Below are positions 1-38,836 of a stretch of DNA of 38,836 bases, one piece after another; the first letter of the stretch is position 1, and every line of letters starts with the position of its first letter. Source of the stretch: Amoebophrya sp. A120. Lineage: Eukaryota > Protista > Dinoflagellata. Location of the stretch: positions 276,461 to 315,296 of the forward strand of contig CAJINV010000006.1 in assembly GCA_905178155.1 (NCBI GenBank), read 5' to 3'. The translations under genes were made by a program, and so were the position numbers. Under the pieces are notes generated by a model. The model saw only the letters and a program-made list of their open reading frames with translations, was not told the origin of the DNA and made no database searches.

Positions 1-640
1 GACGTCGCCCGAAGACGCTAGCGCGCGAGCCCAAAGGGCTGGACTAATTTGGGGCACCAAAATAAGCAATCTTGCGAGCCACCAAACAGGCTCGCACGAC
101 GTCGCCCGAAGACGCTAGCTAAGCTTGCGAGCCCAAAAGGCCGGACCAATTTGGGGCACCAAAATAAGCAACCCTGCGAGCCACAAGACAGGCTCGCACG
201 GCGTCGCCCGAAGACACTGGCTTGCGAGCCCACAAGGCCGGACCAATTTGGGGCACCAAAATAAGCAATCTTGCGAGCCACCAGACAGGCTCGCACGACA
301 TCGCCCAAAGACGCCAGCTTGCGAGCCCACAGGACCGGACCAATTTGGGGCACCAAGATAAGCAATCCGGCGAGCCACCAGACAGGCTCGCACGGCGTCG
401 CCCGAAGACGCTAGCTTGCGAGCCCACAAGGCCGGACCAATTTGGGGCACCAAAATAGGCAATCTTGCGAGCCACGAGACAGGCTCGCACGGCGTCGCCC
501 GACGTCCCTAACCTGCGAGCCCGCAAGGCCGGACTTGTTTGGACCACTATCAGCGGGCTACGAGAGAGGTAATCGCGCGAGACGCGAAGCAGGCACGCAC
601 GGCCTCGCCCGAAGACCTGGACTTGCGAGCCTCGCGGCTG
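1..640. repeat. 97-bp tandem repeat array, about 6.5 copies, decaying to the right and running off the left edge
   Basis: GGGGCACC recurs at 51, 153, 250, 347 and 444 (spacing 102, 97, 97, 97). Each unit contains the hairpin TGCGAGCC-N8-GGCTCGCA. Confidence 0.95.
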
Positions 641-641
641 G

Positions 642-729
642 TATGTGCGGACTTACCTTCACAGAGGGATATTGCAAAAAGCATAATTGCGATTTTTACT
701 ACGAGTGCGATACTTTTGCAAAATGCCTA
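642..729. mobile_element. Truncated family D TIR element, cut off by the 97-bp array
   Basis: The minus strand from 729 reads TAGGCATTTTGCAAAAGTATCGCACTCGTAGT...AAGGTAAGTCCGCA, matching one half of the family D elements. No second TIR is seen. Confidence 0.6.
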
Positions 730-3700
730 TGTTCACCACAAAGCCGAACCAGTACTCCCCTACGCTCAAATCGAAGAACCCGTTGCGACAGTGGTCCTGC
801 ACGCGCCTCCCCAGAACGTATTCCGCCCGCTCCGAAAATGCGGCAAGCAAGACGCAAGAGTCGCGGAGCTCGCCATTTCTGGTGTGTTCGAGGGAGGTAG
901 AAGATGAATCAAAGTTGAGGCTCATCTCATCTCCGGCCTATCCTGAGCAAAAGTATCTGATACTCGTGGTAATCGCAGTCATGCAACGTCTTTCCTAAAG
1001 GTAAATCCGCAACATTAGAAATTTCATTTTTTATCATGCTGAGGGATGAATTTGTCATGCGATTTCTACTAGTACGATACTGTTGCAAGACCATGCATAC
1101 GACCACCGCGTGCTGTGCCGGGTTGATGCCGTTCAAAGCGTGCGTGCAAAACGCCAGATGGTGTTTCAGTGTCACCAAAATATCGTACGAAAAAAGTGTT
1201 TCACTGTAAGGATTTTGCAATTTTTGCATCACAAGTTGGTTCTGCATGACAGAGAAAATTCGCCATGCGAGATTTCCAAGGGAAAACACCACTAAAATTC
1301 CATTGTCTTGCATGTGTAGCAAGACAAACGGTTCTGAGATAGATTTTCTGCATTACAAGTTTACAGTGAAACAGTTTTTTCTTGCGATACAAAAACCGGT
1401 GGGTGTAGTCGTGCAGGTCCCACAACAGCTGCTCCAGTTGATTCTATGCATCGCAAAATTCGTAGGTAAATTGCAATCATGCATTACAGATCTGGGTATT
1501 TATCTGATTCACCATTACAAATTCACGAAATTTGTCGTGCTGGGGATGAAATTTGTGATGCGATTTAACTACTAGTACGATTTATAAGTACTTTTGCAAT
1601 GCATAGATTCTTTGCGGCGACAAAAGTGGGTGGCAGCGACACGCCTTGACGGAAAAGGTTCCTGCGTTCATCGTCGGCAGGTAGCTCTATTATCTTCATG
1701 TCCTCACAAACTCGGTCCGGTACTTGCAATATCCTTGGTACCCGGTTGCTCTCCTTGGGTACCGAGGGAACTAGCGGGACCTGGAACAGCCCCACTTCAG
1801 ACTCCGTTTCCTCGTTCGTGCAGTTGTAGTACTGTTTTTTATGTTGATGTTCGTTGTCGTTCTTCTCCTCTGCAGAAGCAGCTCCAGTACTATGGCCTTC
1901 CTGAGAAAGATGATGATCATCATTATGATTTTTATCCCCAGCTGCAGGAGAGGTAACGTCAACGTGAGAAGTTGATGTCTCCTTATGCCGTTGCTGCGTC
2001 GCAAATTCGGTTTCAGAGGCAAGCCGCGCCTCCTGGTAGTCGGAGTCGGACACTTTTAGTTGTTGTGTACTGCCTTCAGCAGGACCTGCCGGCGTTGTAC
2101 CAGCATCTTCGATGTTGTCGCGAAAAATCGCTGCGTGAAGAACGTCGGCCGAAGAAGCAACATGCCCCCACCGCCCCTGTAGCTCTTCGATGCCAACGTT
2201 CATGGTGCCCGCTATCCTGAGTAAACACGTCCCCACACCAGAGTCAGGATGGGGATTTTGCAACACAAGCCTAGGAGTTTTGTGAGTCACGCATGACAAG
2301 TTGCACTTCGCAGCGTAGTGCAGGTTAGCGAGTGCAGCCGCGTCACAGACTTATCTGCTCATCCTGTTCACAGCATCACAAATTCCAGAACACGATTGGA
2401 AATGGCTCTCATGGGGATGCGCATTACAAGTCTTCCTGTCTTTGCAAATCTGCATTACAACTCTGGTGTGGGGACGTTTTTACTCAGGATACCCGGGCCG
2501 AAAAATTCATTAAAGTAGTAATCCAGCGGGATGTATCCTGTGCAAAAGTGTCGCGCTCGTATTAATTGCAGTCACGCATTACAAATTTTTTTTCTTAAGA
2601 TTAATCCGCATTACAATTTTTTTTTCTGCTCATGCTGAGGAAATTTGTAATGCATTAATACTGTTACACGATGAGTACGATACTTGTGCAAGTCATAGTA
2701 TGTAATCCTTCCGCACCCGTGGTTCCTCGTCTATGACGGGCGGGAAAACGCGGCAGATGGACGTTTTGCGTATTGTTTTATGCCTTGCAAAAGCATCGCA
2801 CTAGGATAAATTGCATTACAAATTAGCCCAGCGTTACAAATTAAATTTGTAATCCTGATTCACCTTGAGAAAGAGATTTGTGATGCATAAAACGCAATCT
2901 TCACTACGAGTACGATGCTTTTGCAATGCATATGTTTCCGCCTGGGACCACTGATTCTTCAACAGGGTAGTTGCCTCGTCCTCTTGCAGAAGGAAGTGGT
3001 TGTAATGCCGCTGTTGCTCCTGATAAGGTGGAGCGGGCGTCTTCGTATCTTCAGCAGTAGAACTGGAACTAGAAGCACCTCCTCCGCTAGGGGGTTCTAC
3101 TTTTGTAGTCGTTGCAGCATCTACTTTATGATCATCTTGATGTTGATGCCCTAGCGCGGCTGCAGTAGATCCGTTTATATCTTTCTCGCTGGACGTAGAC
3201 GCCCGGAGAACTTTGTCGAACAAAAACTTTTTCTTCTTCGGGAACCTGTCGGGACGAGGAGGAAGCCTGTCTTCAGCTTCGCTAATCCACTCGCCCCATG
3301 CGTGCGAATTATCTACTTGCGCTGCACTCGACAGCACACGACGAGTAGTTCTTGGTGGTCGCACATGTGCTGGAATCTTCATTGGTGTCGCTCTCGAGCG
3401 TCCGCCCGCGCTACTGTGCGGCGCTCCTCCTTCTCGGTCGTTATTCTTCGAAGACAGAAAGCTGGACACCAAAACGTTTACCTTGTGCGGAAGAACGTGC
3501 TTGTAGCGCAGATTCATGTACAGGGCGGTGGAGAAGGCAACACGGTCGGAAGAGGGCTCCTCTCGAAGATGATCCACAACAATTTCGGGGAAGGAGGAGG
3601 TAGAGGACGCCTTGGTCGTACTACTACCTGGTGCAAAATTGTCGTCCTCGTCTTCATCTGTGCCGCACACTGTAAACTTTGCGATCCTCGGCGATAGGCG

Positions 3701-6700
3701 GAGGAACCGTTTCGCGTCAAGCAGTTCTTCCGGCCTGGGAGGAACAACGCTGGTTGATGTTAGGAACTCCGCTCCGCCCTGCTTCTCCTTCCGCTTTGTT
3801 GTAGTACGTAGATCGGATAGGTGTACAGTAGGCTGGAGGTGGTCCTCTTGCGCATCTGTTACTCGTCCCACAGCAAGGTGTTCTTCTTGACCAGTAGAGT
3901 TTGTTACAGTAGAAGAAAAATGTTCAAAATACCAAACCGCATCCCAAAGCGTCGCAAAGTCTTCTGACAGGTCGAGATAGTATGAATGTGTTTGCGGGGG
4001 TGGGTGCTTGTGGTCCCGCTGCTGCCATTCGTGTCCGATCCGCTTCCGCGTGTTCCAGCCGACCGGATCTAGTACTTCCGCATGATCAAAAGTCGATCCA
4101 CTGGTTTTCTTCTTGTTCCTCGAAAGCAGCAGCTCAGCTAAGTTCCGGCTACCCCAGATGACCGGAATACAGTTGGCTTCCAGCAAACAGGAGAAAGTTT
4201 TGGGATGGATAAAATCGTATCCAGTGCAAAAGTATCGCATCCGTATTGAGAATTAATCGCAGTCACGCATTACAAATCTCACTCTCAAGGTAAATCGGCA
4301 TTACAAATTTTCTTTCTCAAGCTGAGGAGATTTGTCATGCGATTTATACCAGTACGATACTTTTGCAATGCATAAATCGCGCGTGCCAATGTGTTCATCC
4401 GTTAAAACGAAGCTGAAGCGACAAGAAGATGGCTCTTCTTGTGCAGCATCTGCATTGATGTGGTCTGCATGGCGCCCAAGACGTTGAACTACACTGGAGG
4501 AATTTTTTTCATCACTCTCTCCACCACCGTCTGCTTCTTCTACTGTTCTTGGCGGCACAACAACAGAACAGTCACTGTCTGGAGGAGCGAAGTCCTCGTC
4601 GTGGTGCGTATTTATTCCCAGCGACCGTTGGGATGCTGATACGGTGGTGTCGGTATGTTGTTCACCATCTGTAGGTCCTTCTACCAGGTTTTCCTGGAGG
4701 TAGTTTGGGTCCGGGCCACGACTCTGGCCTCTGTCTACTTGTTTCATCTGACCCGCTACAACTTGTAGGATGGCCTGCTTCATCCTCTCCGCCTGAGCCC
4801 CCTCTACCACGTCAAAATCGAGGCTGCAGTAGCGACGGGGAAGCGAAGCGGAAGTAGTTCTTGGCAGCTGCTCTACTCCTGCTTCAGTGAACGAGATAGT
4901 GGACCACGTCGACGCGTGCTGTTTGCTAGGCGTGTAGTCACCATCCTCGCCTACGAGGGTCGTCGTCGTCGTGTCCTGCTCGGAAGAATGTACTAGACCG
5001 GTCGTCGAAGTTGTACTAGAAGAAGAAGAAGAAACAGGCCCCTGGCCTTGCGGAATAGAGCCAGATCCCGACGAAATTGTTAAAACCGAAGATGAGTTGT
5101 CATTATTTCTCAATTCTTGAATCGCCTGCACAGTGTCCGCATTACACATTTTTTTCCCCGTATGAAAGTGCACAAAATAACCCTCCAGCAGCCCCTGGTG
5201 CGACCGTTGTGGTGGTCATGCGAGTTGGGTTCTTGCGCAGCTGTCGCTATTGGATCATTAATATTCTTGCCCTCTAATGCTGTCAGCAGCCCACGTGCGC
5301 TGCATCACGATCTACGTATACTGTGGCGGCCACAACGACCCTACACAGTTGTACTAAAACCAGTTTGGTCTTCCTAGACCGACGTCTAATTATATTCTTT
5401 CTGCACCACAGATGAAGCCAAATTTTTATGTTGAGATCTCCAGGGTAACAAGGCGATAGTGCGCATCATCAATCCCATAGGCAGTCTGACACAACAACCA
5501 GTGACTGTATGCCGACATTGCGTCTTCCTCAGAGGCGTTGCGCCTATGACGTTGCACAACCCGCCTCCCTCTAATATGAGTATCTCGCTAGTCAGTTTGT
5601 GATGCAATATCATAGCCGCCGCGTGCCACAGTAGTGCAGTTAAACTTTATTTCGCATGAAGATCTACTTCAGAAGTTGCAATTATGCAACTGAAAAAGAT
5701 CATGCAACAGGAGGAGTTTTTGTGCACTCTCATAGCGGCCGCGCGCCACGTCGATTATTTTCCGTTCGCGGCGGAACGGGAGCGGCGTCGGTGGCCGTGC
5801 GTACGCGGAGGCGTCACCCATGCCCGTCCCTACCGGCAAGGTGGATGTAGTTGTACTAGAGGTCGTGTTCTTCGCCTTGGTACCTCCTGTGCCTGCCGTG
5901 GTCGGGGTCGTTGTGTTCAGCACATTCGTTTCGTTGTTCGTGGTCGAGCTATGCATTGCAAAAGTAATATCGCTGTACCAGAACTAGTAGAAATCCTATT
6001 ACAAATTGACTTAGCATTACATTTACAGCCTATTATGCGGATCGATAGCAGAAGCACCAACTCTGTAATTATGCACGTACCACCAGTTGTTCCAGTGAGT
6101 TGACAATACTTTTGCACAGGATACGAGATACGAGGCCGTCCCCGAAATCCCGGAGGCTGGAGAAGAAATTTTTGTGATGTCTTTTTGTCTATACAGGGGT
6201 AGGTTTTATGCATGACAAAAGCGGTACATCATGCGGTCGCTCTATGCATCAGAAATTTGGAAAACAATACAGCACTTATCTACCTTCGGTAACGCATTCA
6301 TCCTTATCTCTCCTGCGAGGGTCGTCGTCGTCGTGTCCTGCACGGAAGAAACAATCTTTTCGTGTTCATGATGATCCGTCACGACGATTGTAGCACTCCT
6401 GTCAACTACATGGTCGACAGCAGCGGAAGGGTTCAATTCCCCATTGCTCTCCACGACCACTTCCTCCTCCTCTTCCAAGTCCTCAAACTCGCCAAGCTCC
6501 AAAATTCCCCGGGTCGTGATGGTCGTTTTCTCGGAGTGCGAGAACTCCGTTTCATGATCGTCGTCCCCGCCGCCGGCGGTGGGATCATGATGATGGTCGG
6601 TAAATGCGCCAGAATCATTTTCATCCCCCTCATTCCCAGCGTTAGCGTCCTCTGATAAAATCGCATGCTGAGAAATGTGTTCTTGCTCCAGTTCAAATGC

Positions 6701-7205
6701 TTCTTGTTCTTTCGACGTTCGCAGAAGGTTCTGCAACTCCTGCTGCTCACGGTCATTGACGGCGCAGAAGTATCAAATGTAAAAATGTCTGGGTCTGGAA
6801 ACTTGTAATGCTAAAAATGAATGATCGACGCACTGCAGTACGCAGCTATGCATGACAAATTTTTTGGCTGCCATGTCTTACGTATTCCGCATGGCAAACT
6901 GCGTTTTTGCATGACAGGTAAGAGGGCTTTTTTGTGCCTGTGCAACACAGATTCTCGAATCATGCCAGACAAGCATGACAAACTTGCATTCTTCCAGACC
7001 CAGACATTTTTACAGTTGATAAGAAGGACGGAAATGCGTCGTCGACAACCACGTGGTCACGCGGATGGGCCGATTCTCGTTGCAGCGTGCTCCTGTGATG
7101 AAAATCGCTTTTTAATACTTCCGGTTCCGCAGGGATTATGTGTGACGTGCAGCAGAAGAGGACGAGAGAGCGGAAGAAGGAGAATTTTCTTGCGAAAATG
7201 GCCAT
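730..7205 (-). CDS. Large multi-exon protein with an N-terminal hydrophobic signal/anchor and a degenerate GT10 (alpha-1,3-fucosyltransferase)-like region; interrupted by 10 TIR introns; 3' end unresolved
   Basis: ATG at 7205 (MAIFARKFSFFRSLVLFCC). Removing element plus 5 nt gives in-frame joins: FPSF/CAVND, PRIS/TTNN, GTRD/FIHPK, QAET/IRKT, KDYI/PLDYY, FGPG/TMNV, AKN/QLEQ, HRFL/VTLK, HAVV/GDEMS. The reconstructed RFSFVLTDEHIGTRDFIHPKTFSCLLEANCIPVIWGSRN...YYLDLSEDFATLWDAVWYF resembles the GT10 KFxLxFEN..DYxTEK..AL.AG.VPV.G motif. The junction near 6190-6290 is not resolved. Confidence 0.75.
939..1099. mobile_element. TIR intron element, family D (161 nt)
   Basis: TATCCTGAGCAAAAG...TGCATA; flanks CGGCC/CGACC (4/5); removal with one DR keeps the frame. 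Confidence 0.85.
1181..1389. mobile_element. TIR intron element, family B (209 nt)
   Basis: TATCGTACGAAAAAAGTGTTTCACTGTAA...TTACAGTGAAACAGTTTTTTCTTGCGATA; DR CAAAA. Confidence 0.9.
1445..1605. mobile_element. TIR intron element, family D (161 nt)
   Basis: TATGCATCGCAAAA...TTTTGCAATGCATA; DR GATTC. Confidence 0.9.
2213..2491. mobile_element. TIR intron element, family F (279 nt)
   Basis: Near-perfect 32-nt TIR TATCCTGAGTAAACACGTCCCCACACCAGAGT / ACTCTGGTGTGGGGACGTTTTTACTCAGGATA; flanks CCCGC/CCCGG. Confidence 0.92.
2534..2697. mobile_element. TIR intron element, family D (164 nt)
   Basis: TATCCTGTGCAAAAG...CTTGTGCAAGTCATA; flanks GGATG/GTATG; frame restored. Confidence 0.85.
2779..2932. mobile_element. 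TIR intron element, family D, reverse orientation (154 nt)
   Basis: TATGCCTTGCAAAAGCATCG...CGATGCTTTTGCAATGCATA; DR TGTTT. Confidence 0.9.
4218..4374. mobile_element. TIR intron element, family D (157 nt)
   Basis: TATCCAGTGCAAAAGTATCG...CGATACTTTTGCAATGCATA; DR AATCG. Confidence 0.92.
5161..5734. mobile_element. Long TIR intron element with family E ends (574 nt), DR not recognisable
   Basis: TATGAAAGTGCACAAAA...TTTTGTGCACTCTCATA. Flanks CCCCG/GCGGC are not a DR, but removing element plus 5 nt still rejoins the frame (ARGR/KKMCNAD). Confidence 0.75.
5950..6123. mobile_element. TIR intron element, family D-like, reverse orientation (174 nt)
   Basis: TATGCATTGCAAAAGTA...TACTTTTGCACAGGATA; flanks CGAGC/CGAGA. 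Confidence 0.85.
6771..7021. mobile_element. TIR intron element, family A (251 nt)
   Basis: 30-nt TIR TATCAAATGTAAAAATGTCTGGGTCTGGAA / TTCCAGACCCAGACATTTTTACAGTTGATA; DR AGAAG. Confidence 0.95.
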
Positions 7206-7527
7206 GAGGTCTTGGGGTTGACGCCCTCGAGCTGGGCGACGTAATATACGTGCTGGTGGTCCGCGCTTGTTTATATGTAATGTGGAGGCTGCAGCTCTCA
7301 CTCTCTGTTCTTTGTGATAGCAACGCTGGCGCTGACGTCTGTGCGTGGCACTGTAAGCAGGTAGTTCCAGCGAGATGCAGTCCTACTGAGAAGTGGCGGT
7401 GCTTCCGAAATGATGGCGCTCATACACGAAGAGCAAGTGGAGAGCGAAGCAGGGGCTAAACAATATCAGATGCTTCGTCTCGCAGCCTAGGACCGACCCC
7501 GAGAACACGAAGGCACACGGCGTCAGA

Positions 7528-9440
7528 TTGCGCGTGGCCCCACAACCGCCAGGCGTCTGTCACGTTATCACAAGAGCTTCGCTTTTAATACAGAGGCACG
7601 GTGGCACTTCTTCCCCCGTTCGAAGGGAAGACGATCGAGCACCGGCCAACATGGCTGATGCCGGCGGGAGCAGTGCAGCACGCGGGCAACGAAAACCGTG
7701 CCGGCCATGCAACGGGCAGGAAAATGCCCGCGCGCACTATTCGCGCGACCGGGACACACGAAGGCCCCGGACCTGCGCGCCGGCCACTGAGAGAGACAAA
7801 CACCGGGCCGGCCAACCCTTCACGCCCGGGAAACAATCCCAGCCAGCAAGGCCCGTCCTCGCTCCCATCGCTTGCTTCGCAAGAAAAAAGGCGGCCCAGG
7901 CCAGCTCGCGCGGGCTGCCGCAGGGGGGCCGCGCGCCGGCCCCAAGAGGTGGCGCGCGCCGGCATCAAAAAAACACGGAAGCCCGCCTGCCAAACGGCAG
8001 ACCGGTGGCCACTGTGGCGGCGGCGTTGGTGTCCTTGCTGGCGGTCTTGCTCGCCCTGATGACGCGACGGCCTCGCTCCGTGTCGAAGCAACAACCCCAC
8101 CGCTCTTTTACAACAGGGCACCGCCAGCGCCTGGCCCCCTCTCCGTCCTTCGCCGGGCCGGCCAGCTCGCAGCAGGCGAACTGCCGCAGCCCTCCACAGG
8201 CTCGGCCGCCGAGGCAGCTGCAGGGCTTCCCAAACTGCCGGCGGAGCTGTAGCCGCCTCGCCCCGGCAAATTCGCCGCCATGTTGCTAGTGCGTGACTTC
8301 ACTGATGGAACTGCGCCAGAAGCTTGCGACAGCGATCGCTTAATGCCTTTGCTGACCTGAACTAGTGCGCGCACGTTCGGCGTGGGGACTTTGGAAGCGA
8401 CCGCGACGCCCATCGTTATAGAAGTCTGCTTTGGCTTGAGGTTTAAGCCGAGGCGCCGGGCCCCCGGCGGGCGCGCTTCTTGACCGCTCTGGCGGGCGCG
8501 GCGCTTGCCCTTTTGTCTGCCGGGAATGGGGCGGCCTGCGGCAGCACGAAGCCCGTCGGGTTCTGGAGCTTGCGCAACCAGACGCGCTGCCTTGTCGTTA
8601 GTTCGCGCAGACAAGGCGCCCGCGCCAGGAATTCTGGCCGGGGCCCGGCGACACCAAGACGCGCCCGGACTGCAGAGCGCCGCCCCCCTCTCCCCATCGC
8701 AACAGAAGAGCGCGGGCTGCCCGAAAACTCCCCGACCTGTAGCAGCCAGCCGCATTGCTCGCCCACCCACACGCCACACAAACAAAAACCAACAGCCACG
8801 GCCGCCCACTCGCCCCCCCAACGCGGCGCCGCGCCTTTTCCTCCGCTTCCTCCGCTTTCTTCCGCCCCTGCCGCGCCGCCGCCGGGGACCACGACGGGCG
8901 CGGCGCTGTACAAAGCCGGCAGGCCGATAAGTAAACCGGCGCGGCGCGCTCGCAAAGCCTTCCCACCTTCTGCGCCGCTCGCTCGCGGGGCACCTGCGGC
9001 GGGCCGGCTTGCTGGAAGGAAGTCCCTGCCCCGCGGTGAACTGCAACAGCAAGGCCTCCGCGTGAACTGCAACTGCAAAGGCGCAGCCCGCCAGGAATTT
9101 GCGCACGCGCGGGCCTGCGCGCTTGCTGCCACACGCCTGCACGTCGCGCGCCCCCAATAGCCTGAAGGCGCCGCCGCGCGCTTTTGTGGTTGCACACCCC
9201 GGCGAAGCCTAGCGGCCCTGTGGATGCACGTGCGCCGCCTCGGCCAACCCTTCCACAGCACCACAGGGACCAGCTTCAGTCAAAGGCGTGAAGGAGCTCC
9301 GCGCCTACGTATTGAAGCTGCAAAGCAGCACGGGATGCCGCTCGGCGCGGATTTTTTCAAAAAACAATAAAACGCACGCAGGCCGACCGCGCGAGGGTAG
9401 GCGTGCAGAAGCTGCGCCAGTGTCTCGCGTGCAGGTTAGT
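7528..9440. other. GC-rich island of unknown nature
   Basis: Visibly much richer in GC and CpG than its flanks. It has overlapping low-complexity ORFs on both strands and no recognisable domain. Confidence 0.5.
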
Positions 9441-9560
9441 TCTGCGACCATGTTCACCGCGGGGAGTTTTCTCTGCACGACGAGAATATTTTATGTGTGG
9501 CGAAGTTTTCTCTGTGCGGGTTGGACTTTTCTCTGTCGGTTGATTTTTTATTTTTTTTTT

Positions 9561-10830
9561 CTAGACCCTATCGCTATTCTGCAAAAAAAAGATAAACAAA
9601 AATGGCGCTAGTTGCATTTCCATCTTCGTGCTCCATCTCCTTAGAAAAGTTTGGTCATCTACGGGTGTGCGTTGCACAAGATAGAACAATTTGCGTGGCG
9701 TAATTCGAAAGTGCGTCGCTTTTCTTGCATTTCCATCTTTCTCCGTTGCCATATAGAAGAGCTTGGGTCTATCGCTCCCCTTGGACTGTATTTGGGTGTA
9801 AACAGGTCCAGGGTCCAAGTAATGCTATAGCCGGATACCACAGTGTGTCAAACTGCGATAGAGTTGTTCGCTTCTACGTCCAATCATGCATTTACTCATC
9901 TCCTTAAACCCCATGCTCCGAGGATGTACTTGTTTGCATGAGTCGGGATCTGTAGTATCAGAGTATGACTCACATCCTGATCCGTTATAAAGAGATCTAT
10001 CCTTCTCCCTCAGTCACGGATCAGCTTTTCGCTCCGGATCAAGACTTCTTCTGGCCGTAGCACGGTGCTGCCGGACGAAAACGAGAACGAAAGAAGCTTC
10101 ACTGACTTGGGTTACTTCCACTTCCGACAATGCACGGATGCAGGGCTCAACACAAAGGGAAAACATTTCTCGAATTTCCAATCGAAGTCGAACCTGGAAC
10201 AACGCACCTGTTCGGCCAGCGATTTTTCTTTTCTTCGATGTAAGTACTTCGTTTGGTTTTGCCGCCATGGCGACCCGTGCTCTTGTATGTCCGTTTTTCT
10301 TGATATCATACAAACCTTGTTTGACCTATTGGTCGTCTACGTTAGCATTTCCTTTCAGATCCAGAAACACAGATGCTAGTTGGTGTACCAAACTTAAACT
10401 CAGTGGCGAGACACTTTTTTTTCACGACGTTATTGTTAGTTTACTCGGCCCTGGCCGCGACGTGCTGTAGTACTTACTCATCATGCTTGCATCTTTCTCC
10501 AATCCATACTCTTACTCAACTTTTACTTTTCCAAAAAGATAAAAACTTATGACTTCATCACCACGTGGCTCATCCCGTCCAACTATGGCAACGCAATCTT
10601 ACAAAACGTCTATATGTGGAAAGTTGTTCTTGATCATACAGGTAGTTTCGAAAACTTCCAAAACTCGATGTTCGCAAATTCGCACTTGATGCGGTTGTTA
10701 GTGGGTGTCTAAAACTCGCGTCGCAATGCAATACTGGTGCTACCCCAAAAAGATATAAGGTTCTTGCGGTCTCTAAATAGACTTCTGGTCCCAGATCTTG
10801 CTGCACAGCATCACAAAGGCTGGCGCAGAA
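9561..10830 (-). CDS. Probable exons of a hypothetical minus-strand gene, possibly the 3' part of the 11312-13954 gene
   Basis: Three protein-like minus ORFs (10570-10806, 10014-10313, 9561-9818) separated by AT-richer spacers. Splice junctions not resolved. Confidence 0.3.
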
Positions 10831-11311
10831 CTGGTTCCGGTTTTTTTCTTGCTTCGTAAACTCACTTAAATGTACTTAGTATGACTGTTTTAGTAATCTA
10901 GGACTTGCTGTTTTACATTTCATCACCAAAGCCTTCTGCTAGTATACTCGTGACGGCTCTCCCAAGGTACGTGTTCTGTTGCAGCTGGCATTCTACTTCC
11001 TCCAACGAAGAAGTTGTAAAAAAAGTCTCAGTCTGTATCTGTGGGAATAGTGGGCGAATCAAAAACTAAATCATACTACGGGAAAACTACGACTGACCAG
11101 TGCTTCACCCGAATACACTATGTCCCAACCTAAGGACCTACTGTCTACTGAGTATAAACCACTCGGTCTTACGCATCTGAGTCACAATTTCCGTCGTCCA
11201 CAGTGTGCTTTCAATTTCGACGTCGCCAGTTTGTCGCTCGCACACGATAACGACTGGCAAATATTACTTTGATTCTGAACTTCCTTGGAGTCACGACGTA
11301 GTCCAACTCGA

Positions 11312-13954
11312 TCACCTGCCACCCTGCTGTTCCTTCTTCTGCTTTTTCCCACTTCGTTTGGCAGTCTTCGTTTTCCCGTGATGCTTCTTCACCTTACAGG
11401 CCCCATCTCCGGTGCGTGAGTGCAGTTTGAAATACGGTTTTCCGACCGCAGAAGACACCTTACTGCCCGGATGCGCGCAGACCGACGAATCGCCATCCTG
11501 CCCCCCCTCACTGCCTGCCGGAGCGTCGGTGCTCCAGGCCGCCTTGAGGGTTCCCATCGTCGCCGACACCTGCTTCCACACGTCGGAAGCCACTTTTTGC
11601 ACGCCGCGTCTGAAGGCGCGTGCCTGTGCCGTGTTGGCGGGGAAAAATTGAAGTAGCCCGACGCTATGCGAAATCGGGTTGCTGTTTCCATCGAGCTGCC
11701 GGGCCGGCCAGCCGTGCTCGCAGGCTGTGGGCGTGTTTCCCTGCATGGCTTCGAATTCCCCAAACATGCGGAAGAGATCGGCGTCGCTCATTTCCGTGCA
11801 GCCACGGGACAGCTCCGGATCGAACGTCCAGTTCCCGGCCCAACAAATGTCGTCCCGGTTCGCCTTGTCGCAGTCGAGTTTCAAAACGCAGGCCTGGTTG
11901 CCGTTGCCGGGATCAGGACACAGTGCGAGACGACGGGCGTTCGCACCACCGGGGCCAGTGCAAAACTCTCCTTGCTCGTGACGGAAGTGCTCCCCGTCCT
12001 TCCCGACACCGGCGCAAGGCGCCGCCGCATTCATCACTGGCACCACACCGTCGTAAGTGCCACTCATCTGTGGGTGCAGATGGCTCCACGACTTCTTGTT
12101 CGCCGCAAGATCGGCTTTGATCTTGTCAGCCTCCTGTTGCCCGGCGGCTGCCGACTTCCACGCCTTCGCTGCGGCTGCCTCCGCCTCCCGCGTTTCTCGC
12201 GCAACCTTGTCGCGACGCTGCGTGTTGGCGCGGAGGCTGTCGATCAGGTATTGATGCTTCTCCACCAAATTCGGGGTTGGAGGGTCGAAGATACGCCCAT
12301 CACGGCACATCTGTATGCCCAGGGAGGATTGCGTGGGCCGCTCTTCGTAGTTCTCAGCGAGCGTTACGTCCCGCGAATTTTCCAGCTCAGCTCTCGGCAC
12401 GGCGCAGCAGTTGTTCGGATCTCGTAACGAGCAGACGGTCGTAAACGTGCGCCTCCACTCGGCCACTTCTTGTTCGTGGAATTCTGCGTCAGCTTCGTTT
12501 CGTTCTGCTTGGGCAGCCCCTTCTTTCAGGAGCTTCTTCAGATTGCGCTCAGCGGATTCTGCTTCGGCTTTGTTTCTTTCTGCTTGGGCAGCTCCTTCCT
12601 TCTGCAGCTTGTTTCGACTGCGCTCAGCGGCTTCGGCATCGGCCTCTGCTTGTTCTTGCCTCATCTCCGCTGCCTCGGCCTTTCGCGTCGCGGTTTCGGT
12701 CTTGCGGCCTGCGGCCTGGAGCAGCTCTTTCTGCGCTGCAATTACTCCTGTCAGCCTTTTCTCTTCGGTGTGAAAGTTAGGAAGGACCAAAACCTCGTCG
12801 GCATTGCAAGCTGGAGTAGAATAGGGCGCTGCAGTCGAGTTTTGTTGGTAGCCGTCAGCGAGAACCATGCCCTCCCGCGTTCGTACAGAACAGCATTCGG
12901 AGCCGTTCGTGGGGCAGACAAGCACGCGCGGCATGCGCTGTTCGTAAAGAACATGCTGCAGGACCCCGGTAAAGACGACGAACGCAAACACCCGGAGTGC
13001 CACCGAACGCCTCACGCACTCTGCGAAGGCTGACAAGTGCAAGGCAGCACTCGCATTCACAATTTGCCACCACCGTTGCGCAACGCCTAGTTGCAAAAAT
13101 CGTGTGAGCGCAGCGCGCACAGGCGTCGGCTGTCCACTCGGGCTTTCCCCGCCCTCAATTGCAAGCACGAGTTCAAGCGGCTCGGCTTGCGCAGGGGCAG
13201 TACGACACTCCGCTCGTCCCGTAGAAGACGCTCGACGGCGGGCCCGGGTGGTTCCATGTTCTTCGCGAGATTTCGACACACGCAGACTTCGTCCGTGGCT
13301 ACTGAGGGAACGGACCTGGGAGCCGACGTCTACAAGCGAAATAACGTTTTCTTTGTCTTCATGGAAGGTCAGGATGGTCTTGCCGCTGAGTTCCATGCCC
13401 AGCACCCGTTGTTCGTCTTCCCTACTGAGGCTGATTCCTGCAAGGAGCCGTGGTTTAAGGGTCAGCAGGTTCACAACACGTTCCCTGCGTTCCACTTTCT
13501 TCGAGAAGCTGCTGAAGGCGTCGCCCGGCCGCACGTCCTTAGGCCCTTCCATACGCTCAAACCGCATGAGCACGTTGCGCGCATTATCCCAGAGGCCGTC
13601 GACTCCCTCTTCGGGCCCCTCGGCCGGCGCTGCACCTCGCTCCCAATTTATAGCGGATTCCAGCGGGGTCGTCATGTGCCTCAGGGCGAATTTGGACGCT
13701 TCCCAGTTACTATAGGTGCGCGCCACGTCCGCGAGGTGCTGCAGCATGTGTCCTACGACGAATAAGGCCCCGTCGGATACCGCGGACGCGCCGAGTGGGA
13801 CACTCCACGATGCCACGGCAAGCATTACGCCTGCGTCACCTTTTCTTTGACGGCCTTGTGCGACAAGGAGAGCCTGTTTTTTGATTTGATTTGATTTTAG
13901 ATGTCCACGTTGCACCGAAGGGGGAGGGGCAGAGGCAGATGATGCTGTCGCCAA
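11312..13954 (-). CDS. Hypothetical membrane-anchored coiled-coil protein with repeated Cys modules (large exon; ends probably spliced)
   Basis: 880-codon ORF starting at TTG. It has a hydrophobic segment ALRVFAFVVFTGVLQHVLY, two related C-x6/7-CC-x-V...LA(D/E)(G/N)Y...C modules, E/A/K-rich helical repeats (KEGAAQAERN twice) and a Cys-rich C-terminal region. Confidence 0.75.
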   Translation of the reverse strand: MATASSASAPPPSVQRGHLKSNQIKKQALLVAQGRQRKGDAGVMLAVASWSVPLGASAVSDGALFVVGHMLQHLADVARTYSNWEASKFALRHMTTPLESAINWERGAAPAEGPEEGVDGLWDNARNVLMRFERMEGPKDVRPGDAFSSFSKKVERRERVVNLLTLKPRLLAGISLSREDEQRVLGMELSGKTILTFHEDKENVISLVDVGSQVRSLSSHGRSLRVSKSREEHGTTRARRRASSTGRAECRTAPAQAEPLELVLAIEGGESPSGQPTPVRAALTRFLQLGVAQRWWQIVNASAALHLSAFAECVRRSVALRVFAFVVFTGVLQHVLYEQRMPRVLVCPTNGSECCSVRTREGMVLADGYQQNSTAAPYSTPACNADEVLVLPNFHTEEKRLTGVIAAQKELLQAAGRKTETATRKAEAAEMRQEQAEADAEAAERSRNKLQKEGAAQAERNKAEAESAERNLKKLLKEGAAQAERNEADAEFHEQEVAEWRRTFTTVCSLRDPNNCCAVPRAELENSRDVTLAENYEERPTQSSLGIQMCRDGRIFDPPTPNLVEKHQYLIDSLRANTQRRDKVARETREAEAAAAKAWKSAAAGQQEADKIKADLAANKKSWSHLHPQMSGTYDGVVPVMNAAAPCAGVGKDGEHFRHEQGEFCTGPGGANARRLALCPDPGNGNQACVLKLDCDKANRDDICWAGNWTFDPELSRGCTEMSDADLFRMFGEFEAMQGNTPTACEHGWPARQLDGNSNPISHSVGLLQFFPANTAQARAFRRGVQKVASDVWKQVSATMGTLKAAWSTDAPAGSEGGQDGDSSVCAHPGSKVSSAVGKPYFKLHSRTGDGACKVKKHHGKTKTAKRSGKKQKKEQQGGR

Positions 13955-14205
13955 ACAGCTCTTTGCAAGGCCTGACTGGTTTCAAACTCAGGCATATGTA
14001 GGACTACAAGAAACAAGATCAACGGCACAAAAACGCGACTGCTCGTGCACCAGCTTCAAAGATAAGAAGTGTTTTTAGTCCTCCAAGTGCAAATGATCCC
14101 GAAAAGTCGCACGACGCGAGATCTATGTGCGAAAAATACTTGCATTCCGACTTCGATGGGCACTCATACTTACTGAGTGTGAGTACATCTACATAGTAGC
14201 CATAG

Positions 14206-16885
14206 TCAATAATATAAGTAGAAAGAAATAACTACATCTCGTTTCTCCTCAACGGATTCTCTCCCCCGTTGCCCGAACATTTCTGAGAGTCCGAGAAGCG
14301 CTGGCTTCGGCCGCGACCAATTTAGCTGCTCCACCAAAAGAACCGCGCGCGAGCGCATGAGCCCCTCACTCGTGACGGCTTTCTGAACTTCGTTTTCTAT
14401 GGCGGCAGCGAAGTGAGCCCTGGCGGCATCGTTGGCAAATGTGGTCTCGTTCCACCAAGAAGCCGCCTGCTGCTTGTCTCCGTGCTCAGCGTTGCCACCA
14501 CCATGACTAGCTTCAGTGGAAGCAATTTTGCCCCCGCGGAGCATGCTCAATCCAAGGAAGTTCATCGTTGCTACTGGTTCGGCACCATGCTCCGCCGATT
14601 GATTCCGATTTCCTTGCACAGGATTTCCGCCACGCGGAACAAGGGCAACACCGGCAGCCGTCCTGGCCTGTGGTTGTTGGAGCGAAAGTGAGGCTCTCGA
14701 CGGTCCTGGGCCGCCGTTTCCATCGTCGTCATCGTCGTCACTGGGGTCATCGTCATCATCGTCGTCCCCGAGATAGCCTGGTCCGCCTGTGTGGTATTGA
14801 GATTGGTTTCCAACTACAATATGCACAAATATTACGGCTTGTCAAGTTCAGAAGCAAATCAATGTTAAGTAATCAAGAAGTGACGTGCCGAGGAAAGTGG
14901 TGATCTTGCACCGGCGACTGGAGGTCATCATCTCTTTCAACGCCGCATCTCGAACCAAACGAAGTACCTTCCGTTGCAGAAAACGGCCCCTGCCTTCCTT
15001 CTAGAAGTAGTTCGAGACGGAAAAACAAGCCGTTGCTCGGAGTGGACTGGCGTGTGGCGGACCCGGAGATCGACAAAGGACCGAATTCCCCGTTCGCCCT
15101 TTCACGAACTTCATTGAGGAGGTCACCACCTCTCAGGACAGTGTCGATTGACGGCGGCGCTTCCTTTTTGCCGTGTCCATCCGTGTGCCTCCCCGCTCTG
15201 GCAAAAAGCAGATCTTGCATCCCGACTCGAGTCACGCTCCCAGCTGAGTCGCGAGAAAAGAGCCGCAAGCGAACTCCCCGCAAATATCCTTTCGGGGGCC
15301 GGCGCCCTCTCTGTCGCATCCTGCGCCGCTCCTCCACGTAAGCTTGATACGCTGCTCGAACTGGGGCAAAAATAGAGCGAAGCTCTATATCAGGATGCAG
15401 CGGAAATTCAGTCGCCAGTCGGACGTACTTCGCAAGCTGCGGATTCGCCGGCTGAGTTGTGACTCCGAGCTCAACATAAACGGTACTTGGCAACTGAACC
15501 GGAGCTGCACCTCCTCGCGATCCTCGCGATCCTCCTCCTGAAAAGTCAGCATTTAGGATCAGTATTTTGGCAGAGTAAAATCATACGAAAAAGAAGCTTT
15601 TTTCGATGATTCAAGCACCAGCAACTGTGACACACGTGGATGTCGTAGCATCTCATTTCGATCAAAATAAATAGAAAGAGAAAAGAACTTTTTGGCCACA
15701 ACGAGCCAGAACTGTAAACAAATGTCGCGAGCAATACTTCCTGTTATCGCCTCTTGTTCTGCTGCGCAGCGCGTCTTTGCAAAAGGCAAGTGCTTGTCAA
15801 AGAACTTGGAAGTCAGAAGTTTCTTCCCCTGCTGGCTAAGCCGCACCCGAGGACCATCGGCAGCCTCCTCGTCAGATCCGTCGCGCGCCAAATACATCAA
15901 ATACAATAAACGGCACCGGTGTTCCCGCTTCTCTCTGGGTGAGGCAGCACTCGGTGAAGTCGAGAAATAGTTCTGTTGCCAACGCTCGAAGCCCGTCCCC
16001 GCGCTGTCTCTCGGATCCAATGCTTTCTCTGTTATGTAGAAGATAAGGAAGAATTTTTTGTCGCCTGACGCCCACACTGTCCAACATTGTGATGTGCAAT
16101 CCCATCTGACCCAACTTCTCACACAACCCATGAAGCATCTTCGCTATCTTTGGAATTCGCTGGACGAAACACAACTGCCTGTATGACCTTCCTAGTCTCT
16201 GCTTGCTCAAATCTCGCCATCGAAAAATCTTTTTGGTTTGCAACCTCCACATATTCGACAACAAGAAAAAATTACTTACTGAAATACCGAGACACACGCC
16301 AAGGAGAATCATTTGCTGGCTTTCAACAGGGGGTCTCGGCCGTTCTCCAAACTTGAATATGAGCGTGTGGCATACCGACAGTGCCTCCTTCCACTTGGGG
16401 TTCCGTCCGGCACCATCATGAGATATAGCGCCGCGCAGCAGGTGTTTTTTTACAGGTCCAGTTGGATCTATGTCAAGGACGTCCCAATAGGCTAGCCCTC
16501 CTTGCATCATATCGAGCCGCAGCTGGCCCAATTGATCTCCAAGAACATCCCACAAATCGTCTATCACTTCTTCAGCCTCAGCCCGCGACCTGCTACTGAG
16601 CTTTGCCCTGACATCTGCGACCATGGCCGCAAAGACTGAATTGATCGCCTTGCAACCTGTGCAACCGCACCGGAACTTCTGCTTCACAACCTCTCTCCAC
16701 GGCTTCGCTTTCTTGTCGCCACCGAGCACCACCGGCGAACGGGGGCCTGAGGCTGCAGCAGAAACGAATCGAAGAACATTCGTCGTCGAAGATAATCTGC
16801 TAACCCAAATGCAACAGATGCCAAGGCAGCAACGCCACAACATCCTCCCCGGCGCAGACAGAGAGGCGTTCATTTTCTGCTCCAC
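14206..16885 (-). CDS. Hypothetical multi-exon gene(s), possible N-terminal signal peptide
   Basis: Four consecutive minus ORFs of 190-337 codons with protein-like composition. The first starts at ATG 16885 with a hydrophobic, Cys-rich N-terminus. Exon junctions not resolved. Confidence 0.45.
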
Positions 16886-18274
16886 AATGATGCAATTGCA
16901 CCGCTTCTTCTTCTTCTTGAGTACGTATAAAAAGCTGGAAATCTATGTCCACTTATCGTTACGATCCAGATCGAAATTGAATCCGTTATCAAGCAATAAA
17001 GCGAATATCGCTAGTAGAGGTACTCTACTGGACGTTTTGTAAACTCTTCAGCTACAGTTGTGTAAACACGACAAAGCCGGTGCCCGGTTTTCGAAAAGAG
17101 ACGGAAAGAAATAGATACTGACTGAAGCCTCTGTTGCGCTACTTGTACTCACGCTTAATGAAAAAATCAGCCAACTAAGCCTCGGAAGAGCTGTGCCAAT
17201 TGCAAGTATTTTTGTGATCTTCGGCGTTTGGCGGTGGTATAGCTGCCCAACTCGATTCATTTTATACAAAGCGCCATCGAGGATGGCACAGGGAAGGCAA
17301 AAAGCTCAATGACATGGGCAATCAATAATTTATACAATTTTCATTTACAACGAGACCACGGCACGGAAGTGCTTTCACATTTTAAGATCCTCTGTGTCTG
17401 TAATTCCAGATCTCATCTTGATATCCATATTTGATTGAATTCGGATTGGTATTTACCAGAGTGGAGCTTTCGTTTCTGGAACAATGTTCATTCGGTCAAT
17501 TCTCGTCAACTGGTGAACAAGACCGCTATGGACACGATTTGTAGACAGCCTGCACTATGTACATTTTCAGACACATCAATCTTACTACTGAACCGAGAGT
17601 GGCGGAAATGGAAGTTGATATCCCCGTATACGCAAGAGCAAGACGCAAGGCGTGCTCGCGTACTAGTACATTCAGGGTCGACAATTACACTTAGAAGAGA
17701 TAAAGATGAAAGCGATGAGCCATTCATTAGACAGCCGGCGAAGCATTTTTTTTCAGATCCTGCGCATTGATGTTGGTCCATTGGGTGCTCGTACACCGGA
17801 TAACAATAATCCTTATGTTCACTTACATATTTTTGTGCGCCCATTCATTTTACAGGTAGACTTATTCATTGTAAGTATCTGTGAAAAAGTTGACGAAGTT
17901 CTTCATCATCTTCGTGCAGACAAGCCAAGCACGAGTCGTGCACTGTTCTGTAAAAAGATCAATGACGTTTAAGGCTTATGCAACGCAAGAAAGCATTCTC
18001 AAATTTGATTCTAAGTATAGGTAAATCATACAGCAAAAGTATATACAAGGACGCCAAGTAGCGATTTTCTGGTGTGATGGAAGTGCCAATTACAGCTGTA
18101 ATCAAATCAGTAAGTAGCCAAGTGCGATTTTCTAACTAAGTCTTGCGTTTTCGTGTCCGGCAGCTCACAAGCCTGGAGTATGGCCTCCAGACAGCACGTG
18201 AGCACCTCCATGTCTCTCGACATCGTTTTCACCATGTCCACACCACACACACGGGCACGCACTTTCCGAAGAAG

Positions 18275-20305
18275 CTAACACAAGTCGTCCGCGATTTTGG
18301 ACGGCCGAGCAACGAGAAAGTCTGCTGGTCGGGCAGCTAACATGGTTGGCAACTTTGTTCTCGACGGATTGAGTTTCTTCAAAAACTTGTACGTCGGCGA
18401 GTCTTTCAGCCGTTTTGCGTGACAGCTTCGCCAGTCCCACTGAAACTGATCATACGACCATTGTAGTGCCTTTCCGTCGGAGCCCGACCGCCATTTTTCA
18501 GCGAATTTACGAAAAACGCGCCGGACGTACGGATACCAGGTCTCATCGATCGGGTCCTCCACCATAAAATTATTACGGCTTATCCACGTGTCATCCCAGG
18601 GGTTTAGACAATAACCTTTTTTGTGTTTGGTATGAAATTGAAATTCGAAAGCGCAATAGAAGAAAAGATTGCACCAGAATATTAAGTATGCTTAAAATTT
18701 TTTTTTGCCGATATTGCAAAAACAAACTGCCACAGATTTTTACCGTGCTTCACAGGAAATTCGAGGTTGTACACGTCCATATCCTTTTGAAAAAGGAATT
18801 CTGTGGCCATCGCTAGTCGGCATCTGCTATCCAAAACGTCCTTATTCGGGTTCACAGCCATATCCACCCGCGGCAGCACAGCATCGGGATTGGTCCTGGA
18901 AAACGACAGCGTTTCTGGGGGAGTCCATTTTACCAGCTTGGCCGTGCCCGCTGCACTTGCTCTTCTGCTACGGAAACGAGCTGCAATGGATTGGCGACTC
19001 TTCTTCTCTGGTACATTCTCATGAAAAAACTCTAGCACTTCTCGAAAAAAGGCTCTATCACTTTTGTGACATCCACTGGACAGGGCGGCGGAGCCGTAGG
19101 TTTCCGGAATGATCCACTCGCTACCCAGATCAAACTCATAGGCAGCCGCTGGGCTGCAGGTCTCGCGGCCCATCGTCATAAGCAATCGCACCTTTGATAA
19201 TAAATGCATTTGAAGATGAATCACAGCAAACTTGCATTCCATGTAGTAGTTTAGCGATACTTGTTCTTGTTACGCCCCAAAAAGCAGAATCGATACACAA
19301 GAAAACATCAAAAGCAACGGGTTCAAAAAGTGAAGGCGGTTTATGCTCCTACGGGTTCAAAAAGTAAAGTCCGCTACAAAATGATAGTACAAAGGAAAGT
19401 GTACTGGTACTGCCACAGAGTAAATATAAATCTGGATCAAAACTAACATGACTTACGCTCCACTCTGTCAAGTGTGGTGGAATTGCGTTTTGTGGTCCCT
19501 CGATTTCCTTCTGAAAGTAATGCAAGTAGCTTCTCCCGAGATCGACGTCTTTATTCCAATAGTCCCGAGGCAGGTTCGTTCCCACTTTTTCTCGTAGCAC
19601 CTCGAGGAAAAGGTCTTCACAGCTTTCCGTGCGGTTCGCGAGAGTCCGGTCATCAATGGCTTGAGAAAGTGCCGCCGCAGCAACTTTCCTGCCATTGGCA
19701 TCTTTCTGCGAATGCGATTTACTCGTGTGAAGGAGTGCTCCCGCCTCCGCTGCTGATAAAAAACTCAGAATGCCCTCGTTTTCATTGAGCTTCATGTTTC
19801 CAAACATCATCAGGCCTGGTTCGGCGTTCTTGATGTCGTCGAGCAGCTTGCGTTGCTCTCTCCGACCTGCCTCGTGTTGTTCCTCTTCGTTCCTCACTGT
19901 GGCGGGCGGATGTGAAGCATTGTTCTCGGCTGGGGAGCCGTCACTTCTGCTTCTTTTCGACGGTCTCCGGCCTGCGTCAGGGCTTGCCGATCGAGTACGC
20001 ACAGCATCATACAGCCTCTTCATGTGGGCTCGCACGGTTGCGACAGGGCGATCAGCAAAGGAACTCAGAGTTTTTGCAGCATTCTCAGGCACGTTAGCGA
20101 TTCTTCTCAGCTGCGACGCGCTGCGGTTTTCCCGCTCGTGCTGCAAGCGACTTTCATTCCTGCGAGGCGGTGGAAAACGCGAGTCGAGTTGCGAGCGTGC
20201 GCTTGCATTCAATTCTCCTTTACTGCTGCTGCTGCTGGCACATGTGCCACGAATTGCGCCGAGACACAATAGGTGGATGCCTAGAAGAGTACTGACCGAT
20301 CTCAT
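18275..20305 (-). CDS. Putative secreted protein with a Cys/Trp-rich domain; canonical GT-AG introns; 3' end uncertain
   Basis: Signal-peptide-like start MRSVSTLLGIHLLCLGAIRGTCA. Exons 20305-19457, 19191-18744 and 18615 onward are joined by GTAAGT...AAG and GTAAAA...AAG introns. All three exons align by eye with the 3' exons of the neighbouring kinase gene. Confidence 0.75.
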
Positions 20306-21562
20306 GCTTTGATTTTGATATGCTTCAAGAATACCATCAAAGCAGAATTTTCAAATTTAGATATCTCTTTTTGAATCTGCTACATCAACGACAAGCGTGT
20401 GGGGTATAAATATCTTTCGACGACGAGTCAAGAGCGCAAAGCTATAATCATACATAAACTGATGCTGTTCGGCATTATTTCAATTCTCTTTTATGTGCGA
20501 CGGTATATCAAGGTAGTATAGAGGTACTGGAGAAGATATGACAGCCTCTATCAGTAATCGTAAAATCATCAGTCAAAACCACCCATGTTCGAAATAAAAT
20601 TTTACAAAAATAAGTACATGTTTGCTGAAAACAAAATGGCTGTTGCTAGGTCGCTGATTTTTATGCGCTTTTGATACGAGTCCACGAGGCCTGAAACAGC
20701 TTTTACGGATCCTTCGTGAGCCTAAGGCTTTGGAGTGCAGCACACCATTCGTGGCCGTTCTACTTGTTCAGCAACATGAGACCGCGGAAGAGCCGCACTG
20801 ATAGTCAGACGGCACCGGTCGCCCCAGCAGCGATTGACTTTGAACAAGCTGACGTGCGCAATTCGTGCAAGGAAATCGTGGGTCATGCAATCTGATCTTT
20901 GCGGGCCCCAAGGAATGGCATTTCAAACAATTGCCCTTAGGAGTGGAGCGAATTTTCATCATCCTGTTCTTGCATTCGTTTTGTTAAATAAACGGCTGTG
21001 ACTAACATGGAGCCCAACTATTTCTGGATCAAGAACTTACCAACAATCTTTCATTTCAGAGCCCTTATCCGCGATTGCGACCAAGTAGCTGGGTTTGATG
21101 TGGTAGACAATTGGCCGGGCGTGTGGATAGGCGCCATGATTTTGAGTTGTCACAGGCAGTGCAAATTATTGGGGCTTCAAGACTAGGCACTTTATCTGCT
21201 TCTTTTTATTCGATCTGCATGCCTCGGACCATACTATCGCCTCAACCCAGATCGTCATCTAGTGACGCCAAGAGGAAGATGAGTATACAATTAGAAGTAA
21301 TTCATTGTGTCAGACGTCGCTGTTCCGCCACTCTTGTAGTTGTTCATTCTTTCACACATGGCGCAGCGGGGTTTTATTTTGATTTCTTGGAGGTCCGCCT
21401 CGCCTCTTGTAATTCGTGCTTCCGCCCCCGATGATACGCGGCCTTTGCAGTTCTCGTGCAAAAATACCAATTGCCATTTTGTTCGCTACGCGAAATAACC
21501 AGAAAATTGTCTTTAGAATGCCCCGTACTTTCCTTCTCGGAGCACATCTGATGAAGAAGCCG

Positions 21563-24500
21563 TCAAGACGGACCAGCTGGGAGTTCAATGTCTTGCAGTA
21601 GAGTAGCGAACTTGTCTTTGACGGCCTGGCTCCTGGGATGGAAATTTTCGTACATGTGCTTCGTAGTTCTGTTCCAACGAAACGGGTTTTCATTCTTGCA
21701 CGGAACGGAGCTCGACCGCGCCCTGGTCCAAGTCCAGCGAAAATGGCGATACGACCACTCGGCTCCTCTCGTGTCCGAACTCTGCCGCCAAAAAGACGCT
21801 CTGTTCTTGAAGTCCAGCTGGAAAAGCTCGTGCCATCTGGGATGCACAGCCGACGTTTCGGCAATTTCACCCTCGTTTTGGAGTTGTGAGAGCATGACTT
21901 CGGGCCATTGACGTGATTTCTTGGCCAGCGCCAGCGGCGAGTCGGTATTGAGGCAGTAACCTGTGAGCATTGCAAAAAGAAATTATTTGAAAAAACGTTC
22001 TGACGTACGAAGCTTCTGACGTACGAAGCGATCCATTGCTTCAGCTCCTGAGCTTTTACGCAACTCATTTGAAGCTAGCCAAACGCGAAATACAAAAATT
22101 GCAAAAAAAAAAAACAGCTCTGGACATGAGTGGTCCGCACATAGAGCAGCCATGGAAAAGATTTGAACTCGCGGAGCTTTCATTGGTGTAGCCAATAGTA
22201 ATATTAGAGATTTACTAAGTACCATATGGAACGCTGAAGCGGCGGACGACGAACTCCTCTATCCTGGTGTCCGCTTGAAACAGGTGCTCAGTCACCATAC
22301 CAATACGGCAGCGCCGCTCTCTAGCAGTCCGCTTTTCCTCATCGTCAACATGGACTCCGGCGTTCGACGTGCTACTACCCTGTATGCTGGGGTTGCTGTT
22401 CCTGTAAATCAGAGGATCGTCCCACACCACTACCGAGGATTCGGTCCCATTTTCCCTCCGTTTCTCGTGGAAAAAGTTCCATACCTCTCCGAAAAATTTC
22501 TTGTCTTCGCGAACGCATCCCGAACGCAAGCGTTCCGGATCGTAGACAATGTCTTCATACATGGGCCAATTGAAGTACTCCTTGTTCAGATCCCCTTGCG
22601 GCAGATCAACGTGACAGAAGGGCATCAACGCTAGAATCGTCGCAACCTGGATGAATATAACATCGACGAATGCAGCAGGTGATAGAAGATTGAGATTTAC
22701 TTACTACGGGATTCACTATAAAATATTCTTAGAGGAAACGAGTACCAGAAGAAGAAGAAGATGCTCGTCTCAAATCTCATTACATTTACAATATAGAGTA
22801 AATAATCATATCTATCAAATTTTCTTATACCGCCCAGCGGTCAGCAGGGAAAGCGAGGTCCTCGTCTGCGGCTGTGGCAGGTATCCCTAGTGCCGCGTTC
22901 GCCTCCAGCAGCCTGTCTTGACCGAGGTCCACTTCCTGATCGCAAAAATCACCAGGCTTCGAGTCTCGTCCTATACGTTCGTGAAGAACCTCGAGAAAGA
23001 GATCTTCACAACTTTCTCCGTGCTGCTGCCGTCTCATCAGCGACTTGACGCCTGATTCGTCCGCTTCTGTTTCTTCGTGTTGCTGCCACGCGATTTGGGT
23101 CCCGCTTTCGCCCAGGTGTCTATTGCTCTTTTGCATTTCTGTGCCCCCACCAGTCGTAGTCGTGCTACCGGATAGCCCTGCCGTTCTTGTTGATTCCTGC
23201 ACCGGCGCGACGTACGCCGCGGAACTAGACGAGCTAGTACCGCCTGACATCGGGCGGTTGCCACGATCTTGCCCTGACTCTGTGGCAACTGCGCCGCCAC
23301 CAGCTGGGCGCCAGGGTGCTGAGGAGCTCGAGGAGCCGCCTTCTACGACACGAGACGCAGAATCAGCACCACCACCATCACGACCTGCAGGTGAGCTTTC
23401 ATCGGGGAACTGCGCCTGCTCTGCAGTTTCCGGTCTGTCGTCATCTTCGTCGGAAATCGCTTCCAGCTGTTCGTCGAAGTAGTCATAGCCGTTTGCCACA
23501 GAGCCCGCTTCCAGGCTTGATGATAGTACAGATATTTGTCCGTCGTCTGATGCGTTTTCACCTTCATCGAAACTATCATCTGGGTTTTCACCCTCCCGTG
23601 GAGGCTGTTGGTCTTCGTCTTCTTGTGCGCCGGTTCCGACCACTTCCGATCCTTGTGTGCTCGATGATACATGCCCGCTGTGCTCATTAGCGCGGGCGCC
23701 TTCAGTGTGGCTACCAGTTGCCGTGTGAGGAGTCCCAGGGGGACTCGAGGCATCAGGGAGTGAGGAACCAGGAGCACCTTCCCCTGTCGGATGATTGGCG
23801 ATTCCCGTACGGGCTGAAGCTCCTTGCGCAGAGCCGCTCTGGTTGTCCAGAATCGGATTTGAGGTGGCTGTGCTTGAGCTACTTGAACGTTGGCCCAAAA
23901 GATCGATCCTGCCACTACCCTCAGCTGACGACTGGTCAGTTCCAACAGCAACGCCACAACCCGAATCACTACTCGCAGCCGTCGTGGACTGTAGTTCTGC
24001 ACTGTCGGACGTGCCTGTGCGCGGTCGCATTTGCGCCGTGTCTGTTCCGTCTTGCTGCGGCAACACCTCCTGCTGTGCAACACTTGATGTGGCAGCAGAG
24101 TGGAGAAGTTCTTGGTCTTGCTGCAGTTCGAGATCCTGATCATGAAGGCTGGTAGTTCCCGGCGACTGGTTGCCTTCCTCGCCTTCTCTTGTCCTTTGCT
24201 GTGCCCCCGCTGCGGGGTTTTGTTCAGCACTGCTCATCGTTTGCTCGGTGCTGGGACTACAACCACTCGTACTATCCGTCTGATCAGCACTTTCCGGAGG
24301 ATCAGGCGGTGACGCGGACGGAGCAGATGATGGTGGCTCACGGCTACCCGCTGCTGGTACTTCACCTGCTTGAGCTTCTACAGCATCCGGGTCAGCTGCA
24401 GGACTAGTTGCAGTTGCCGGACTTGCAGTCGAAGCCGCGGTGGTCGGTTCAGCAGGTACTGCCGGCTGAGCCGGCACCGCAGCAGCAGGAACCACTACTG

Positions 24501-27500
24501 GCGCAGTGGCGGAAACGGGGCCTGCAACGTGCGCAGCAGGCCCGGGTGGACCGGCCGGTGCTGGTGCCGGTACTGCTGCAACACCAGGGGTCGGACCTGC
24601 AGGTTTTGGCTTTGGTTTCGCCGGCGCTAGAAACTCCGCTCCATAAACAGGTCCCGGGGGGAACAAGGTCGACAACACTGACGACGGTGAGCTCTGAGAA
24701 GGAGGAGAAAGCGGTTGGACGTGCTGCGGAGGTGGAGCTGTTGTGTCGGCGTGCCCACCTCCCTCAGGACCATCGTTGCCGGGGGCTGTTGGTGGACCGC
24801 TAGGGTTTCCTCCACGTGGATCACCATTGCCACCACCACCACTGCCTGGATCACCATCCCCGTTGAAAATTCTTGTCGGGACCAAAATATTCGGCTTATA
24901 CCCGCCGCCGAAGCCGCCAAACGGATTATACGCATCACCGTCCCCAGACCCCAGCTCTGCTTTTTGTTTGTTCGCCTCGCTAACGTTGCCCATATGCACT
25001 GCTAAGCCGGTAGCAACAGCGAGAAGACAAACGGCGATGATGGTGATAATGATGGTTGAGAGCGAAGAGGCCAAAAAAGCGGCGCAGGGGCCCGCGGAGG
25101 ATGTTGAGGATGAGGAGGGGTCCTCTGTCAGGGGGTGAAATTTGTCTTGTGAAAGGTCGTCGTGGTCATCAACATCTTCACGTGCACAAAAACTTGGTGT
25201 CCTCATCGTGTCGCGCTGCTCTTCATCGTCGAAAGTCCGTGTCGCAGATACCGAGCATGCGGCTTTGTTCCTGGAAGCAGGAGCAAAGTCTCTTCCTGTT
25301 ACATCTTCCGCCTTCTGAGGCTGCTGATGTGACAGAGAGGAATTATCGGCTCCTTCCCTTTCAGGAGGGAGTTCCTGAGCATTTATCTTATCCACCTCTT
25401 CCTCAGAGGATGACACCAGCTCTGGCTCGTGTTCTTCTGGCGGTTCGTTACCACAATCTCGCTTTATGCCGTGTTTCAACATTTTCTCCCCTTCGCAAGC
25501 CGACTTCCCGTCGGCTTTCTGCATTTGATTCGCATCGCCGCCGTGATGTTCATCCTGCGCAACGCCGTCGTCCTGTCGTCGTTTCAATAGCTCCACTTGT
25601 AGTTCCGCACCACCGGTTGTAGTGCCCTCGAGAGCAGTGGTCGAGTTGTAGGAGTAGCTCTCTTGTTTCGCCAAAAGCGGTAGAAACGCCGTTTGATCGA
25701 TGTACTCCTCTTCGTAAATGTCCGATAGCCGGCGGCCCTTCCATTTTATTGTGAGGAAAAATCCCCCCTCCCCATATCGAAAGCGGAGTTTGTGTTGCTG
25801 TATTTGAGTACACAAATCACATCTGTCTTGCTAGAGAGGACTGCAGACCCATATCAAGCCTGAGCAGAGATGCTTTGACTTAGGCGCTTAGCATGAGAAG
25901 CGTCCGTGATGTTGGCTCAACAGCATGACAAACCGCCTCCATAATGGGACGGAAGCTGCTGCCCTTGTCTTCTTGCAACACAAACGTGATTTGTGACCTC
26001 AAATCAGCAACACAAATTTGCGAAAGCCTACCTCTTCAATATGGGGAGGGGGGATTTTTCCTTGCGATACATTTCGTCGTCTTTCCTTTCATGTCTTGTT
26101 CGTTGACTAGATTTTTCGGCGTTTTCAGTAGCAGCTTTTGCTGTCTTTTCTTGGTCGTGGTTCCTCCACGACCTACTTCGCCTGGCTGCAAACTCGCATC
26201 ATACCCAAGATCATCTCCTGGTTATGCAAGAAAAAAACTGTGTAAGTGTAACTTTGTATTGCAGACGTTACAATACAGTTACACTTGTCATGTTGGATGT
26301 GCGTCAGAGGCTATTTTCATACGTGTTTTCGCGTACTAGCTACGCATGACAGGTTTTCTCTGTCATGCAGAGCAAATTTGTGATGCTGTTCCTGCAAAAA
26401 AGTTACACTTACACATTTTTTTCCTTGGATACTGGTGCTGGCGCCTCCAAATACTTCAGCACCGTCTGCGCGTCCCACCGCCTTTCCCACCGCCACCGCA
26501 GCGTGACTTGCAGTAATGATACCAGATGGCCGAAGAGCGCGGCGTCCTGCTCTTCCCACCTGCGGGACCTCGAATACAGAATCCGGACCCGGGAATCCGC
26601 CACGGCGAACTGCGCCCGCATCCCGCAGCCCTCTAAATGCTCGTACGGCGCACGCCCGTACAGCAATTGGTAGAGGATGATCCCCAGGGCCCAAACATCA
26701 GCCGCCGGGCGCATCTTCAAACTCGCCGACCCCTCGTCCGGCTGGTAGAACGCCTCCGGCGGCATGTAGCGCGGCGTGCCGCACTGGCGGTCGCGGGAAA
26801 CGTGGGTTATACCCTCTTCCTTGTTGATCCCCCGCGCGAGGCCGAAGTCATATCAAATGTAAAAATGTCTGGGCCTGGAAGATTGCAAGATGTGTCATGC
26901 TAGTCTGGCATGACTCTGCACTCTGTATTGCGTGGCCACAAACAGCCTCTCTCGCCTGTCATGCAAAAACGCACTTTCTTATGCGGAATGCGCAGCACAG
27001 AGGCACGAAAAAACTTGTCATGCTCGGCGGTGCGTTGCAGTTCACTTATTGTTCACTGATTTGCATCACAAGTTTCCCGACCCAGACATTTTTGCATTTG
27101 ATAAGTCAGAGACCTTCACGATGTTGTCCACGATGAGGAAATTCGCGGGCTTCAGGTCAAAGTGGATCAGCCCGAGACTGTATCAAATGTAAAAATGTCT
27201 CGGTCTGGAAGGTTGCCAGGTTTGTCATGCATATTTTACATGACTCAGGATGTCTGTAATGCATGCTCTAGCATCACATATCTCTAGAGGCCTTCCTGAT
27301 GCCTATCCCGCACGACAAATGCCCTCCCCGCGTAGCACAAACTGGGCGCCTCTTGCTGGTCATGCAATAGAGATTTTTTTAGAGTCCAAAGTTAGCATCA
27401 CAAGTTGCATTCTTCCAGACCCAGACATTTTTACATTTGATAGACTGTGGATGGCCGCGACGCCCGCGACCATGTCGCGCCAGAGATTGCGGATGTCGTA

Positions 27501-30008
27501 GATAGAAAAGATTTCGTAGTTCTTCCGAAGAAAGGAGTGCAGATTGGGTATCGGAGGGGAAAGGAGGTTCTTTGGTTGTTGAGCCAGTTCTTGTTCCAAT
27601 TGAGACAACATTTTCTCATGCTCATCATGTGGTTGTACATGCAAAAATTATGGCAATCGCGATGACAAATTACATGCGCTTGCGGCTGGTCCTGCACGAC
27701 TCCTCCGAGTCAATAAATATGCACAAGGTGCTTCTTGCCGCGCGCATCTTCATGCGTGCCATCTTCTTAATCGCGGTTTAGAATCAGAGAAACCATCTCT
27801 TTCAAACAAACCAACACAATCATTATTCCACCCCATACCACAGTCCGCGAATTCCAGCAAAATGTGGATCACCAAGTCTTTTGGAAAAAATTTCGCTTCG
27901 CCGATCATCTTCACTACCCGCAGCTCGTCCACCGCGTTGTGTCTACCATTCTGGGTACTAGTTCCGGCCTTCGCTGCCCGATTTTTGTCCCGCAAAGCCC
28001 GCAGCCAGTTTACCTCCATGGCGAACGAGCGCATTTGCCTCGCGTCCCGAGCGTAGACGACTTTGAGTGCGTAGCGGCTAACGGATAACGGAGAACCTTG
28101 CTCCTTGTTTCGACTTGCACTGCTGCTTGTTCCATTGGGCTGACCACTTCGCGACGCGCCGTCATGGTTGGAGCTATAGTTGCCCCCACGACTGCCCGAT
28201 CCCGAGGTCGTAGTAGTCGATCCTTCATCTCCCACACAAGTTCGCAGGTCAACGCACTCGAACACCTCCGCCGACCCGCCCTTCCCGATCCGCTTCACAA
28301 CTTCGAGCAATAAAGTCGGTTTGTTGAAGTCCACGTGATGGCTGTCAACCACCTGTTCGCCCATGCAGATGACCATGCCGGGGCCAACGCGGGCAGTGGC
28401 GGTCACAGCGATGTTTTTCCGCTGGATAAACGCAGCCGGGGAGAGTAACGAATCATTTTCCTGGTACGAAGTCCGGCAGTCCTCGTCGTTGAAATACTCT
28501 GGTAGGTCGCTCGGGGAATTGAGAAAAGGGGCGTTGTGGCGCCCGTAGACGGGGATGCTGCAGCCCGCGGAGGGGGGATGTAGATGGTCTTTTTGAGGGG
28601 AAAAACCATTCGCCACTTCTGCGTTCGCAGGACACATCCCTTCCACATCGGGGAGACCACTAGCATGATCCCGGGGAACAAGATCGGTGTCCTTCTGGAC
28701 GTCTTTGCCATCAGGCACAGGAGAAGGATCGACCTTTTCCGCGCAGCGTGGTAATATTATCGGCGTAGAATCCTCCGGGACGACTGGCGCGTTGTTGCGG
28801 CTGTCGGCCTTGATGTCGTGGCTGCACCCTCCAGAGCTGGTAGTGTCACGAGGATTTCTGATATGAAAGCCGCGACGTCCATTTCCATATTTCGCCGCTT
28901 CAGCTACAGGCTGAGCCTCCTCTTGATTCTGGTGAAGACGCGCTGACTCGTCCACATTTCGTTGTAGCTCGGTCCTCTTACCGTTGGATGTACCAACCAC
29001 AGGAGCCACCTTTGGCAAATCCGCCTGGTAGACGAAGTCTTGCAGTCCTTGAGGCTGCTGGTCGTTCTGGCCAGCATTTTGGTGTCGCTCCTGCGGTGCG
29101 GCGAGCTGTGTGTCACCGTTTTCGCAGTCGGCATTGCTTTCGAAACTGGTTTCTCTGTTTTCCAGCCGCCCTGTGTCTGTGCGGGAGTTCTTGTGCTTGT
29201 TGTCGCGATAGGCATCAGTGAGGCCCGCATGGTCCTCAACATCATGTCTGACCCTGGGAGCAGCCACGGAATAAGAGCTCTCGGAGGTGGGCTCTCTGTT
29301 CGGATTGTAGGACGAATATTGGTCAAGGTCATCTCGTGTCGCCGCAGGCCGGACTTCCACTTGGCCGCGGCCAGGGCGCCACGCAGGAGGAGTTCCACCA
29401 CCTACATCGCTTCTTAATATCACATCATCCTCAATCGTACTCGTCGCTGCCGGTCTCCTGGCGTCGTTTTGGTCTTGGTAATACGAGCTTCCATAATTAC
29501 CGGTGGGCAAAGTGGTGTTCACTATGCCGTCGTACGACGTCGCGTTATTTCGTTCATGGGCGCGAGGGTCACGTGGGCCGCCAACCACATCCCGTGCAGC
29601 TTGTTGCCACTCATACGCTGCCTCTTCTCGAACACCTTCTCCCGGTGCATGTTGTCCCACGTCGGCTCCAGCATTTGCGGCCTGTGCATGACAAACTTTC
29701 GGCTCGAAATCGAGTGTGGTCGCAGTATGCAACGCCGACGTTGCTTGCGTGGGAACTGGGGCGACGGGTAAAGGGTAGCTGGGTACGTCATGCTCTTCTT
29801 GGACAAAGCGCGCACGGTTATTTTCGAAGCGTCTATTCGTGTTACCCGGCACTGCTAAGTCGCGGCCGGCGTTAGAAGTAGCTCCACATGGAGGCTGTAT
29901 GCAACCGTGCGGATCTGGATGGTGAGGGTTCAAATTTTTACATTGGTCAGACGGAATCGCGGGTCGTGCGGGATTGTCGTTGAAATGGTGGCTGCGCCGG
30001 TCGCTCAT
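21563..30008 (-). CDS. Mps1/TTK-like protein kinase, continuous in frame with a transmembrane helix, a Pro/Ala/Ser-rich stalk and a Cys/Trp-rich C-terminal domain (about 2200 aa if a single gene)
   Basis: Kinase motifs after removing the elements: IGKGGSAEV, YALK, LEFADC/NLHSFLRK, IHFDLKPANFL, VKVSDFGLA, QCGTPRYMPPEA, DVWALGIILYQLLYGRAPY. Approximate exons: 30008-27840, 27545-27443, 27175-27104, 26845-26432, 26217-26070, 25741-22831, 22646-22223, 21960-21563. The kinase call is strong; the fusion is less certain. Confidence 0.8.
25747..26069. mobile_element. TIR intron element, family C (323 nt)
   Basis: TATTGTGAGGAAAAATCCCCCCTCCCCATAT...ATATGGGGAGGGGGGATTTTTCCTTGCGATA; DR CATTT; join TTK/WKGRR. 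Confidence 0.93.
26223..26431. mobile_element. TIR intron element, family B, reverse orientation (209 nt)
   Basis: TATGCAAGAAAAAAACTGTGTAAGTGTAACTT...AAGTTACACTTACACATTTTTTTCCTTGGATA; DR CTGGT. Confidence 0.93.
26851..27103. mobile_element. TIR intron element, family A (253 nt), inserted in the kinase DFG motif
   Basis: Family A TIRs; DR AGTCA; join TCT GAC T/TC GGC = SDFG. Confidence 0.95.
27181..27442. mobile_element. TIR intron element, family A (262 nt)
   Basis: Family A TIRs; DR GACTG; join AIHS/LGLIHFDLKPAN. Confidence 0.95.
27549..27837. mobile_element. Decayed TIR-type intron in the kinase hinge region
   Basis: Imperfect inverted ends TATCGGAGGGGAA / TTCCACCCCATA and no DR. Removing the core plus 5 nt (294 nt) gives EFADC/NLHSFLRK. 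Confidence 0.55.
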
Positions 30009-31185
30009 AGGGTACAGGTCCAGGTTGCGCCACAGTCTGAGGGAACGCCAGTCACTGGCTTTTAGGCAAAAATAAAGGGGTGTTGCTCCGTTTGTCGATG
30101 TCGATATCCTTGGGCGGGTGTTGCTCCATAACTTATTGTACAACTTTTACTCGAATAAACAAATAGTCACGATCAACCCTTTTCGGCGGATGAGGTACTA
30201 CAACTGCTGCATGCGCAAAAATCCGATCCTCGTGAAGAGGACTGCTCGTCCCGAATGCGTCTTTCAGCCTGTTCTTGCGCCCTTCGGATCTTCTCCACCC
30301 GCGACTACGAGATTGTAAAAACGCCTTCAGACGAGCAACAAGCTTGTGCTTCGTGCGGGTTTGGCGTTGGCGTCTCCTCGAATTGAAGGTAGATACAACT
30401 GCTCCATGCGACGTGTCCATGGGTTCACTTGTACAAATAAACTCCTTTCTAAAGATGAAAAGTCGCAGAGTTTTTATCTATGAATTTGCGTGCTGCTGAA
30501 ACTGAAACCGGTGGGGTGAATGCTGAGTGTCTTACAAAATTTTTTGTGCTCCGGCATCTACTTATCATACGTGGAAAAATGAAACAGTTGAAAGTGAAAG
30601 CGGTTCCTTTTCTATACATTCTCGTCCCGTATATCGATAAAACAATGCTGAGTGACTACAAAAGGGCTTCCAAGTTGTGCTAGTCATCATACACTAAACT
30701 CCAGAAACGTTGCCGGCTGTCAAAGGCAGTCTCATGGAGAAATTATCTAGGGCTATGTCTACGTACTGAAACACTGGTCGCCACTATACCGCAAGCACAA
30801 CTGCCCGTGCCTGAAGCGATGTTGAAAAATGATTTTTTTATCAAAACGCAGAGAGTGCTGAGACGATGCCACGACGACGAGAGGCGATCCGACAAGACGA
30901 CTACATACGATTAGATTTTTGGTACGGAGCGGTTTTAATGTCAGGTTGCGAGAAGAAGCACATGATTTTCACAAGCAAGATCAGTTCTGGCGATGAGAAG
31001 TAAAAAAGGGGTTTTCGATTTTGACTTTTGCGAATTAGTGTTCATCTTGAGAGCCTCGCACTACTAGTGCCATTTCTGCATGCACTATGTTGGAAATGGA
31101 TCACGGTGATGAACTATGTTGGAAATGGATTGTATATGCGTATTGTATTTTTATTTTTTCAGTTGTTTTTTGCAAATTAGTCGTG

Positions 31186-32732
31186 CCTTGAGGCAAATGC
31201 CCAACAACTGCGGAGGGGTAAGTAGCGGAGGGTGTAGACGGCACATGCAGAATCGCAGTGCCGTCCTGGTAGCAGAAGTGTAATAATAGATGGCGTCTGC
31301 TTTCAAAAAGTAAGCACTTTGCACTTTTAGCACTATCCGCAGCTAATTCTGGGTCTAATCGACTGCAACTTGCCCTCCGCCCCCCCTCCGCTAGGCGAGT
31401 GTCAAGACGTGACGCCATCCTGGAAAGCGTTTTATGCGTTGTTGATTTTGTTTCTCGGTTTTTTTGTCGGTTTCGTAAAATTTGAAAACTCAGCATGCTA
31501 TGAGGCACATGCCCCGCAACTGCGGAGGGGTCGCGGAGGGTGTAGACGGCACATGCAGAATCGCAGTGCCGTCCTGGTAACAGGAGTTTAACAATAAATG
31601 CCATCTGTTGTCAAAAAATAAGCACTTTACACTTTTCATACTATCCGCAGCTACCTCTGGGTCTAATCGACTGCAACATGCCCTCCGCCACCCCTCCGCT
31701 AGGCGAAGGTCAAGAGCTGATACCATGCTGAAAAGCTTTTTATTCGTTTTTACTTTTGTTTTTCGCTTTTCTTGCCGGTTTTGCAAGTTTTCAAAATTCA
31801 GCATGCTATGAGGAACATGCCCAGCAACTGCGGAGGGGTAGCGGAGGGTGTAGACGGCACATGCAGAATCGCAGTGCCGTCCTGGTAAGAGAAGTTCAAT
31901 AATAAATGCCATCCGTTGTCAAAAAGTAAGCACTTTACACTTTTCATACTATCCGCAGCTAATTCTGGGTCTAATCGACTGCAACTTGCCCTCCGCCACC
32001 CCTCCGCTAGGCGAGTGTCAAGAGGTGTCACCATGCTGAAAAACTTTTTATGCGTTTTCACTTTTGTTTTTCGCTTTTTTTGCCGGTTTTGCAAGTTTTC
32101 AAAATTCAGCATGCTATGAGGAACATGCCCAGCAACTGCGGACGGGTAGCGGAGGGTGTAGACGGCACATGCAGAATCGCAGTGCCGTCCTGGTAAGAGA
32201 AGTTCAATAATAAATGCCATCTGTTGTCAAAAAATAAGCACTTTACACTTTTCATACTATCCGCAGCTAATTCTGGGTCTAATCGACTGCAACTTGCCCT
32301 CCGCCACCCCTCCGCTCGGCGAGTGGCAAGAGGTGTTACCATGCTGAAAAGCTTTTTATGCGTTTCCACTTTTGTTTTTCGTTTTTTTGTCGGTTTTGCA
32401 TGTTTTCAAAATTCAGCATGCTATGAGGAACATGCCCAGCAACTGCGGAGGGGTAGCGGAGGGTGTAGACGGCACATGCAGAAGCGCAGTGCCGTCCTGG
32501 TAGCAGAAGTGTAATAATAAATGGCATCTGCTTTCAAAAAGTAAGCACTTTGCACTTTTAGTACTATCCGCAGCTAATTCTGGGTATAATCGACTGCAAC
32601 TTGCCCTCCGCCACCCCTCCGCTAGCCAAGTGTCAAGACATGACACCATGCTGAAAAGCTTTTTCTGCGTTTTTGCTTTTGTTTCTCGTTTTTTTTTGTC
32701 GGTTTCGCAAACTTTTAAACTTCAGCATGCTA
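31186..32732. repeat. 308-bp tandem repeat array, 5 copies, each with nested inverted repeats
   Basis: TCAGCATGCTA recurs at 31490, 31798, 32106, 32413 and 32722 (spacing 308, 308, 307, 309). Confidence 0.95.
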
Positions 32733-32788
32733 TACGTATCCTATACGGATTCAAAATCATATACAATCCATTTCCGACACGCATATAC

Positions 32789-32815
32789 GTGAGTCTGGTG
32801 ATTCACCAGACTCAC
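32789..32815. repeat. Perfect palindrome with 13-bp arms
   Basis: GTGAGTCTGGTGA-T-TCACCAGACTCAC. Confidence 0.85.
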
Positions 32816-34936
32816 TGACATTGACCTTGATGTAGTTCGTTGATCTCATCGCAAGTGCAGGTTATCGGAGCAGCAGGTAGTATTTTGAGAATAGGACTGT
32901 GCAGCACATCATGTCCATCTTCCTCCTGCATGCTGCAACGTCGTCGATTTCAAGGGAGGTTCTTTGACCTATTCATACATGGAGTGCAGGAACGATCATG
33001 ATCATGTTGATCCTGCATCCGTAGCCGGACTAAACCGTGTTGCTTCTTCGAGCGGACGAAGCTGTGGTGGGAAGGAGAAGAAGAACTGCAGCAGAGGCGC
33101 GTTTATGTCACAGTTCACAATGGATCATTATCACCTGCTCTTCGGACAAGCACAACTACTCCAAGCGCATTTTGATTGAACCGTCGAGAAGTAGTTGTTT
33201 TGGCATCCTCCTCAACAAGAAGCAGCCGATTCGCAGGTCTCGTTGTCTTCGCCCGTTGCGCCCATGAATTTTTCGCCAAACTCGACCTCCTGTATCAGCA
33301 TCGCCGACAACAGCGCCATTTTCTCATTTTTGTGAGAAGCTAGAAAAACTAACTCGTGGTCCGACAAGGTAGAGGACTTGCACTTCTACTCTACTCTAGG
33401 CCTAACTGCTAAGCGTCAACCACAAATTCAGCAACGCTGCGCTTGTTCCAACACAACATGTTCCAACAGAGAAAGAACTTGTTCTACATGCAATCATCAA
33501 ACACAAACAAGGACAAGGAGAAGAACGGCACAACCCGCGGGCGACGCAAGGAACAGAGCGAGATTTTAGCTTTCGCATCGCAATCATTTTTGTGCACTGG
33601 TCGTTAGAAGCAGAGCAGCCGGCTGCAATTGTAGCCACGCTAGACGACCTAGCCTGCATAGCCGCTGTCACTGTAGGCTAGGTATAGCCTAGCTGCAACG
33701 GCGGCTGGCTGCTGTCACTCAGCACTGCAGACGAGACAGCTGCGGATTCTCACAGTAACTGTCTGCTCGTCTGCATGGTTTTATAATTTTTTTTGTCATC
33801 ATAAGCTTTTGGTACAAGGGATAGAAATTCATTTTCAACTGCTGCTTCCGTGTTTCTTTTTCATCCTCGATCGTTCGAGTTTCTTGCCACAACGCAATTG
33901 ATCGACATAATTGTTCCTTCTGTCGTGATACGGTGGCTACTGACTTGGTGACTTTCAAGTCAAATAAAACTCTCATCGACCACCTACCTGTAGTGCTGGA
34001 TCATGATCGGGGATCGGAATTTGTGATGCTGATTTCGAATATCATAAATAGTTTGTAATGCTATATTTCGAATAGTAATTGACTAGTTTTGAGATGGACA
34101 AAAACCACAAATCTTCGTAGTTCGCGTTTCGTGTTTGTCAGCTTGTAATGCTAGTTCTGCCATGCTACGCACCTCCTCGCGACCTGGGCCACAACCATTG
34201 TTGCGTACCACAGTCGTGGCATGACATGCTTTTTCGTTTTTTAATAGAGTTAATACGTTCCTACTTTTCAATATCCTGTCCACATAACGGCACAGAAATA
34301 TTTTGGTTACACAGGTGAAACAGTTTTCAAAAGATCTTCCCACGATGAAAGGTTTTGTGAGACAGGATTTGATCGCTGTGGAATAAAAGGTTTCAATTTA
34401 CTGTGGATCGTCTATGAATTGTTGGTAAAAATAATCGGAATTTCGTCCTTATTGACTTCTGACAAACATCGACACTTCTTCTATACTAGCTGGTCGTGAA
34501 TGCACCAGATTTCCTACAGATACCATAGACTCAGAGTCGTCGTGAGACTTCCTCGACTTCCGGACCCGTGCTCTCCCGAAGTAGACTTACTCGAAAAGGA
34601 GAGAGGTTTCATGACCAAAGTGCATCTATTGAATGAGTTTGGACTATTAAATACGTGCTGGTAGGCCGCTTTATGATGACAGTCATCTTACGTTAAAAAT
34701 AGAAAAACAAAACAAGTACAGAACTGGCTGAGAAGAAGTTTGTTCACGGAAATAAAGTAAAGTCACTCATGGTAGGAGGTATTCGGCTAGAATTTCAAAT
34801 ATTTGTATTTCAGCAAAATACATAGTAGAAGGGAGAAACCTATTGTACAATTTAGGAGGAAGAACAGAAGAACAAAAGAAGACCACTACTTCATTTTTCC
34901 GCAACTACTACAGTGGTTAAGGAAAGAAACCCTACT

Positions 34937-37748
34937 TTACTTCACCTCCTTCAAAAAGCGGAAGTAGAGTTTCTTAGCCAGCAGCCGGTGCTTCTTTGAC
35001 TTCGCGTACCAGGCTATCCAAGAAAAAAACTGTGTAAGTGTAACTTTCTTTGGCAGACAGCATCACAAATTTGCTCTACATGACAGAGAAAACCTCTCAT
35101 GCGCGGCTTGTACGGGAAAACACACATGAAAAAAGAAGTTCGTGGCTGTGTGGCATGACAGGCGTAACTCTGTTGCATATTCTGCATTACAGAGTTACAC
35201 TTACACAGTAGTTTTTTTCTTGCATACAGGCGGCGTCGTGTCCGTGGTGGCACTTCTGCTCCGGGTCCGCTCCGTAGTGCAGGATTAAGAAGTATCAAGT
35301 GCAAAAATGTCTCGGTCTGGAAGAGTGTAGACTTGTCATGCAGATTTTCCATGACCCATGAGTTCAGGAATGCGGGACTTAGCATGACAGACTCTGCGAG
35401 GTCTCTGCCATGCCTATTCTGCATGAGAAAGTCCGTTCCAACTTGGTCAAAAGTGGACAGCTTTTGGCATTCATGCAACACAGATTTTTGCATGCTTCAG
35501 ATTTGTCATGACAAGTTACAATCTTCCAGACCCAGATATTTTTGCAATTCATAAGAAATGGCACAGGTCTTCCTTCCCCGTTTTCGCAGCGTAGTGCAAA
35601 ACGGTCTGTCCGTTGTTGGGCCACTTGTTGTCCAGTGCTTTCCAGCCCTGGTTGTTGAGCATCTTGAAGCACTTCTTGTACTCCGCCGGCACCAATTCCT
35701 CGGCTTATCCTGTGCAAAAGTCTATCGCATTCGGAGTAATTGCATTTATGCATTACAAATCTCTTTCTCAAGGTAAATCCGCATTACAAATTGAATTTCT
35801 AATGCTGGGCTAATTTGTGATGCAATCGATACTAGTACGATGCTTTTGCATTACATATGGCTTCGTACGGAGACATGATGTCACTCGCCTTGATCACTTT
35901 CTCCTGTATGAGAGTGCACGATTCCCCCCTCATCTTTCGTATTTTTGCATGAACAGCAATACAAACACGACCACAGACACACGTGGAGCTCCCTGTGCAT
36001 GACAAATTCATGCGCCTAGTGTAGATAGTACTGCTTGGGCAGCTTCCGGAATCTGTGATGCATAAACAGTGCCACAGGGAAGCACTTGGATTTGGGATTT
36101 TGCATGAGAAATGAGAACGAGGGGGAGTTGTGCAGTTTCATATCCTGGCCGGCCACGTTGGAAGGCATACCGGATTTCTCGTCCAGCAGGTCATTGCTGT
36201 TCGCGCCGTCATCCAGCTTGCTCTGGGCCTGCGCCTTCTTAGCCGCTTCCAGTTTCTTGCGCAACTATTGTGAGGAAAATTCCCCCCTCCCCATATTGGA
36301 AAGGACATTTGTGATGTCGGATTTGCGTACACAAATCGACTTGTTATGCTAGAAGGCCAAGCGACGCAATTGTGGCCGGAATTGCAAGCAGTTTGTCATG
36401 CTGTTTGCCACTTCCAGTTGCCTCCTGTCACGCTGAAGATGCAAGGCCTTCCCACGCCGGCCAGCACTACAGTCCGCATCTTTTGCCCTCTAGCGTGACA
36501 ACGTAAATTGTGGTAGCAAATCATGCTACACAAATCTCCGTTTTAGTATGGGGAGGAGGGATTTTTCCTTTTGATAGCAACTCCGGATTCTTCTGCAGCT
36601 GGTACTTCCACTCCTTCTATGAGAGTGCACAACTCCCCCTCCCCCTCATTTGTCATGGAAAATACCAACTCCAAGCGCTGCTGCGTGGTACTGTTTGCAT
36701 GACAGATTCCGGAAGCCCAAACAGTACTGCACTGAGCGCATGAACTTGTCATGAACAGGCTCCACAGGTGGGGGTGTCTGTATTGCTGTTCATGCGATAC
36801 AAATGAGGGGGAGGGGGGGGTTGTGCACTGTCATACCTTCGCGAAAACCTGTTCGTTCGCCGGATTCGAAAAATCGATGTCCTCCGCCGGAAAACTGACC
36901 ATCAGGGCCGAGAACTCTTCGAAGAGCGAGTTTTTCTTCTTCGGGTTCGCCAAATCAATGGCCTTCTTGCCGAAATCGTCGATCACGTGCACCTGCTGCT
37001 TGATAATCGTTTCGTCCAGGTTGAGCACTAGGTAGTCGAAGAGAGGCTTGTTATTCTTTTTCGCCGCGTAGTGGAAGAAGGTGCCATATGGATTGCAAAT
37101 ATGTCTGGGTCTGGAAGAGTGGAACTCGTAATGCTGCCTGCGGATTCTAAAAATGTCTGTGTTGCATGAGCAGCCAGAGGAGTCAGCTCTTGGCACGCAG
37201 AGAGGGCATTTCTCATGCGTAATTAGCATCAAGAAGCTCTCAAAAAATCTGTGATGCTAGCATCAGCATCACAGACCTCATGGGTCATGCAAAATGTGCA
37301 TGACAAGCCCCAACTCTTGCAGACCCAGACGTTTTTGCAGTTGATATGCCACCGCCAGTCTTGTGGGCCAACTGCTGCTGGCAATTTTCGTTGTCGAACC
37401 CGAGCTCTTTGCACATCCGGAACATCTTCCCGTAAAAGTCGCACAGACCAAAGTCGTGTTCCTCGTCGTAGATCTTCGTGCCGTCCGATCGGCCCGATTT
37501 GTTGGACGCCATGGACTATGCAATGCAAAAGCATCGTACTCGTCATATAAATGCATTTAGAAATTAGCCCAGTACTACAAATTGAATTTGTAATGCTGAT
37601 TGACCTTGAGAAAGAGATTTGTAATGCCTAAATGCAAGTACTACGAGTACGATACTTTTGCACAGGATATGGACTCCTTGCTCATCATAGACTGCCGCAG
37701 CTGGTCCTTGTTCGGCACCAATTGGATCATGATCTGCCCGTTGCTGAA
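34937..37748 (-). CDS. Ankyrin-repeat protein, 9 exons split by 8 TIR introns; 5' end uncertain
   Basis: Removing each element plus one DR gives 969 nt of continuous frame ending at TAA 34937. It contains GGTFFHYAAKKNNKPLFDYLV...DDFGKKAIDLA and GQTVLHYAAKTGKEDLCHFLILHYGADPEQKCHHGHDAAWYA. Confidence 0.88.
35015..35226. mobile_element. TIR intron element, family B (212 nt)
   Basis: TATCCAAGAAAAAAACTGTGTAAGTGTAACT...AGTTACACTTACACAGTAGTTTTTTTCTTGCATA; DR CAGGC. Confidence 0.93.
35293..35553. mobile_element. TIR intron element, family A (261 nt)
   Basis: Family A TIRs; flanks AGAAG/AGAAA; join LCHF/LILHYGAD. Confidence 0.92.
35706..35857. mobile_element. TIR intron element, family D (152 nt)
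   Basis: TATCCTGTGCAAAAG...CTTTTGCATTACATA; flanks CGGCT/TGGCT. Confidence 0.9.
35907..36142. mobile_element. TIR intron element, family E (236 nt)
   Basis: TATGAGAGTGCACGATTCCCCCTC...GAGGGGGAGTTGTGCAGTTTCATA; DR TCCTG. Confidence 0.92.
36266..36576. mobile_element. TIR intron element, family C (311 nt)
   Basis: TATTGTGAGGAAAATTCCCCCCTCCCCATA...TATGGGGAGGAGGGATTTTTCCTTTTGATA; DR GCAAC. Confidence 0.92.
36618..36835. mobile_element. TIR intron element, family E (218 nt)
   Basis: TATGAGAGTGCACAACTCCCCCTCCCCCTCATTTGT...ACAAATGAGGGGGAGGGGGGGGTTGTGCACTGTCATA; DR CCTTC. Confidence 0.93.
37087..37346. mobile_element. TIR intron element, family A (260 nt)
   Basis: Family A TIR variants; DR TGCCA; join TGGG/TFFHYAAK. 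Confidence 0.92.
37517..37669. mobile_element. TIR intron element, family D, reverse orientation (153 nt)
   Basis: TATGCAATGCAAAAGCATCGTACTCGT...ACGAGTACGATACTTTTGCACAGGATA; DR TGGAC. Confidence 0.93.
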
Positions 37749-38012
37749 TATGCATTGCAAACATGTCTGGGTCCTCTGGAAGGATGCAACTTGTCATGCT
37801 AAATCCGAATCGTGCAAGAATCTGTGTTGCATGAGTGCCAAAAGCTGCGCACTTTTGACCAAAGTGAGAGGGAGTTTATCATGCAGGACAGACATGATAG
37901 AGATCTCACAAGATCTGTCATGCTAGGTCCTGCATTCCAACCCTCGTGCGTCATGGAAAACCTGCATGACAAACTTGCACGCTTCCAGACCCAGACATTT
38001 TTGCATTTGATA
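37749..38012. mobile_element. Family A element with unrelated flanks, possibly a hybrid (264 nt)
   Basis: Both TIRs are present, but the flanks CTGAA/TTCTT are not a DR. Confidence 0.85.
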
Positions 38013-38836
38013 TTCTTCCGGCCTGGGAGGAACGAGGCTGGTTATTTTGTAGGGAGGTTCTTGGTATCAAATGTAAAAATGTCTGGGTCTGGAAGATTGC
38101 AACTTGTCATGCTGAATCTGCAGCATGGAACAATCTGCGTTGCATGATTGCCAAAAGTCGTCCAGTTTTGACCAAGTCGGGAGAGAGTTTCTCATGCAGG
38201 ATAGGCATTAGAAAGGTCTCGCAGAATCTGTCATGCTAGCTCCGGCATTCCAGACCTCATGGGTCATGGAAAAGCAGCATGACAAATCGCGCAACATTCT
38301 TCCAGACCCAGACATTTTTACACTTGATACTTGGACGAGAAACTCCGTTCCGCCCTGCTTCTCCGTCCGCTTTGTTGTAGTACGTAGATCGGATAGTTGT
38401 ACACTAGGCTGGAGGTGGTCCTCTTGCGCATCTTTTACTTCTCCCAGAGCACGATGTTCTTCGTGCATGAGCAGCAAAGAGAGTCCAAGTTTTGCTACAC
38501 GGAAAGAGCATTTGTCATGCGGTATAGGCATCAGGAAGCCCTCGCAAAATCTGTGATGCTAGGGCATGCATCACAGACATCAGGAGTCATGCAAAATGTG
38601 CATGACAAACGTGGCAATCTTCCAGACCCAGACATTTTTACATTTGATATTCCATTTCGTGACCGTCGAACCAACGTAGGGACGGAGAAAGAAGTAGTGC
38701 GAAACGTCGGTGGTTGAGGCCGCGGCGGGAGGAATTTCTGTTGCTGAACTCTTATCAGCGGGAGTAGCGACGTCTGCATCGCTGTCGTGCCGCCGGGAAG
38801 TAGTAGGAGATTCATCTGCAACAGATGCAGAAGCCC
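38013..38836 (-). CDS. Exon fragments paralogous to part of the 7205-730 gene; possibly rearranged or a pseudogene; runs off the right edge
   Basis: EEHRALGEVKDAQEDHLQPSVQLSDLRTTTKRTEKQGGTEFLVQ/EPPYKITSLVPPRPEE matches EEHLAVGRVTDAQEDHLQPTVHLSDLRTTTKRKEKQGGAEFLTSTSVVPPRPEE at about 3725-3890, and the match is visible at DNA level. Confidence 0.65.
38065..38329. mobile_element. TIR intron element, family A (265 nt)
   Basis: Family A TIRs; DR CTTGG. Confidence 0.95.
38464..38649. mobile_element. Family A element missing its left TIR
   Basis: The right TIR TTCCAGACCCAGACATTTTTACATTTGATA and the family A body are present. The left ~80 nt are absent and exon sequence abuts the body directly. Confidence 0.8.

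Follow-up and report, generated by a model that had tools for sequence, protein, structure and literature searches.

How are genes read whose coding sequence is split by transposon-shaped elements that mostly lack the GT and AG borders of ordinary introns? The question is raised by three minus-strand genes in a 38,836-nucleotide stretch of the genome of Amoebophrya sp. A120 (the window). The answer that we favor, on balance, is that the genes are interrupted by what are likely non-autonomous DNA transposons, and that these leave the pre-mRNA by cuts whose distance from a predicted terminal hairpin is likely fixed.

Elements and genes in the window

Between positions 939 and 38329 the window contains 24 TAT…ATA units with terminal inverted repeats (TIRs), together with one older and one truncated element (Table 1). 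The direct repeats that flank the 24 agree at 5/5 positions in 16, at 4/5 in six and at 1/5 in two, such that 22 of the 24 have a repeat of 4/5 or 5/5 (A120 introners are defined with direct repeats of 3-5 nt). TAT starts all 48 element ends, by selection, and the full motif of TAT, seven nucleotides and AAA is present at 40 of the 48. As a control for chance, a TIR of at least 13/20 was found in 38 of 2084 TAT–ATA pairs, and in 16 of these 38 the 5-nt repeat is perfect; over 100 dinucleotide shuffles the mean was 6.6 TIR pairs (maximum 17) and 0.01 pairs with a perfect repeat (maximum 1). Dinucleotide shuffling was the control used, mononucleotide shuffling inflating the number of TAT–ATA pairs about threefold. 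At 60% identity the elements form five multi-copy groups (of 8, 7, 3, 2 and 2) with singletons at 2213, 5161 and 27549, and 22 of the 24 element queries have near-full-length matches among loci L001-L133 of a second assembly. A search of the window against Rfam gave no match. Two further candidates were rejected: 5545-5734 fails to join the reading frame whereas 5161-5734 joins it, and 6207-6269 has 48 stops. A permissive search for old elements in the central part of the window was swamped by chance pairs and could not be used.

The original prediction had listed 24 elements, 16 with perfect repeats and six at 4/5, and we obtain the same tally with 5161-5734 and 37749-38012 as the two without repeats; its list was incomplete, the older element at 27549-27837 having been missed. 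The six families it proposed are a fair description of the five multi-copy groups and singletons, and its statement that most elements offer no GT-AG cut is borne out, since GT-AG is attainable in only two of 25 (939 and 36618). It had also connected the elements with Amoebophrya, a link that is correct and stronger than it knew: the deposited proteins P0001 and P0003, which their sources assign to A120, agree with the window at 100%. Since both equal, over the 11 of 11 junctions that they span, the models from which element plus 5 nt is removed, the window elements belong to the introners described by Farhat et al. 2021, and the phenomenon is already published for the A120 genome.

Five exons of gene 1 were scanned against Pfam and gave no match; the deposited model P0003 has its start at 1699, departs from the gene 1 frame near 731 and runs on to the left of the window. 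The gene 2 model contains a protein kinase domain and is 56% identical in one exon to P0002, a relative from strain A25, in an alignment that spans the kinase junctions. Gene 3 is a 5′-truncated, near-identical copy of P0004 (506 aa). A search against representative proteins returned the partial paralog P0007 as sole match. No locus among L001-L133 matches the window exons.

Table 1. Genes, elements and the ordinary intron in the window.
Feature	Coordinates	Strand	Direct repeat	Remarks
Gene 1 model	662..7382	-		1420-aa stop-free frame, low complexity; 10 elements and one GT-AG intron removed
Element, family A	939..1099	-	4/5	Folding no better than shuffles (z -0.95)
Element, family B	1181..1389	-	5/5	P0003 agrees with +5
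Element, family A	1445..1605	-	5/5	P0003 agrees with +5
Element, family D	2213..2491	-	4/5	One copy in window, 41 matches in second assembly
Element, family A	2534..2697	-	4/5	Contig joint 934|2699 has its donor at the upstream border
Element, family A	2779..2932	-	5/5	Paralog contigs of X3 and X4 skip 159 nt (154+5)
Element, family A	4218..4374	-	5/5	Contig joint 4212|4379
Element, family-E-like ends	5161..5734	-	1/5	TIR 13/14; inner TIR at 5545; +5 joins frame
Element, family A-like (60% identity)	5950..6123	-	4/5	
Predicted GT-AG intron, ordinary	6157..6283	-		127 nt; required by gene 1 frame
Element, family C	6771..7021	-	5/5	
Gene 2 model	22828..30146	-		1986-aa stop-free frame, protein kinase domain PF00069; 5 elements removed, one of them new
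Element, family F	25747..26069	-	5/5	
Element, family B	26223..26431	-	5/5	
Element, family C	26851..27103	-	5/5	Directly before DFG motif of kinase; hairpin predicted in RNA (z = -6.4)
Element, family C	27181..27442	-	5/5	Directly before kinase catalytic loop
Older element	27549..27837	-	0/5	TIR 9/14; +5 restores kinase frame
Gene 3, ankyrin-repeat protein	34937..37748	-		Identical to deposited P0001 (316 aa); 322-aa stop-free frame with 8 elements removed
Element, family B	35015..35226	-	5/5	P0001 agrees with +5
Element, family C	35293..35553	-	4/5	P0001 agrees with +5
Element, family A	35706..35857	-	4/5	P0001 rules out register 0
Element, family E	35907..36142	-	5/5	P0001 agrees with +5
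Element, family F	36266..36576	-	5/5	P0001 agrees with +5
Element, family E	36618..36835	-	5/5	GT-AG at register 1; P0001 agrees with +5
Element, family C	37087..37346	-	5/5	P0001 agrees with +5
Element, family A	37517..37669	-	5/5	P0001 agrees with +5
Element, family C	37749..38012	-	1/5	Flanks: ankyrin-gene exon and gene-1-like fragment
Element, family C	38065..38329	-	5/5	Within gene-1-like fragment; fragment frame open, no protein for comparison
Truncated element, family C	38464..38649	-		One TIR only; between two gene-1-like pieces in swapped order

Length of the sequence removed

Removal of each element with five further nucleotides yields the three stop-free minus-strand frames, and at 23 of 23 elements within them stops appear if the element is retained or if it is removed with +0, +4 or +6. 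The frame alone sets the length modulo 3 only, and +2 and +8 are also open in 22 of the 23; with the deposited proteins P0001 and P0003 only +5 fits, at 11 of 11 junctions. The +5 rule still restores the frame in two elements whose repeats are 0/5 and 1/5. With element plus 5 nt removed, 77 of 361 cases in the second assembly have an open frame of at least 100 aa on each side, compared with 16 for +4 and 24 for +6.

Contigs of sequencing runs were compared with the window, with runs X1, X2, X7, X10 and X11 and gene 3 left out; X9 matched in TIR pieces only. That X3, X4, X6 and X8 are RNA is a guess, RNA status being on record for none of the matching runs, and X3 and X4 do not behave as DNA, the exons over 21300-30400 being almost uncovered in them. 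(Gene 2 has no exon cover in the run contigs over this interval, which has no bearing on its expression.) In X3 and X4 contigs that derive from a paralog, positions 2774-2932 are skipped, exactly element plus 5 nt; the X4 contig has another skip, 3015|3207 (191 nt), where there is no element. The joint 4212|4379 skips 166 rather than 162 nt, probably with four unaligned letters between. No bridged junction exact to the locus was clearly seen in the contigs compared, and where locus-exact contigs of X3 and X4 reach the element at 1445..1605 their match ends at its border, 1606. The deposited models may share their RNA basis with the runs examined.

Position of the cut

By register 1 we mean that, on the transcribed strand, the intron includes 1 nt ahead of TAT and 4 nt beyond ATA. 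The cut seems to be fixed at this register, with no need of the direct repeat, a reading drawn from one unambiguous RNA junction, two protein constraints and one weak kinase residue. The junction is the joint 934|2699, the only unambiguous one; it belongs to a paralog with 8 differences in 205 nt and is seen in two runs, guessed to be RNA, of a single sample. The joint has no ambiguous letters (‘both’ = 0), and it retains 4 nt from one repeat and 1 nt from another, in frame; by the lengths of the X3 record (47+75 = 122) no letters lie between, though the joint is flagged ‘between: not known’. P0003 permits registers 0-2 only at 939..1099, which rules out the single GT-AG register of that element, and P0001 needs registers 1-5 at 35706. 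At 27549..27837 register 1 gives Asp, as in the A25 relative, by a margin of only 1-2 score points. All four register-constraining cases in the window are compatible with register 1.

The letters at these borders are not those of a canonical U2 intron, with its GT donor and AG acceptor. At register 1 the window elements have GT in 10 of 25 and AG in one of 25; in the second assembly G stands at +1 in 49 of 147 and AG at the end in 14, neither being favored, and GT-AG occurs in three of the 147.

The cut might instead float within the direct repeat or vary by family, such that element plus 5 nt leaves the RNA with no single register. In favor of this, the codon-likelihood test is flat: for 37 mismatched repeats no register is favored (27.8, 25.2, 25.3, 24.1, 18.9 and 25.4 for registers 0-5). 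One EF-hand-like case, L077:7352-7560, prefers register 2 or more, register 1 giving Val and registers 2-5 Leu; the EF-hand consensus prefers Leu over Val at this position. (At L017 the PDB look-up ended short of the junction.) Farhat et al. describe splice sites as variable relative to the hairpin, and the border counts of the annotation include both GT/AT starts and AG/AC ends. Against this, the four constraining cases all allow register 1, and with perfect repeats in 274 of 368 elements an aligner places the junction arbitrarily, which is alone enough for apparent variability. A floating cut is in our judgment unlikely, though a serious contender, and a fixed cut at register 1 reasonably probable. 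The border types in the published tables do not tell register 1 apart from a mix of registers 1 and 4, which fits them just as well (8 of 9 A120 types end A-N) and could arise from aligner choice or strand.

Target duplication and mobility

In the second assembly 368 elements were found without use of the repeats, of which 274 have a perfect 5-mer and 59 a 4/5 match, whereas perfect repeats of 3, 4, 6, 7, 8 or 9 nt number six or fewer. The duplications are unbiased in composition, with no enrichment for GT or AG in this assembly. All families share an internal 8-mer, TGT(A/C/G)ATGC. The constant 5-nt duplication, together with the breaking off of the flanks of other copies at element ends (2213, 2491, 7021, 25747, 26069 and 27442), supports mobility, and by their sequence the elements are likely mobile, non-autonomous, MITE-shaped DNA transposons. 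No autonomous partner with a transposase and the same ends was found in 546 kb, in which six long candidates have perfect repeats. One of the long copies, L058 (family C with a 2.2-kb insert), finds no support as an autonomous element, both ORFs tested having no Pfam match. The termini of Transib and Ginger transposons are characteristically CAC and TGT, respectively; the TAT…ATA ends fit neither, and only the 5-nt duplication resembles them.

A proposed mechanism

We propose that a transposase making a 5-nt staggered cut would insert the elements without target preference, and that probably one enzyme, binding the shared 8-mer, would serve all families. The net loss of element plus 5 nt follows, seen at 11 junctions through the deposited proteins and at one in probable RNA contigs of a paralog. 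The intron would run from 1 nt before TAT to 4 nt after ATA, the border letters being irrelevant; since 1 and 4 add up to the length of the duplication, the original target is restored and insertion in either orientation works. The catalyst would be a U2/U5/U6 spliceosome for which U at +2 and A at +3 are the only letters read, and the terminal stem would replace recognition by U1 and of AG. Whether the spliceosome is the catalyst we regard as evenly poised. The same balance applies to the wider proposition that A120 has one splicing code, N|TAT…ATA|NNNN, for tens of thousands of transposon introns, in which the stem would be the ruler for both cuts, any insertion of any family and orientation would be an instant precise intron, recombinant elements would splice too, and a single transposase with 5-nt duplications would bind the 8-mer.

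The same elements and hairpin ruler could also be served by an endonuclease and ligase, releasing circles or linear hairpins, as has been proposed for Euglena. Such a route would agree with the lack of a favored G at +1, of a favored AG and of an oriented branch motif: a branch-site reading of the 8-mer, whose complement GCATBACA could hold a UNAC core, shows no sense-strand bias (189 sense, 234 antisense). It would also agree with a 3′ tail 3 nt longer than the 5′ tail, the difference in the Euglena code being 2-3 nt. The register-1 donor, on the other hand, is always N-U-A, and the donor positions of U and A, +2 and +3, are those contacted by the spliceosome core. In the published data, A25 introns have TT borders and repeats that start TTA, so that two unrelated element sets agree in this respect. 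No U1 was found in A120, as a non-spliceosomal route would have it, but the spliceosome is near complete, and in tunicates a modified spliceosome is reported to handle non-canonical introns. We think a non-spliceosomal route unlikely, while holding it a real competitor to spliceosomal catalysis.

Pseudogenes, template switching and DNA excision

The genes could in principle be pseudogenes riddled with MITEs, and the apparent introns template switches of reverse transcriptase between direct repeats at the hairpin. A hairpin with a direct repeat is a known recipe for such artifacts, gene 3 is a truncated duplicate, the right end of the window is a scrambled fragment, and bridged junctions exact to the locus were not clearly seen in the contigs. 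Frames of 1420, 1986 and 322 aa free of stops, all of them broken by retention of an element, nevertheless speak against decay, as do the alignment of kinase motifs with the A25 relative across junctions and the presence of second-assembly elements within SNF2, enoyl-CoA hydratase and PF02719 genes; the joint 934|2699 offers no shared repeat for switching. We consider this explanation very improbable. Excision from DNA in an expressing stage, like that of ciliate internal eliminated sequences, would likewise leave a precise loss of element and one duplication, yet we rate it the least probable of all. Contigs of the DNA-like run X5, thin in cover, pass through element borders and show none of the three joints; of the words of 660-7500, 83-84% are present in the best-matching runs; a register that is fixed and asymmetric on the transcribed strand suits RNA; and no split between soma and germline is known in this parasite.

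Removal of element plus 5 nt is very probably an RNA-level event. The proposal that mobile elements are removed precisely without GT-AG is upheld by the duplication, the flank break-offs, the deposited proteins and the probable RNA contigs; of the two levels it had left open, RNA is favored over DNA. The frame restoration on which it was built holds for 21 of 22 repeat-flanked elements in the three open frames, the 22nd (38065-38329) lying in an open gene fragment, and it extends as claimed to conserved kinase motifs, across whose junctions P0002 aligns.

Relation to known systems

The elements themselves are published, and their route of removal has been an open question since 2021. In Farhat et al. 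2021 (PMC7789003), non-canonical introns have RNA support, the spliceosome is near complete with no U1 found, 18 of 18 leading border types have T as their second letter, and A120 introners carry TAT, seven looser letters and at least three A, with direct repeats of 3-5 nt and borders variable or unknown. The window elements share with these the organism, the end motif, inverted and direct repeats and repeated families, and 11 of their junctions are already in deposited models; they differ from that description in a constant duplication of 5 nt, in the window and the second assembly, and a seemingly fixed -1/+4 border. A fixed -1/+4 cut without need of a direct repeat was not found in our literature search, and neither the shared 8-mer nor breakpoints inside elements occur in the text and supplement passages of PMC7789003, figures excluded. 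Gozashti et al. 2025 (PMC12130899), in the portions available, class most of 21 of 58 A120 family rows as TIR DNA of unknown superfamily (~100-1200 nt), with automatic duplication lengths of 2 to 5 rather than the constant 5 nt found here, and list one TIR family with Copia/Gypsy-like ORFs. A 19-nt TIR string is absent from the supplements of that paper, and no link could be made between the Copia/Gypsy-like family and the window families.

The nonconventional introns of Euglena, an unrelated lineage, likewise lack GT-AG, pair terminal triplets at a set distance, have the longer tail at the 3′ side and are suspected to derive from MITEs; their code is CDG…CHG, flanked by N3 and N5-6 and followed by a purine where the next exon starts, whereas A120 has TAT…ATA with N1 and N4, and knock-ins have proved the Euglena spacing (Nomura et al. 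2025, PMC12501133). The window elements work like them and are not members, their ends not carrying the N3-CDG … CHG-N5-6 code. In Fritillaria borealis, too, MITE-derived introns with TIRs and target duplications are non-GT-AG and genome-wide, but AG-AC/AG-AT borders are preferred, U1 is kept and U2AF is duplicated (PMC11282704; Soo et al. 2026, PMC13326754). The register lists of the window elements do not fit such borders, and outside +2 to +4 the border letters of these elements seem unconstrained; U1, in the published data, was not found in A120. The introners of Micromonas and Aureococcus are also non-autonomous TIR elements turned introns that return one copy of the duplication, but their splice sites, brought along or co-opted from the duplication, are described as canonical, unlike those of the A120 elements (PMC7789003, PMC11282704).

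If the fixed -1/+4 register is true, ‘no clear splicing signature’ becomes a checkable rule, and a spliceosome or a new enzyme locates both intron ends from RNA shape, a second hairpin-ruler case beside Euglena. It would correct gene models, the old kinase intron having been easily missed, and explain how a genome can bear thousands of insertions into its coding exons. If the single code holds, recombinant elements with unmatched flanks splice and would thus be ready-made joints for exon shuffling.

Rearrangements at the right end

One flank of the element at 37749..38012 is an ankyrin-gene exon and the other a gene-1-like fragment, so that it probably arose by recombination at the breakpoint of a duplication. 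Gene 1 has a single copy of the 5-mer that flanks 38012; the paralog is rearranged, with an 18-nt indel at the 38065 site. We note separately that some rearrangement breakpoints fall inside elements.

Introner elements and removal length

Searching the sequence for TAT…ATA pairs whose ends are inverted repeats regained the element set of the original prediction, 24 elements of 152-574 nt whose flanking 5-nt repeats match at 5/5 positions in 16, 4/5 in six and 1/5 in two; dinucleotide shuffles give a mean of 0.01 perfect cases. The host frames lie on the minus strand throughout, and cutting out the elements with one repeat each (element+5) leaves stop-free frames of 1420, 1986 and 322 aa. The proposed frame restoration holds at 23/23 elements, where removal of +0, +4 or +6 nt, or retention, breaks the frames; removal of +2 or +8, unlike these, does not. 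GT-AG borders, which the prediction had excluded for most elements, are possible in only 2/25.

Two deposited Amoebophrya sp. A120 proteins span 11 of the junctions, and +5 is the sole removal length that fits them: P0001, found with an exon of the ankyrin-repeat gene (gene 3), is identical over 316 aa to our model of that gene across eight elements, and for gene 1 there is P0003, which agrees with it over 141 aa spanning three. In the accessible text of Farhat et al. 2021 (PMC7789003), A120 introners start with TAT + 7 nt + AAA and have repeats of 3-5 nt, and neither U1 nor a transposase was found; the motif fits 40/48 element ends of the window. The protein identity and this description, so far as its text extends, carry the earlier statement that introners occur in Amoebophrya further, as the phenomenon was therefore already known for the A120 genome itself, and the transposon-shaped introns of the window are real and already known. 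The value of the finding rests on a testable register rule. A fixed register, a shared 8-mer or a transposase for A120 is unstated in the literature searched, which mostly lies outside subscription journals, and Farhat figures 3 and S19-S25 may show part of this. Canonical introns occur in other Amoebophrya strains, according to the available part of PMC12005148.

Probable RNA evidence

Two sequencing runs, X3 and X4, behave as RNA, because gene 1 exons are covered and exons within 21300-30400 almost uncovered, whereas in run X5 element depth is huge and contigs run through element borders; the RNA nature of X3 and X4 is judged from this coverage behaviour, not from run records. Junctions in RNA losing element+5 had been anticipated, and one is seen in a probable RNA contig (X3, X4) from a ∼96% identical paralog, which skips 2774-2932, but not at the exact locus. 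The paralog junctions come from one sample, and the paralog is known from contigs alone. The same contig joins 2699 to 934 in frame and with no ambiguity. This joint lies between two different 5-mers; its start is 1 nt ahead of the TAT of element 2534-2697 and its end 4 nt past the ATA of element 939-1099. Counting against this evidence, the X4 contig contains one more skip, at a place where the window has no element, and another joint, 4212|4379, is 4 nt too long for element+5 unless letters intervene. Locus-exact contigs cease matching at 1606, an element edge, which is compatible with splicing without displaying the junction itself. Many element pieces with foreign flanks occur in the probable RNA runs X3, X4, X6 and X8 (summed depth up to ∼1000), and are unspliced, untranslated-region or excised copies.

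Register of the cut

We define the register k as the number of upstream-repeat letters lost with the intron. Four cases in the window constrain it, and k = 1 is compatible with all: the joint 934|2699 gives k = 1; P0003 at element 939 gives k = 0-2, rejecting the GT-AG available at k = 4; P0001 at element 35706 gives k = 1-5; and a kinase Asp gives k = 1, weakly. Applied to 37 mismatched repeats, a codon test is flat over registers. Among second-assembly junctions that look conserved, and judged by consensus residues only, one (L033) fits k = 1-4 and another (L077:7352) leans to k ≥ 2. In the accessible tables, 9/9 leading A120 border types start N-T, 9/9 in strain A25 start TT, and 8/9 in A120 also end A-N (PMC7789003); the family border counts of Gozashti et al. 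2025 (PMC12130899, 21 of the 58 A120 rows covered) show both patterns. Since 8/9 end A-N and the family counts show both, these border tables, as far as available, do not separate k = 1 from k = 4. On balance we lean towards a fixed rule of k = 1. The donor would then always read N-U-A-U, in agreement with canonical donors at +2 and +3; A25 donors would keep the same two letters.

Elements in a second assembly

A sample of at least 133 second-assembly loci (546 kb) was found by the exact family C end and is thus enriched for family C by design; none of the listed loci overlaps window exons. Among the loci listed, 368 distinct elements were called without use of repeats; the 5-mer repeat is perfect in 274 of them and matches at 4/5 in 59. 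Of the 361 testable elements, 77 gain an open frame of 100 aa or more to either side when +5 is removed, versus 16 at +4 and 24 at +6. The 147/361 orientable elements of these loci have G at intron +1 in 49, A at -2 in 46 and AG in 14, near background. In the listed loci the 8-mer TGT(A/C/G)ATGC has a density of 12.1 per kb within elements versus 1.2 outside, and the window has 61 copies inside versus 13 outside; a sense-strand bias was looked for and none was found, which would suit a DNA-binding site better than a branch site. One element of family C (L058:476-2934), whose 5-nt repeat is perfect, holds a 2.2-kb insert with a 415-aa frame that lacks a Pfam hit and may resemble a LINE ORF1.

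Proposed mechanism of gain and removal

The anatomy of the elements and the 5-nt duplication are established, as is the net removal of element+5, seen in gene models and once in probable RNA. The elements may have been inserted by a transposase, a hairpin of the element ends could act as a ruler for the cuts, and the spliceosome would be the catalyst. The predicted fold of family C has a z of -6.4, whereas a copy of family A folds unremarkably. A nuclease-ligase route, as proposed for Euglena nonconventional introns, competes with the spliceosome; the Euglena code has a 3' excess akin to that of A120 elements (PMC12501133, available portion). For the spliceosome, the accessible tunicate reports indicate a capacity to adapt (PMC13326754; PMC11282704).

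Rearrangements and other features

The 506-aa protein P0004 differs from P0001 at one position in 316 aa and is its near-identical parent. It agrees with the window up to element 37749-38012; past this element lies a gene-1-like fragment, and the first 190 aa of P0004 are absent there. A second switch coincides with truncated element 38464-38649. The joint 934|2699 combines two family A elements. These three cases suggest putative recombination within elements; misassembly is a possible cause of the switches, and it counts against the recombination reading that elements are dense in this region. Intron support for gene 3 may derive from transcripts of the P0004 parent.

Additional features of the window
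Feature	Position	Strand	Observation
25th element, decayed, in kinase gene	27549-27837	-	
Truncated element	38464-38649	-	
Outer element with extra inner terminal inverted repeat at 5545	5161-5734		Filler looks coding; nested or recombined history
Decayed family A remnant	660-729	-	Starts TAG in place of TAT; P0003 departs from frame there
Likely decayed element	34022-34226		Internal 8-mer four times, no clear TAT ends
Skip in X4 paralog contig	3016-3206		191 nt, no element in window there; paralog deletion or other intron type
Gene-1-like fragments in swapped order	37749-38836		Joined to 5'-truncated ankyrin-gene copy; both switches at elements
Tandem array	3-534		97-nt unit, 5.4 copies; probably within gene 1 intron
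Tandem array	31189-32733		308-nt unit, 5 copies, 90% alike; no Rfam match
Peptide blocks alike by eye	18685-20350 and 22218-23050	-	Perhaps a duplicated C-terminal module
GC-rich region	8001-9300		69% at 8001-9000; each strand has long frames, one of which was scanned and gave no Pfam hit
Unbroken 889-aa frame	11315-13981	-	No element, no Pfam hit
Kinase N-lobe region	27840-28400		Partial paralog P0007, 78% identical, on a different A120 scaffold

Follow-up and report, generated by a model that had tools for sequence, protein, structure and literature searches.

A ten-base motif, GCAWBACARR, recurs as an array inside 13 families of short TAT...ATA elements of Amoebophrya sp. A120, and in all of them the array is probably a double-stranded DNA site for one shared transposition factor. 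The initial annotation of the 38,836-bp stretch analysed here (the window) had noticed the shorter form GCAWNACA. It proposed that one trans-acting factor recognizes all families, binding either DNA as a transposase or RNA as a mark for excision. The geometry of the motif (its spacing and its phase to the element end) is a feature absent from that annotation.

Motif enrichment in element interiors

The window contains 90 copies of GCAWNACA, whereas 100 dinucleotide shuffles gave 13.2 ± 3.5 (largest 21). Eighty of these matches lie inside 25 TAT...ATA elements (5,855 bp, 13.7/kb). The remaining 32,981 bp contain 10 (0.30/kb), of which four belong to a relic at 33990-34260 and three to long ORFs (14,587 bp). 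When related loci were added to the window, element interiors had 1,597 matches in 79,924 bp (20/kb; 65 ± 8 after shuffling) and at least one copy was present in 439 of 451 elements. Element-masked background, in which canonical introns were counted together with other sequence rather than as an annotated class, had 0.66 matches/kb (long ORFs 0.34/kb, elsewhere 0.73/kb); composition alone predicts 0.21 to 0.26/kb. Two impressions formed by eye, that the motif is common to all families and is rare in exons, are borne out by these counts, the former extending to all 13 families with at least four members. The copies originally cited are also exact: GCAACACA, GCATGACA, GCATCACA and, twice, GCATTACA in the element at 2213-2491, and GCATGACA three times in that at 6771-7021.

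No earlier description of the motif was found in the literature searched, and a search of Rfam gave no matches. Viral contigs showed no match to the element end of family A of the initial annotation. Eight matches to spaced motif pairs in these contigs were coding sequence or simple repeats, none of which matched a family consensus.

Element families and their ends

Family lengths range from 109 to 323 bp and TAT is found at all 26 consensus ends. The target-site duplication (TSD) is 5 bp in every family: it is exact in 318 of 407 insertions and has at most one mismatch in 374, while an exact 6-bp duplication occurs in none of the 407. Positions 11-13 of the terminal inverted repeat (TIR) are AAA in nine families (TAT-N7-AAA), TCA in three and CAC in one, and most TIRs contain a short tandem repeat with a period of 5-6 or 15 bp. 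The earlier statement that the TIRs share little beyond TAT...ATA is therefore too narrow. With TIRs, a TSD of fixed length, short length and no coding capacity, the elements have the structure of MITEs (non-autonomous TIR transposons). In sequencing run X1, read depth on the contig was about 10^4 to 10^5 on elements and about 10^2 on unique DNA.

The families are partly related and not independent: with the motifs masked, alignment still succeeds for 5 of the 78 pairs. The strongest case is F4 and F6 (z = 8.1), which have a common interior under different TIRs. F0 and F1 have identical terminal 10-mers.

Elements in the window

Near the left end of the window, the F2 element at 1181-1389 (TSD caaaa) carries motifs at 1226+, 1244+, 1304-, 1319+ and 1350+, with 1319/1350 forming a 31-bp pair. 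F1 elements lie at 1445-1605 (TSD gattc; motifs 1481+ and 1554-), 2534-2697 (ggatg/gtatg; 32-bp pair 2576/2608 and motif 2646-), 2779-2932 (tgttt; 2813+ and 2879-) and 4218-4374 (aatcg; 31-bp pair 4267/4298 and motif 4333-). The F3 element at 2213-2491 (F in the initial annotation; TSD cccgc/cccgg) has five motifs, all on the plus strand and antisense to the gene, including 31-bp pairs at 2260/2291 and 2421/2452. At 6771-7021, an F0 element (the former A; TSD agaag) has motifs at 6804-, 6850+, 6909+, 6942+ and 6973+, the last three at 33- and 31-bp spacing.

The F4 element at 25747-26069 (TSD cattt) has minus-strand pair 25791/25824 (33 bp), plus-strand pair 25975/26007 (32 bp) and motif 25923+. 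An F2 element (26223-26431; ctggt) is found at the end of a kinase domain. The F0 element at 26851-27103 (agtca; motifs 26893/26924/26957 on the minus strand, 31 and 33 bp apart) adjoins the kinase DFG codons and is oriented opposite to 6771-7021. Another F0 element (27181-27442; gactg; 32-bp pair 27223/27255) lies directly before the HFDLK codons.

Towards the right end, F2 is represented at 35015-35226 (TSD caggc; 31-bp pair 35153/35184), and F1 at 35706-35857 (cggct/tggct; 31-bp pair 35750/35781) and 37517-37669 (tggac; 31-bp pair 37589/37620). An F4 element occupies 36266-36576 (gcaac), and F5 elements occupy 36618-36835 (ccttc) and 35907-36142 (tcctg), the latter old and with six small insertions. 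F0 elements are found at 35293-35553 (agaag/agaaa), 37087-37346 (tgcca; 32-bp pair 37266/37298), 37749-38012 (no matching TSD; 31-bp pair 37792/37823; RNA reads leave the window at 37748), 38065-38329 (cttgg; missing from a paralogous stretch at about 3725-3889) and, without its left end, 38464-38649 (32-bp pair 38568/38600).

Spacing and helical phase

Same-strand motif pairs at 31-33 bp occur 20 times in the 13 consensuses (2.0 expected; maximum of 9 in 20,000 placements) and in 12 of the 13 families. Measured from the end, the first inward TGTNWTGC begins at 33, 33, 34, 34, 34, 42, 43, 43, 43, 43, 44, 44, 44, 45, 53, 54 and 56 bp (17 ends). These distances fall into classes of 33-34, 42-45 and 53-56 bp, one helical turn apart (R = 0.87 at 10.5 bp). 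The phase holds with one value per family (P = 3e-4, or 3e-3 when any period from 6 to 16 is allowed) and at 20 ends taken from unclustered elements (R = 0.65, P = 2e-4). The opposite motif orientation has no significant phase to the end (nine ends, R = 0.52, P = 0.09), and element lengths show no helical phasing. Spacing changes shared by subfamilies were ±1 in 14 of 20 cases and -9 or -11 in two; among rare changes the maxima lie at +3 and +6.

With three turns between them, two binders would face the same side of the helix and be aligned with the cut end. The motif array is probably bound by a single shared protein, either a transposase or a host cofactor, which would assemble the complex that copies the element. 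Of the two binders first proposed, the one acting on DNA is favoured by this helical spacing.

Conservation and decay

On internal branches the motif core changes at 0.31 times the spacer rate and the TIR at 0.26 times, while the free N position within the motif changes at 1.05 times. Together with a spacing that is fixed across mostly non-aligning interiors, this argues for one trans-acting factor common to all families, as originally proposed. On terminal branches the motif is still under-mutated (0.49 times) and it has fewer small insertions than spacer (34 versus 61.7 expected, 0.55 times). Only one of 419 elements has no motif copy. The motif may therefore keep a redundant role after insertion.

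Decay was analysed in 419 of 517 regions, TAT and TSD being required (64 regions had none). As insertions per element rise from zero to four or more, the number of motifs drops from 4.01 to 2.97 and TSD mismatch rises from 0.11 to 0.42. The outer 13 bp had 14 insertions against 55.8 expected, a sparing which may be inflated by the requirement for TAT and TSD. TIR positions 14-30 had 123 against 72.9 expected; their family-specific repeats could form a second, variable module, exchangeable over an interior that families have in common. Ends were intact in 92 of 118 elements with coding flanks and 10 of 12 with non-coding flanks, giving no excess in coding sequence, with low power owing to the 12 non-coding cases. 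No duplicated insertions with both flanks in common, which would show decay after insertion cleanly, were found in the loci searched.

Might the motif simply be a legacy of a single ancestral subterminal repeat, preserved through hairpin pairing or recent common origin, with no shared binder? The aligning family pairs and the terminal 10-mers common to F0 and F1 fit such an origin, as does the predicted RNA folding of most families: in six out of seven analysed, 32 to 60% of the bases in motifs are paired to a different motif copy (z = -7.5 for the fold of 2208-2496). Even so it is improbable. F3 copies, all on one strand, have 9% motif-motif pairing in predicted folds and are still conserved, the N position varies freely next to constrained neighbours, and the spacers within 31-33 bp pairs differ between families. 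Common descent, which the initial annotation counted as a refutation if the motif showed no extra conservation, is partly borne out by the shared interior of F4 and F6, but descent alone is insufficient because there is extra conservation at the motif.

Strand of the motif and removal from RNA

GCAUG resembles an RBFOX site. The second of the options first proposed, an RNA-binding protein that recognizes the motif in single-stranded pre-mRNA and flags the segment for removal, would find a copy in most transcripts, since most families have copies on both strands. It is nevertheless very unlikely. F3 carries exact motifs on one strand only, yet interrupts frames in both orientations (in 18 coding insertions, exact motifs are only antisense in 11 and only sense in seven), which disfavours a single-stranded RNA mark. 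With gene strands taken from a codon model rather than from RNA, 234 coding insertions had 397 sense and 443 antisense motifs, so there was no sense excess. Neither exact matching nor a matrix gave a sense-strand copy in 18 of the 234, and nine of these were F3.

Long frames were restored by deleting elements together with one TSD. Reads of RNA run X6 skip elements, with no depth on 35015-35226, and join the exons flanking 35293-35553 at 35552; X6 is mostly 95 to 99% alike in sequence, so its strain may itself lack the elements. The outer 13 bases likely serve excision from RNA, and removal would rely mainly on them and the terminal stem, and not on any single motif copy.

Instead, a host protein could occupy the array on DNA and mark the segment for excision during transcription, possibly also aiding transposition. 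A host factor is suggested because one motif spans differing TIRs, and indifference to strand suits a mark on DNA. The residual constraint on terminal branches and against insertions, and the near-absence of elements without a copy, point the same way, as does the frequent retention of motif clusters by decayed elements (these were selected on the motif). U1 snRNA was not detected in Amoebophrya, according to PMC7789003. Such a mark would explain how insertions lacking GT-AG can be removed from any target, whichever way they are oriented. However, motifs erode with age while ends persist. Three elements with one exact motif each still interrupt one long frame, although three to five one-mismatch copies remain: an old F1 element at 939-1099 (TSD cggcc/cgacc; motif 1053; ends intact), a long decayed element with F5-like ends at 5161-5734 (motif 5598; TSD degraded; frame restored on removal) and an old F1-like element with many small insertions at 5950-6123 (cgagc/cgaga; motif 6014). 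Conversely, the relic at 33990-34260, which has no recognizable TIRs, has four motifs (34022-, 34054-, 34144- and 34219+) yet is not removed: it is covered by RNA reads and is therefore retained in RNA. An excision mark of this kind is possible but rather unlikely. The differing decay of interior array and outer 13 bp separates a candidate mobility signal from a candidate excision signal.

Search for a transposase

Pfam searches gave no transposase, integrase-like DDE enzymes included, among 18 window ORFs and 124 of 271 locus ORFs of at least 200 aa (complexity-filtered). The initial annotation had suggested looking for long TAT...ATA elements with the motif and an ORF; no autonomous element with the same ends was found in about 650 kb. 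Long TAT...ATA candidates proved to be nested insertions or adjacent elements, and orphan ends were truncations. The shared, spaced motif offers a bait for the protein responsible and a signature for autonomous elements.

Relation to known systems

Ac/Ds and CACTA are DNA transposons with subterminal repeats. The elements described here likewise have a motif repeated in both orientations inside their ends and conserved in mobile lineages. In subterminal-repeat transposons the motif is tied to one TIR type, whereas here one motif spans unrelated TIRs, fills the element and is phased to its ends, the elements probably act as introns and the TSD is 5 bp. The non-autonomous Emigrant MITE likewise has a short motif repeated in either orientation internal to its TIRs, and these subterminal motifs are bound cooperatively by Lemi1 transposase proteins, as summarized in PMC1636448.

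By sequence, the elements match the published introners of Amoebophrya A120. As described in the introner sections of Farhat et al. 2021 (PMC7789003), these are about 240 nt long, without GT-AG, and lie in genes in one direction. Their inverted repeats (TAT, seven variable bases and at least three A) are flanked by 3- to 5-nt direct repeats (5 bp according to the Fig. S19 legend), and no transposase was found in A120; the likeness extends to each of these traits. In contrast, four of the 13 families here lack AAA at positions 11-13 yet carry the motif. The introner text of that paper covers inverted- and direct-repeat motifs at the termini alone and makes no mention of an internal motif, its spacing or phase, or a two-tier decay. 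The same text poses introner movement and splicing (no U1, no fixed splice dinucleotides) as open questions.

IS3EU and GingerRoot elements, as outlined in PMC10045372 and PMC6839031, resemble these elements in their TA...TA termini and lack of target sequence preference, and encode an integrase-like transposase. Their TSD is usually 6 bp rather than 5 bp, GingerRoot TIRs are 100 to 150 bp long against about 30 to 55 bp here, and no transposase was seen among the 142 ORFs scanned here. Integrase-like ORFs are reported for A120 TIR family 38 in an excerpt of PMC12130899. Euglenid non-conventional introns and MITE-derived algal introners have similar TIR stems, TSD-like repeats and non-canonical junctions; the relevant parts of PMC11282704 and PMC9860276 describe no shared internal phased motif of the kind found here.

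Position of new insertions

New insertions cluster 35 to 95 bp away from elements already present, whatever the family of these (100 of 319 versus 22.5 expected). Clustering of this kind, like the phase of about 10.5 bp, would follow if the array set the position of nucleosomes, or of some other chromatin protein of general function, and the phase reflected DNA wrapping; linker-biased insertion is described for algal introners in parts of PMC9860276. This is scarcely probable, since a near-invariant motif of 8-10 bp has more specificity than a signal for bendability would, family lengths span 109 to 323 bp, and any second neighbour peak at a distance greater by one nucleosome is weak. Speculatively, the transposition factor itself could do more: a single DNA-binding protein might read the phased array across introner families whatever their TIRs, license movement, steer insertions to this distance from existing elements and also mark the DNA for precise excision from the transcript whichever the orientation, with no need for U1 or GT-AG. 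Intron definition encoded in DNA in this manner would, if true, provide a DNA-level route to orientation-independent splicing. A composite-unit origin of the close neighbours was considered and rejected, as both elements have a TSD of their own in 81 of the 100 pairs and the spacers are without common sequence.

Introner-like elements in window genes

Every long reading frame in the window is on the minus strand, broken up by 150-320 bp elements with TAT...ATA inverted repeats. These fit the introners of Amoebophrya A120 as described in PMC7789003 (inverted repeats that open with TAT and, after seven variable bases, continue with As; direct repeats of 3-5 nt). With eight elements taken out, each together with a single 5-bp duplication, a 322-residue frame reopens at 34900-37748; excision of elements in the same way also restores a kinase frame (Pfam Pkinase match on 26409-26849), bringing HFDLK and DFG together across elements, and removal of those between 939 and 6123 restores a frame of ~1,160 residues. 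Among 245 elements, the frame across the junction was open in 66-68% when the element plus 2, 5 or 8 bases was removed, against 33-38% at other removal lengths and 2% with the element left in. Reads of X6, an RNA run mapped to the window, cover the exons at 34-37.7 kb with little or no depth in bins wholly within elements, and 55 of them link the exons flanking the element at 35293-35553. As X6 is mostly 95-99% identical to the window, its source strain may lack the insertions.

A motif common to the families

Related DNA was retrieved with the end of one family (family A, here F0), giving at least 157 stretches; the 148 loci analysed, all chosen by that family's end, comprise 787,602 bases (615,857 non-redundant). 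The number of elements called was 463, against 12 in shuffled DNA, and the 451 of 100-420 bp include 412 in 13 families of at least four members and 39 singles or pairs. Every family has a 5-bp target site duplication (TSD), with no target preference. The enrichment noticed in the initial annotation was confirmed. The most enriched 8-mer of element interiors was GCATGACA, and GCAWNACA occurred 1,597 times in interiors totalling 79,924 bp, where shuffling gave 65. With elements masked, the background is 0.66/kb, much of it made up of decayed elements.

Descent from one recent ancestor could account for a shared motif, and when the motifs are masked, interiors do align at z > 3.5 in 5 of 78 pairs of families, F4/F6 clearly (z = 8.1) and some others marginally. 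The alignable interiors of F4 and F6 carry unrelated terminal inverted repeats (TIRs) and F0 and F1 share terminal 10-mers, so that the families are mosaics of interiors and ends. Common descent is insufficient: trees built for seven families show the core of the motif changing on internal branches at 0.31 times the rate of the spacer, similar to the TIR (0.26 times), while the N position changed at 1.05 times. At TIR positions 9-45 the family consensuses follow two designs, an A-run with a doubled 5-6-mer (10 families) and a doubled 15-mer (F6, F7 and F10).

Spacing and phase

Examination of motif spacing and orientation relative to the ends, as the initial annotation had proposed, revealed a regular array. 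In 12 of 13 consensuses, copies on one strand recur at intervals of 31-33 bp, which gives 20 such pairs where 2.0 would be expected; pooled, the same-strand distances repeat with a period of 10.5 bp (R = 0.49 for 69 values that are not independent). The first inward TGTNWTGC begins 33-34, 42-45 or 53-56 bp from the element end, a phase that holds when each family contributes a single value (P = 3e-4, or 3e-3 with the period left free) and was seen again in 20 ends of unclustered elements. Three points count against phasing: the opposite orientation has no clear phase to the end (P = 0.09), total element length shows none, and in some families the first motif directly adjoins a longer TIR.

Subfamily spacing shifts were of one base in 14 of 20 cases and of about one turn in two (-9 in F0, -11 in F4), the remainder being three of +3 and one of -4. 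Rare spacing changes, unlike these, peak at +3 and +6. In the element copies of all loci, private insertions within non-coding elements are most often 3 nt long (86), with a further peak at 6 nt (27), private deletions have a small peak at 10-11 nt, and 3-nt indels also distinguish sequencing runs from the window (32800-38836); this pattern suggests a genome-wide mutational bias.

DNA or RNA signal

Family F3 has six motif copies, all on the same strand, and predicted motif-motif pairing of 9%, against 32-60% in the six other families tested. With gene strands set by a codon model, exact copies were antisense only in 11 of 18 F3 insertions in coding frames (in two of them a matrix picks up a single weak sense site) and sense only in seven, and over 234 coding insertions sense and antisense copies were balanced. 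A single-stranded RNA signal is therefore unlikely; the RNA-binding factor offered in the initial annotation loses ground accordingly.

Decay of interiors and ends

Small insertions build up with age, TSD mismatch rising from 0.11 to 0.42. Of 517 regions, 419 had TSD-defined ends (64 without a TSD and 34 touching edges were left out), and in these insertions numbered 14 against 55.8 expected in the outer 13 bp, 123 against 72.9 in TIR 14-30 and 34 against 61.7 inside motifs. Motif count per element drops from 4.0 to 3.0. About 100 old ends were compared, and in 84 of them bases 11-13 still read AAA. Interiors thus erode and the outermost bases persist. Insertions per 100 sites in the oldest class were 2.9 in motif, 3.1 in TIR and 2.9 in spacer, although free end gaps make the termini unreliable here. 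About half-strength constraint nevertheless remains on the motif, which copying history that was not sampled, bias in the alignments or a redundant excision role may explain; a single element is devoid of motif copies. Covariation between the two ends of an element is seen at positions 9-30 in most families, with little at 4-8, where pairing is poor.

A putative shared factor

Neighbouring elements 35-95 bp apart are frequent (100 of 319 against 22.5 expected; maximum 37 in 500 placements, under a null that takes no account of broad clumping), and their spacing has a weak 11-bp ripple (R = 0.26; P = 8e-4, after trying nine periods). In the window, neighbours are separated by 55, 42, 81, 77, 66, 49, 41, 79 and 52 bp, among other distances. 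In the window and the related loci L001-L072, close neighbours mostly belong to different families and have separate TSDs, and only 12 of 107 close pairs are of the same family. This clustering is compatible either with tethering by a bound factor or with linker insertion.

Of the two forms in which one trans-acting factor for all families had been proposed, the DNA form is favoured: the motif is rather more probably than otherwise the double-stranded DNA site of a transposition factor, with the outer ends serving excision. A single factor common to the families would bind the motif as duplex, and excision would depend on the outer ends. No transposase was found among 18 window ORFs and 124 of 271 locus ORFs, nor among the long TAT...ATA candidates of these loci. 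The TA...TA ends suggest the integrase-like IS3EU/GingerRoot group; the elements are not assigned to it because they lack its usual 6-bp TSD. PMC12130899 reports integrase-like ORFs in one TIR family of A120.

The elements themselves are already known, as are subterminal binding motifs in other transposons. A motif common to the families, the way it is spaced and phased, and the decay in two tiers were absent from the literature searched (text without figures, subscription literature little covered), including sections of PMC7789003 and, by term search, its supplement.

Other features

The kinase gene has an intron-like gap at 27600-27840 that lacks TAT...ATA ends and holds degenerate words resembling the motif; it is possibly a very old element. 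The 18.7 kb at 7022-25746 contain no element, two motifs and long ORFs without Pfam matches; by eye, a CEDLFLEVL segment is common to 19349-20350 and 22825-25830. Tandem arrays at 3-534 (97 bp x5.4) and 31189-32733 (308 bp x5.0) have no match in Rfam. X6 reads depart from the window sequence at 37748, and 37749-38836 may therefore be rearranged or strain-specific. The paralogous stretches 3725-3889 and 38012-38465 are 91% alike over 128 bp, and the element at 38065-38329 is missing from the 3.7-kb copy. Nested foreign inserts lie within elements of three related loci (L024:632-1465, L026:10314-10770 and L072:5794-6297), two of which have TTGACCTGTGG and an (ATC)n run in common; this insert is possibly a small retroposon.

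Follow-up and report, generated by a model that had tools for sequence, protein, structure and literature searches.

Introner elements have already been described in the dinoflagellate Amoebophrya sp. A120, a marine parasite, together with the idea that they fold into hairpins (Farhat et al. 2021, PMC7789003; hairpin in the Fig. 4 legend). According to the parts of that paper considered here, about 65% of A120 introns lack GT-AG ends, U1 snRNA is undetected, and the introners are ~150–320 nt long, belong to many families, lie in co-oriented host genes and carry 5-bp direct repeats (DRs) along with terminal inverted repeats (TIRs) starting with TAT, seven variable bases and an A-run. Introners of Polarella glacialis (bioRxiv 10.1101/2020.10.14.339549) and Aureococcus (Huff 2016, as relayed in the parts of PMC10228655 considered) similarly have TIRs and target-site duplications (TSDs), form introns in either orientation and are removed seamlessly, but the element or TSD contains, or is co-opted to supply, their GT/GC/GA and AG, and their orientation is biased. 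Because these both-orientation introners use ordinary splice sites, two orientations alone are no argument against the spliceosome. MITE-derived introns of Fritillaria borealis (via the parts of PMC11282704 considered) also combine TIRs and TSDs with non-canonical ends, preferentially AG-AC or AG-AT, and their removal is ascribed to the spliceosome. Nonconventional introns of euglenids and diplonemids share non-GT-AG ends, paired termini, frequent DRs and a proposed MITE origin, and in Euglena a paired motif separated from the cut by spacers of fixed length (5′-N3CDG ... CHG N5-6|R) amounts to an end-measuring rule (PMC12501133, PMC11282704, PMC12621601).

We analysed a 38,836-nt window of the A120 genome and catalogued 24 inverted-repeat elements that begin with TAT, end with ATA and have target duplications of 5 nt (Table 1), using a search limited to lengths of at most 450 nt. 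The finder returned 80 matches in real loci and one in 30 shuffled loci, so chance does not account for the elements; a candidate at 21019–21466 and three other weak pairs (16987, 18780) were discarded as chance. Window elements are repeated and fall into families A, A2, B, C, D, E and G, with TIRs that start with TAT, seven variable nucleotides and at least three A, the A-run being shorter in E-type elements. They are short and multicopy with TIRs and a fixed-length TSD, as expected of MITEs. Their DRs are perfect in 16 cases, carry one mismatch in seven and are absent in one, and among strong-TIR copies the DR is perfect at length 5 in 182/230 and at lengths 3, 4 and 6–9 in 0–1. No Rfam family matched the window at gathering score, and nothing credible was found in a 308-nt array. 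The window elements are the known A120 introners, with no difference in kind from those in the considered parts of PMC7789003, since the ankyrin-repeat open reading frame (ORF) obtained by splicing them out is identical at 316/316 positions to the annotated A120 protein CAD7953064.1, whose gene model already excludes them.

Table 1. Elements and host genes in the window
Feature	Positions	Strand	Remarks
Family D element, orientation f	939..1099		DR CGGCC/CGACC
Family B element, orientation f	1181..1389		DR CAAAA
Family D element, f	1445..1605		DR GATTC
Family G element	2213..2491		DR CCCGC/CCCGG
Family D element, f	2534..2697		DR GGATG/GTATG
Family D element, reversed	2779..2932		DR TGTTT
Family D element, f	4218..4374		DR AATCG
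Diverged E-like element	5545..5734		DR GCGCC/GCGGC
Family D element, reversed, diverged	5950..6123		DR CGAGC/CGAGA
Family A (subfamily A2) element, f	6771..7021		DR AGAAG
Family C element, near self-symmetric	25747..26069		DR CATTT
Family B element, reversed	26223..26431		DR CTGGT
Family A (A2) element, reversed	26851..27103		DR AGTCA; splits kinase just upstream of DFG
Family A element, f	27181..27442		DR GACTG; splits kinase just before HFD catalytic loop
Family B element, f	35015..35226		DR CAGGC; skipped in contig
Family A element, f	35293..35553		DR AGAAG/AGAAA; skipped
Family D element, f	35706..35857		DR CGGCT/TGGCT; skipped; terminal stem not predicted
Family E element, f	35907..36142		DR TCCTG; skipped
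Family C element	36266..36576		DR GCAAC; skipped
Family E element, reversed	36618..36835		DR CCTTC; skipped
Family A element, reversed	37087..37346		DR TGCCA; skipped
Family D element, reversed	37517..37669		DR TGGAC; skipped
Family A element, reversed	37749..38012		No DR (CTGAA/TTCTT); loses 5 extra nt by record arithmetic
Family A element, reversed	38065..38329		DR CTTGG; skipped
Truncated family A element	38464..38649		One TIR missing
Host ORF 1	662..5215	-	1078 codons open once 7 elements + 5 nt each removed; 5′ part tentative
Host protein kinase gene, 3′ part	22828..27647	-	1251 codons open once 4 elements + 5 nt are taken out
Host ankyrin-repeat gene	34940..37730	-	316 aa once 8 elements + 5 nt are taken out
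Captured fragment	38013..38465	-	Homologous to window 3725–3889; now 5′ leader of ankyrin-gene copy

Taking out each element with 5 nt restores three ORFs in the window, and leaving in any of 19 elements, one at a time, cuts the host ORF short. For the elements at 939–7021 and 25747–27442, removal is read from reading frame and homology. The kinase gene, whose upstream exon lies at 27753–30146, best matches Amoebophrya A25 (56%), and alignment to this homologue is gap-free at both family A junctions, where the elements have opposite orientations, only when 5 nt are removed with the element (217 bits and one gap for +5; 207 for +2 and 204 for +8, three gaps each). The largest exon of host ORF 1 yielded neither a database homologue nor a Pfam family. 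At junctions in a metagenome assembly, +5 is the best frame in 64/76 clear cases. Two contigs of 1476 nt and 913 nt from one sample skip ten elements, including both orientations of families A, D and E, with record gaps of 59, 43, 36, 0 and 122 nt that each match element plus 5; these junctions derive from record coordinates, and near-identical paralogues exist. Given zero depth at 33000–33779, our guess is that both contigs are RNA, and in them depth inside the elements at 35907 and 36266 is 0–2.7, compared with 15–31 in neighbouring bins. Together, these data make it likely that the elements are removed from pre-mRNA in both orientations.

Orientation was called from local alignments of element interiors; 30 nt were removed at either end to keep the TIRs from deciding the calls, and shuffled maxima were ~23–46. 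The original prediction, that elements of one family lie in both orientations within minus-strand genes, holds for every case it named. Family D elements at 939, 1445, 2534, 4218 and 35706 share one orientation and those at 2779, 5950 and 37517 are reversed (same/opposite scores of 49/136 for 35706 against 2779 and 45/130 against 37517); the most diverged, 5950, scores 39–44 opposite and 24–32 same, listed against 1445 and 2534 only, and is also reversed end to end. The family B element at 26223 is reversed relative to 35015 (36/149) and 1181 (40/84), and the A elements at 27181 and 35293 are reversed relative to 37087, 38065 and also 37749 (for example 52/256 and 54/193). Two opposed pairs had been missed, 6771 and 26851 in the A subfamily (52/177) and 35907 and 36618 in family E (54/179). 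Both orientations are thus represented in each of families A, B, D and E; the family C pair (25747, 36266) is nearly self-symmetric and gave no reliable call (global score 150 versus 174). The host ORFs lie on the minus strand, and a codon model, partly trained on these exons, assigns 22 of 24 junctions to minus, none to plus and makes no call for two. Removal is also not confined to one orientation, as shown by the contigs and the kinase alignment, and it cannot rest on a signal that one orientation alone supplies. Among 185 further copies taken from the metagenome assembly and scored relative to the host strand, families A (37:38) and D (10:10) are balanced. Ratios depart from equality in the less numerous families (A2 16:7, B 10:3, G 5:14, C 1:9; chi-square summing to 18.2, 7 df, p 0.011), so an effect of orientation may exist.

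Mismatched DRs place the cut inside the 5-nt flank. At 35293 the contig retains the first base of the upstream DR copy, and at 35706 contig and annotation both retain the fifth base of the downstream copy; if one offset is common to all elements, 1–4 nt of the upstream copy are retained. DR mismatches at positions 1–5 number 11, 5, 4, 5 and 6, a distribution uninformative for cut position, and a register test of the terminal TAT against the inner stem as the ruler gave two clear cases only. By record arithmetic, 15 extra nt in total are lost with the three elements that lie between 37510 and 38330, and because two of them have perfect DRs, 5 nt are left for the DR-less element at 37749. That this element still loses exactly 5 extra nt argues that element ends, rather than DRs, likely set the cut, a conclusion drawn from this one element. 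Matching DRs thus appear unneeded, which does not support, in the form given, the earlier proposal of a signal by TIR fold-back that brings the two DRs together.

We favour, with moderate confidence, a mechanism in which MITE-like elements in either orientation are excised by machinery that reads their symmetric ends and cuts at fixed offsets. Elements insert in both orientations, close to 50:50 in the two best-sampled families and without GT/AG selection in their flanks. As the probable RNA contigs suggest, the element and exactly 5 nt would be removed both ways by cuts within the 5-nt flank, and removal would be seamless because the two offsets sum to 5. The DRs would represent a transposase footprint that need not match, as one natural case indicates. 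The signal may be the TIR end itself, comprising the terminal TAT/ATA and the A-run/U-run at positions ~9–16, with probable assistance from the TIR stem, and the reader could be a dedicated end-measuring activity as proposed for euglenid nonconventional introns. The resemblance to Euglena has bounds: the motifs differ by inspection (CDG/CHG compared with TAT-N7-AAA, with the cut here placed only within 1–4 nt), the Euglena introns require an acceptor-exon purine and have non-equivalent ends, excised circles are reported for euglenids, and the lineage is unrelated to Amoebophrya.

A non-standard end-measuring pathway of this kind is more likely than a spliceosome using a conventional branch point, and we regard as unlikely, though far from negligible, a relaxed U1-less spliceosome that draws a branch A and U-tract from the symmetric element while the stem only pulls the ends together. 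Such a machine has parts to draw on, as A120 retains nearly all spliceosomal proteins, U2, U4, U5 and U6, and 35% GT-AG introns (PMC7789003, parts considered), and the both-orientation introners of Polarella show ordinary splice sites at work. In either orientation the elements also offer a U-run close to their 3′ end: within the last 25 nt, a 10-nt stretch with at least seven pyrimidines is present on 21/24 sense and 20/24 antisense strands. Moreover, 155/185 copies carry the 8-mer GCA[TAC][GTC]ACA on both strands (362 sense, 363 antisense occurrences). In family A the 8-mer lies 48–51 nt from the 3′ end in either orientation, and the last sense occurrence falls 40–59 nt from the 3′ end in 104/171 copies having one. 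The original prediction, that no strand-specific branch point or pyrimidine tract is used, therefore survives for a signal present on one strand and not for a branch point or tract as such, because a symmetric element supplies candidates either way; the contrary case it named, a branch motif on both strands of each family, is found as far as presence goes, the branch role being putative and the distance being different in family D (76 versus 116 nt). Most family B copies of one orientation place the 8-mer still elsewhere, 86–105 nt from the 3′ end, 14/185 copies have no sense occurrence, and the element at 35015 is removed without a strict sense copy. YTRAY within the last 55 nt is not sense-enriched (23 sense versus 30 antisense, n=185). 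Same-strand 8-mer spacing peaks at 31–33 nt (160/386) and 93–97 nt (35), and since 31–33 nt is about three DNA helical turns, a DNA-binding role probably fits the internal motif better than a branch site. The terminal bases are random whichever cut is chosen inside the DR: elements lack U2-type GT/GC-AG ends and are removed with non-GT-AG ends in the probable RNA contigs, GT-AG placement is possible in 2/24 window elements and GT/GC-AG placement in 10/154 metagenome copies, and flanks of metagenome copies show no GT/AG enrichment (G at DR position 5 in 46/154 and position 1 in 51/154; background 0.29). Random flanks in window and metagenome copies rule out co-option of splice sites from the TSD, which separates these elements from the Polarella and Aureococcus introners, and random element ends separate them from the Fritillaria introns.

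A further explanation, which we consider improbable, is that the cuts are directed by a protein, such as one derived from a transposase, that recognises the TIR and the periodic internal motif as sequence rather than as an RNA stem, bound either to DNA or to nascent RNA. An end-to-end stem is predicted in most copies (66/70 sampled copies on the sense strand, TIR positions 11–13 paired in 176–179/185), which speaks against recognition by sequence; because prediction is equally frequent on the antisense strand (67/70), it carries no information on selection in RNA. Wobble rescue at TIR positions 4–16 does not favour G.U on the sense strand (81 G.U versus 120 A.C; per element 31 G.U versus 56, p 0.01), and family A arms do not covary at positions 4–7 (for example 33 paired versus 32.6 permuted at position 7), so neither the G.U nor the junction-proximal covariation test reveals the compensatory changes that had been proposed as a check. 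The covariation that arms do show at positions 10 and 14 is accounted for equally well by common ancestry, and 5′ and 3′ TIR conservation do not differ significantly by gene polarity (sign p 0.21, 0.07, 0.41). These nulls, the removal of the element at 35706 despite a predicted stem probability of ~0.05, and a family-independent motif with 31–33-nt spacing in 184/185 copies suit a sequence-reading protein, yet recent transposition alone predicts the same features, and for A120 Farhat et al. describe no transposase (PMC7789003, parts considered). The original prediction of a TIR fold-back as signal accordingly keeps its predicted stem and gains nothing from wobble or covariation, and an RNA fold-back is a plausible removal signal. 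Hairpins combined with short direct repeats are a textbook setting for template switching, and the elements have both; very improbably, skipping could reflect reverse-transcriptase switching across the hairpin between DRs, or precise DNA excision. An empty allele or a paralogue would account for one contig of a DNA-like run whose start coincides exactly with 36836. Retention would truncate all three ORFs, the conserved kinase core included, depth inside elements is near zero in the probable RNA contigs, the DR-less element is removed too, and the DNA-like run covers the elements deeply, all contrary to this explanation.

What is new here is a set of testable constraints on the splicing mechanism of a known system. 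How elements are oriented with respect to the host gene, removal without a DR, cut position from mismatched DRs and a shared periodic internal motif are not reported in the parts of PMC7789003 considered, and its supplementary figures S19–S25 (DR and inverted-repeat positions, family logos) may bear on novelty. Orientation balance, mismatched or absent DRs and the internal motif act as natural experiments that narrow the A120 mechanism and can be read genome-wide in RNA-seq data already available. Should cutting follow a fixed offset from the symmetric ends, the splicing rule would be independent of splice-site sequence and strand, would be convergent with that of euglenids, and would explain why mass insertion into coding exons is tolerated in this genome. 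We tentatively raise the possibility, which we hold to be less probable than its absence, that A120 possesses a second, non-spliceosomal and fully strand-symmetric nuclear splicing pathway that reads TAT...ATA ends and, regardless of flanking sequence, measures outward from them a fixed distance totalling 5 nt; insertions in the tens of thousands, and even gene fusions mediated by elements, would then be invisible in mRNA. The element at 37749–38012 would exemplify such a fusion; it marks the breakpoint where a truncated ankyrin-gene copy meets the captured fragment.

We searched the window de novo for TAT...ATA pairs whose ends resemble each other and that are flanked by repeats, and combined this with self-BLAST. 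We thereby identified 24 complete TAT...ATA inverted-repeat introners of 152–323 nt and one truncated copy, which we assigned to families A (including A2), B, C, D, E and G. Each element has a TAT-N7-A-run terminal inverted repeat (TIR) layout with imperfect inverted repeats, and the flanking 5-nt direct repeats (DRs) are perfect for 16 elements, carry one mismatch for 7 and are absent for the element at 37749. The original prediction held that members of one family sit in both orientations within minus-strand genes. Alignments after TIR trimming uphold every named orientation, with 5950 the weakest, host ORFs lie on the minus strand, and further opposite pairs occur in A2 (6771 versus 26851) and E (35907 versus 36618); family C is too symmetric for a call. 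The observation is thus confirmed, in elements of an already described system: the available text of PMC7789003 describes the A120 elements, a hairpin idea and a U1 snRNA that was not detected, and its orientation text concerns gene blocks. Orphan, unpaired TIR-like ends (5161, 6207) and stretches rich in a shared motif that lack paired TIRs (6150–6300, 33990–34230) are probably decayed elements; 33990–34230 lies within contigs of runs X1 and X3 and is therefore apparently kept in the 3′ UTR.

Deleting each element plus k nucleotides opened long ORFs only at k = 2, 5 and 8, and retaining any one of the 19 elements within the three ORFs below shortened its ORF.

Minus-strand host ORFs recovered by element deletion
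ORF	Coordinates	Strand	After element deletion
ORF 1	662-5215	minus	1078 codons
Kinase ORF	22828-27647	minus	1251 codons
Third (ankyrin) ORF	34940-38041	minus	opened; ATG at 37730

Comparison of the kinase with Amoebophrya A25 homologue P0001 gives two gap-free junctions only with k = 5; these precede the HFD loop and DFG, respectively, and lie at A elements of opposite orientation. The ankyrin ORF from its ATG matches annotated A120 protein CAD7953064.1 at 316/316 residues, which identifies the genome and the elements as already annotated introns; this match is not independent of published A120 work. We also compared four sequencing runs with 33000–38836, where X1 and X3 derive from one sample, RNA by guess, and have zero depth over 33000–33779 versus 40–67 in DNA-like X5; X8 contributes 2 reads. 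Contigs of 1,476 nt (X1) and 913 nt (X3) skip B35015, A35293, D35706, E35907, C36266, E36618, A37087, D37517, A37749 and A38065 (family and start position), so that A, D and E are each skipped in both orientations. These junctions come from record coordinates of contigs rather than reads, in one sample and with near-identical paralogues in existence; the checkable record gaps (59, 43, 36 and 0 nt) each agree with element+5. A minor X3 variant at 35602 equals a V-to-I change of paralogue P0021. For B26223 and every element outside 33000–38836, the evidence for removal is the reading frame. An X5 contig starts exactly at 36836, an element boundary, as would be expected from an empty allele or element-free paralogue. 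The kinase gene needs further introns at ~27650–27840, where inspection found one minus-strand GT...AG candidate, suggesting canonical and non-canonical introns within one transcript.

Mismatched DRs bracket the cut, as bases retained in the contig show: the first DR base at 35293 derives from the upstream copy and the fifth at 35706 from the downstream copy, the latter in agreement with annotation. By record coordinates, 15 nt beyond the three elements themselves are missing across 37510–38330; because two of the three have perfect DRs, 5 nt are left for 37749, whose flanks match at 1/5 positions. P0021 extends N-terminally through NPFSNGQIM and the window sequence upstream of the ankyrin copy is a copy of 3725–3889, from which we infer that 37749 marks a rearrangement at or within the element. 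This ORF 1 fragment (38013–38465, 91% over 128 nt) sits between A37749 and a family A copy lacking one TIR (38464–38649), and a contig joins it to the 5′-truncated ankyrin-gene copy, a possible case of element-mediated exon shuffling; contigs also start at 38650 with extra letters. Metagenome family members without a matching DR (L079:1501-1752, L101:301-570, L129:301-556, L130:60-331, L002:2123-2341), most lacking a host-strand call, offer more natural tests of DR independence.

At least 138 loci in a metagenome collection matched the A-type TIR, and the 80 listed among them all belong to a single assembly. In the loci returned we found 250 distinct elements, with a perfect 5-nt DR in 182 of 230 strong-TIR copies; the best matches to window elements are 93–99% identical and share no exon hits. 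To call the host strand we used a codon model for which exons of the window served as training set; its calls agreed with ORF-length calls in 58/58 cases and were internally consistent at 45 of 47 loci. Requiring a strand call, at most one DR mismatch and 40-nt flanks kept 186 of 250 copies (185 after de-duplication, 165 with a family). Flanks are exon-like in composition, +5 is the best junction in 64 of 76 clear cases, judged by frame rather than RNA, and GT/GC–AG placement is possible in 10 of 154 perfect-DR copies. Orientation relative to host is 37:38 in A, 10:10 in D and 3:2 in E, with A2 16:7, B 10:3, G 5:14 and C 1:9; the summed test over families (p = 0.011) is driven by small families. 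One family G element outside a called ORF (L039:1829-2108) has an 8-nt DR, and family D carries a second TAT...ATA inverted pair ~15 nt inside the outer one (L001:1374-1492; L066:1887-2001).

From mixed orientation, the original prediction excluded a strand-specific branch point or pyrimidine tract. This logic is sound for one-sided signals and overreaches on the branch point, since candidates occur in both orientations. The TIR places a U-run near the 3′ end in either orientation, and at least 7/10 pyrimidines occur there in 21/24 sense and 20/24 antisense window elements. GCA[TAC][GTC]ACA, found by k-mer counting on window elements and confirmed on the 185 metagenome copies, is common to all families (14.8 per kb in elements versus 0.66 outside). 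It occurs 362 times sense and 363 antisense in the 185, on both strands of 155 and in all but 1, the two-strand distribution that, for a branch motif, the prediction had named as counting against it. The last sense copy lies 48–51 nt from the 3′ end in A in either orientation, and at 76 versus 116 nt by orientation in D. YTRAY has no excess on the sense strand of metagenome copies. Same-strand spacing of GCA[TAC][GTC]ACA peaks at 31–33 nt (160/386), about three DNA turns, a periodicity we read from sequence as a putative DNA-level binding site.

The favored signal had been TIR fold-back, a hypothesis shared with the available text of PMC7789003. A terminal stem is predicted in 66/70 sampled copies and similarly on the antisense strand (67/70), with pairing probability of at least 0.5 at TIR positions 1–3 in 51/70. 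Positions 4, 5 and 7 are mismatched in 40–50% of copies, with no compensatory covariation in family A. Sense-strand A.C mismatches exceed G.U (120 versus 81; per element 56 versus 31, p = 0.01; 18 versus 9 in window elements alone), the opposite of wobble rescue, in counts that are non-independent through family structure, and D35706 is removed although no stem is predicted. Element ends therefore likely define the intron, read either as a stem or as sequence. Four constraints together make the splicing mechanism testable: orientation is balanced without splice-site co-option, the cut falls within the flank, an element that lacks a direct repeat is still removed, and a periodic motif is shared.

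Both-orientation introners with ordinary splice sites appear in the accessible portions of bioRxiv 10.1101/2020.10.14.339549 and in Huff 2016, as cited in PMC10228655. As far as their available text extends, PMC9860276 uses a method admitting opposite-orientation matches, PMC12130899 lists diverse A120 introners, PMC12501133 describes an end-measuring code of Euglena introns, and PMC11282704 (review) and PMC12621601 (diplonemids) treat related nonconventional introns; PMC12005148 reports canonical introns and U1 in Amoebophrya Kv, next to which we cite PMC12787238. Our search outside subscription papers found no paper on A120 element orientation or DR-independence.

Two further repeats occur in the window. 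A 308-nt unit in five tandem copies (31189–32733, 90% matches) has no Rfam match and may represent either a small-RNA array that lacks annotation or a satellite; it contains a TAATTCTGGG stretch reminiscent of an Sm site. A 97-nt tandem array of ~5.4 copies (3–534) lies just past the ORF 1 3′ end.

Follow-up and report, generated by a model that had tools for sequence, protein, structure and literature searches.

A probable Mps1/TTK-like membrane kinase with a C-terminal outer domain, interrupted by introner-type elements, in Amoebophrya sp. A120

The locus lies in a stretch of 38,836 nucleotides of the Amoebophrya sp. A120 genome, referred to here as the window. On the minus strand, from 30008 to 21563, a gene model of 2227 amino acids is obtained if four introner-type elements and three GT-AG introns are taken as spliced out; in it, a disordered N-terminus is followed by an intact Mps1/TTK-like kinase, one helix, a stalk of about 660 residues and a domain of 334 residues. 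The 6,684 coding bases contain a single stop, located at the end. Excision of the four elements, each together with one repeat, opened a minus-strand frame from 27647 to 22825 (1251 codons) that leads from the kinase C-lobe into a long open reading frame (ORF), confirming the initial annotation, which had proposed this continuity upon removal of the elements at 26223 and 25747. The ORF had been described as 996 residues long; it measures 1001 residues from stop to stop (22825-25830), and 973 residues follow the last element.

Exon 1 (27839..30008) comprises the start codon, a low-complexity N-terminus of about 564 residues and, from 28316, the kinase N-lobe, which carries insertions and in which the Gly loop, the catalytic Lys and the alphaC Glu are present. 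A Pfam search with this exon alone gave no match, and no kinetochore-targeting domain was detected in it. Intron 1 (27590..27838; GT-AG, fitting phase, exact acceptor uncertain) precedes exon 2 (27443..27589), which extends from the kinase hinge to helix E. Element 1 (27181..27442; 262 nt, with a 5-bp direct repeat) separates exon 2 from exon 3 (27104..27175), which encodes a catalytic loop of the non-RD type, HFDLKPAN. Element 2 (26851..27103; 253 nt) interrupts the DFG codons, and exon 4 (26432..26845) encodes the activation loop and the C-lobe (Pkinase in Pfam, E 3e-12). Downstream, element 3 (26223..26431; 209 nt) and element 4 (25747..26069; 323 nt) flank exon 5 (26070..26217), the first part of a linker that continues in exon 6 (25063..25741) as an acidic juxtamembrane segment. 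The predicted transmembrane helix (24997..25062), the stalk (23014..24996) and the C-terminal domain (21563..23013) complete the model, the latter being spread over three exons separated by GT-AG introns at 22830-22647 and 22222-21961. A neighbouring minus-strand gene (18275..20305; 545 residues) encodes a hydrophobic N-terminus and a domain of the same family.

The elements were identified by scanning the window for TAT...ATA sequences whose ends are inverted and whose flanks carry 5-bp repeats. Sixteen were found, compared with 0.3 in block shuffles, and four of them lie within the kinase gene. The inverted ends of all four fit the A120 introner signature of TAT, 7 nt and at least 3 A, and all four are bordered by 5-bp direct repeats, which the scan required. 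The elements are repeated: they form families inside the window, and run X1 reached depths in the thousands over element bins. Of the 12 remaining elements of the window, 10 lie in frames that reach at least 252 residues after excision. In passages of Farhat et al. (2021, PMC7789003), A120 introners are described as introns of about 240 nt with inverted ends of TAT, 7 nt and an A run and with short direct repeats, the criteria being terminal inverted repeats of 8-20 nt and border direct repeats of 3-5 nt. By sequence, the four elements match these published introners in ends, repeats and size range; nothing is new about the elements themselves, which here mask the continuity of a gene.

The catalytic residues of the kinase are intact (Gly loop, Lys, alphaC Glu, HxD-K-N, DFG and PPE). 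The best 22 of 25 PDB matches of exon 4 were TTK/Mps1, and TTK also headed the PDB matches of the model exon and of two metagenome relatives described below, L001 and L002. Together with its placement next to an Mps1-like sequence in the trees, this supports a kinase domain closest to TTK. The model shares with Mps1/TTK the non-RD catalytic loop, PPE instead of APE and a long region N-terminal to the kinase. It differs from Mps1/TTK in its N-lobe insertions and in apparently having several paralogues. Moreover, Mps1 is a soluble mitotic checkpoint kinase, whereas the kinase of the model, provided that elements 3 and 4 are spliced, is followed by one membrane helix and about 1000 more residues.

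A metagenome scan yielded three contigs from one project, L001, L002 and L004, as the closest relatives of the kinase; since they share a project prefix, they may be paralogues of one organism. L001 is an uninterrupted frame of 1554 codons with the kinase at 283-606, a helix at 906-924 and a further 630 residues. In L004 the helix lies about 150 residues past the kinase, within the exon bearing the C-lobe, while L002 is truncated by the end of its contig just where a hydrophobic run starts. A Cys precedes the helix at a short distance in the model and likewise in the three relatives. Kinase phylogeny, which had been suggested as a check, grouped the model with L001, L002 and L004 beside the Mps1-like L003: in a tree of 19 rows, from which 61 of the 79 metagenome kinase loci were left out, these four split from the other 15 kinases (SH-aLRT 88.7/UFBoot 91) and adjoined L003 (86/94). 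In a quick 45-row tree without L004, the model, L001 and L002 grouped with a support of 96. Both trees contain a single Mps1-like reference, and clade support is moderate and branches are long. The linkers of the relatives do not align with that of the model, with no match beyond residue 960, and the tail of L001 is unrelated to the C-terminal domain of the model (hhalign probability 0.2%). The relatives keep the kinase-helix link but differ in their C-terminal ending. An in-frame downstream helix was found in 22 of the 79 metagenome kinase loci, 18 of the 22 lying in DNA of at least 60% GC (L065 unscored); these 18 are read as bacterial.

The strong hydrophobic helix proposed for the long ORF was recovered by Kyte-Doolittle analysis at residues 1211-1232, with hydropathy as its only basis (19-mer maximum of 2.86 at residue 1214; next best 1.46). 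It is followed by the expected Pro/Ala/Ser/Thr-rich segment, which spans 661 residues (1233-1893) and is also rich in Gly (P 11%, A 13%, S 14%, G 13%, T 7%). Residues 1407-1549 of this stalk are 39% identical to part of the Amoebophrya A120 protein P0003. An N-in/C-out (type II) orientation is inferred because the N-terminus lacks a signal peptide (13-mer hydropathy 0.16) and 1200 residues including a folded kinase precede the helix; the flanking charges (0 vs 2 Lys/Arg in 20 residues) do not favour N-in. Since both the 280-residue linker and the 660-residue stalk are of low complexity, direct mechanical coupling is less likely.

The C-terminal domain (residues 1894-2227) belongs to a family with 15 hits, restricted to Amoebophrya. 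As initially proposed, it is shared with the adjacent gene (E 9e-28, 25% identity), and both GT-AG intron positions within the domain are common to the two genes. Its description as Cys/Trp-rich holds only modestly, with 7 Cys and 11 Trp in 334 residues; four Cys are conserved in at least 90% of the family rows covering them. The model retains 36 of the 37 family-conserved positions covered, as expected if the gene works. The model domain falls into subfamily B and that of the neighbour into subfamily A, the two forming separate clades. A hydrophobic start (13-mer of at least 1.8) was found in 5 of the 15 family hits and in the neighbour; no signal-peptide-like start was seen in P0003, P0011 and P0014, which belong to the subfamily of the model, or in two A25 members. 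Subfamily A carries a motif ahead of the domain that we took to resemble an F-box; this reading was rejected, as it is without Pfam support, and the motif is missing from the kinase gene.

No Pfam family was detected in the 15 members of the domain family, and no PDB sequence matched under E 0.2. With the predicted models of the domain, Foldseek returned nothing at E 0.001 from either the PDB or a set of viral models, and a fold search with VIA reached a best Z of 3.0, with none of at least 5 (the P0011 model having a mean pLDDT of 59). Three queries against the protein collection returned nothing: the domain exon (252-2000 aa), the linker-helix region (1704-4865 aa) and the kinase exon (241-2000 aa), the last with a cut-off of E 1e-20 that was probably set too tight. 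Two start choices of another ORF in the window were likewise missing from the collection, so this absence is uninformative on the gene model.

These data bear on how the gene arose. The proposed inverted order of kinase, helix, stalk and domain within one gene is supported, in that relatives free of these inserts keep the kinase-helix link, which is therefore older than the inserts and no chance product of this locus. The accompanying idea of a fusion of neighbouring co-oriented genes finds no support for the joining of kinase and helix, a trait of older standing in the family, and holds only in part for the outer domain, which comes from a local Amoebophrya family. The adjacent gene itself is ruled out as the direct donor by the 25% identity, the other subfamily and the separate clades. 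The best reading is a lineage-specific family of Mps1-derived membrane kinases of predicted type II topology, with exchangeable C-terminal domains and a domain order like that of PknB.

To our knowledge, the sensor of eukaryotic receptor kinases nearly always stands at the front of the protein and the kinase at its end. For plant receptor-like kinases (RLKs), PMC7783096 gives this as the typical order, with the outer domain ahead of the kinase. Like receptor tyrosine kinases, plant RLKs and TGF-beta receptors, the model has one helix between a kinase and an unrelated variable domain; unlike them, its order is reversed and it has no signal peptide. The order corresponds to that of the bacterial Hanks-type kinases PknB, PrkC and StkP, which sections of PMC3372466 describe as an N-terminal cytosolic kinase, a central helix and a C-terminal extracellular part. 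The model differs from these in that its Mps1-like kinase lies outside the sequences read as bacterial in both trees and its gene has spliceosomal-type introns, and Pfam found no PASTA domain in the model or in the 15 domain-family members. The likeness to the bacterial layout is convergent.

Taken together, the locus probably represents one gene for a single-pass protein of 2227 residues, with an Mps1/TTK-like kinase predicted in the cytosol and a stalk and Amoebophrya-restricted domain predicted outside or in a lumen, belonging to a likely family of receptor-like kinases that keeps the kinase-helix core and exchanges the C-terminal part. All four elements and three introns would be spliced out to leave one continuous message. 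With the kinase facing the cytosol, clustering of the outer domain might activate it, with subsequent trans-autophosphorylation on the activation loop, a behaviour known from Mps1, and the protein would act either on the surface of the parasite or along its secretory pathway. An activation of the clustering type has been proposed for PknB (PMC3372466).

All the gene evidence would equally suit a membrane protein that is no receptor. Its helix and outer part might serve only to tether an Mps1-derived kinase at, or direct it to, the membrane of the ER, Golgi, nuclear envelope or alveoli or the parasitophorous membrane, or its outer domain might act alone as an adhesin or carbohydrate-active module. 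The low-complexity linker and stalk agree with this, as does the layout of helix, stalk and domain, which is typical for Golgi enzymes, and the leads that Atlas gave for the domain are enzymes of carbohydrates, namely Branch/PF02485 clusters (0.90) and ulvan/alginate lyase N-terminal clusters (0.83-0.86). However, both leads are below the bars of the tool (129-139 shared features vs 170; recognition 1176 vs 2300), and Pfam finds neither family in the 15 members. The two predicted domain models are mostly helical, whereas Branch enzymes have an alpha/beta fold. Unrelated tails on a common kinase-helix core would also make more sense for sensors of differing ligands than for an invariant anchor, and we regard a non-receptor function as unlikely.

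The single message depends on the bridge of 128 codons between the kinase end and the first in-frame Met past the last element. An open bridge occurred in 57 of 20,000 dinucleotide shuffles, no open frame of this length was present in 5,645 overlapping intergenic windows, and the other two frames contain 5 and 3 stops. The bridge could instead be left over from an ancestral gene fusion, with the locus now yielding two separate proteins: a soluble Mps1-like kinase that terminates within element 3, and a type II membrane protein whose first residue is an in-frame Met (25524 or later). Retention of element 3 would end the kinase cleanly at a stop at 26409, and the linker has an AATAAA at 25750 as well as three pyrimidine-AG tracts (26402, 25840 and 25371); co-oriented gene blocks and trans-splicing are described for Amoebophrya in part of PMC7789003. 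The summed contig depth of run X1 fell from 100-166 in the 5' part of the kinase to 73-86 near the helix and 13-45 in the 3' part, a step that may reflect different numbers of near-identical copies of the two halves. Against two products stand the stop-free bridge, the out-of-frame ATGs ahead of the first in-frame Met, the description of such elements as introns and the kinase-helix link of the relatives. We infer that elements 3 and 4 are spliced and consider separate products improbable.

Among six RNA or possibly-RNA runs, no exon cover was found at the introner junctions and no record joined across 26431-25747; the raw RNA runs X3-X5 matched only introner copies from elsewhere. Exact cover of the gene consists of two short pieces from possibly-RNA contigs, 22269-22443 (X6) and 27556-27706 (X7), the latter (depth 2) being unspliced across the region of intron 1. 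For the neighbour gene, contig 17 of run X7 shows the second intron removed. This scant cover, the empty protein searches and the short X1 contigs, which with the depth step suggest a multi-copy region, would fit a recent silent chimera or an assembly join in duplicated DNA, but the coding frame with its one terminal stop, the intact catalytic motifs, the conserved domain positions and X1 cover in all 30 bins make the lack of a working gene very improbable.

A search of papers available without subscription yielded no report on an Mps1-derived membrane kinase or on such a kinase-helix family. If the reading as one receptor-like kinase gene is true, an Mps1-type kinase joined to a helix and variable C-terminal domains would be an independent route to transmembrane signalling. 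We tentatively propose that a parasitic dinoflagellate lineage turned Mps1 into an expanded family of type II surface receptors, with outer domains swapped from lineage-specific families, as an independent, PknB-like invention of receptor kinases for host sensing. The gene is visible only after introner removal, and similar genes may therefore be split or missed in annotation. A sensor placed last would let 3' recombination swap sensors with no effect on a signal peptide, and such proteins are candidates for host sensing by Amoebophrya, a parasite of bloom-forming dinoflagellates.

The gene under study (minus strand, 21563-30008) was modelled with 8 exons and 6,684 bases, with a single stop at the end, giving a predicted protein of 2227 aa. 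When the four introner-type elements 1 to 4 (27442-27181, 27103-26851, 26431-26223 and 26069-25747, all on the minus strand) were each removed with one repeat, a frame of 1251 aa was open from 27647 to 22825, in agreement with the initial annotation, according to which the kinase frame runs into the long ORF after element removal. The model also uses GT-AG introns, one upstream, whose acceptor is uncertain, and two downstream. Since a single exon of 2,911 bases carries the helix, the stalk and the start of the outer domain, the only open join is that from kinase to linker. This join is bridged by 128 open codons between the kinase end and the first in-frame Met past element 4; a stretch this long was free of stops in 57 of 20,000 dinucleotide shuffles and in none of 5,645 overlapping intergenic windows.

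According to Farhat et al. (2021; PMC7789003), introner elements of Amoebophrya A120 are RNA-supported, have inverted repeats that begin with TAT, followed by seven variable bases and three or more A, and are bordered by direct repeats of 3-5 nt; the mean length of the non-canonical introns is 240 nt. All four elements of the kinase gene fit this signature. Elements 3 and 4 lie in the linker, while elements 1 and 2 break the kinase-coding sequence within helix E and the DFG codons, respectively, so that a working kinase requires such excision anyway. All long genes of the window are on the minus strand and broken by short repeats. A scan requiring TAT...ATA inverted ends and 5-bp repeats at both flanks detected 16 elements in the window versus 0.3 in shuffles, and 10 of the 12 elements outside the kinase gene fall within frames of at least 252 aa after removal. 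We consider it very likely that kinase, helix, stalk and outer domain form one gene, the splicing of the linker elements being predicted.

No listed sequencing run contains the locus stretch as RNA, and three raw RNA runs matched only introner copies from elsewhere. In possibly-RNA runs, contigs were found over 22269-22443 and 27556-27706 (the latter unspliced), and one such contig joins 18613 to 18742. This is the second intron of the neighbour gene (18275-20305, minus strand), and its codon position matches that of the last intron of the kinase gene. No contig or read bridging linker elements 3 and 4 was found in the RNA or possibly-RNA runs examined. In a further observation, the summed contig depth of run X1, compared between 27551-30600 and 17500-23617 and not equivalent to copy number, fell from 100-166 across the 5' part of the kinase to 73-86 around the helix and 13-45 across the 3' part. 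One possible cause of this step is the presence of additional, nearly identical kinase copies that continue into different 3' ends.

The predicted protein begins with a low-complexity N-terminus (residues 1-564) without a signal-peptide-like start, followed by the kinase (residues 565-930), in which every catalytic motif is present; the loop is of the non-RD type, and the kinase has PPE. Between the kinase and a predicted single helix (residues 1211-1232; hydropathy 2.86, next best 1.46) lies an acidic linker of 280 aa, and after the helix come a Pro/Ala/Ser/Gly stalk of 661 aa and a C-terminal outer domain of 334 aa. The C-lobe exon matched Pkinase in Pfam (E 3e-12), and TTK/Mps1 accounted for the best 22 of its 25 PDB matches; together with a tree position beside the Mps1-like metagenome locus L003, this upholds the earlier assignment as an Mps1-like kinase.

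A metagenome scan was queried with the C-lobe exon and 80 loci were kept; three of the four best (L001, L002 and L004) come from a single project. L001 has an uninterrupted frame of 1554 codons with a kinase (283-606), a helix (906-924; hydropathy 2.56) and then 630 residues, and its product is present in the protein collection (P0016). In L004 a helix (3.46) follows about 150 residues past the kinase, within the C-lobe exon, and the contig ends 48 residues on, while the L002 contig reaches its edge just as a hydrophobic run starts. The model and these three loci share kinase features that are not generic, located in the strand of the catalytic Lys, in the hinge and in the C-lobe, and are mutual best matches except for one rank taken by L003; TTK is the best PDB match of both L001 and L002. 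In a tree with long branches and one Mps1 reference, the model and the three loci separate from 15 other kinases at 88.7/91 (SH-aLRT/UFBoot) and adjoin L003, itself a soluble Mps1-like kinase, with support of 86/94. Their linkers do not align with that of the model, and the L001 tail (L001:11180-13060, plus strand) is unrelated to its outer domain and had no Pfam match; two short stretches of this tail may resemble HMG-box ends. Relatives whose tail differs keep the kinase-helix link. In the L004 kinase (L004:1101-1976, plus strand), the Gly loop is degenerate and the catalytic loop altered; judged from its sequence, this kinase may be a low-activity member. A downstream helix occurred in 22 of 79 metagenome loci, 18 of them high-GC, resembling bacterial Hanks kinases and placed elsewhere in the trees than the model clade.

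Bacterial PknB has the same domain order, according to PMC3372466; however, the model belongs to a different kinase clade and lacks PASTA, and is therefore not a member of the PknB group. It is Mps1-derived but does not answer to the description of Mps1 as soluble, nor is it a type I receptor kinase. Among the papers searched, neither an Mps1-derived membrane kinase nor a description of this family came up.

An outer-domain profile, built from the domain's middle exon in the kinase gene and its neighbour, matched 15 proteins among 1.84 billion representatives, none with a kinase or a Pfam family above the cut-off. The 13 that were looked up are all named Amoebophrya (11 A120, 2 A25); together with the introner signature, this makes it very likely that the window stems from A120 or a close strain. 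Three groups were resolved: B (the kinase gene, P0003, P0011 and P0014; support 98), A (the neighbour gene plus ten proteins from the database) and a pair from A25. Conservation extends to four Cys and several Trp/Phe; of the 37 conserved positions that the kinase gene covers, it retains 36. Predicted domain models were mainly helical (mean pLDDT 59 and 64) and gave no clear match to known folds. B and A members adjoin by accession number twice (P0011/P0004 and P0003/P0002), paralleling the kinase gene and its neighbour. P0003 shares 143 stalk residues with the kinase gene at 39% and carries a second domain of A type, indicating that modules are shuffled. The proposed fusion of neighbouring genes fits, at most, the outer domain, whose donor was not the adjacent gene.

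Subfamily A is an undescribed Amoebophrya family without a fold match. In the neighbour gene, P0001, P0004, P0006-P0010 and P0015, a conserved motif directly precedes the domain; we take it to resemble an F-box, and it had no Pfam support. A hydrophobic start was found in five family proteins and the neighbour, all of group A and several carrying this motif, and was absent from group B. Subfamily A proteins could be secreted and act in the host cell.

Elsewhere in the window, a 308-nt unit occurs five times in tandem (31222-32752; copies 75-88% identical to the first), roughly 1.2 kb upstream of where the kinase gene starts, and a 97-nt tandem unit occupies 3-606. On the minus strand, a 733-aa frame (2693-5215, two elements removed) has a motif that we take to resemble GT10 fucosyltransferases, its separate exons having no Pfam match, and a 252-aa frame (35832-37793) with five introner-type elements has a presumably ankyrin-like motif. 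An open frame of 889 aa (11312-13981, minus strand), which ends in a basic tail and includes coiled-coil-like segments as well as segments with Cys, had no Pfam match, and two alternative starts of this frame are absent from the protein collection.

Preceded by 1200 cytosolic residues, the helix would serve as a signal-anchor, which would leave stalk and domain facing the outside or the lumen. The charges flanking the model's helix do not support a kinase-inside orientation; basic residues directly precede the helix in L002 and L004. A Cys before the helix, common to the model, L001, L002 and L004, may be lipidated. Clustering of the outer domain would gather the kinases and lead to trans-autophosphorylation, and the ligand is at a guess on the host surface or a glycan, helped only by weak Atlas leads. 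Given one gene, the protein is probably a signalling receptor.

Follow-up and report, generated by a model that had tools for sequence, protein, structure and literature searches.

Within the 38,836-nt stretch of Amoebophrya sp. A120 DNA analysed here (the window), the catalytic core of a TTK-like kinase gene is interrupted twice. We assign a probability of about 83% to the reading that these interruptions are two separate insertions of inverted-repeat DNA transposons, each of which likely serves as a non-canonical intron that leaves the RNA along with one copy of its flanking direct repeat.

Two inverted-repeat elements in the kinase core

The element that comes first in the transcript (element 2, 27181-27442, 262 nt) lies just before the catalytic loop, and the other (element 1, 26851-27103, 253 nt), a member of the same family, sits in the S-D-F codons at the DFG motif. 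Both are non-autonomous and bounded by TAT...ATA terminal inverted repeats with 0-1 mismatch over the first 15 nt, and all four ends carry TAT, seven looser bases and at least three A residues. Perfect 5-bp direct repeats flank them: GACTG on the forward strand for element 2 (left copy 27176-27180, right copy 27443-27447) and AGTCA on the forward strand for element 1 (left copy 26846-26850, right copy 27104-27108), the latter covering the Asp codon of DFG. The hairpin stems scored z = -8.05 for element 2 and z = -6.11 for element 1 (0/200 shuffles in each case). On the transcribed strand, each of the three frames of both elements contains stops, and neither element has coding capacity.

The two elements are 63% identical, and each has a closer copy elsewhere in the window, which holds eight related copies of the family, 58-83% alike. 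The idea that one element arose as a local copy of the other was rejected on these figures, which point to two separate insertion events. At each event, a transposase acting in trans would have cut a 5-bp staggered target, as the direct repeats suggest, giving rise to the 5-bp target duplication.

The facing inverted ends of the two elements are 77 nt apart; subtracting one repeat copy leaves a micro-exon of 72 nt net, or 24 residues, running from HFDLKPAN to the D of DFG (27104-27180, reverse strand). When each element was dropped together with one repeat copy, the kinase frame was open and both HFDLKPAN and DFG were restored; when both repeats, or either element, were kept, the frame stopped within 36-68 codons of position 27539. 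The original prediction of a 72-nt exon between two family A elements, with catalytic motifs that are intact once the elements are removed in silico, was thus borne out by the inverted ends, the perfect 5-bp repeats and the restored frame.

Eight cut positions are equivalent for element 2 and seven for element 1, and GT-AG, GC-AG and AT-AC ends are absent among all 8 + 7 of them. Those for element 1 range from the Ser codon preceding DFG to inside the Phe codon; the earlier statement that this element splits the Phe codon therefore describes a possible cut, at only one of seven equivalent positions between which DNA cannot tell. The micro-exon aligns to residues 127-149 of human TTK, and residue 149 of the same PDB chain is also where the match of the following exon begins, which indicates that the Asp codon is the duplicated one and that nothing has been gained or lost.

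Within 30 nt of the ends of element 1, none of the GT/GC-AG pairs that keep the frame preserves DFG, so a working allele needs an exact, non-canonical cut. For element 2, two GT-AG pairs could excise the element, leaving 6 or 8 extra residues. Canonical GT-AG removal was accordingly rejected for element 1 and disfavoured for element 2. Canonical spliceosomal introns and introners of the Micromonas and Aureococcus type have GT/GC-AG or AT-AC ends, whereas the window elements offer no such cut that would preserve the protein.

A TTK-like kinase gene and its relatives

The gene is read on the reverse strand. Its long first exon (27840-30146) comprises a low-complexity N-terminus and the kinase N-lobe, in which the Gly loop, the catalytic Lys and the helix C Glu were recognized from the translation. 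An inferred third intron in the kinase hinge (approximately 27546-27839, reverse strand), with short inverted ends, no 5-bp repeat and non-GT-AG boundaries, separates it from the exon for helices D and E of the kinase domain (27443-27545), which is matched by the A120 protein P0002. Past element 2, the micro-exon and element 1 lies the exon with DFG, the activation loop, PPE and the rest of the C-lobe (26432-26850; Pfam Pkinase, E 1.9e-14). Two further TAT...ATA elements, each of another family and with a perfect 5-bp repeat, occupy 26223-26431, at the end of the kinase domain, and 25747-26069. The last exon (22825-25746) encodes a hydrophobic stretch (a predicted membrane helix) and a long low-complexity tail.

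Once the five introns are removed, an open frame of 1986 codons runs from 30146 to 22825. The ends of the hinge intron were chosen by alignment logic: four of the five boundary pairs tried preserve the frame, and in-frame stops lie inside the intron. The original prediction had omitted this intron, which is needed for the kinase domain, as well as the two elements just downstream. The five introns are confined to 737 of the 5961 coding bases, in or just past the kinase domain (P ~0.001 if uniform, calculated post hoc), and the long low-complexity exons are free of introns.

Human TTK provided the best PDB matches to the exon at 26432-26850 (E 2.5e-11), and the top 22 PDB rows were TTK for both exons searched. 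The catalytic loop is non-RD and ends DLKPANFL. The nearest protein is the Amoebophrya sp. A120 gene model P0002 (98% over 113 columns), which reads across both joints; two substitutions, a 10-residue gap and a different end set it apart from the window, which is thus not identical to the A120 record. The next-closest proteins are A25 and AT5.2 records. The 10 residues missing from P0002 follow the PPE motif, and its sequence diverges past approximately residue 116; this gap and divergence may mark other introns, at sites that the window lacks.

A 37-row tree contained 5 A120, 3 A25 and 4 AT5 rows, constituting an expanded paralog set. The window grouped firmly only with the A120 protein (99/87), and the fork between Amoebophrya-type and Mps1-type rows was weak (45/23). 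Hydropathy peaked at 2.86 in the window and reached at least 2.3 in 7 of 11 relatives, versus at most 1.5 in 4/4 Mps1-group rows. The product is a TTK-like kinase, likely anchored in a membrane by the predicted helix after the kinase domain.

Mps1/TTK is a soluble checkpoint kinase that is present as a single copy and lacks a membrane helix. It is the best solved-structure match of both exons of the window kinase, which differs in being one of many paralogs, most of which have a strongly hydrophobic stretch past the kinase domain. The designation "Mps1-like" in the original prediction suits the catalytic domain rather than the whole gene, which is no clear Mps1 orthologue. When the 798-codon first exon was used in a word-indexed protein search, no matches were returned, a metagenome scan with the A120 protein gave 77 loci at 33-49% identity and no close relative, and a weak literature search for an Amoebophrya Mps1/TTK family found no mention of Amoebophrya among the matches listed.

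Since paralogs exist and a membrane helix is predicted, the kinase cannot be assumed to be essential. Recent MITE insertions that are unspliced or poorly spliced here could thus have left a dead or weak allele covered by paralogs, and as A120 has four or more other members of the family, such an allele could be tolerated. We consider this unlikely, because five introns lie in one gene without a stop in 1986 codons, and because at most two residue differences to A120 are found over 113 columns.

Joined and element-bearing haplotypes in public reads

Joined forms, lacking the elements, and element-bearing forms both occur in public reads. The RNA nature of run X1 is a guess, the kind of run X2 is not on record, and X4-X6 are raw RNA runs; among the runs listed by a search for matching sequence, none is on record as RNA. 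X4-X6 gave matches only at element ends from other loci, with zero exon cover. X7 yielded one contig, of another kinase, and X8 no contig.

In X1, a 196-nt contig skips 267 nt, corresponding to element 2 plus one repeat copy. At its loose end the sequence carries on into the exon with DFG, such that both joints are exactly as predicted and both elements are absent. This joined contig represents a haplotype 90-95% alike to the window, and its letters also stand joined in X2. Several haplotypes are present in X2; one, identical to the window, runs into element 2 at a depth of 34 with 0 differences at the joint. At the element 2 site, the joined forms differ from the window in their letters. Two joined forms were found at the element 1 site, one with the X1 letters and one equal to the window for 11 letters. 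RNA of the window's own haplotype across either joint was not seen in these runs.

This pattern suits mixed DNA containing element-free alleles no less than it suits spliced RNA, and the reconstructed joined sequence is real and ancestral. As element-free haplotypes of the kinase gene exist, the insertions are probably young, and their age would permit population study. Both the existence of these haplotypes and the lack of RNA from the window's haplotype in the runs would also suit a dead or weak allele. The junction peptide VSDFGLAR would be informative only in a clonal strain carrying element 1.

The mixture in X2, which may be DNA, also bears on whether the elements leave the DNA rather than the RNA, through programmed or frequent precise excision: element-bearing and joined forms occur together there, and one joined form equals the window for 11 letters past the element 1 joint. 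Nevertheless, silent differences of their own mark the joined forms at the element 2 site, as expected of separate alleles, and the published class to which we assign the elements was defined by comparing RNA with genomic DNA (PMC7789003, accessible text), which makes excision from DNA very improbable. That an assembly pasted repeats into an uninterrupted gene is scarcely conceivable; no X2 contig spans an end of element 1, yet both elements are flanked by perfect 5-bp duplications specific to their sites, 18 such elements occur in the window, and the X2 contig that crosses the element 2 joint does so without differences (X2 may be the source sample).

The sequence differences between haplotypes speak to selection. 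Sixteen of the 19 readable ones are synonymous, the other three lying at the start of the N-lobe; for the X1 contig, all eight listed differences are silent (P about 1e-5 to 3e-5 under neutrality; 10/15 on aligned parts not included). This pattern indicates purifying selection since the haplotypes split and not strictly since the insertions, which the silent divergence may predate. The earlier claim that removal is base-precise and the gene under selection is probably right, although not for the reason stated, namely the intact motifs. Intact motifs prove nothing alone, because any recent insertion with a target duplication, even a knock-out, leaves them. Nor are they the best internal evidence, as had been proposed; a gene elsewhere in the window that is open for 384 codons once ten elements are removed is stronger.

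An 85-nt X2 contig (depth 21) has four more exon letters, within 27176-27194, ahead of an element-like start. This single contig, for which one of four differences was listed, possibly reflects an independent insertion in another haplotype, 4 nt from the element 2 site.

Elements across the window and predicted competition between neighbours

A scan of the window for inverted ends with a 5-bp repeat found 18 elements, 14 of them with perfect repeats; the same scan on 100 shuffles gave a mean of 0.01 elements, none perfect. A GT/GC-AG cut is possible in only one of 16 elements with perfect repeats, which suggests guidance by the symmetric inverted ends. Recognition would then proceed through these ends and be functional in either orientation. 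The impression that two elements 72 nt apart are unusual was rejected, as 9 of the 22 inter-element gaps measure at most 81 nt. The elements cluster in three genes of the window, and 7022-25746 is empty save for one weak match in a loose scan.

The ten-element gene (34900-38468) encodes ankyrin repeats (Pfam Ank matches), and its elements belong to several families and lie in both orientations. Without all ten, 384 codons form an open frame; keeping any one leads to an earlier stop. That this neighbour is likewise intact argues against a dead or weak kinase allele, as does the genome-wide RNA support reported for the class in A120 (PMC7789003, accessible text).

Several copies depart from the common form. 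The family A element at 37749-38012, in the ankyrin gene, is an exception to the "element plus 5" rule, as it lacks a 5-bp direct repeat; its removal keeps the frame only with zero or a multiple of three extra bases. At approximately 38464-38649 lies a one-armed family A element without a second inverted end, whose one retained end agrees with the far end of the element at 38065, with 0 mismatch in 16 nt. In the elements at 35293-35553 and 35706-35857, the two repeat copies differ by one base, and the base kept in the mRNA would locate the cut. The window also contains tandem arrays at 31168-32752 and 3-631, with units of ~308 nt and 97 nt, and a 128-nt coding segment common to two genes (3762-3889 and 38338-38465, 91%).

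The introners that Farhat et al. 2021 described in A120 have ends of TAT, 7 nt and AAA, inverted repeats of 8-20 nt or more, 3-5 nt direct repeats over the boundaries and a length of ~240 nt, in 29,850 copies (PMC7789003). A120 has 66,565 RNA-supported introns, 65% of them non-canonical; the class shows no fixed splice dinucleotides, U1 RNA was not found, and a hairpin was proposed to bring the exon ends together (PMC7789003). The window elements agree with the A120 and A25 introners in their ends, 5-nt repeat, length of ~250 nt, hairpin, membership of a repeated family and non-canonical ends, and no difference of kind was found against the accessible text of that report, which mentions neither presence/absence between closely related haplotypes nor pairing of adjacent elements (PMC7789003). 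Compared by description only, they also resemble A120 TIR-DNA families reported by Gozashti et al. 2025 (fam12, 331 copies, 252-260 nt; fam100, 256-261 nt) in length, terminal inverted repeats, unclassified superfamily and mostly non-conventional splice sites; genes with tens of introner introns are described in the same work (PMC12130899, accessible text). The element pair thus belongs to a published introner class with tens of thousands of copies in A120, and one more pair is ordinary. Removal would take place at the RNA level, each element being lost with one repeat copy, as reported for the class.

Euglenid nonconventional introns and MITE-derived introns of Fritillaria borealis are likewise transposon-derived, with junction repeats and with inverted ends that draw the two boundaries close to each other (PMC11282704). 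The euglenid introns differ in their CAG/CTG pairing and excision as circles, and those of F. borealis in ends that are mostly AG-AC/AG-AT, whereas the window elements have TAT/ATA ends and no preferred dinucleotide (PMC11282704, accessible text). Presence/absence of introners and parallel gains are reported in Micromonas and fungi (PMC4540971, PMC4457414). For Amoebophrya introners, a search of the literature outside subscription papers found no report of exon skipping or polymorphism.

The proximity of elements 2 and 1 is predicted to create a pairing conflict. In energy models of the complete pre-mRNA segment, the outer ends (5' of element 2, 3' of element 1) form one stem, and the two inner ends form another that encloses the exon. 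This cross-pairing beats self-pairing by 14-22 kcal/mol in 6/6 settings, with pair probabilities of 0.85-1.0 for cross pairs versus 0.0 for own pairs. According to these models, equilibrium hairpin folding alone would not define the intron ends here. In prefix folding, the own stem of element 2 remained best until ~300 nt past its end. Because the whole pre-mRNA is predicted to cross-pair, we favour, on the basis of these energy models, a route in which the exon would be kept either by element 2 folding and committing during transcription or by a check for matching direct repeats.

Cross-pairing could also spoil removal, as a dead or weak allele would entail, or leave both elements spliced while often looping out the micro-exon. 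The latter would regularly yield a kinase that is in frame but lacks the catalytic loop, and possibly also a small exon circle, as the micro-exon is a multiple of three and skipping it keeps the frame; inverted Alus are reported to cause loop-out skipping in hominoids (PMC13019027, accessible text). We nonetheless regard frequent looping-out as doubtful: no skip joint was listed for the four runs checked, at very thin cover, the outer ends bear different direct repeats, and the stem of element 2 can form first.

A wider hypothesis, which we hold to be rather improbable, is that transposon-end pairing defines Amoebophrya introns and that neighbouring ends compete. Pairing between elements 2 and 1 would then give a kinase isoform without the catalytic loop and an exon circle, unless co-transcriptional removal or direct-repeat matching intervened, at a kinase site that is hit repeatedly and is polymorphic. 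If this were true, the locus would reveal the recognition rule of the splicing system. With no canonical exit from element 1 that keeps DFG, an exon that can be skipped in frame and a wrong pairing predicted at equilibrium, the locus is a test case that could separate recognition by the hairpin alone from co-transcriptional or repeat-matching recognition.

Cross-pairing was favoured in two of eight neighbour element pairs tested. The family C copies at 35907-36142 and 36618-36835 in the ankyrin gene, which are mutually inverted, are predicted to cross-pair by 87 kcal/mol; skipping between them would delete 154 nt and put a gene that is otherwise intact out of frame, which further argues against frequent looping-out.
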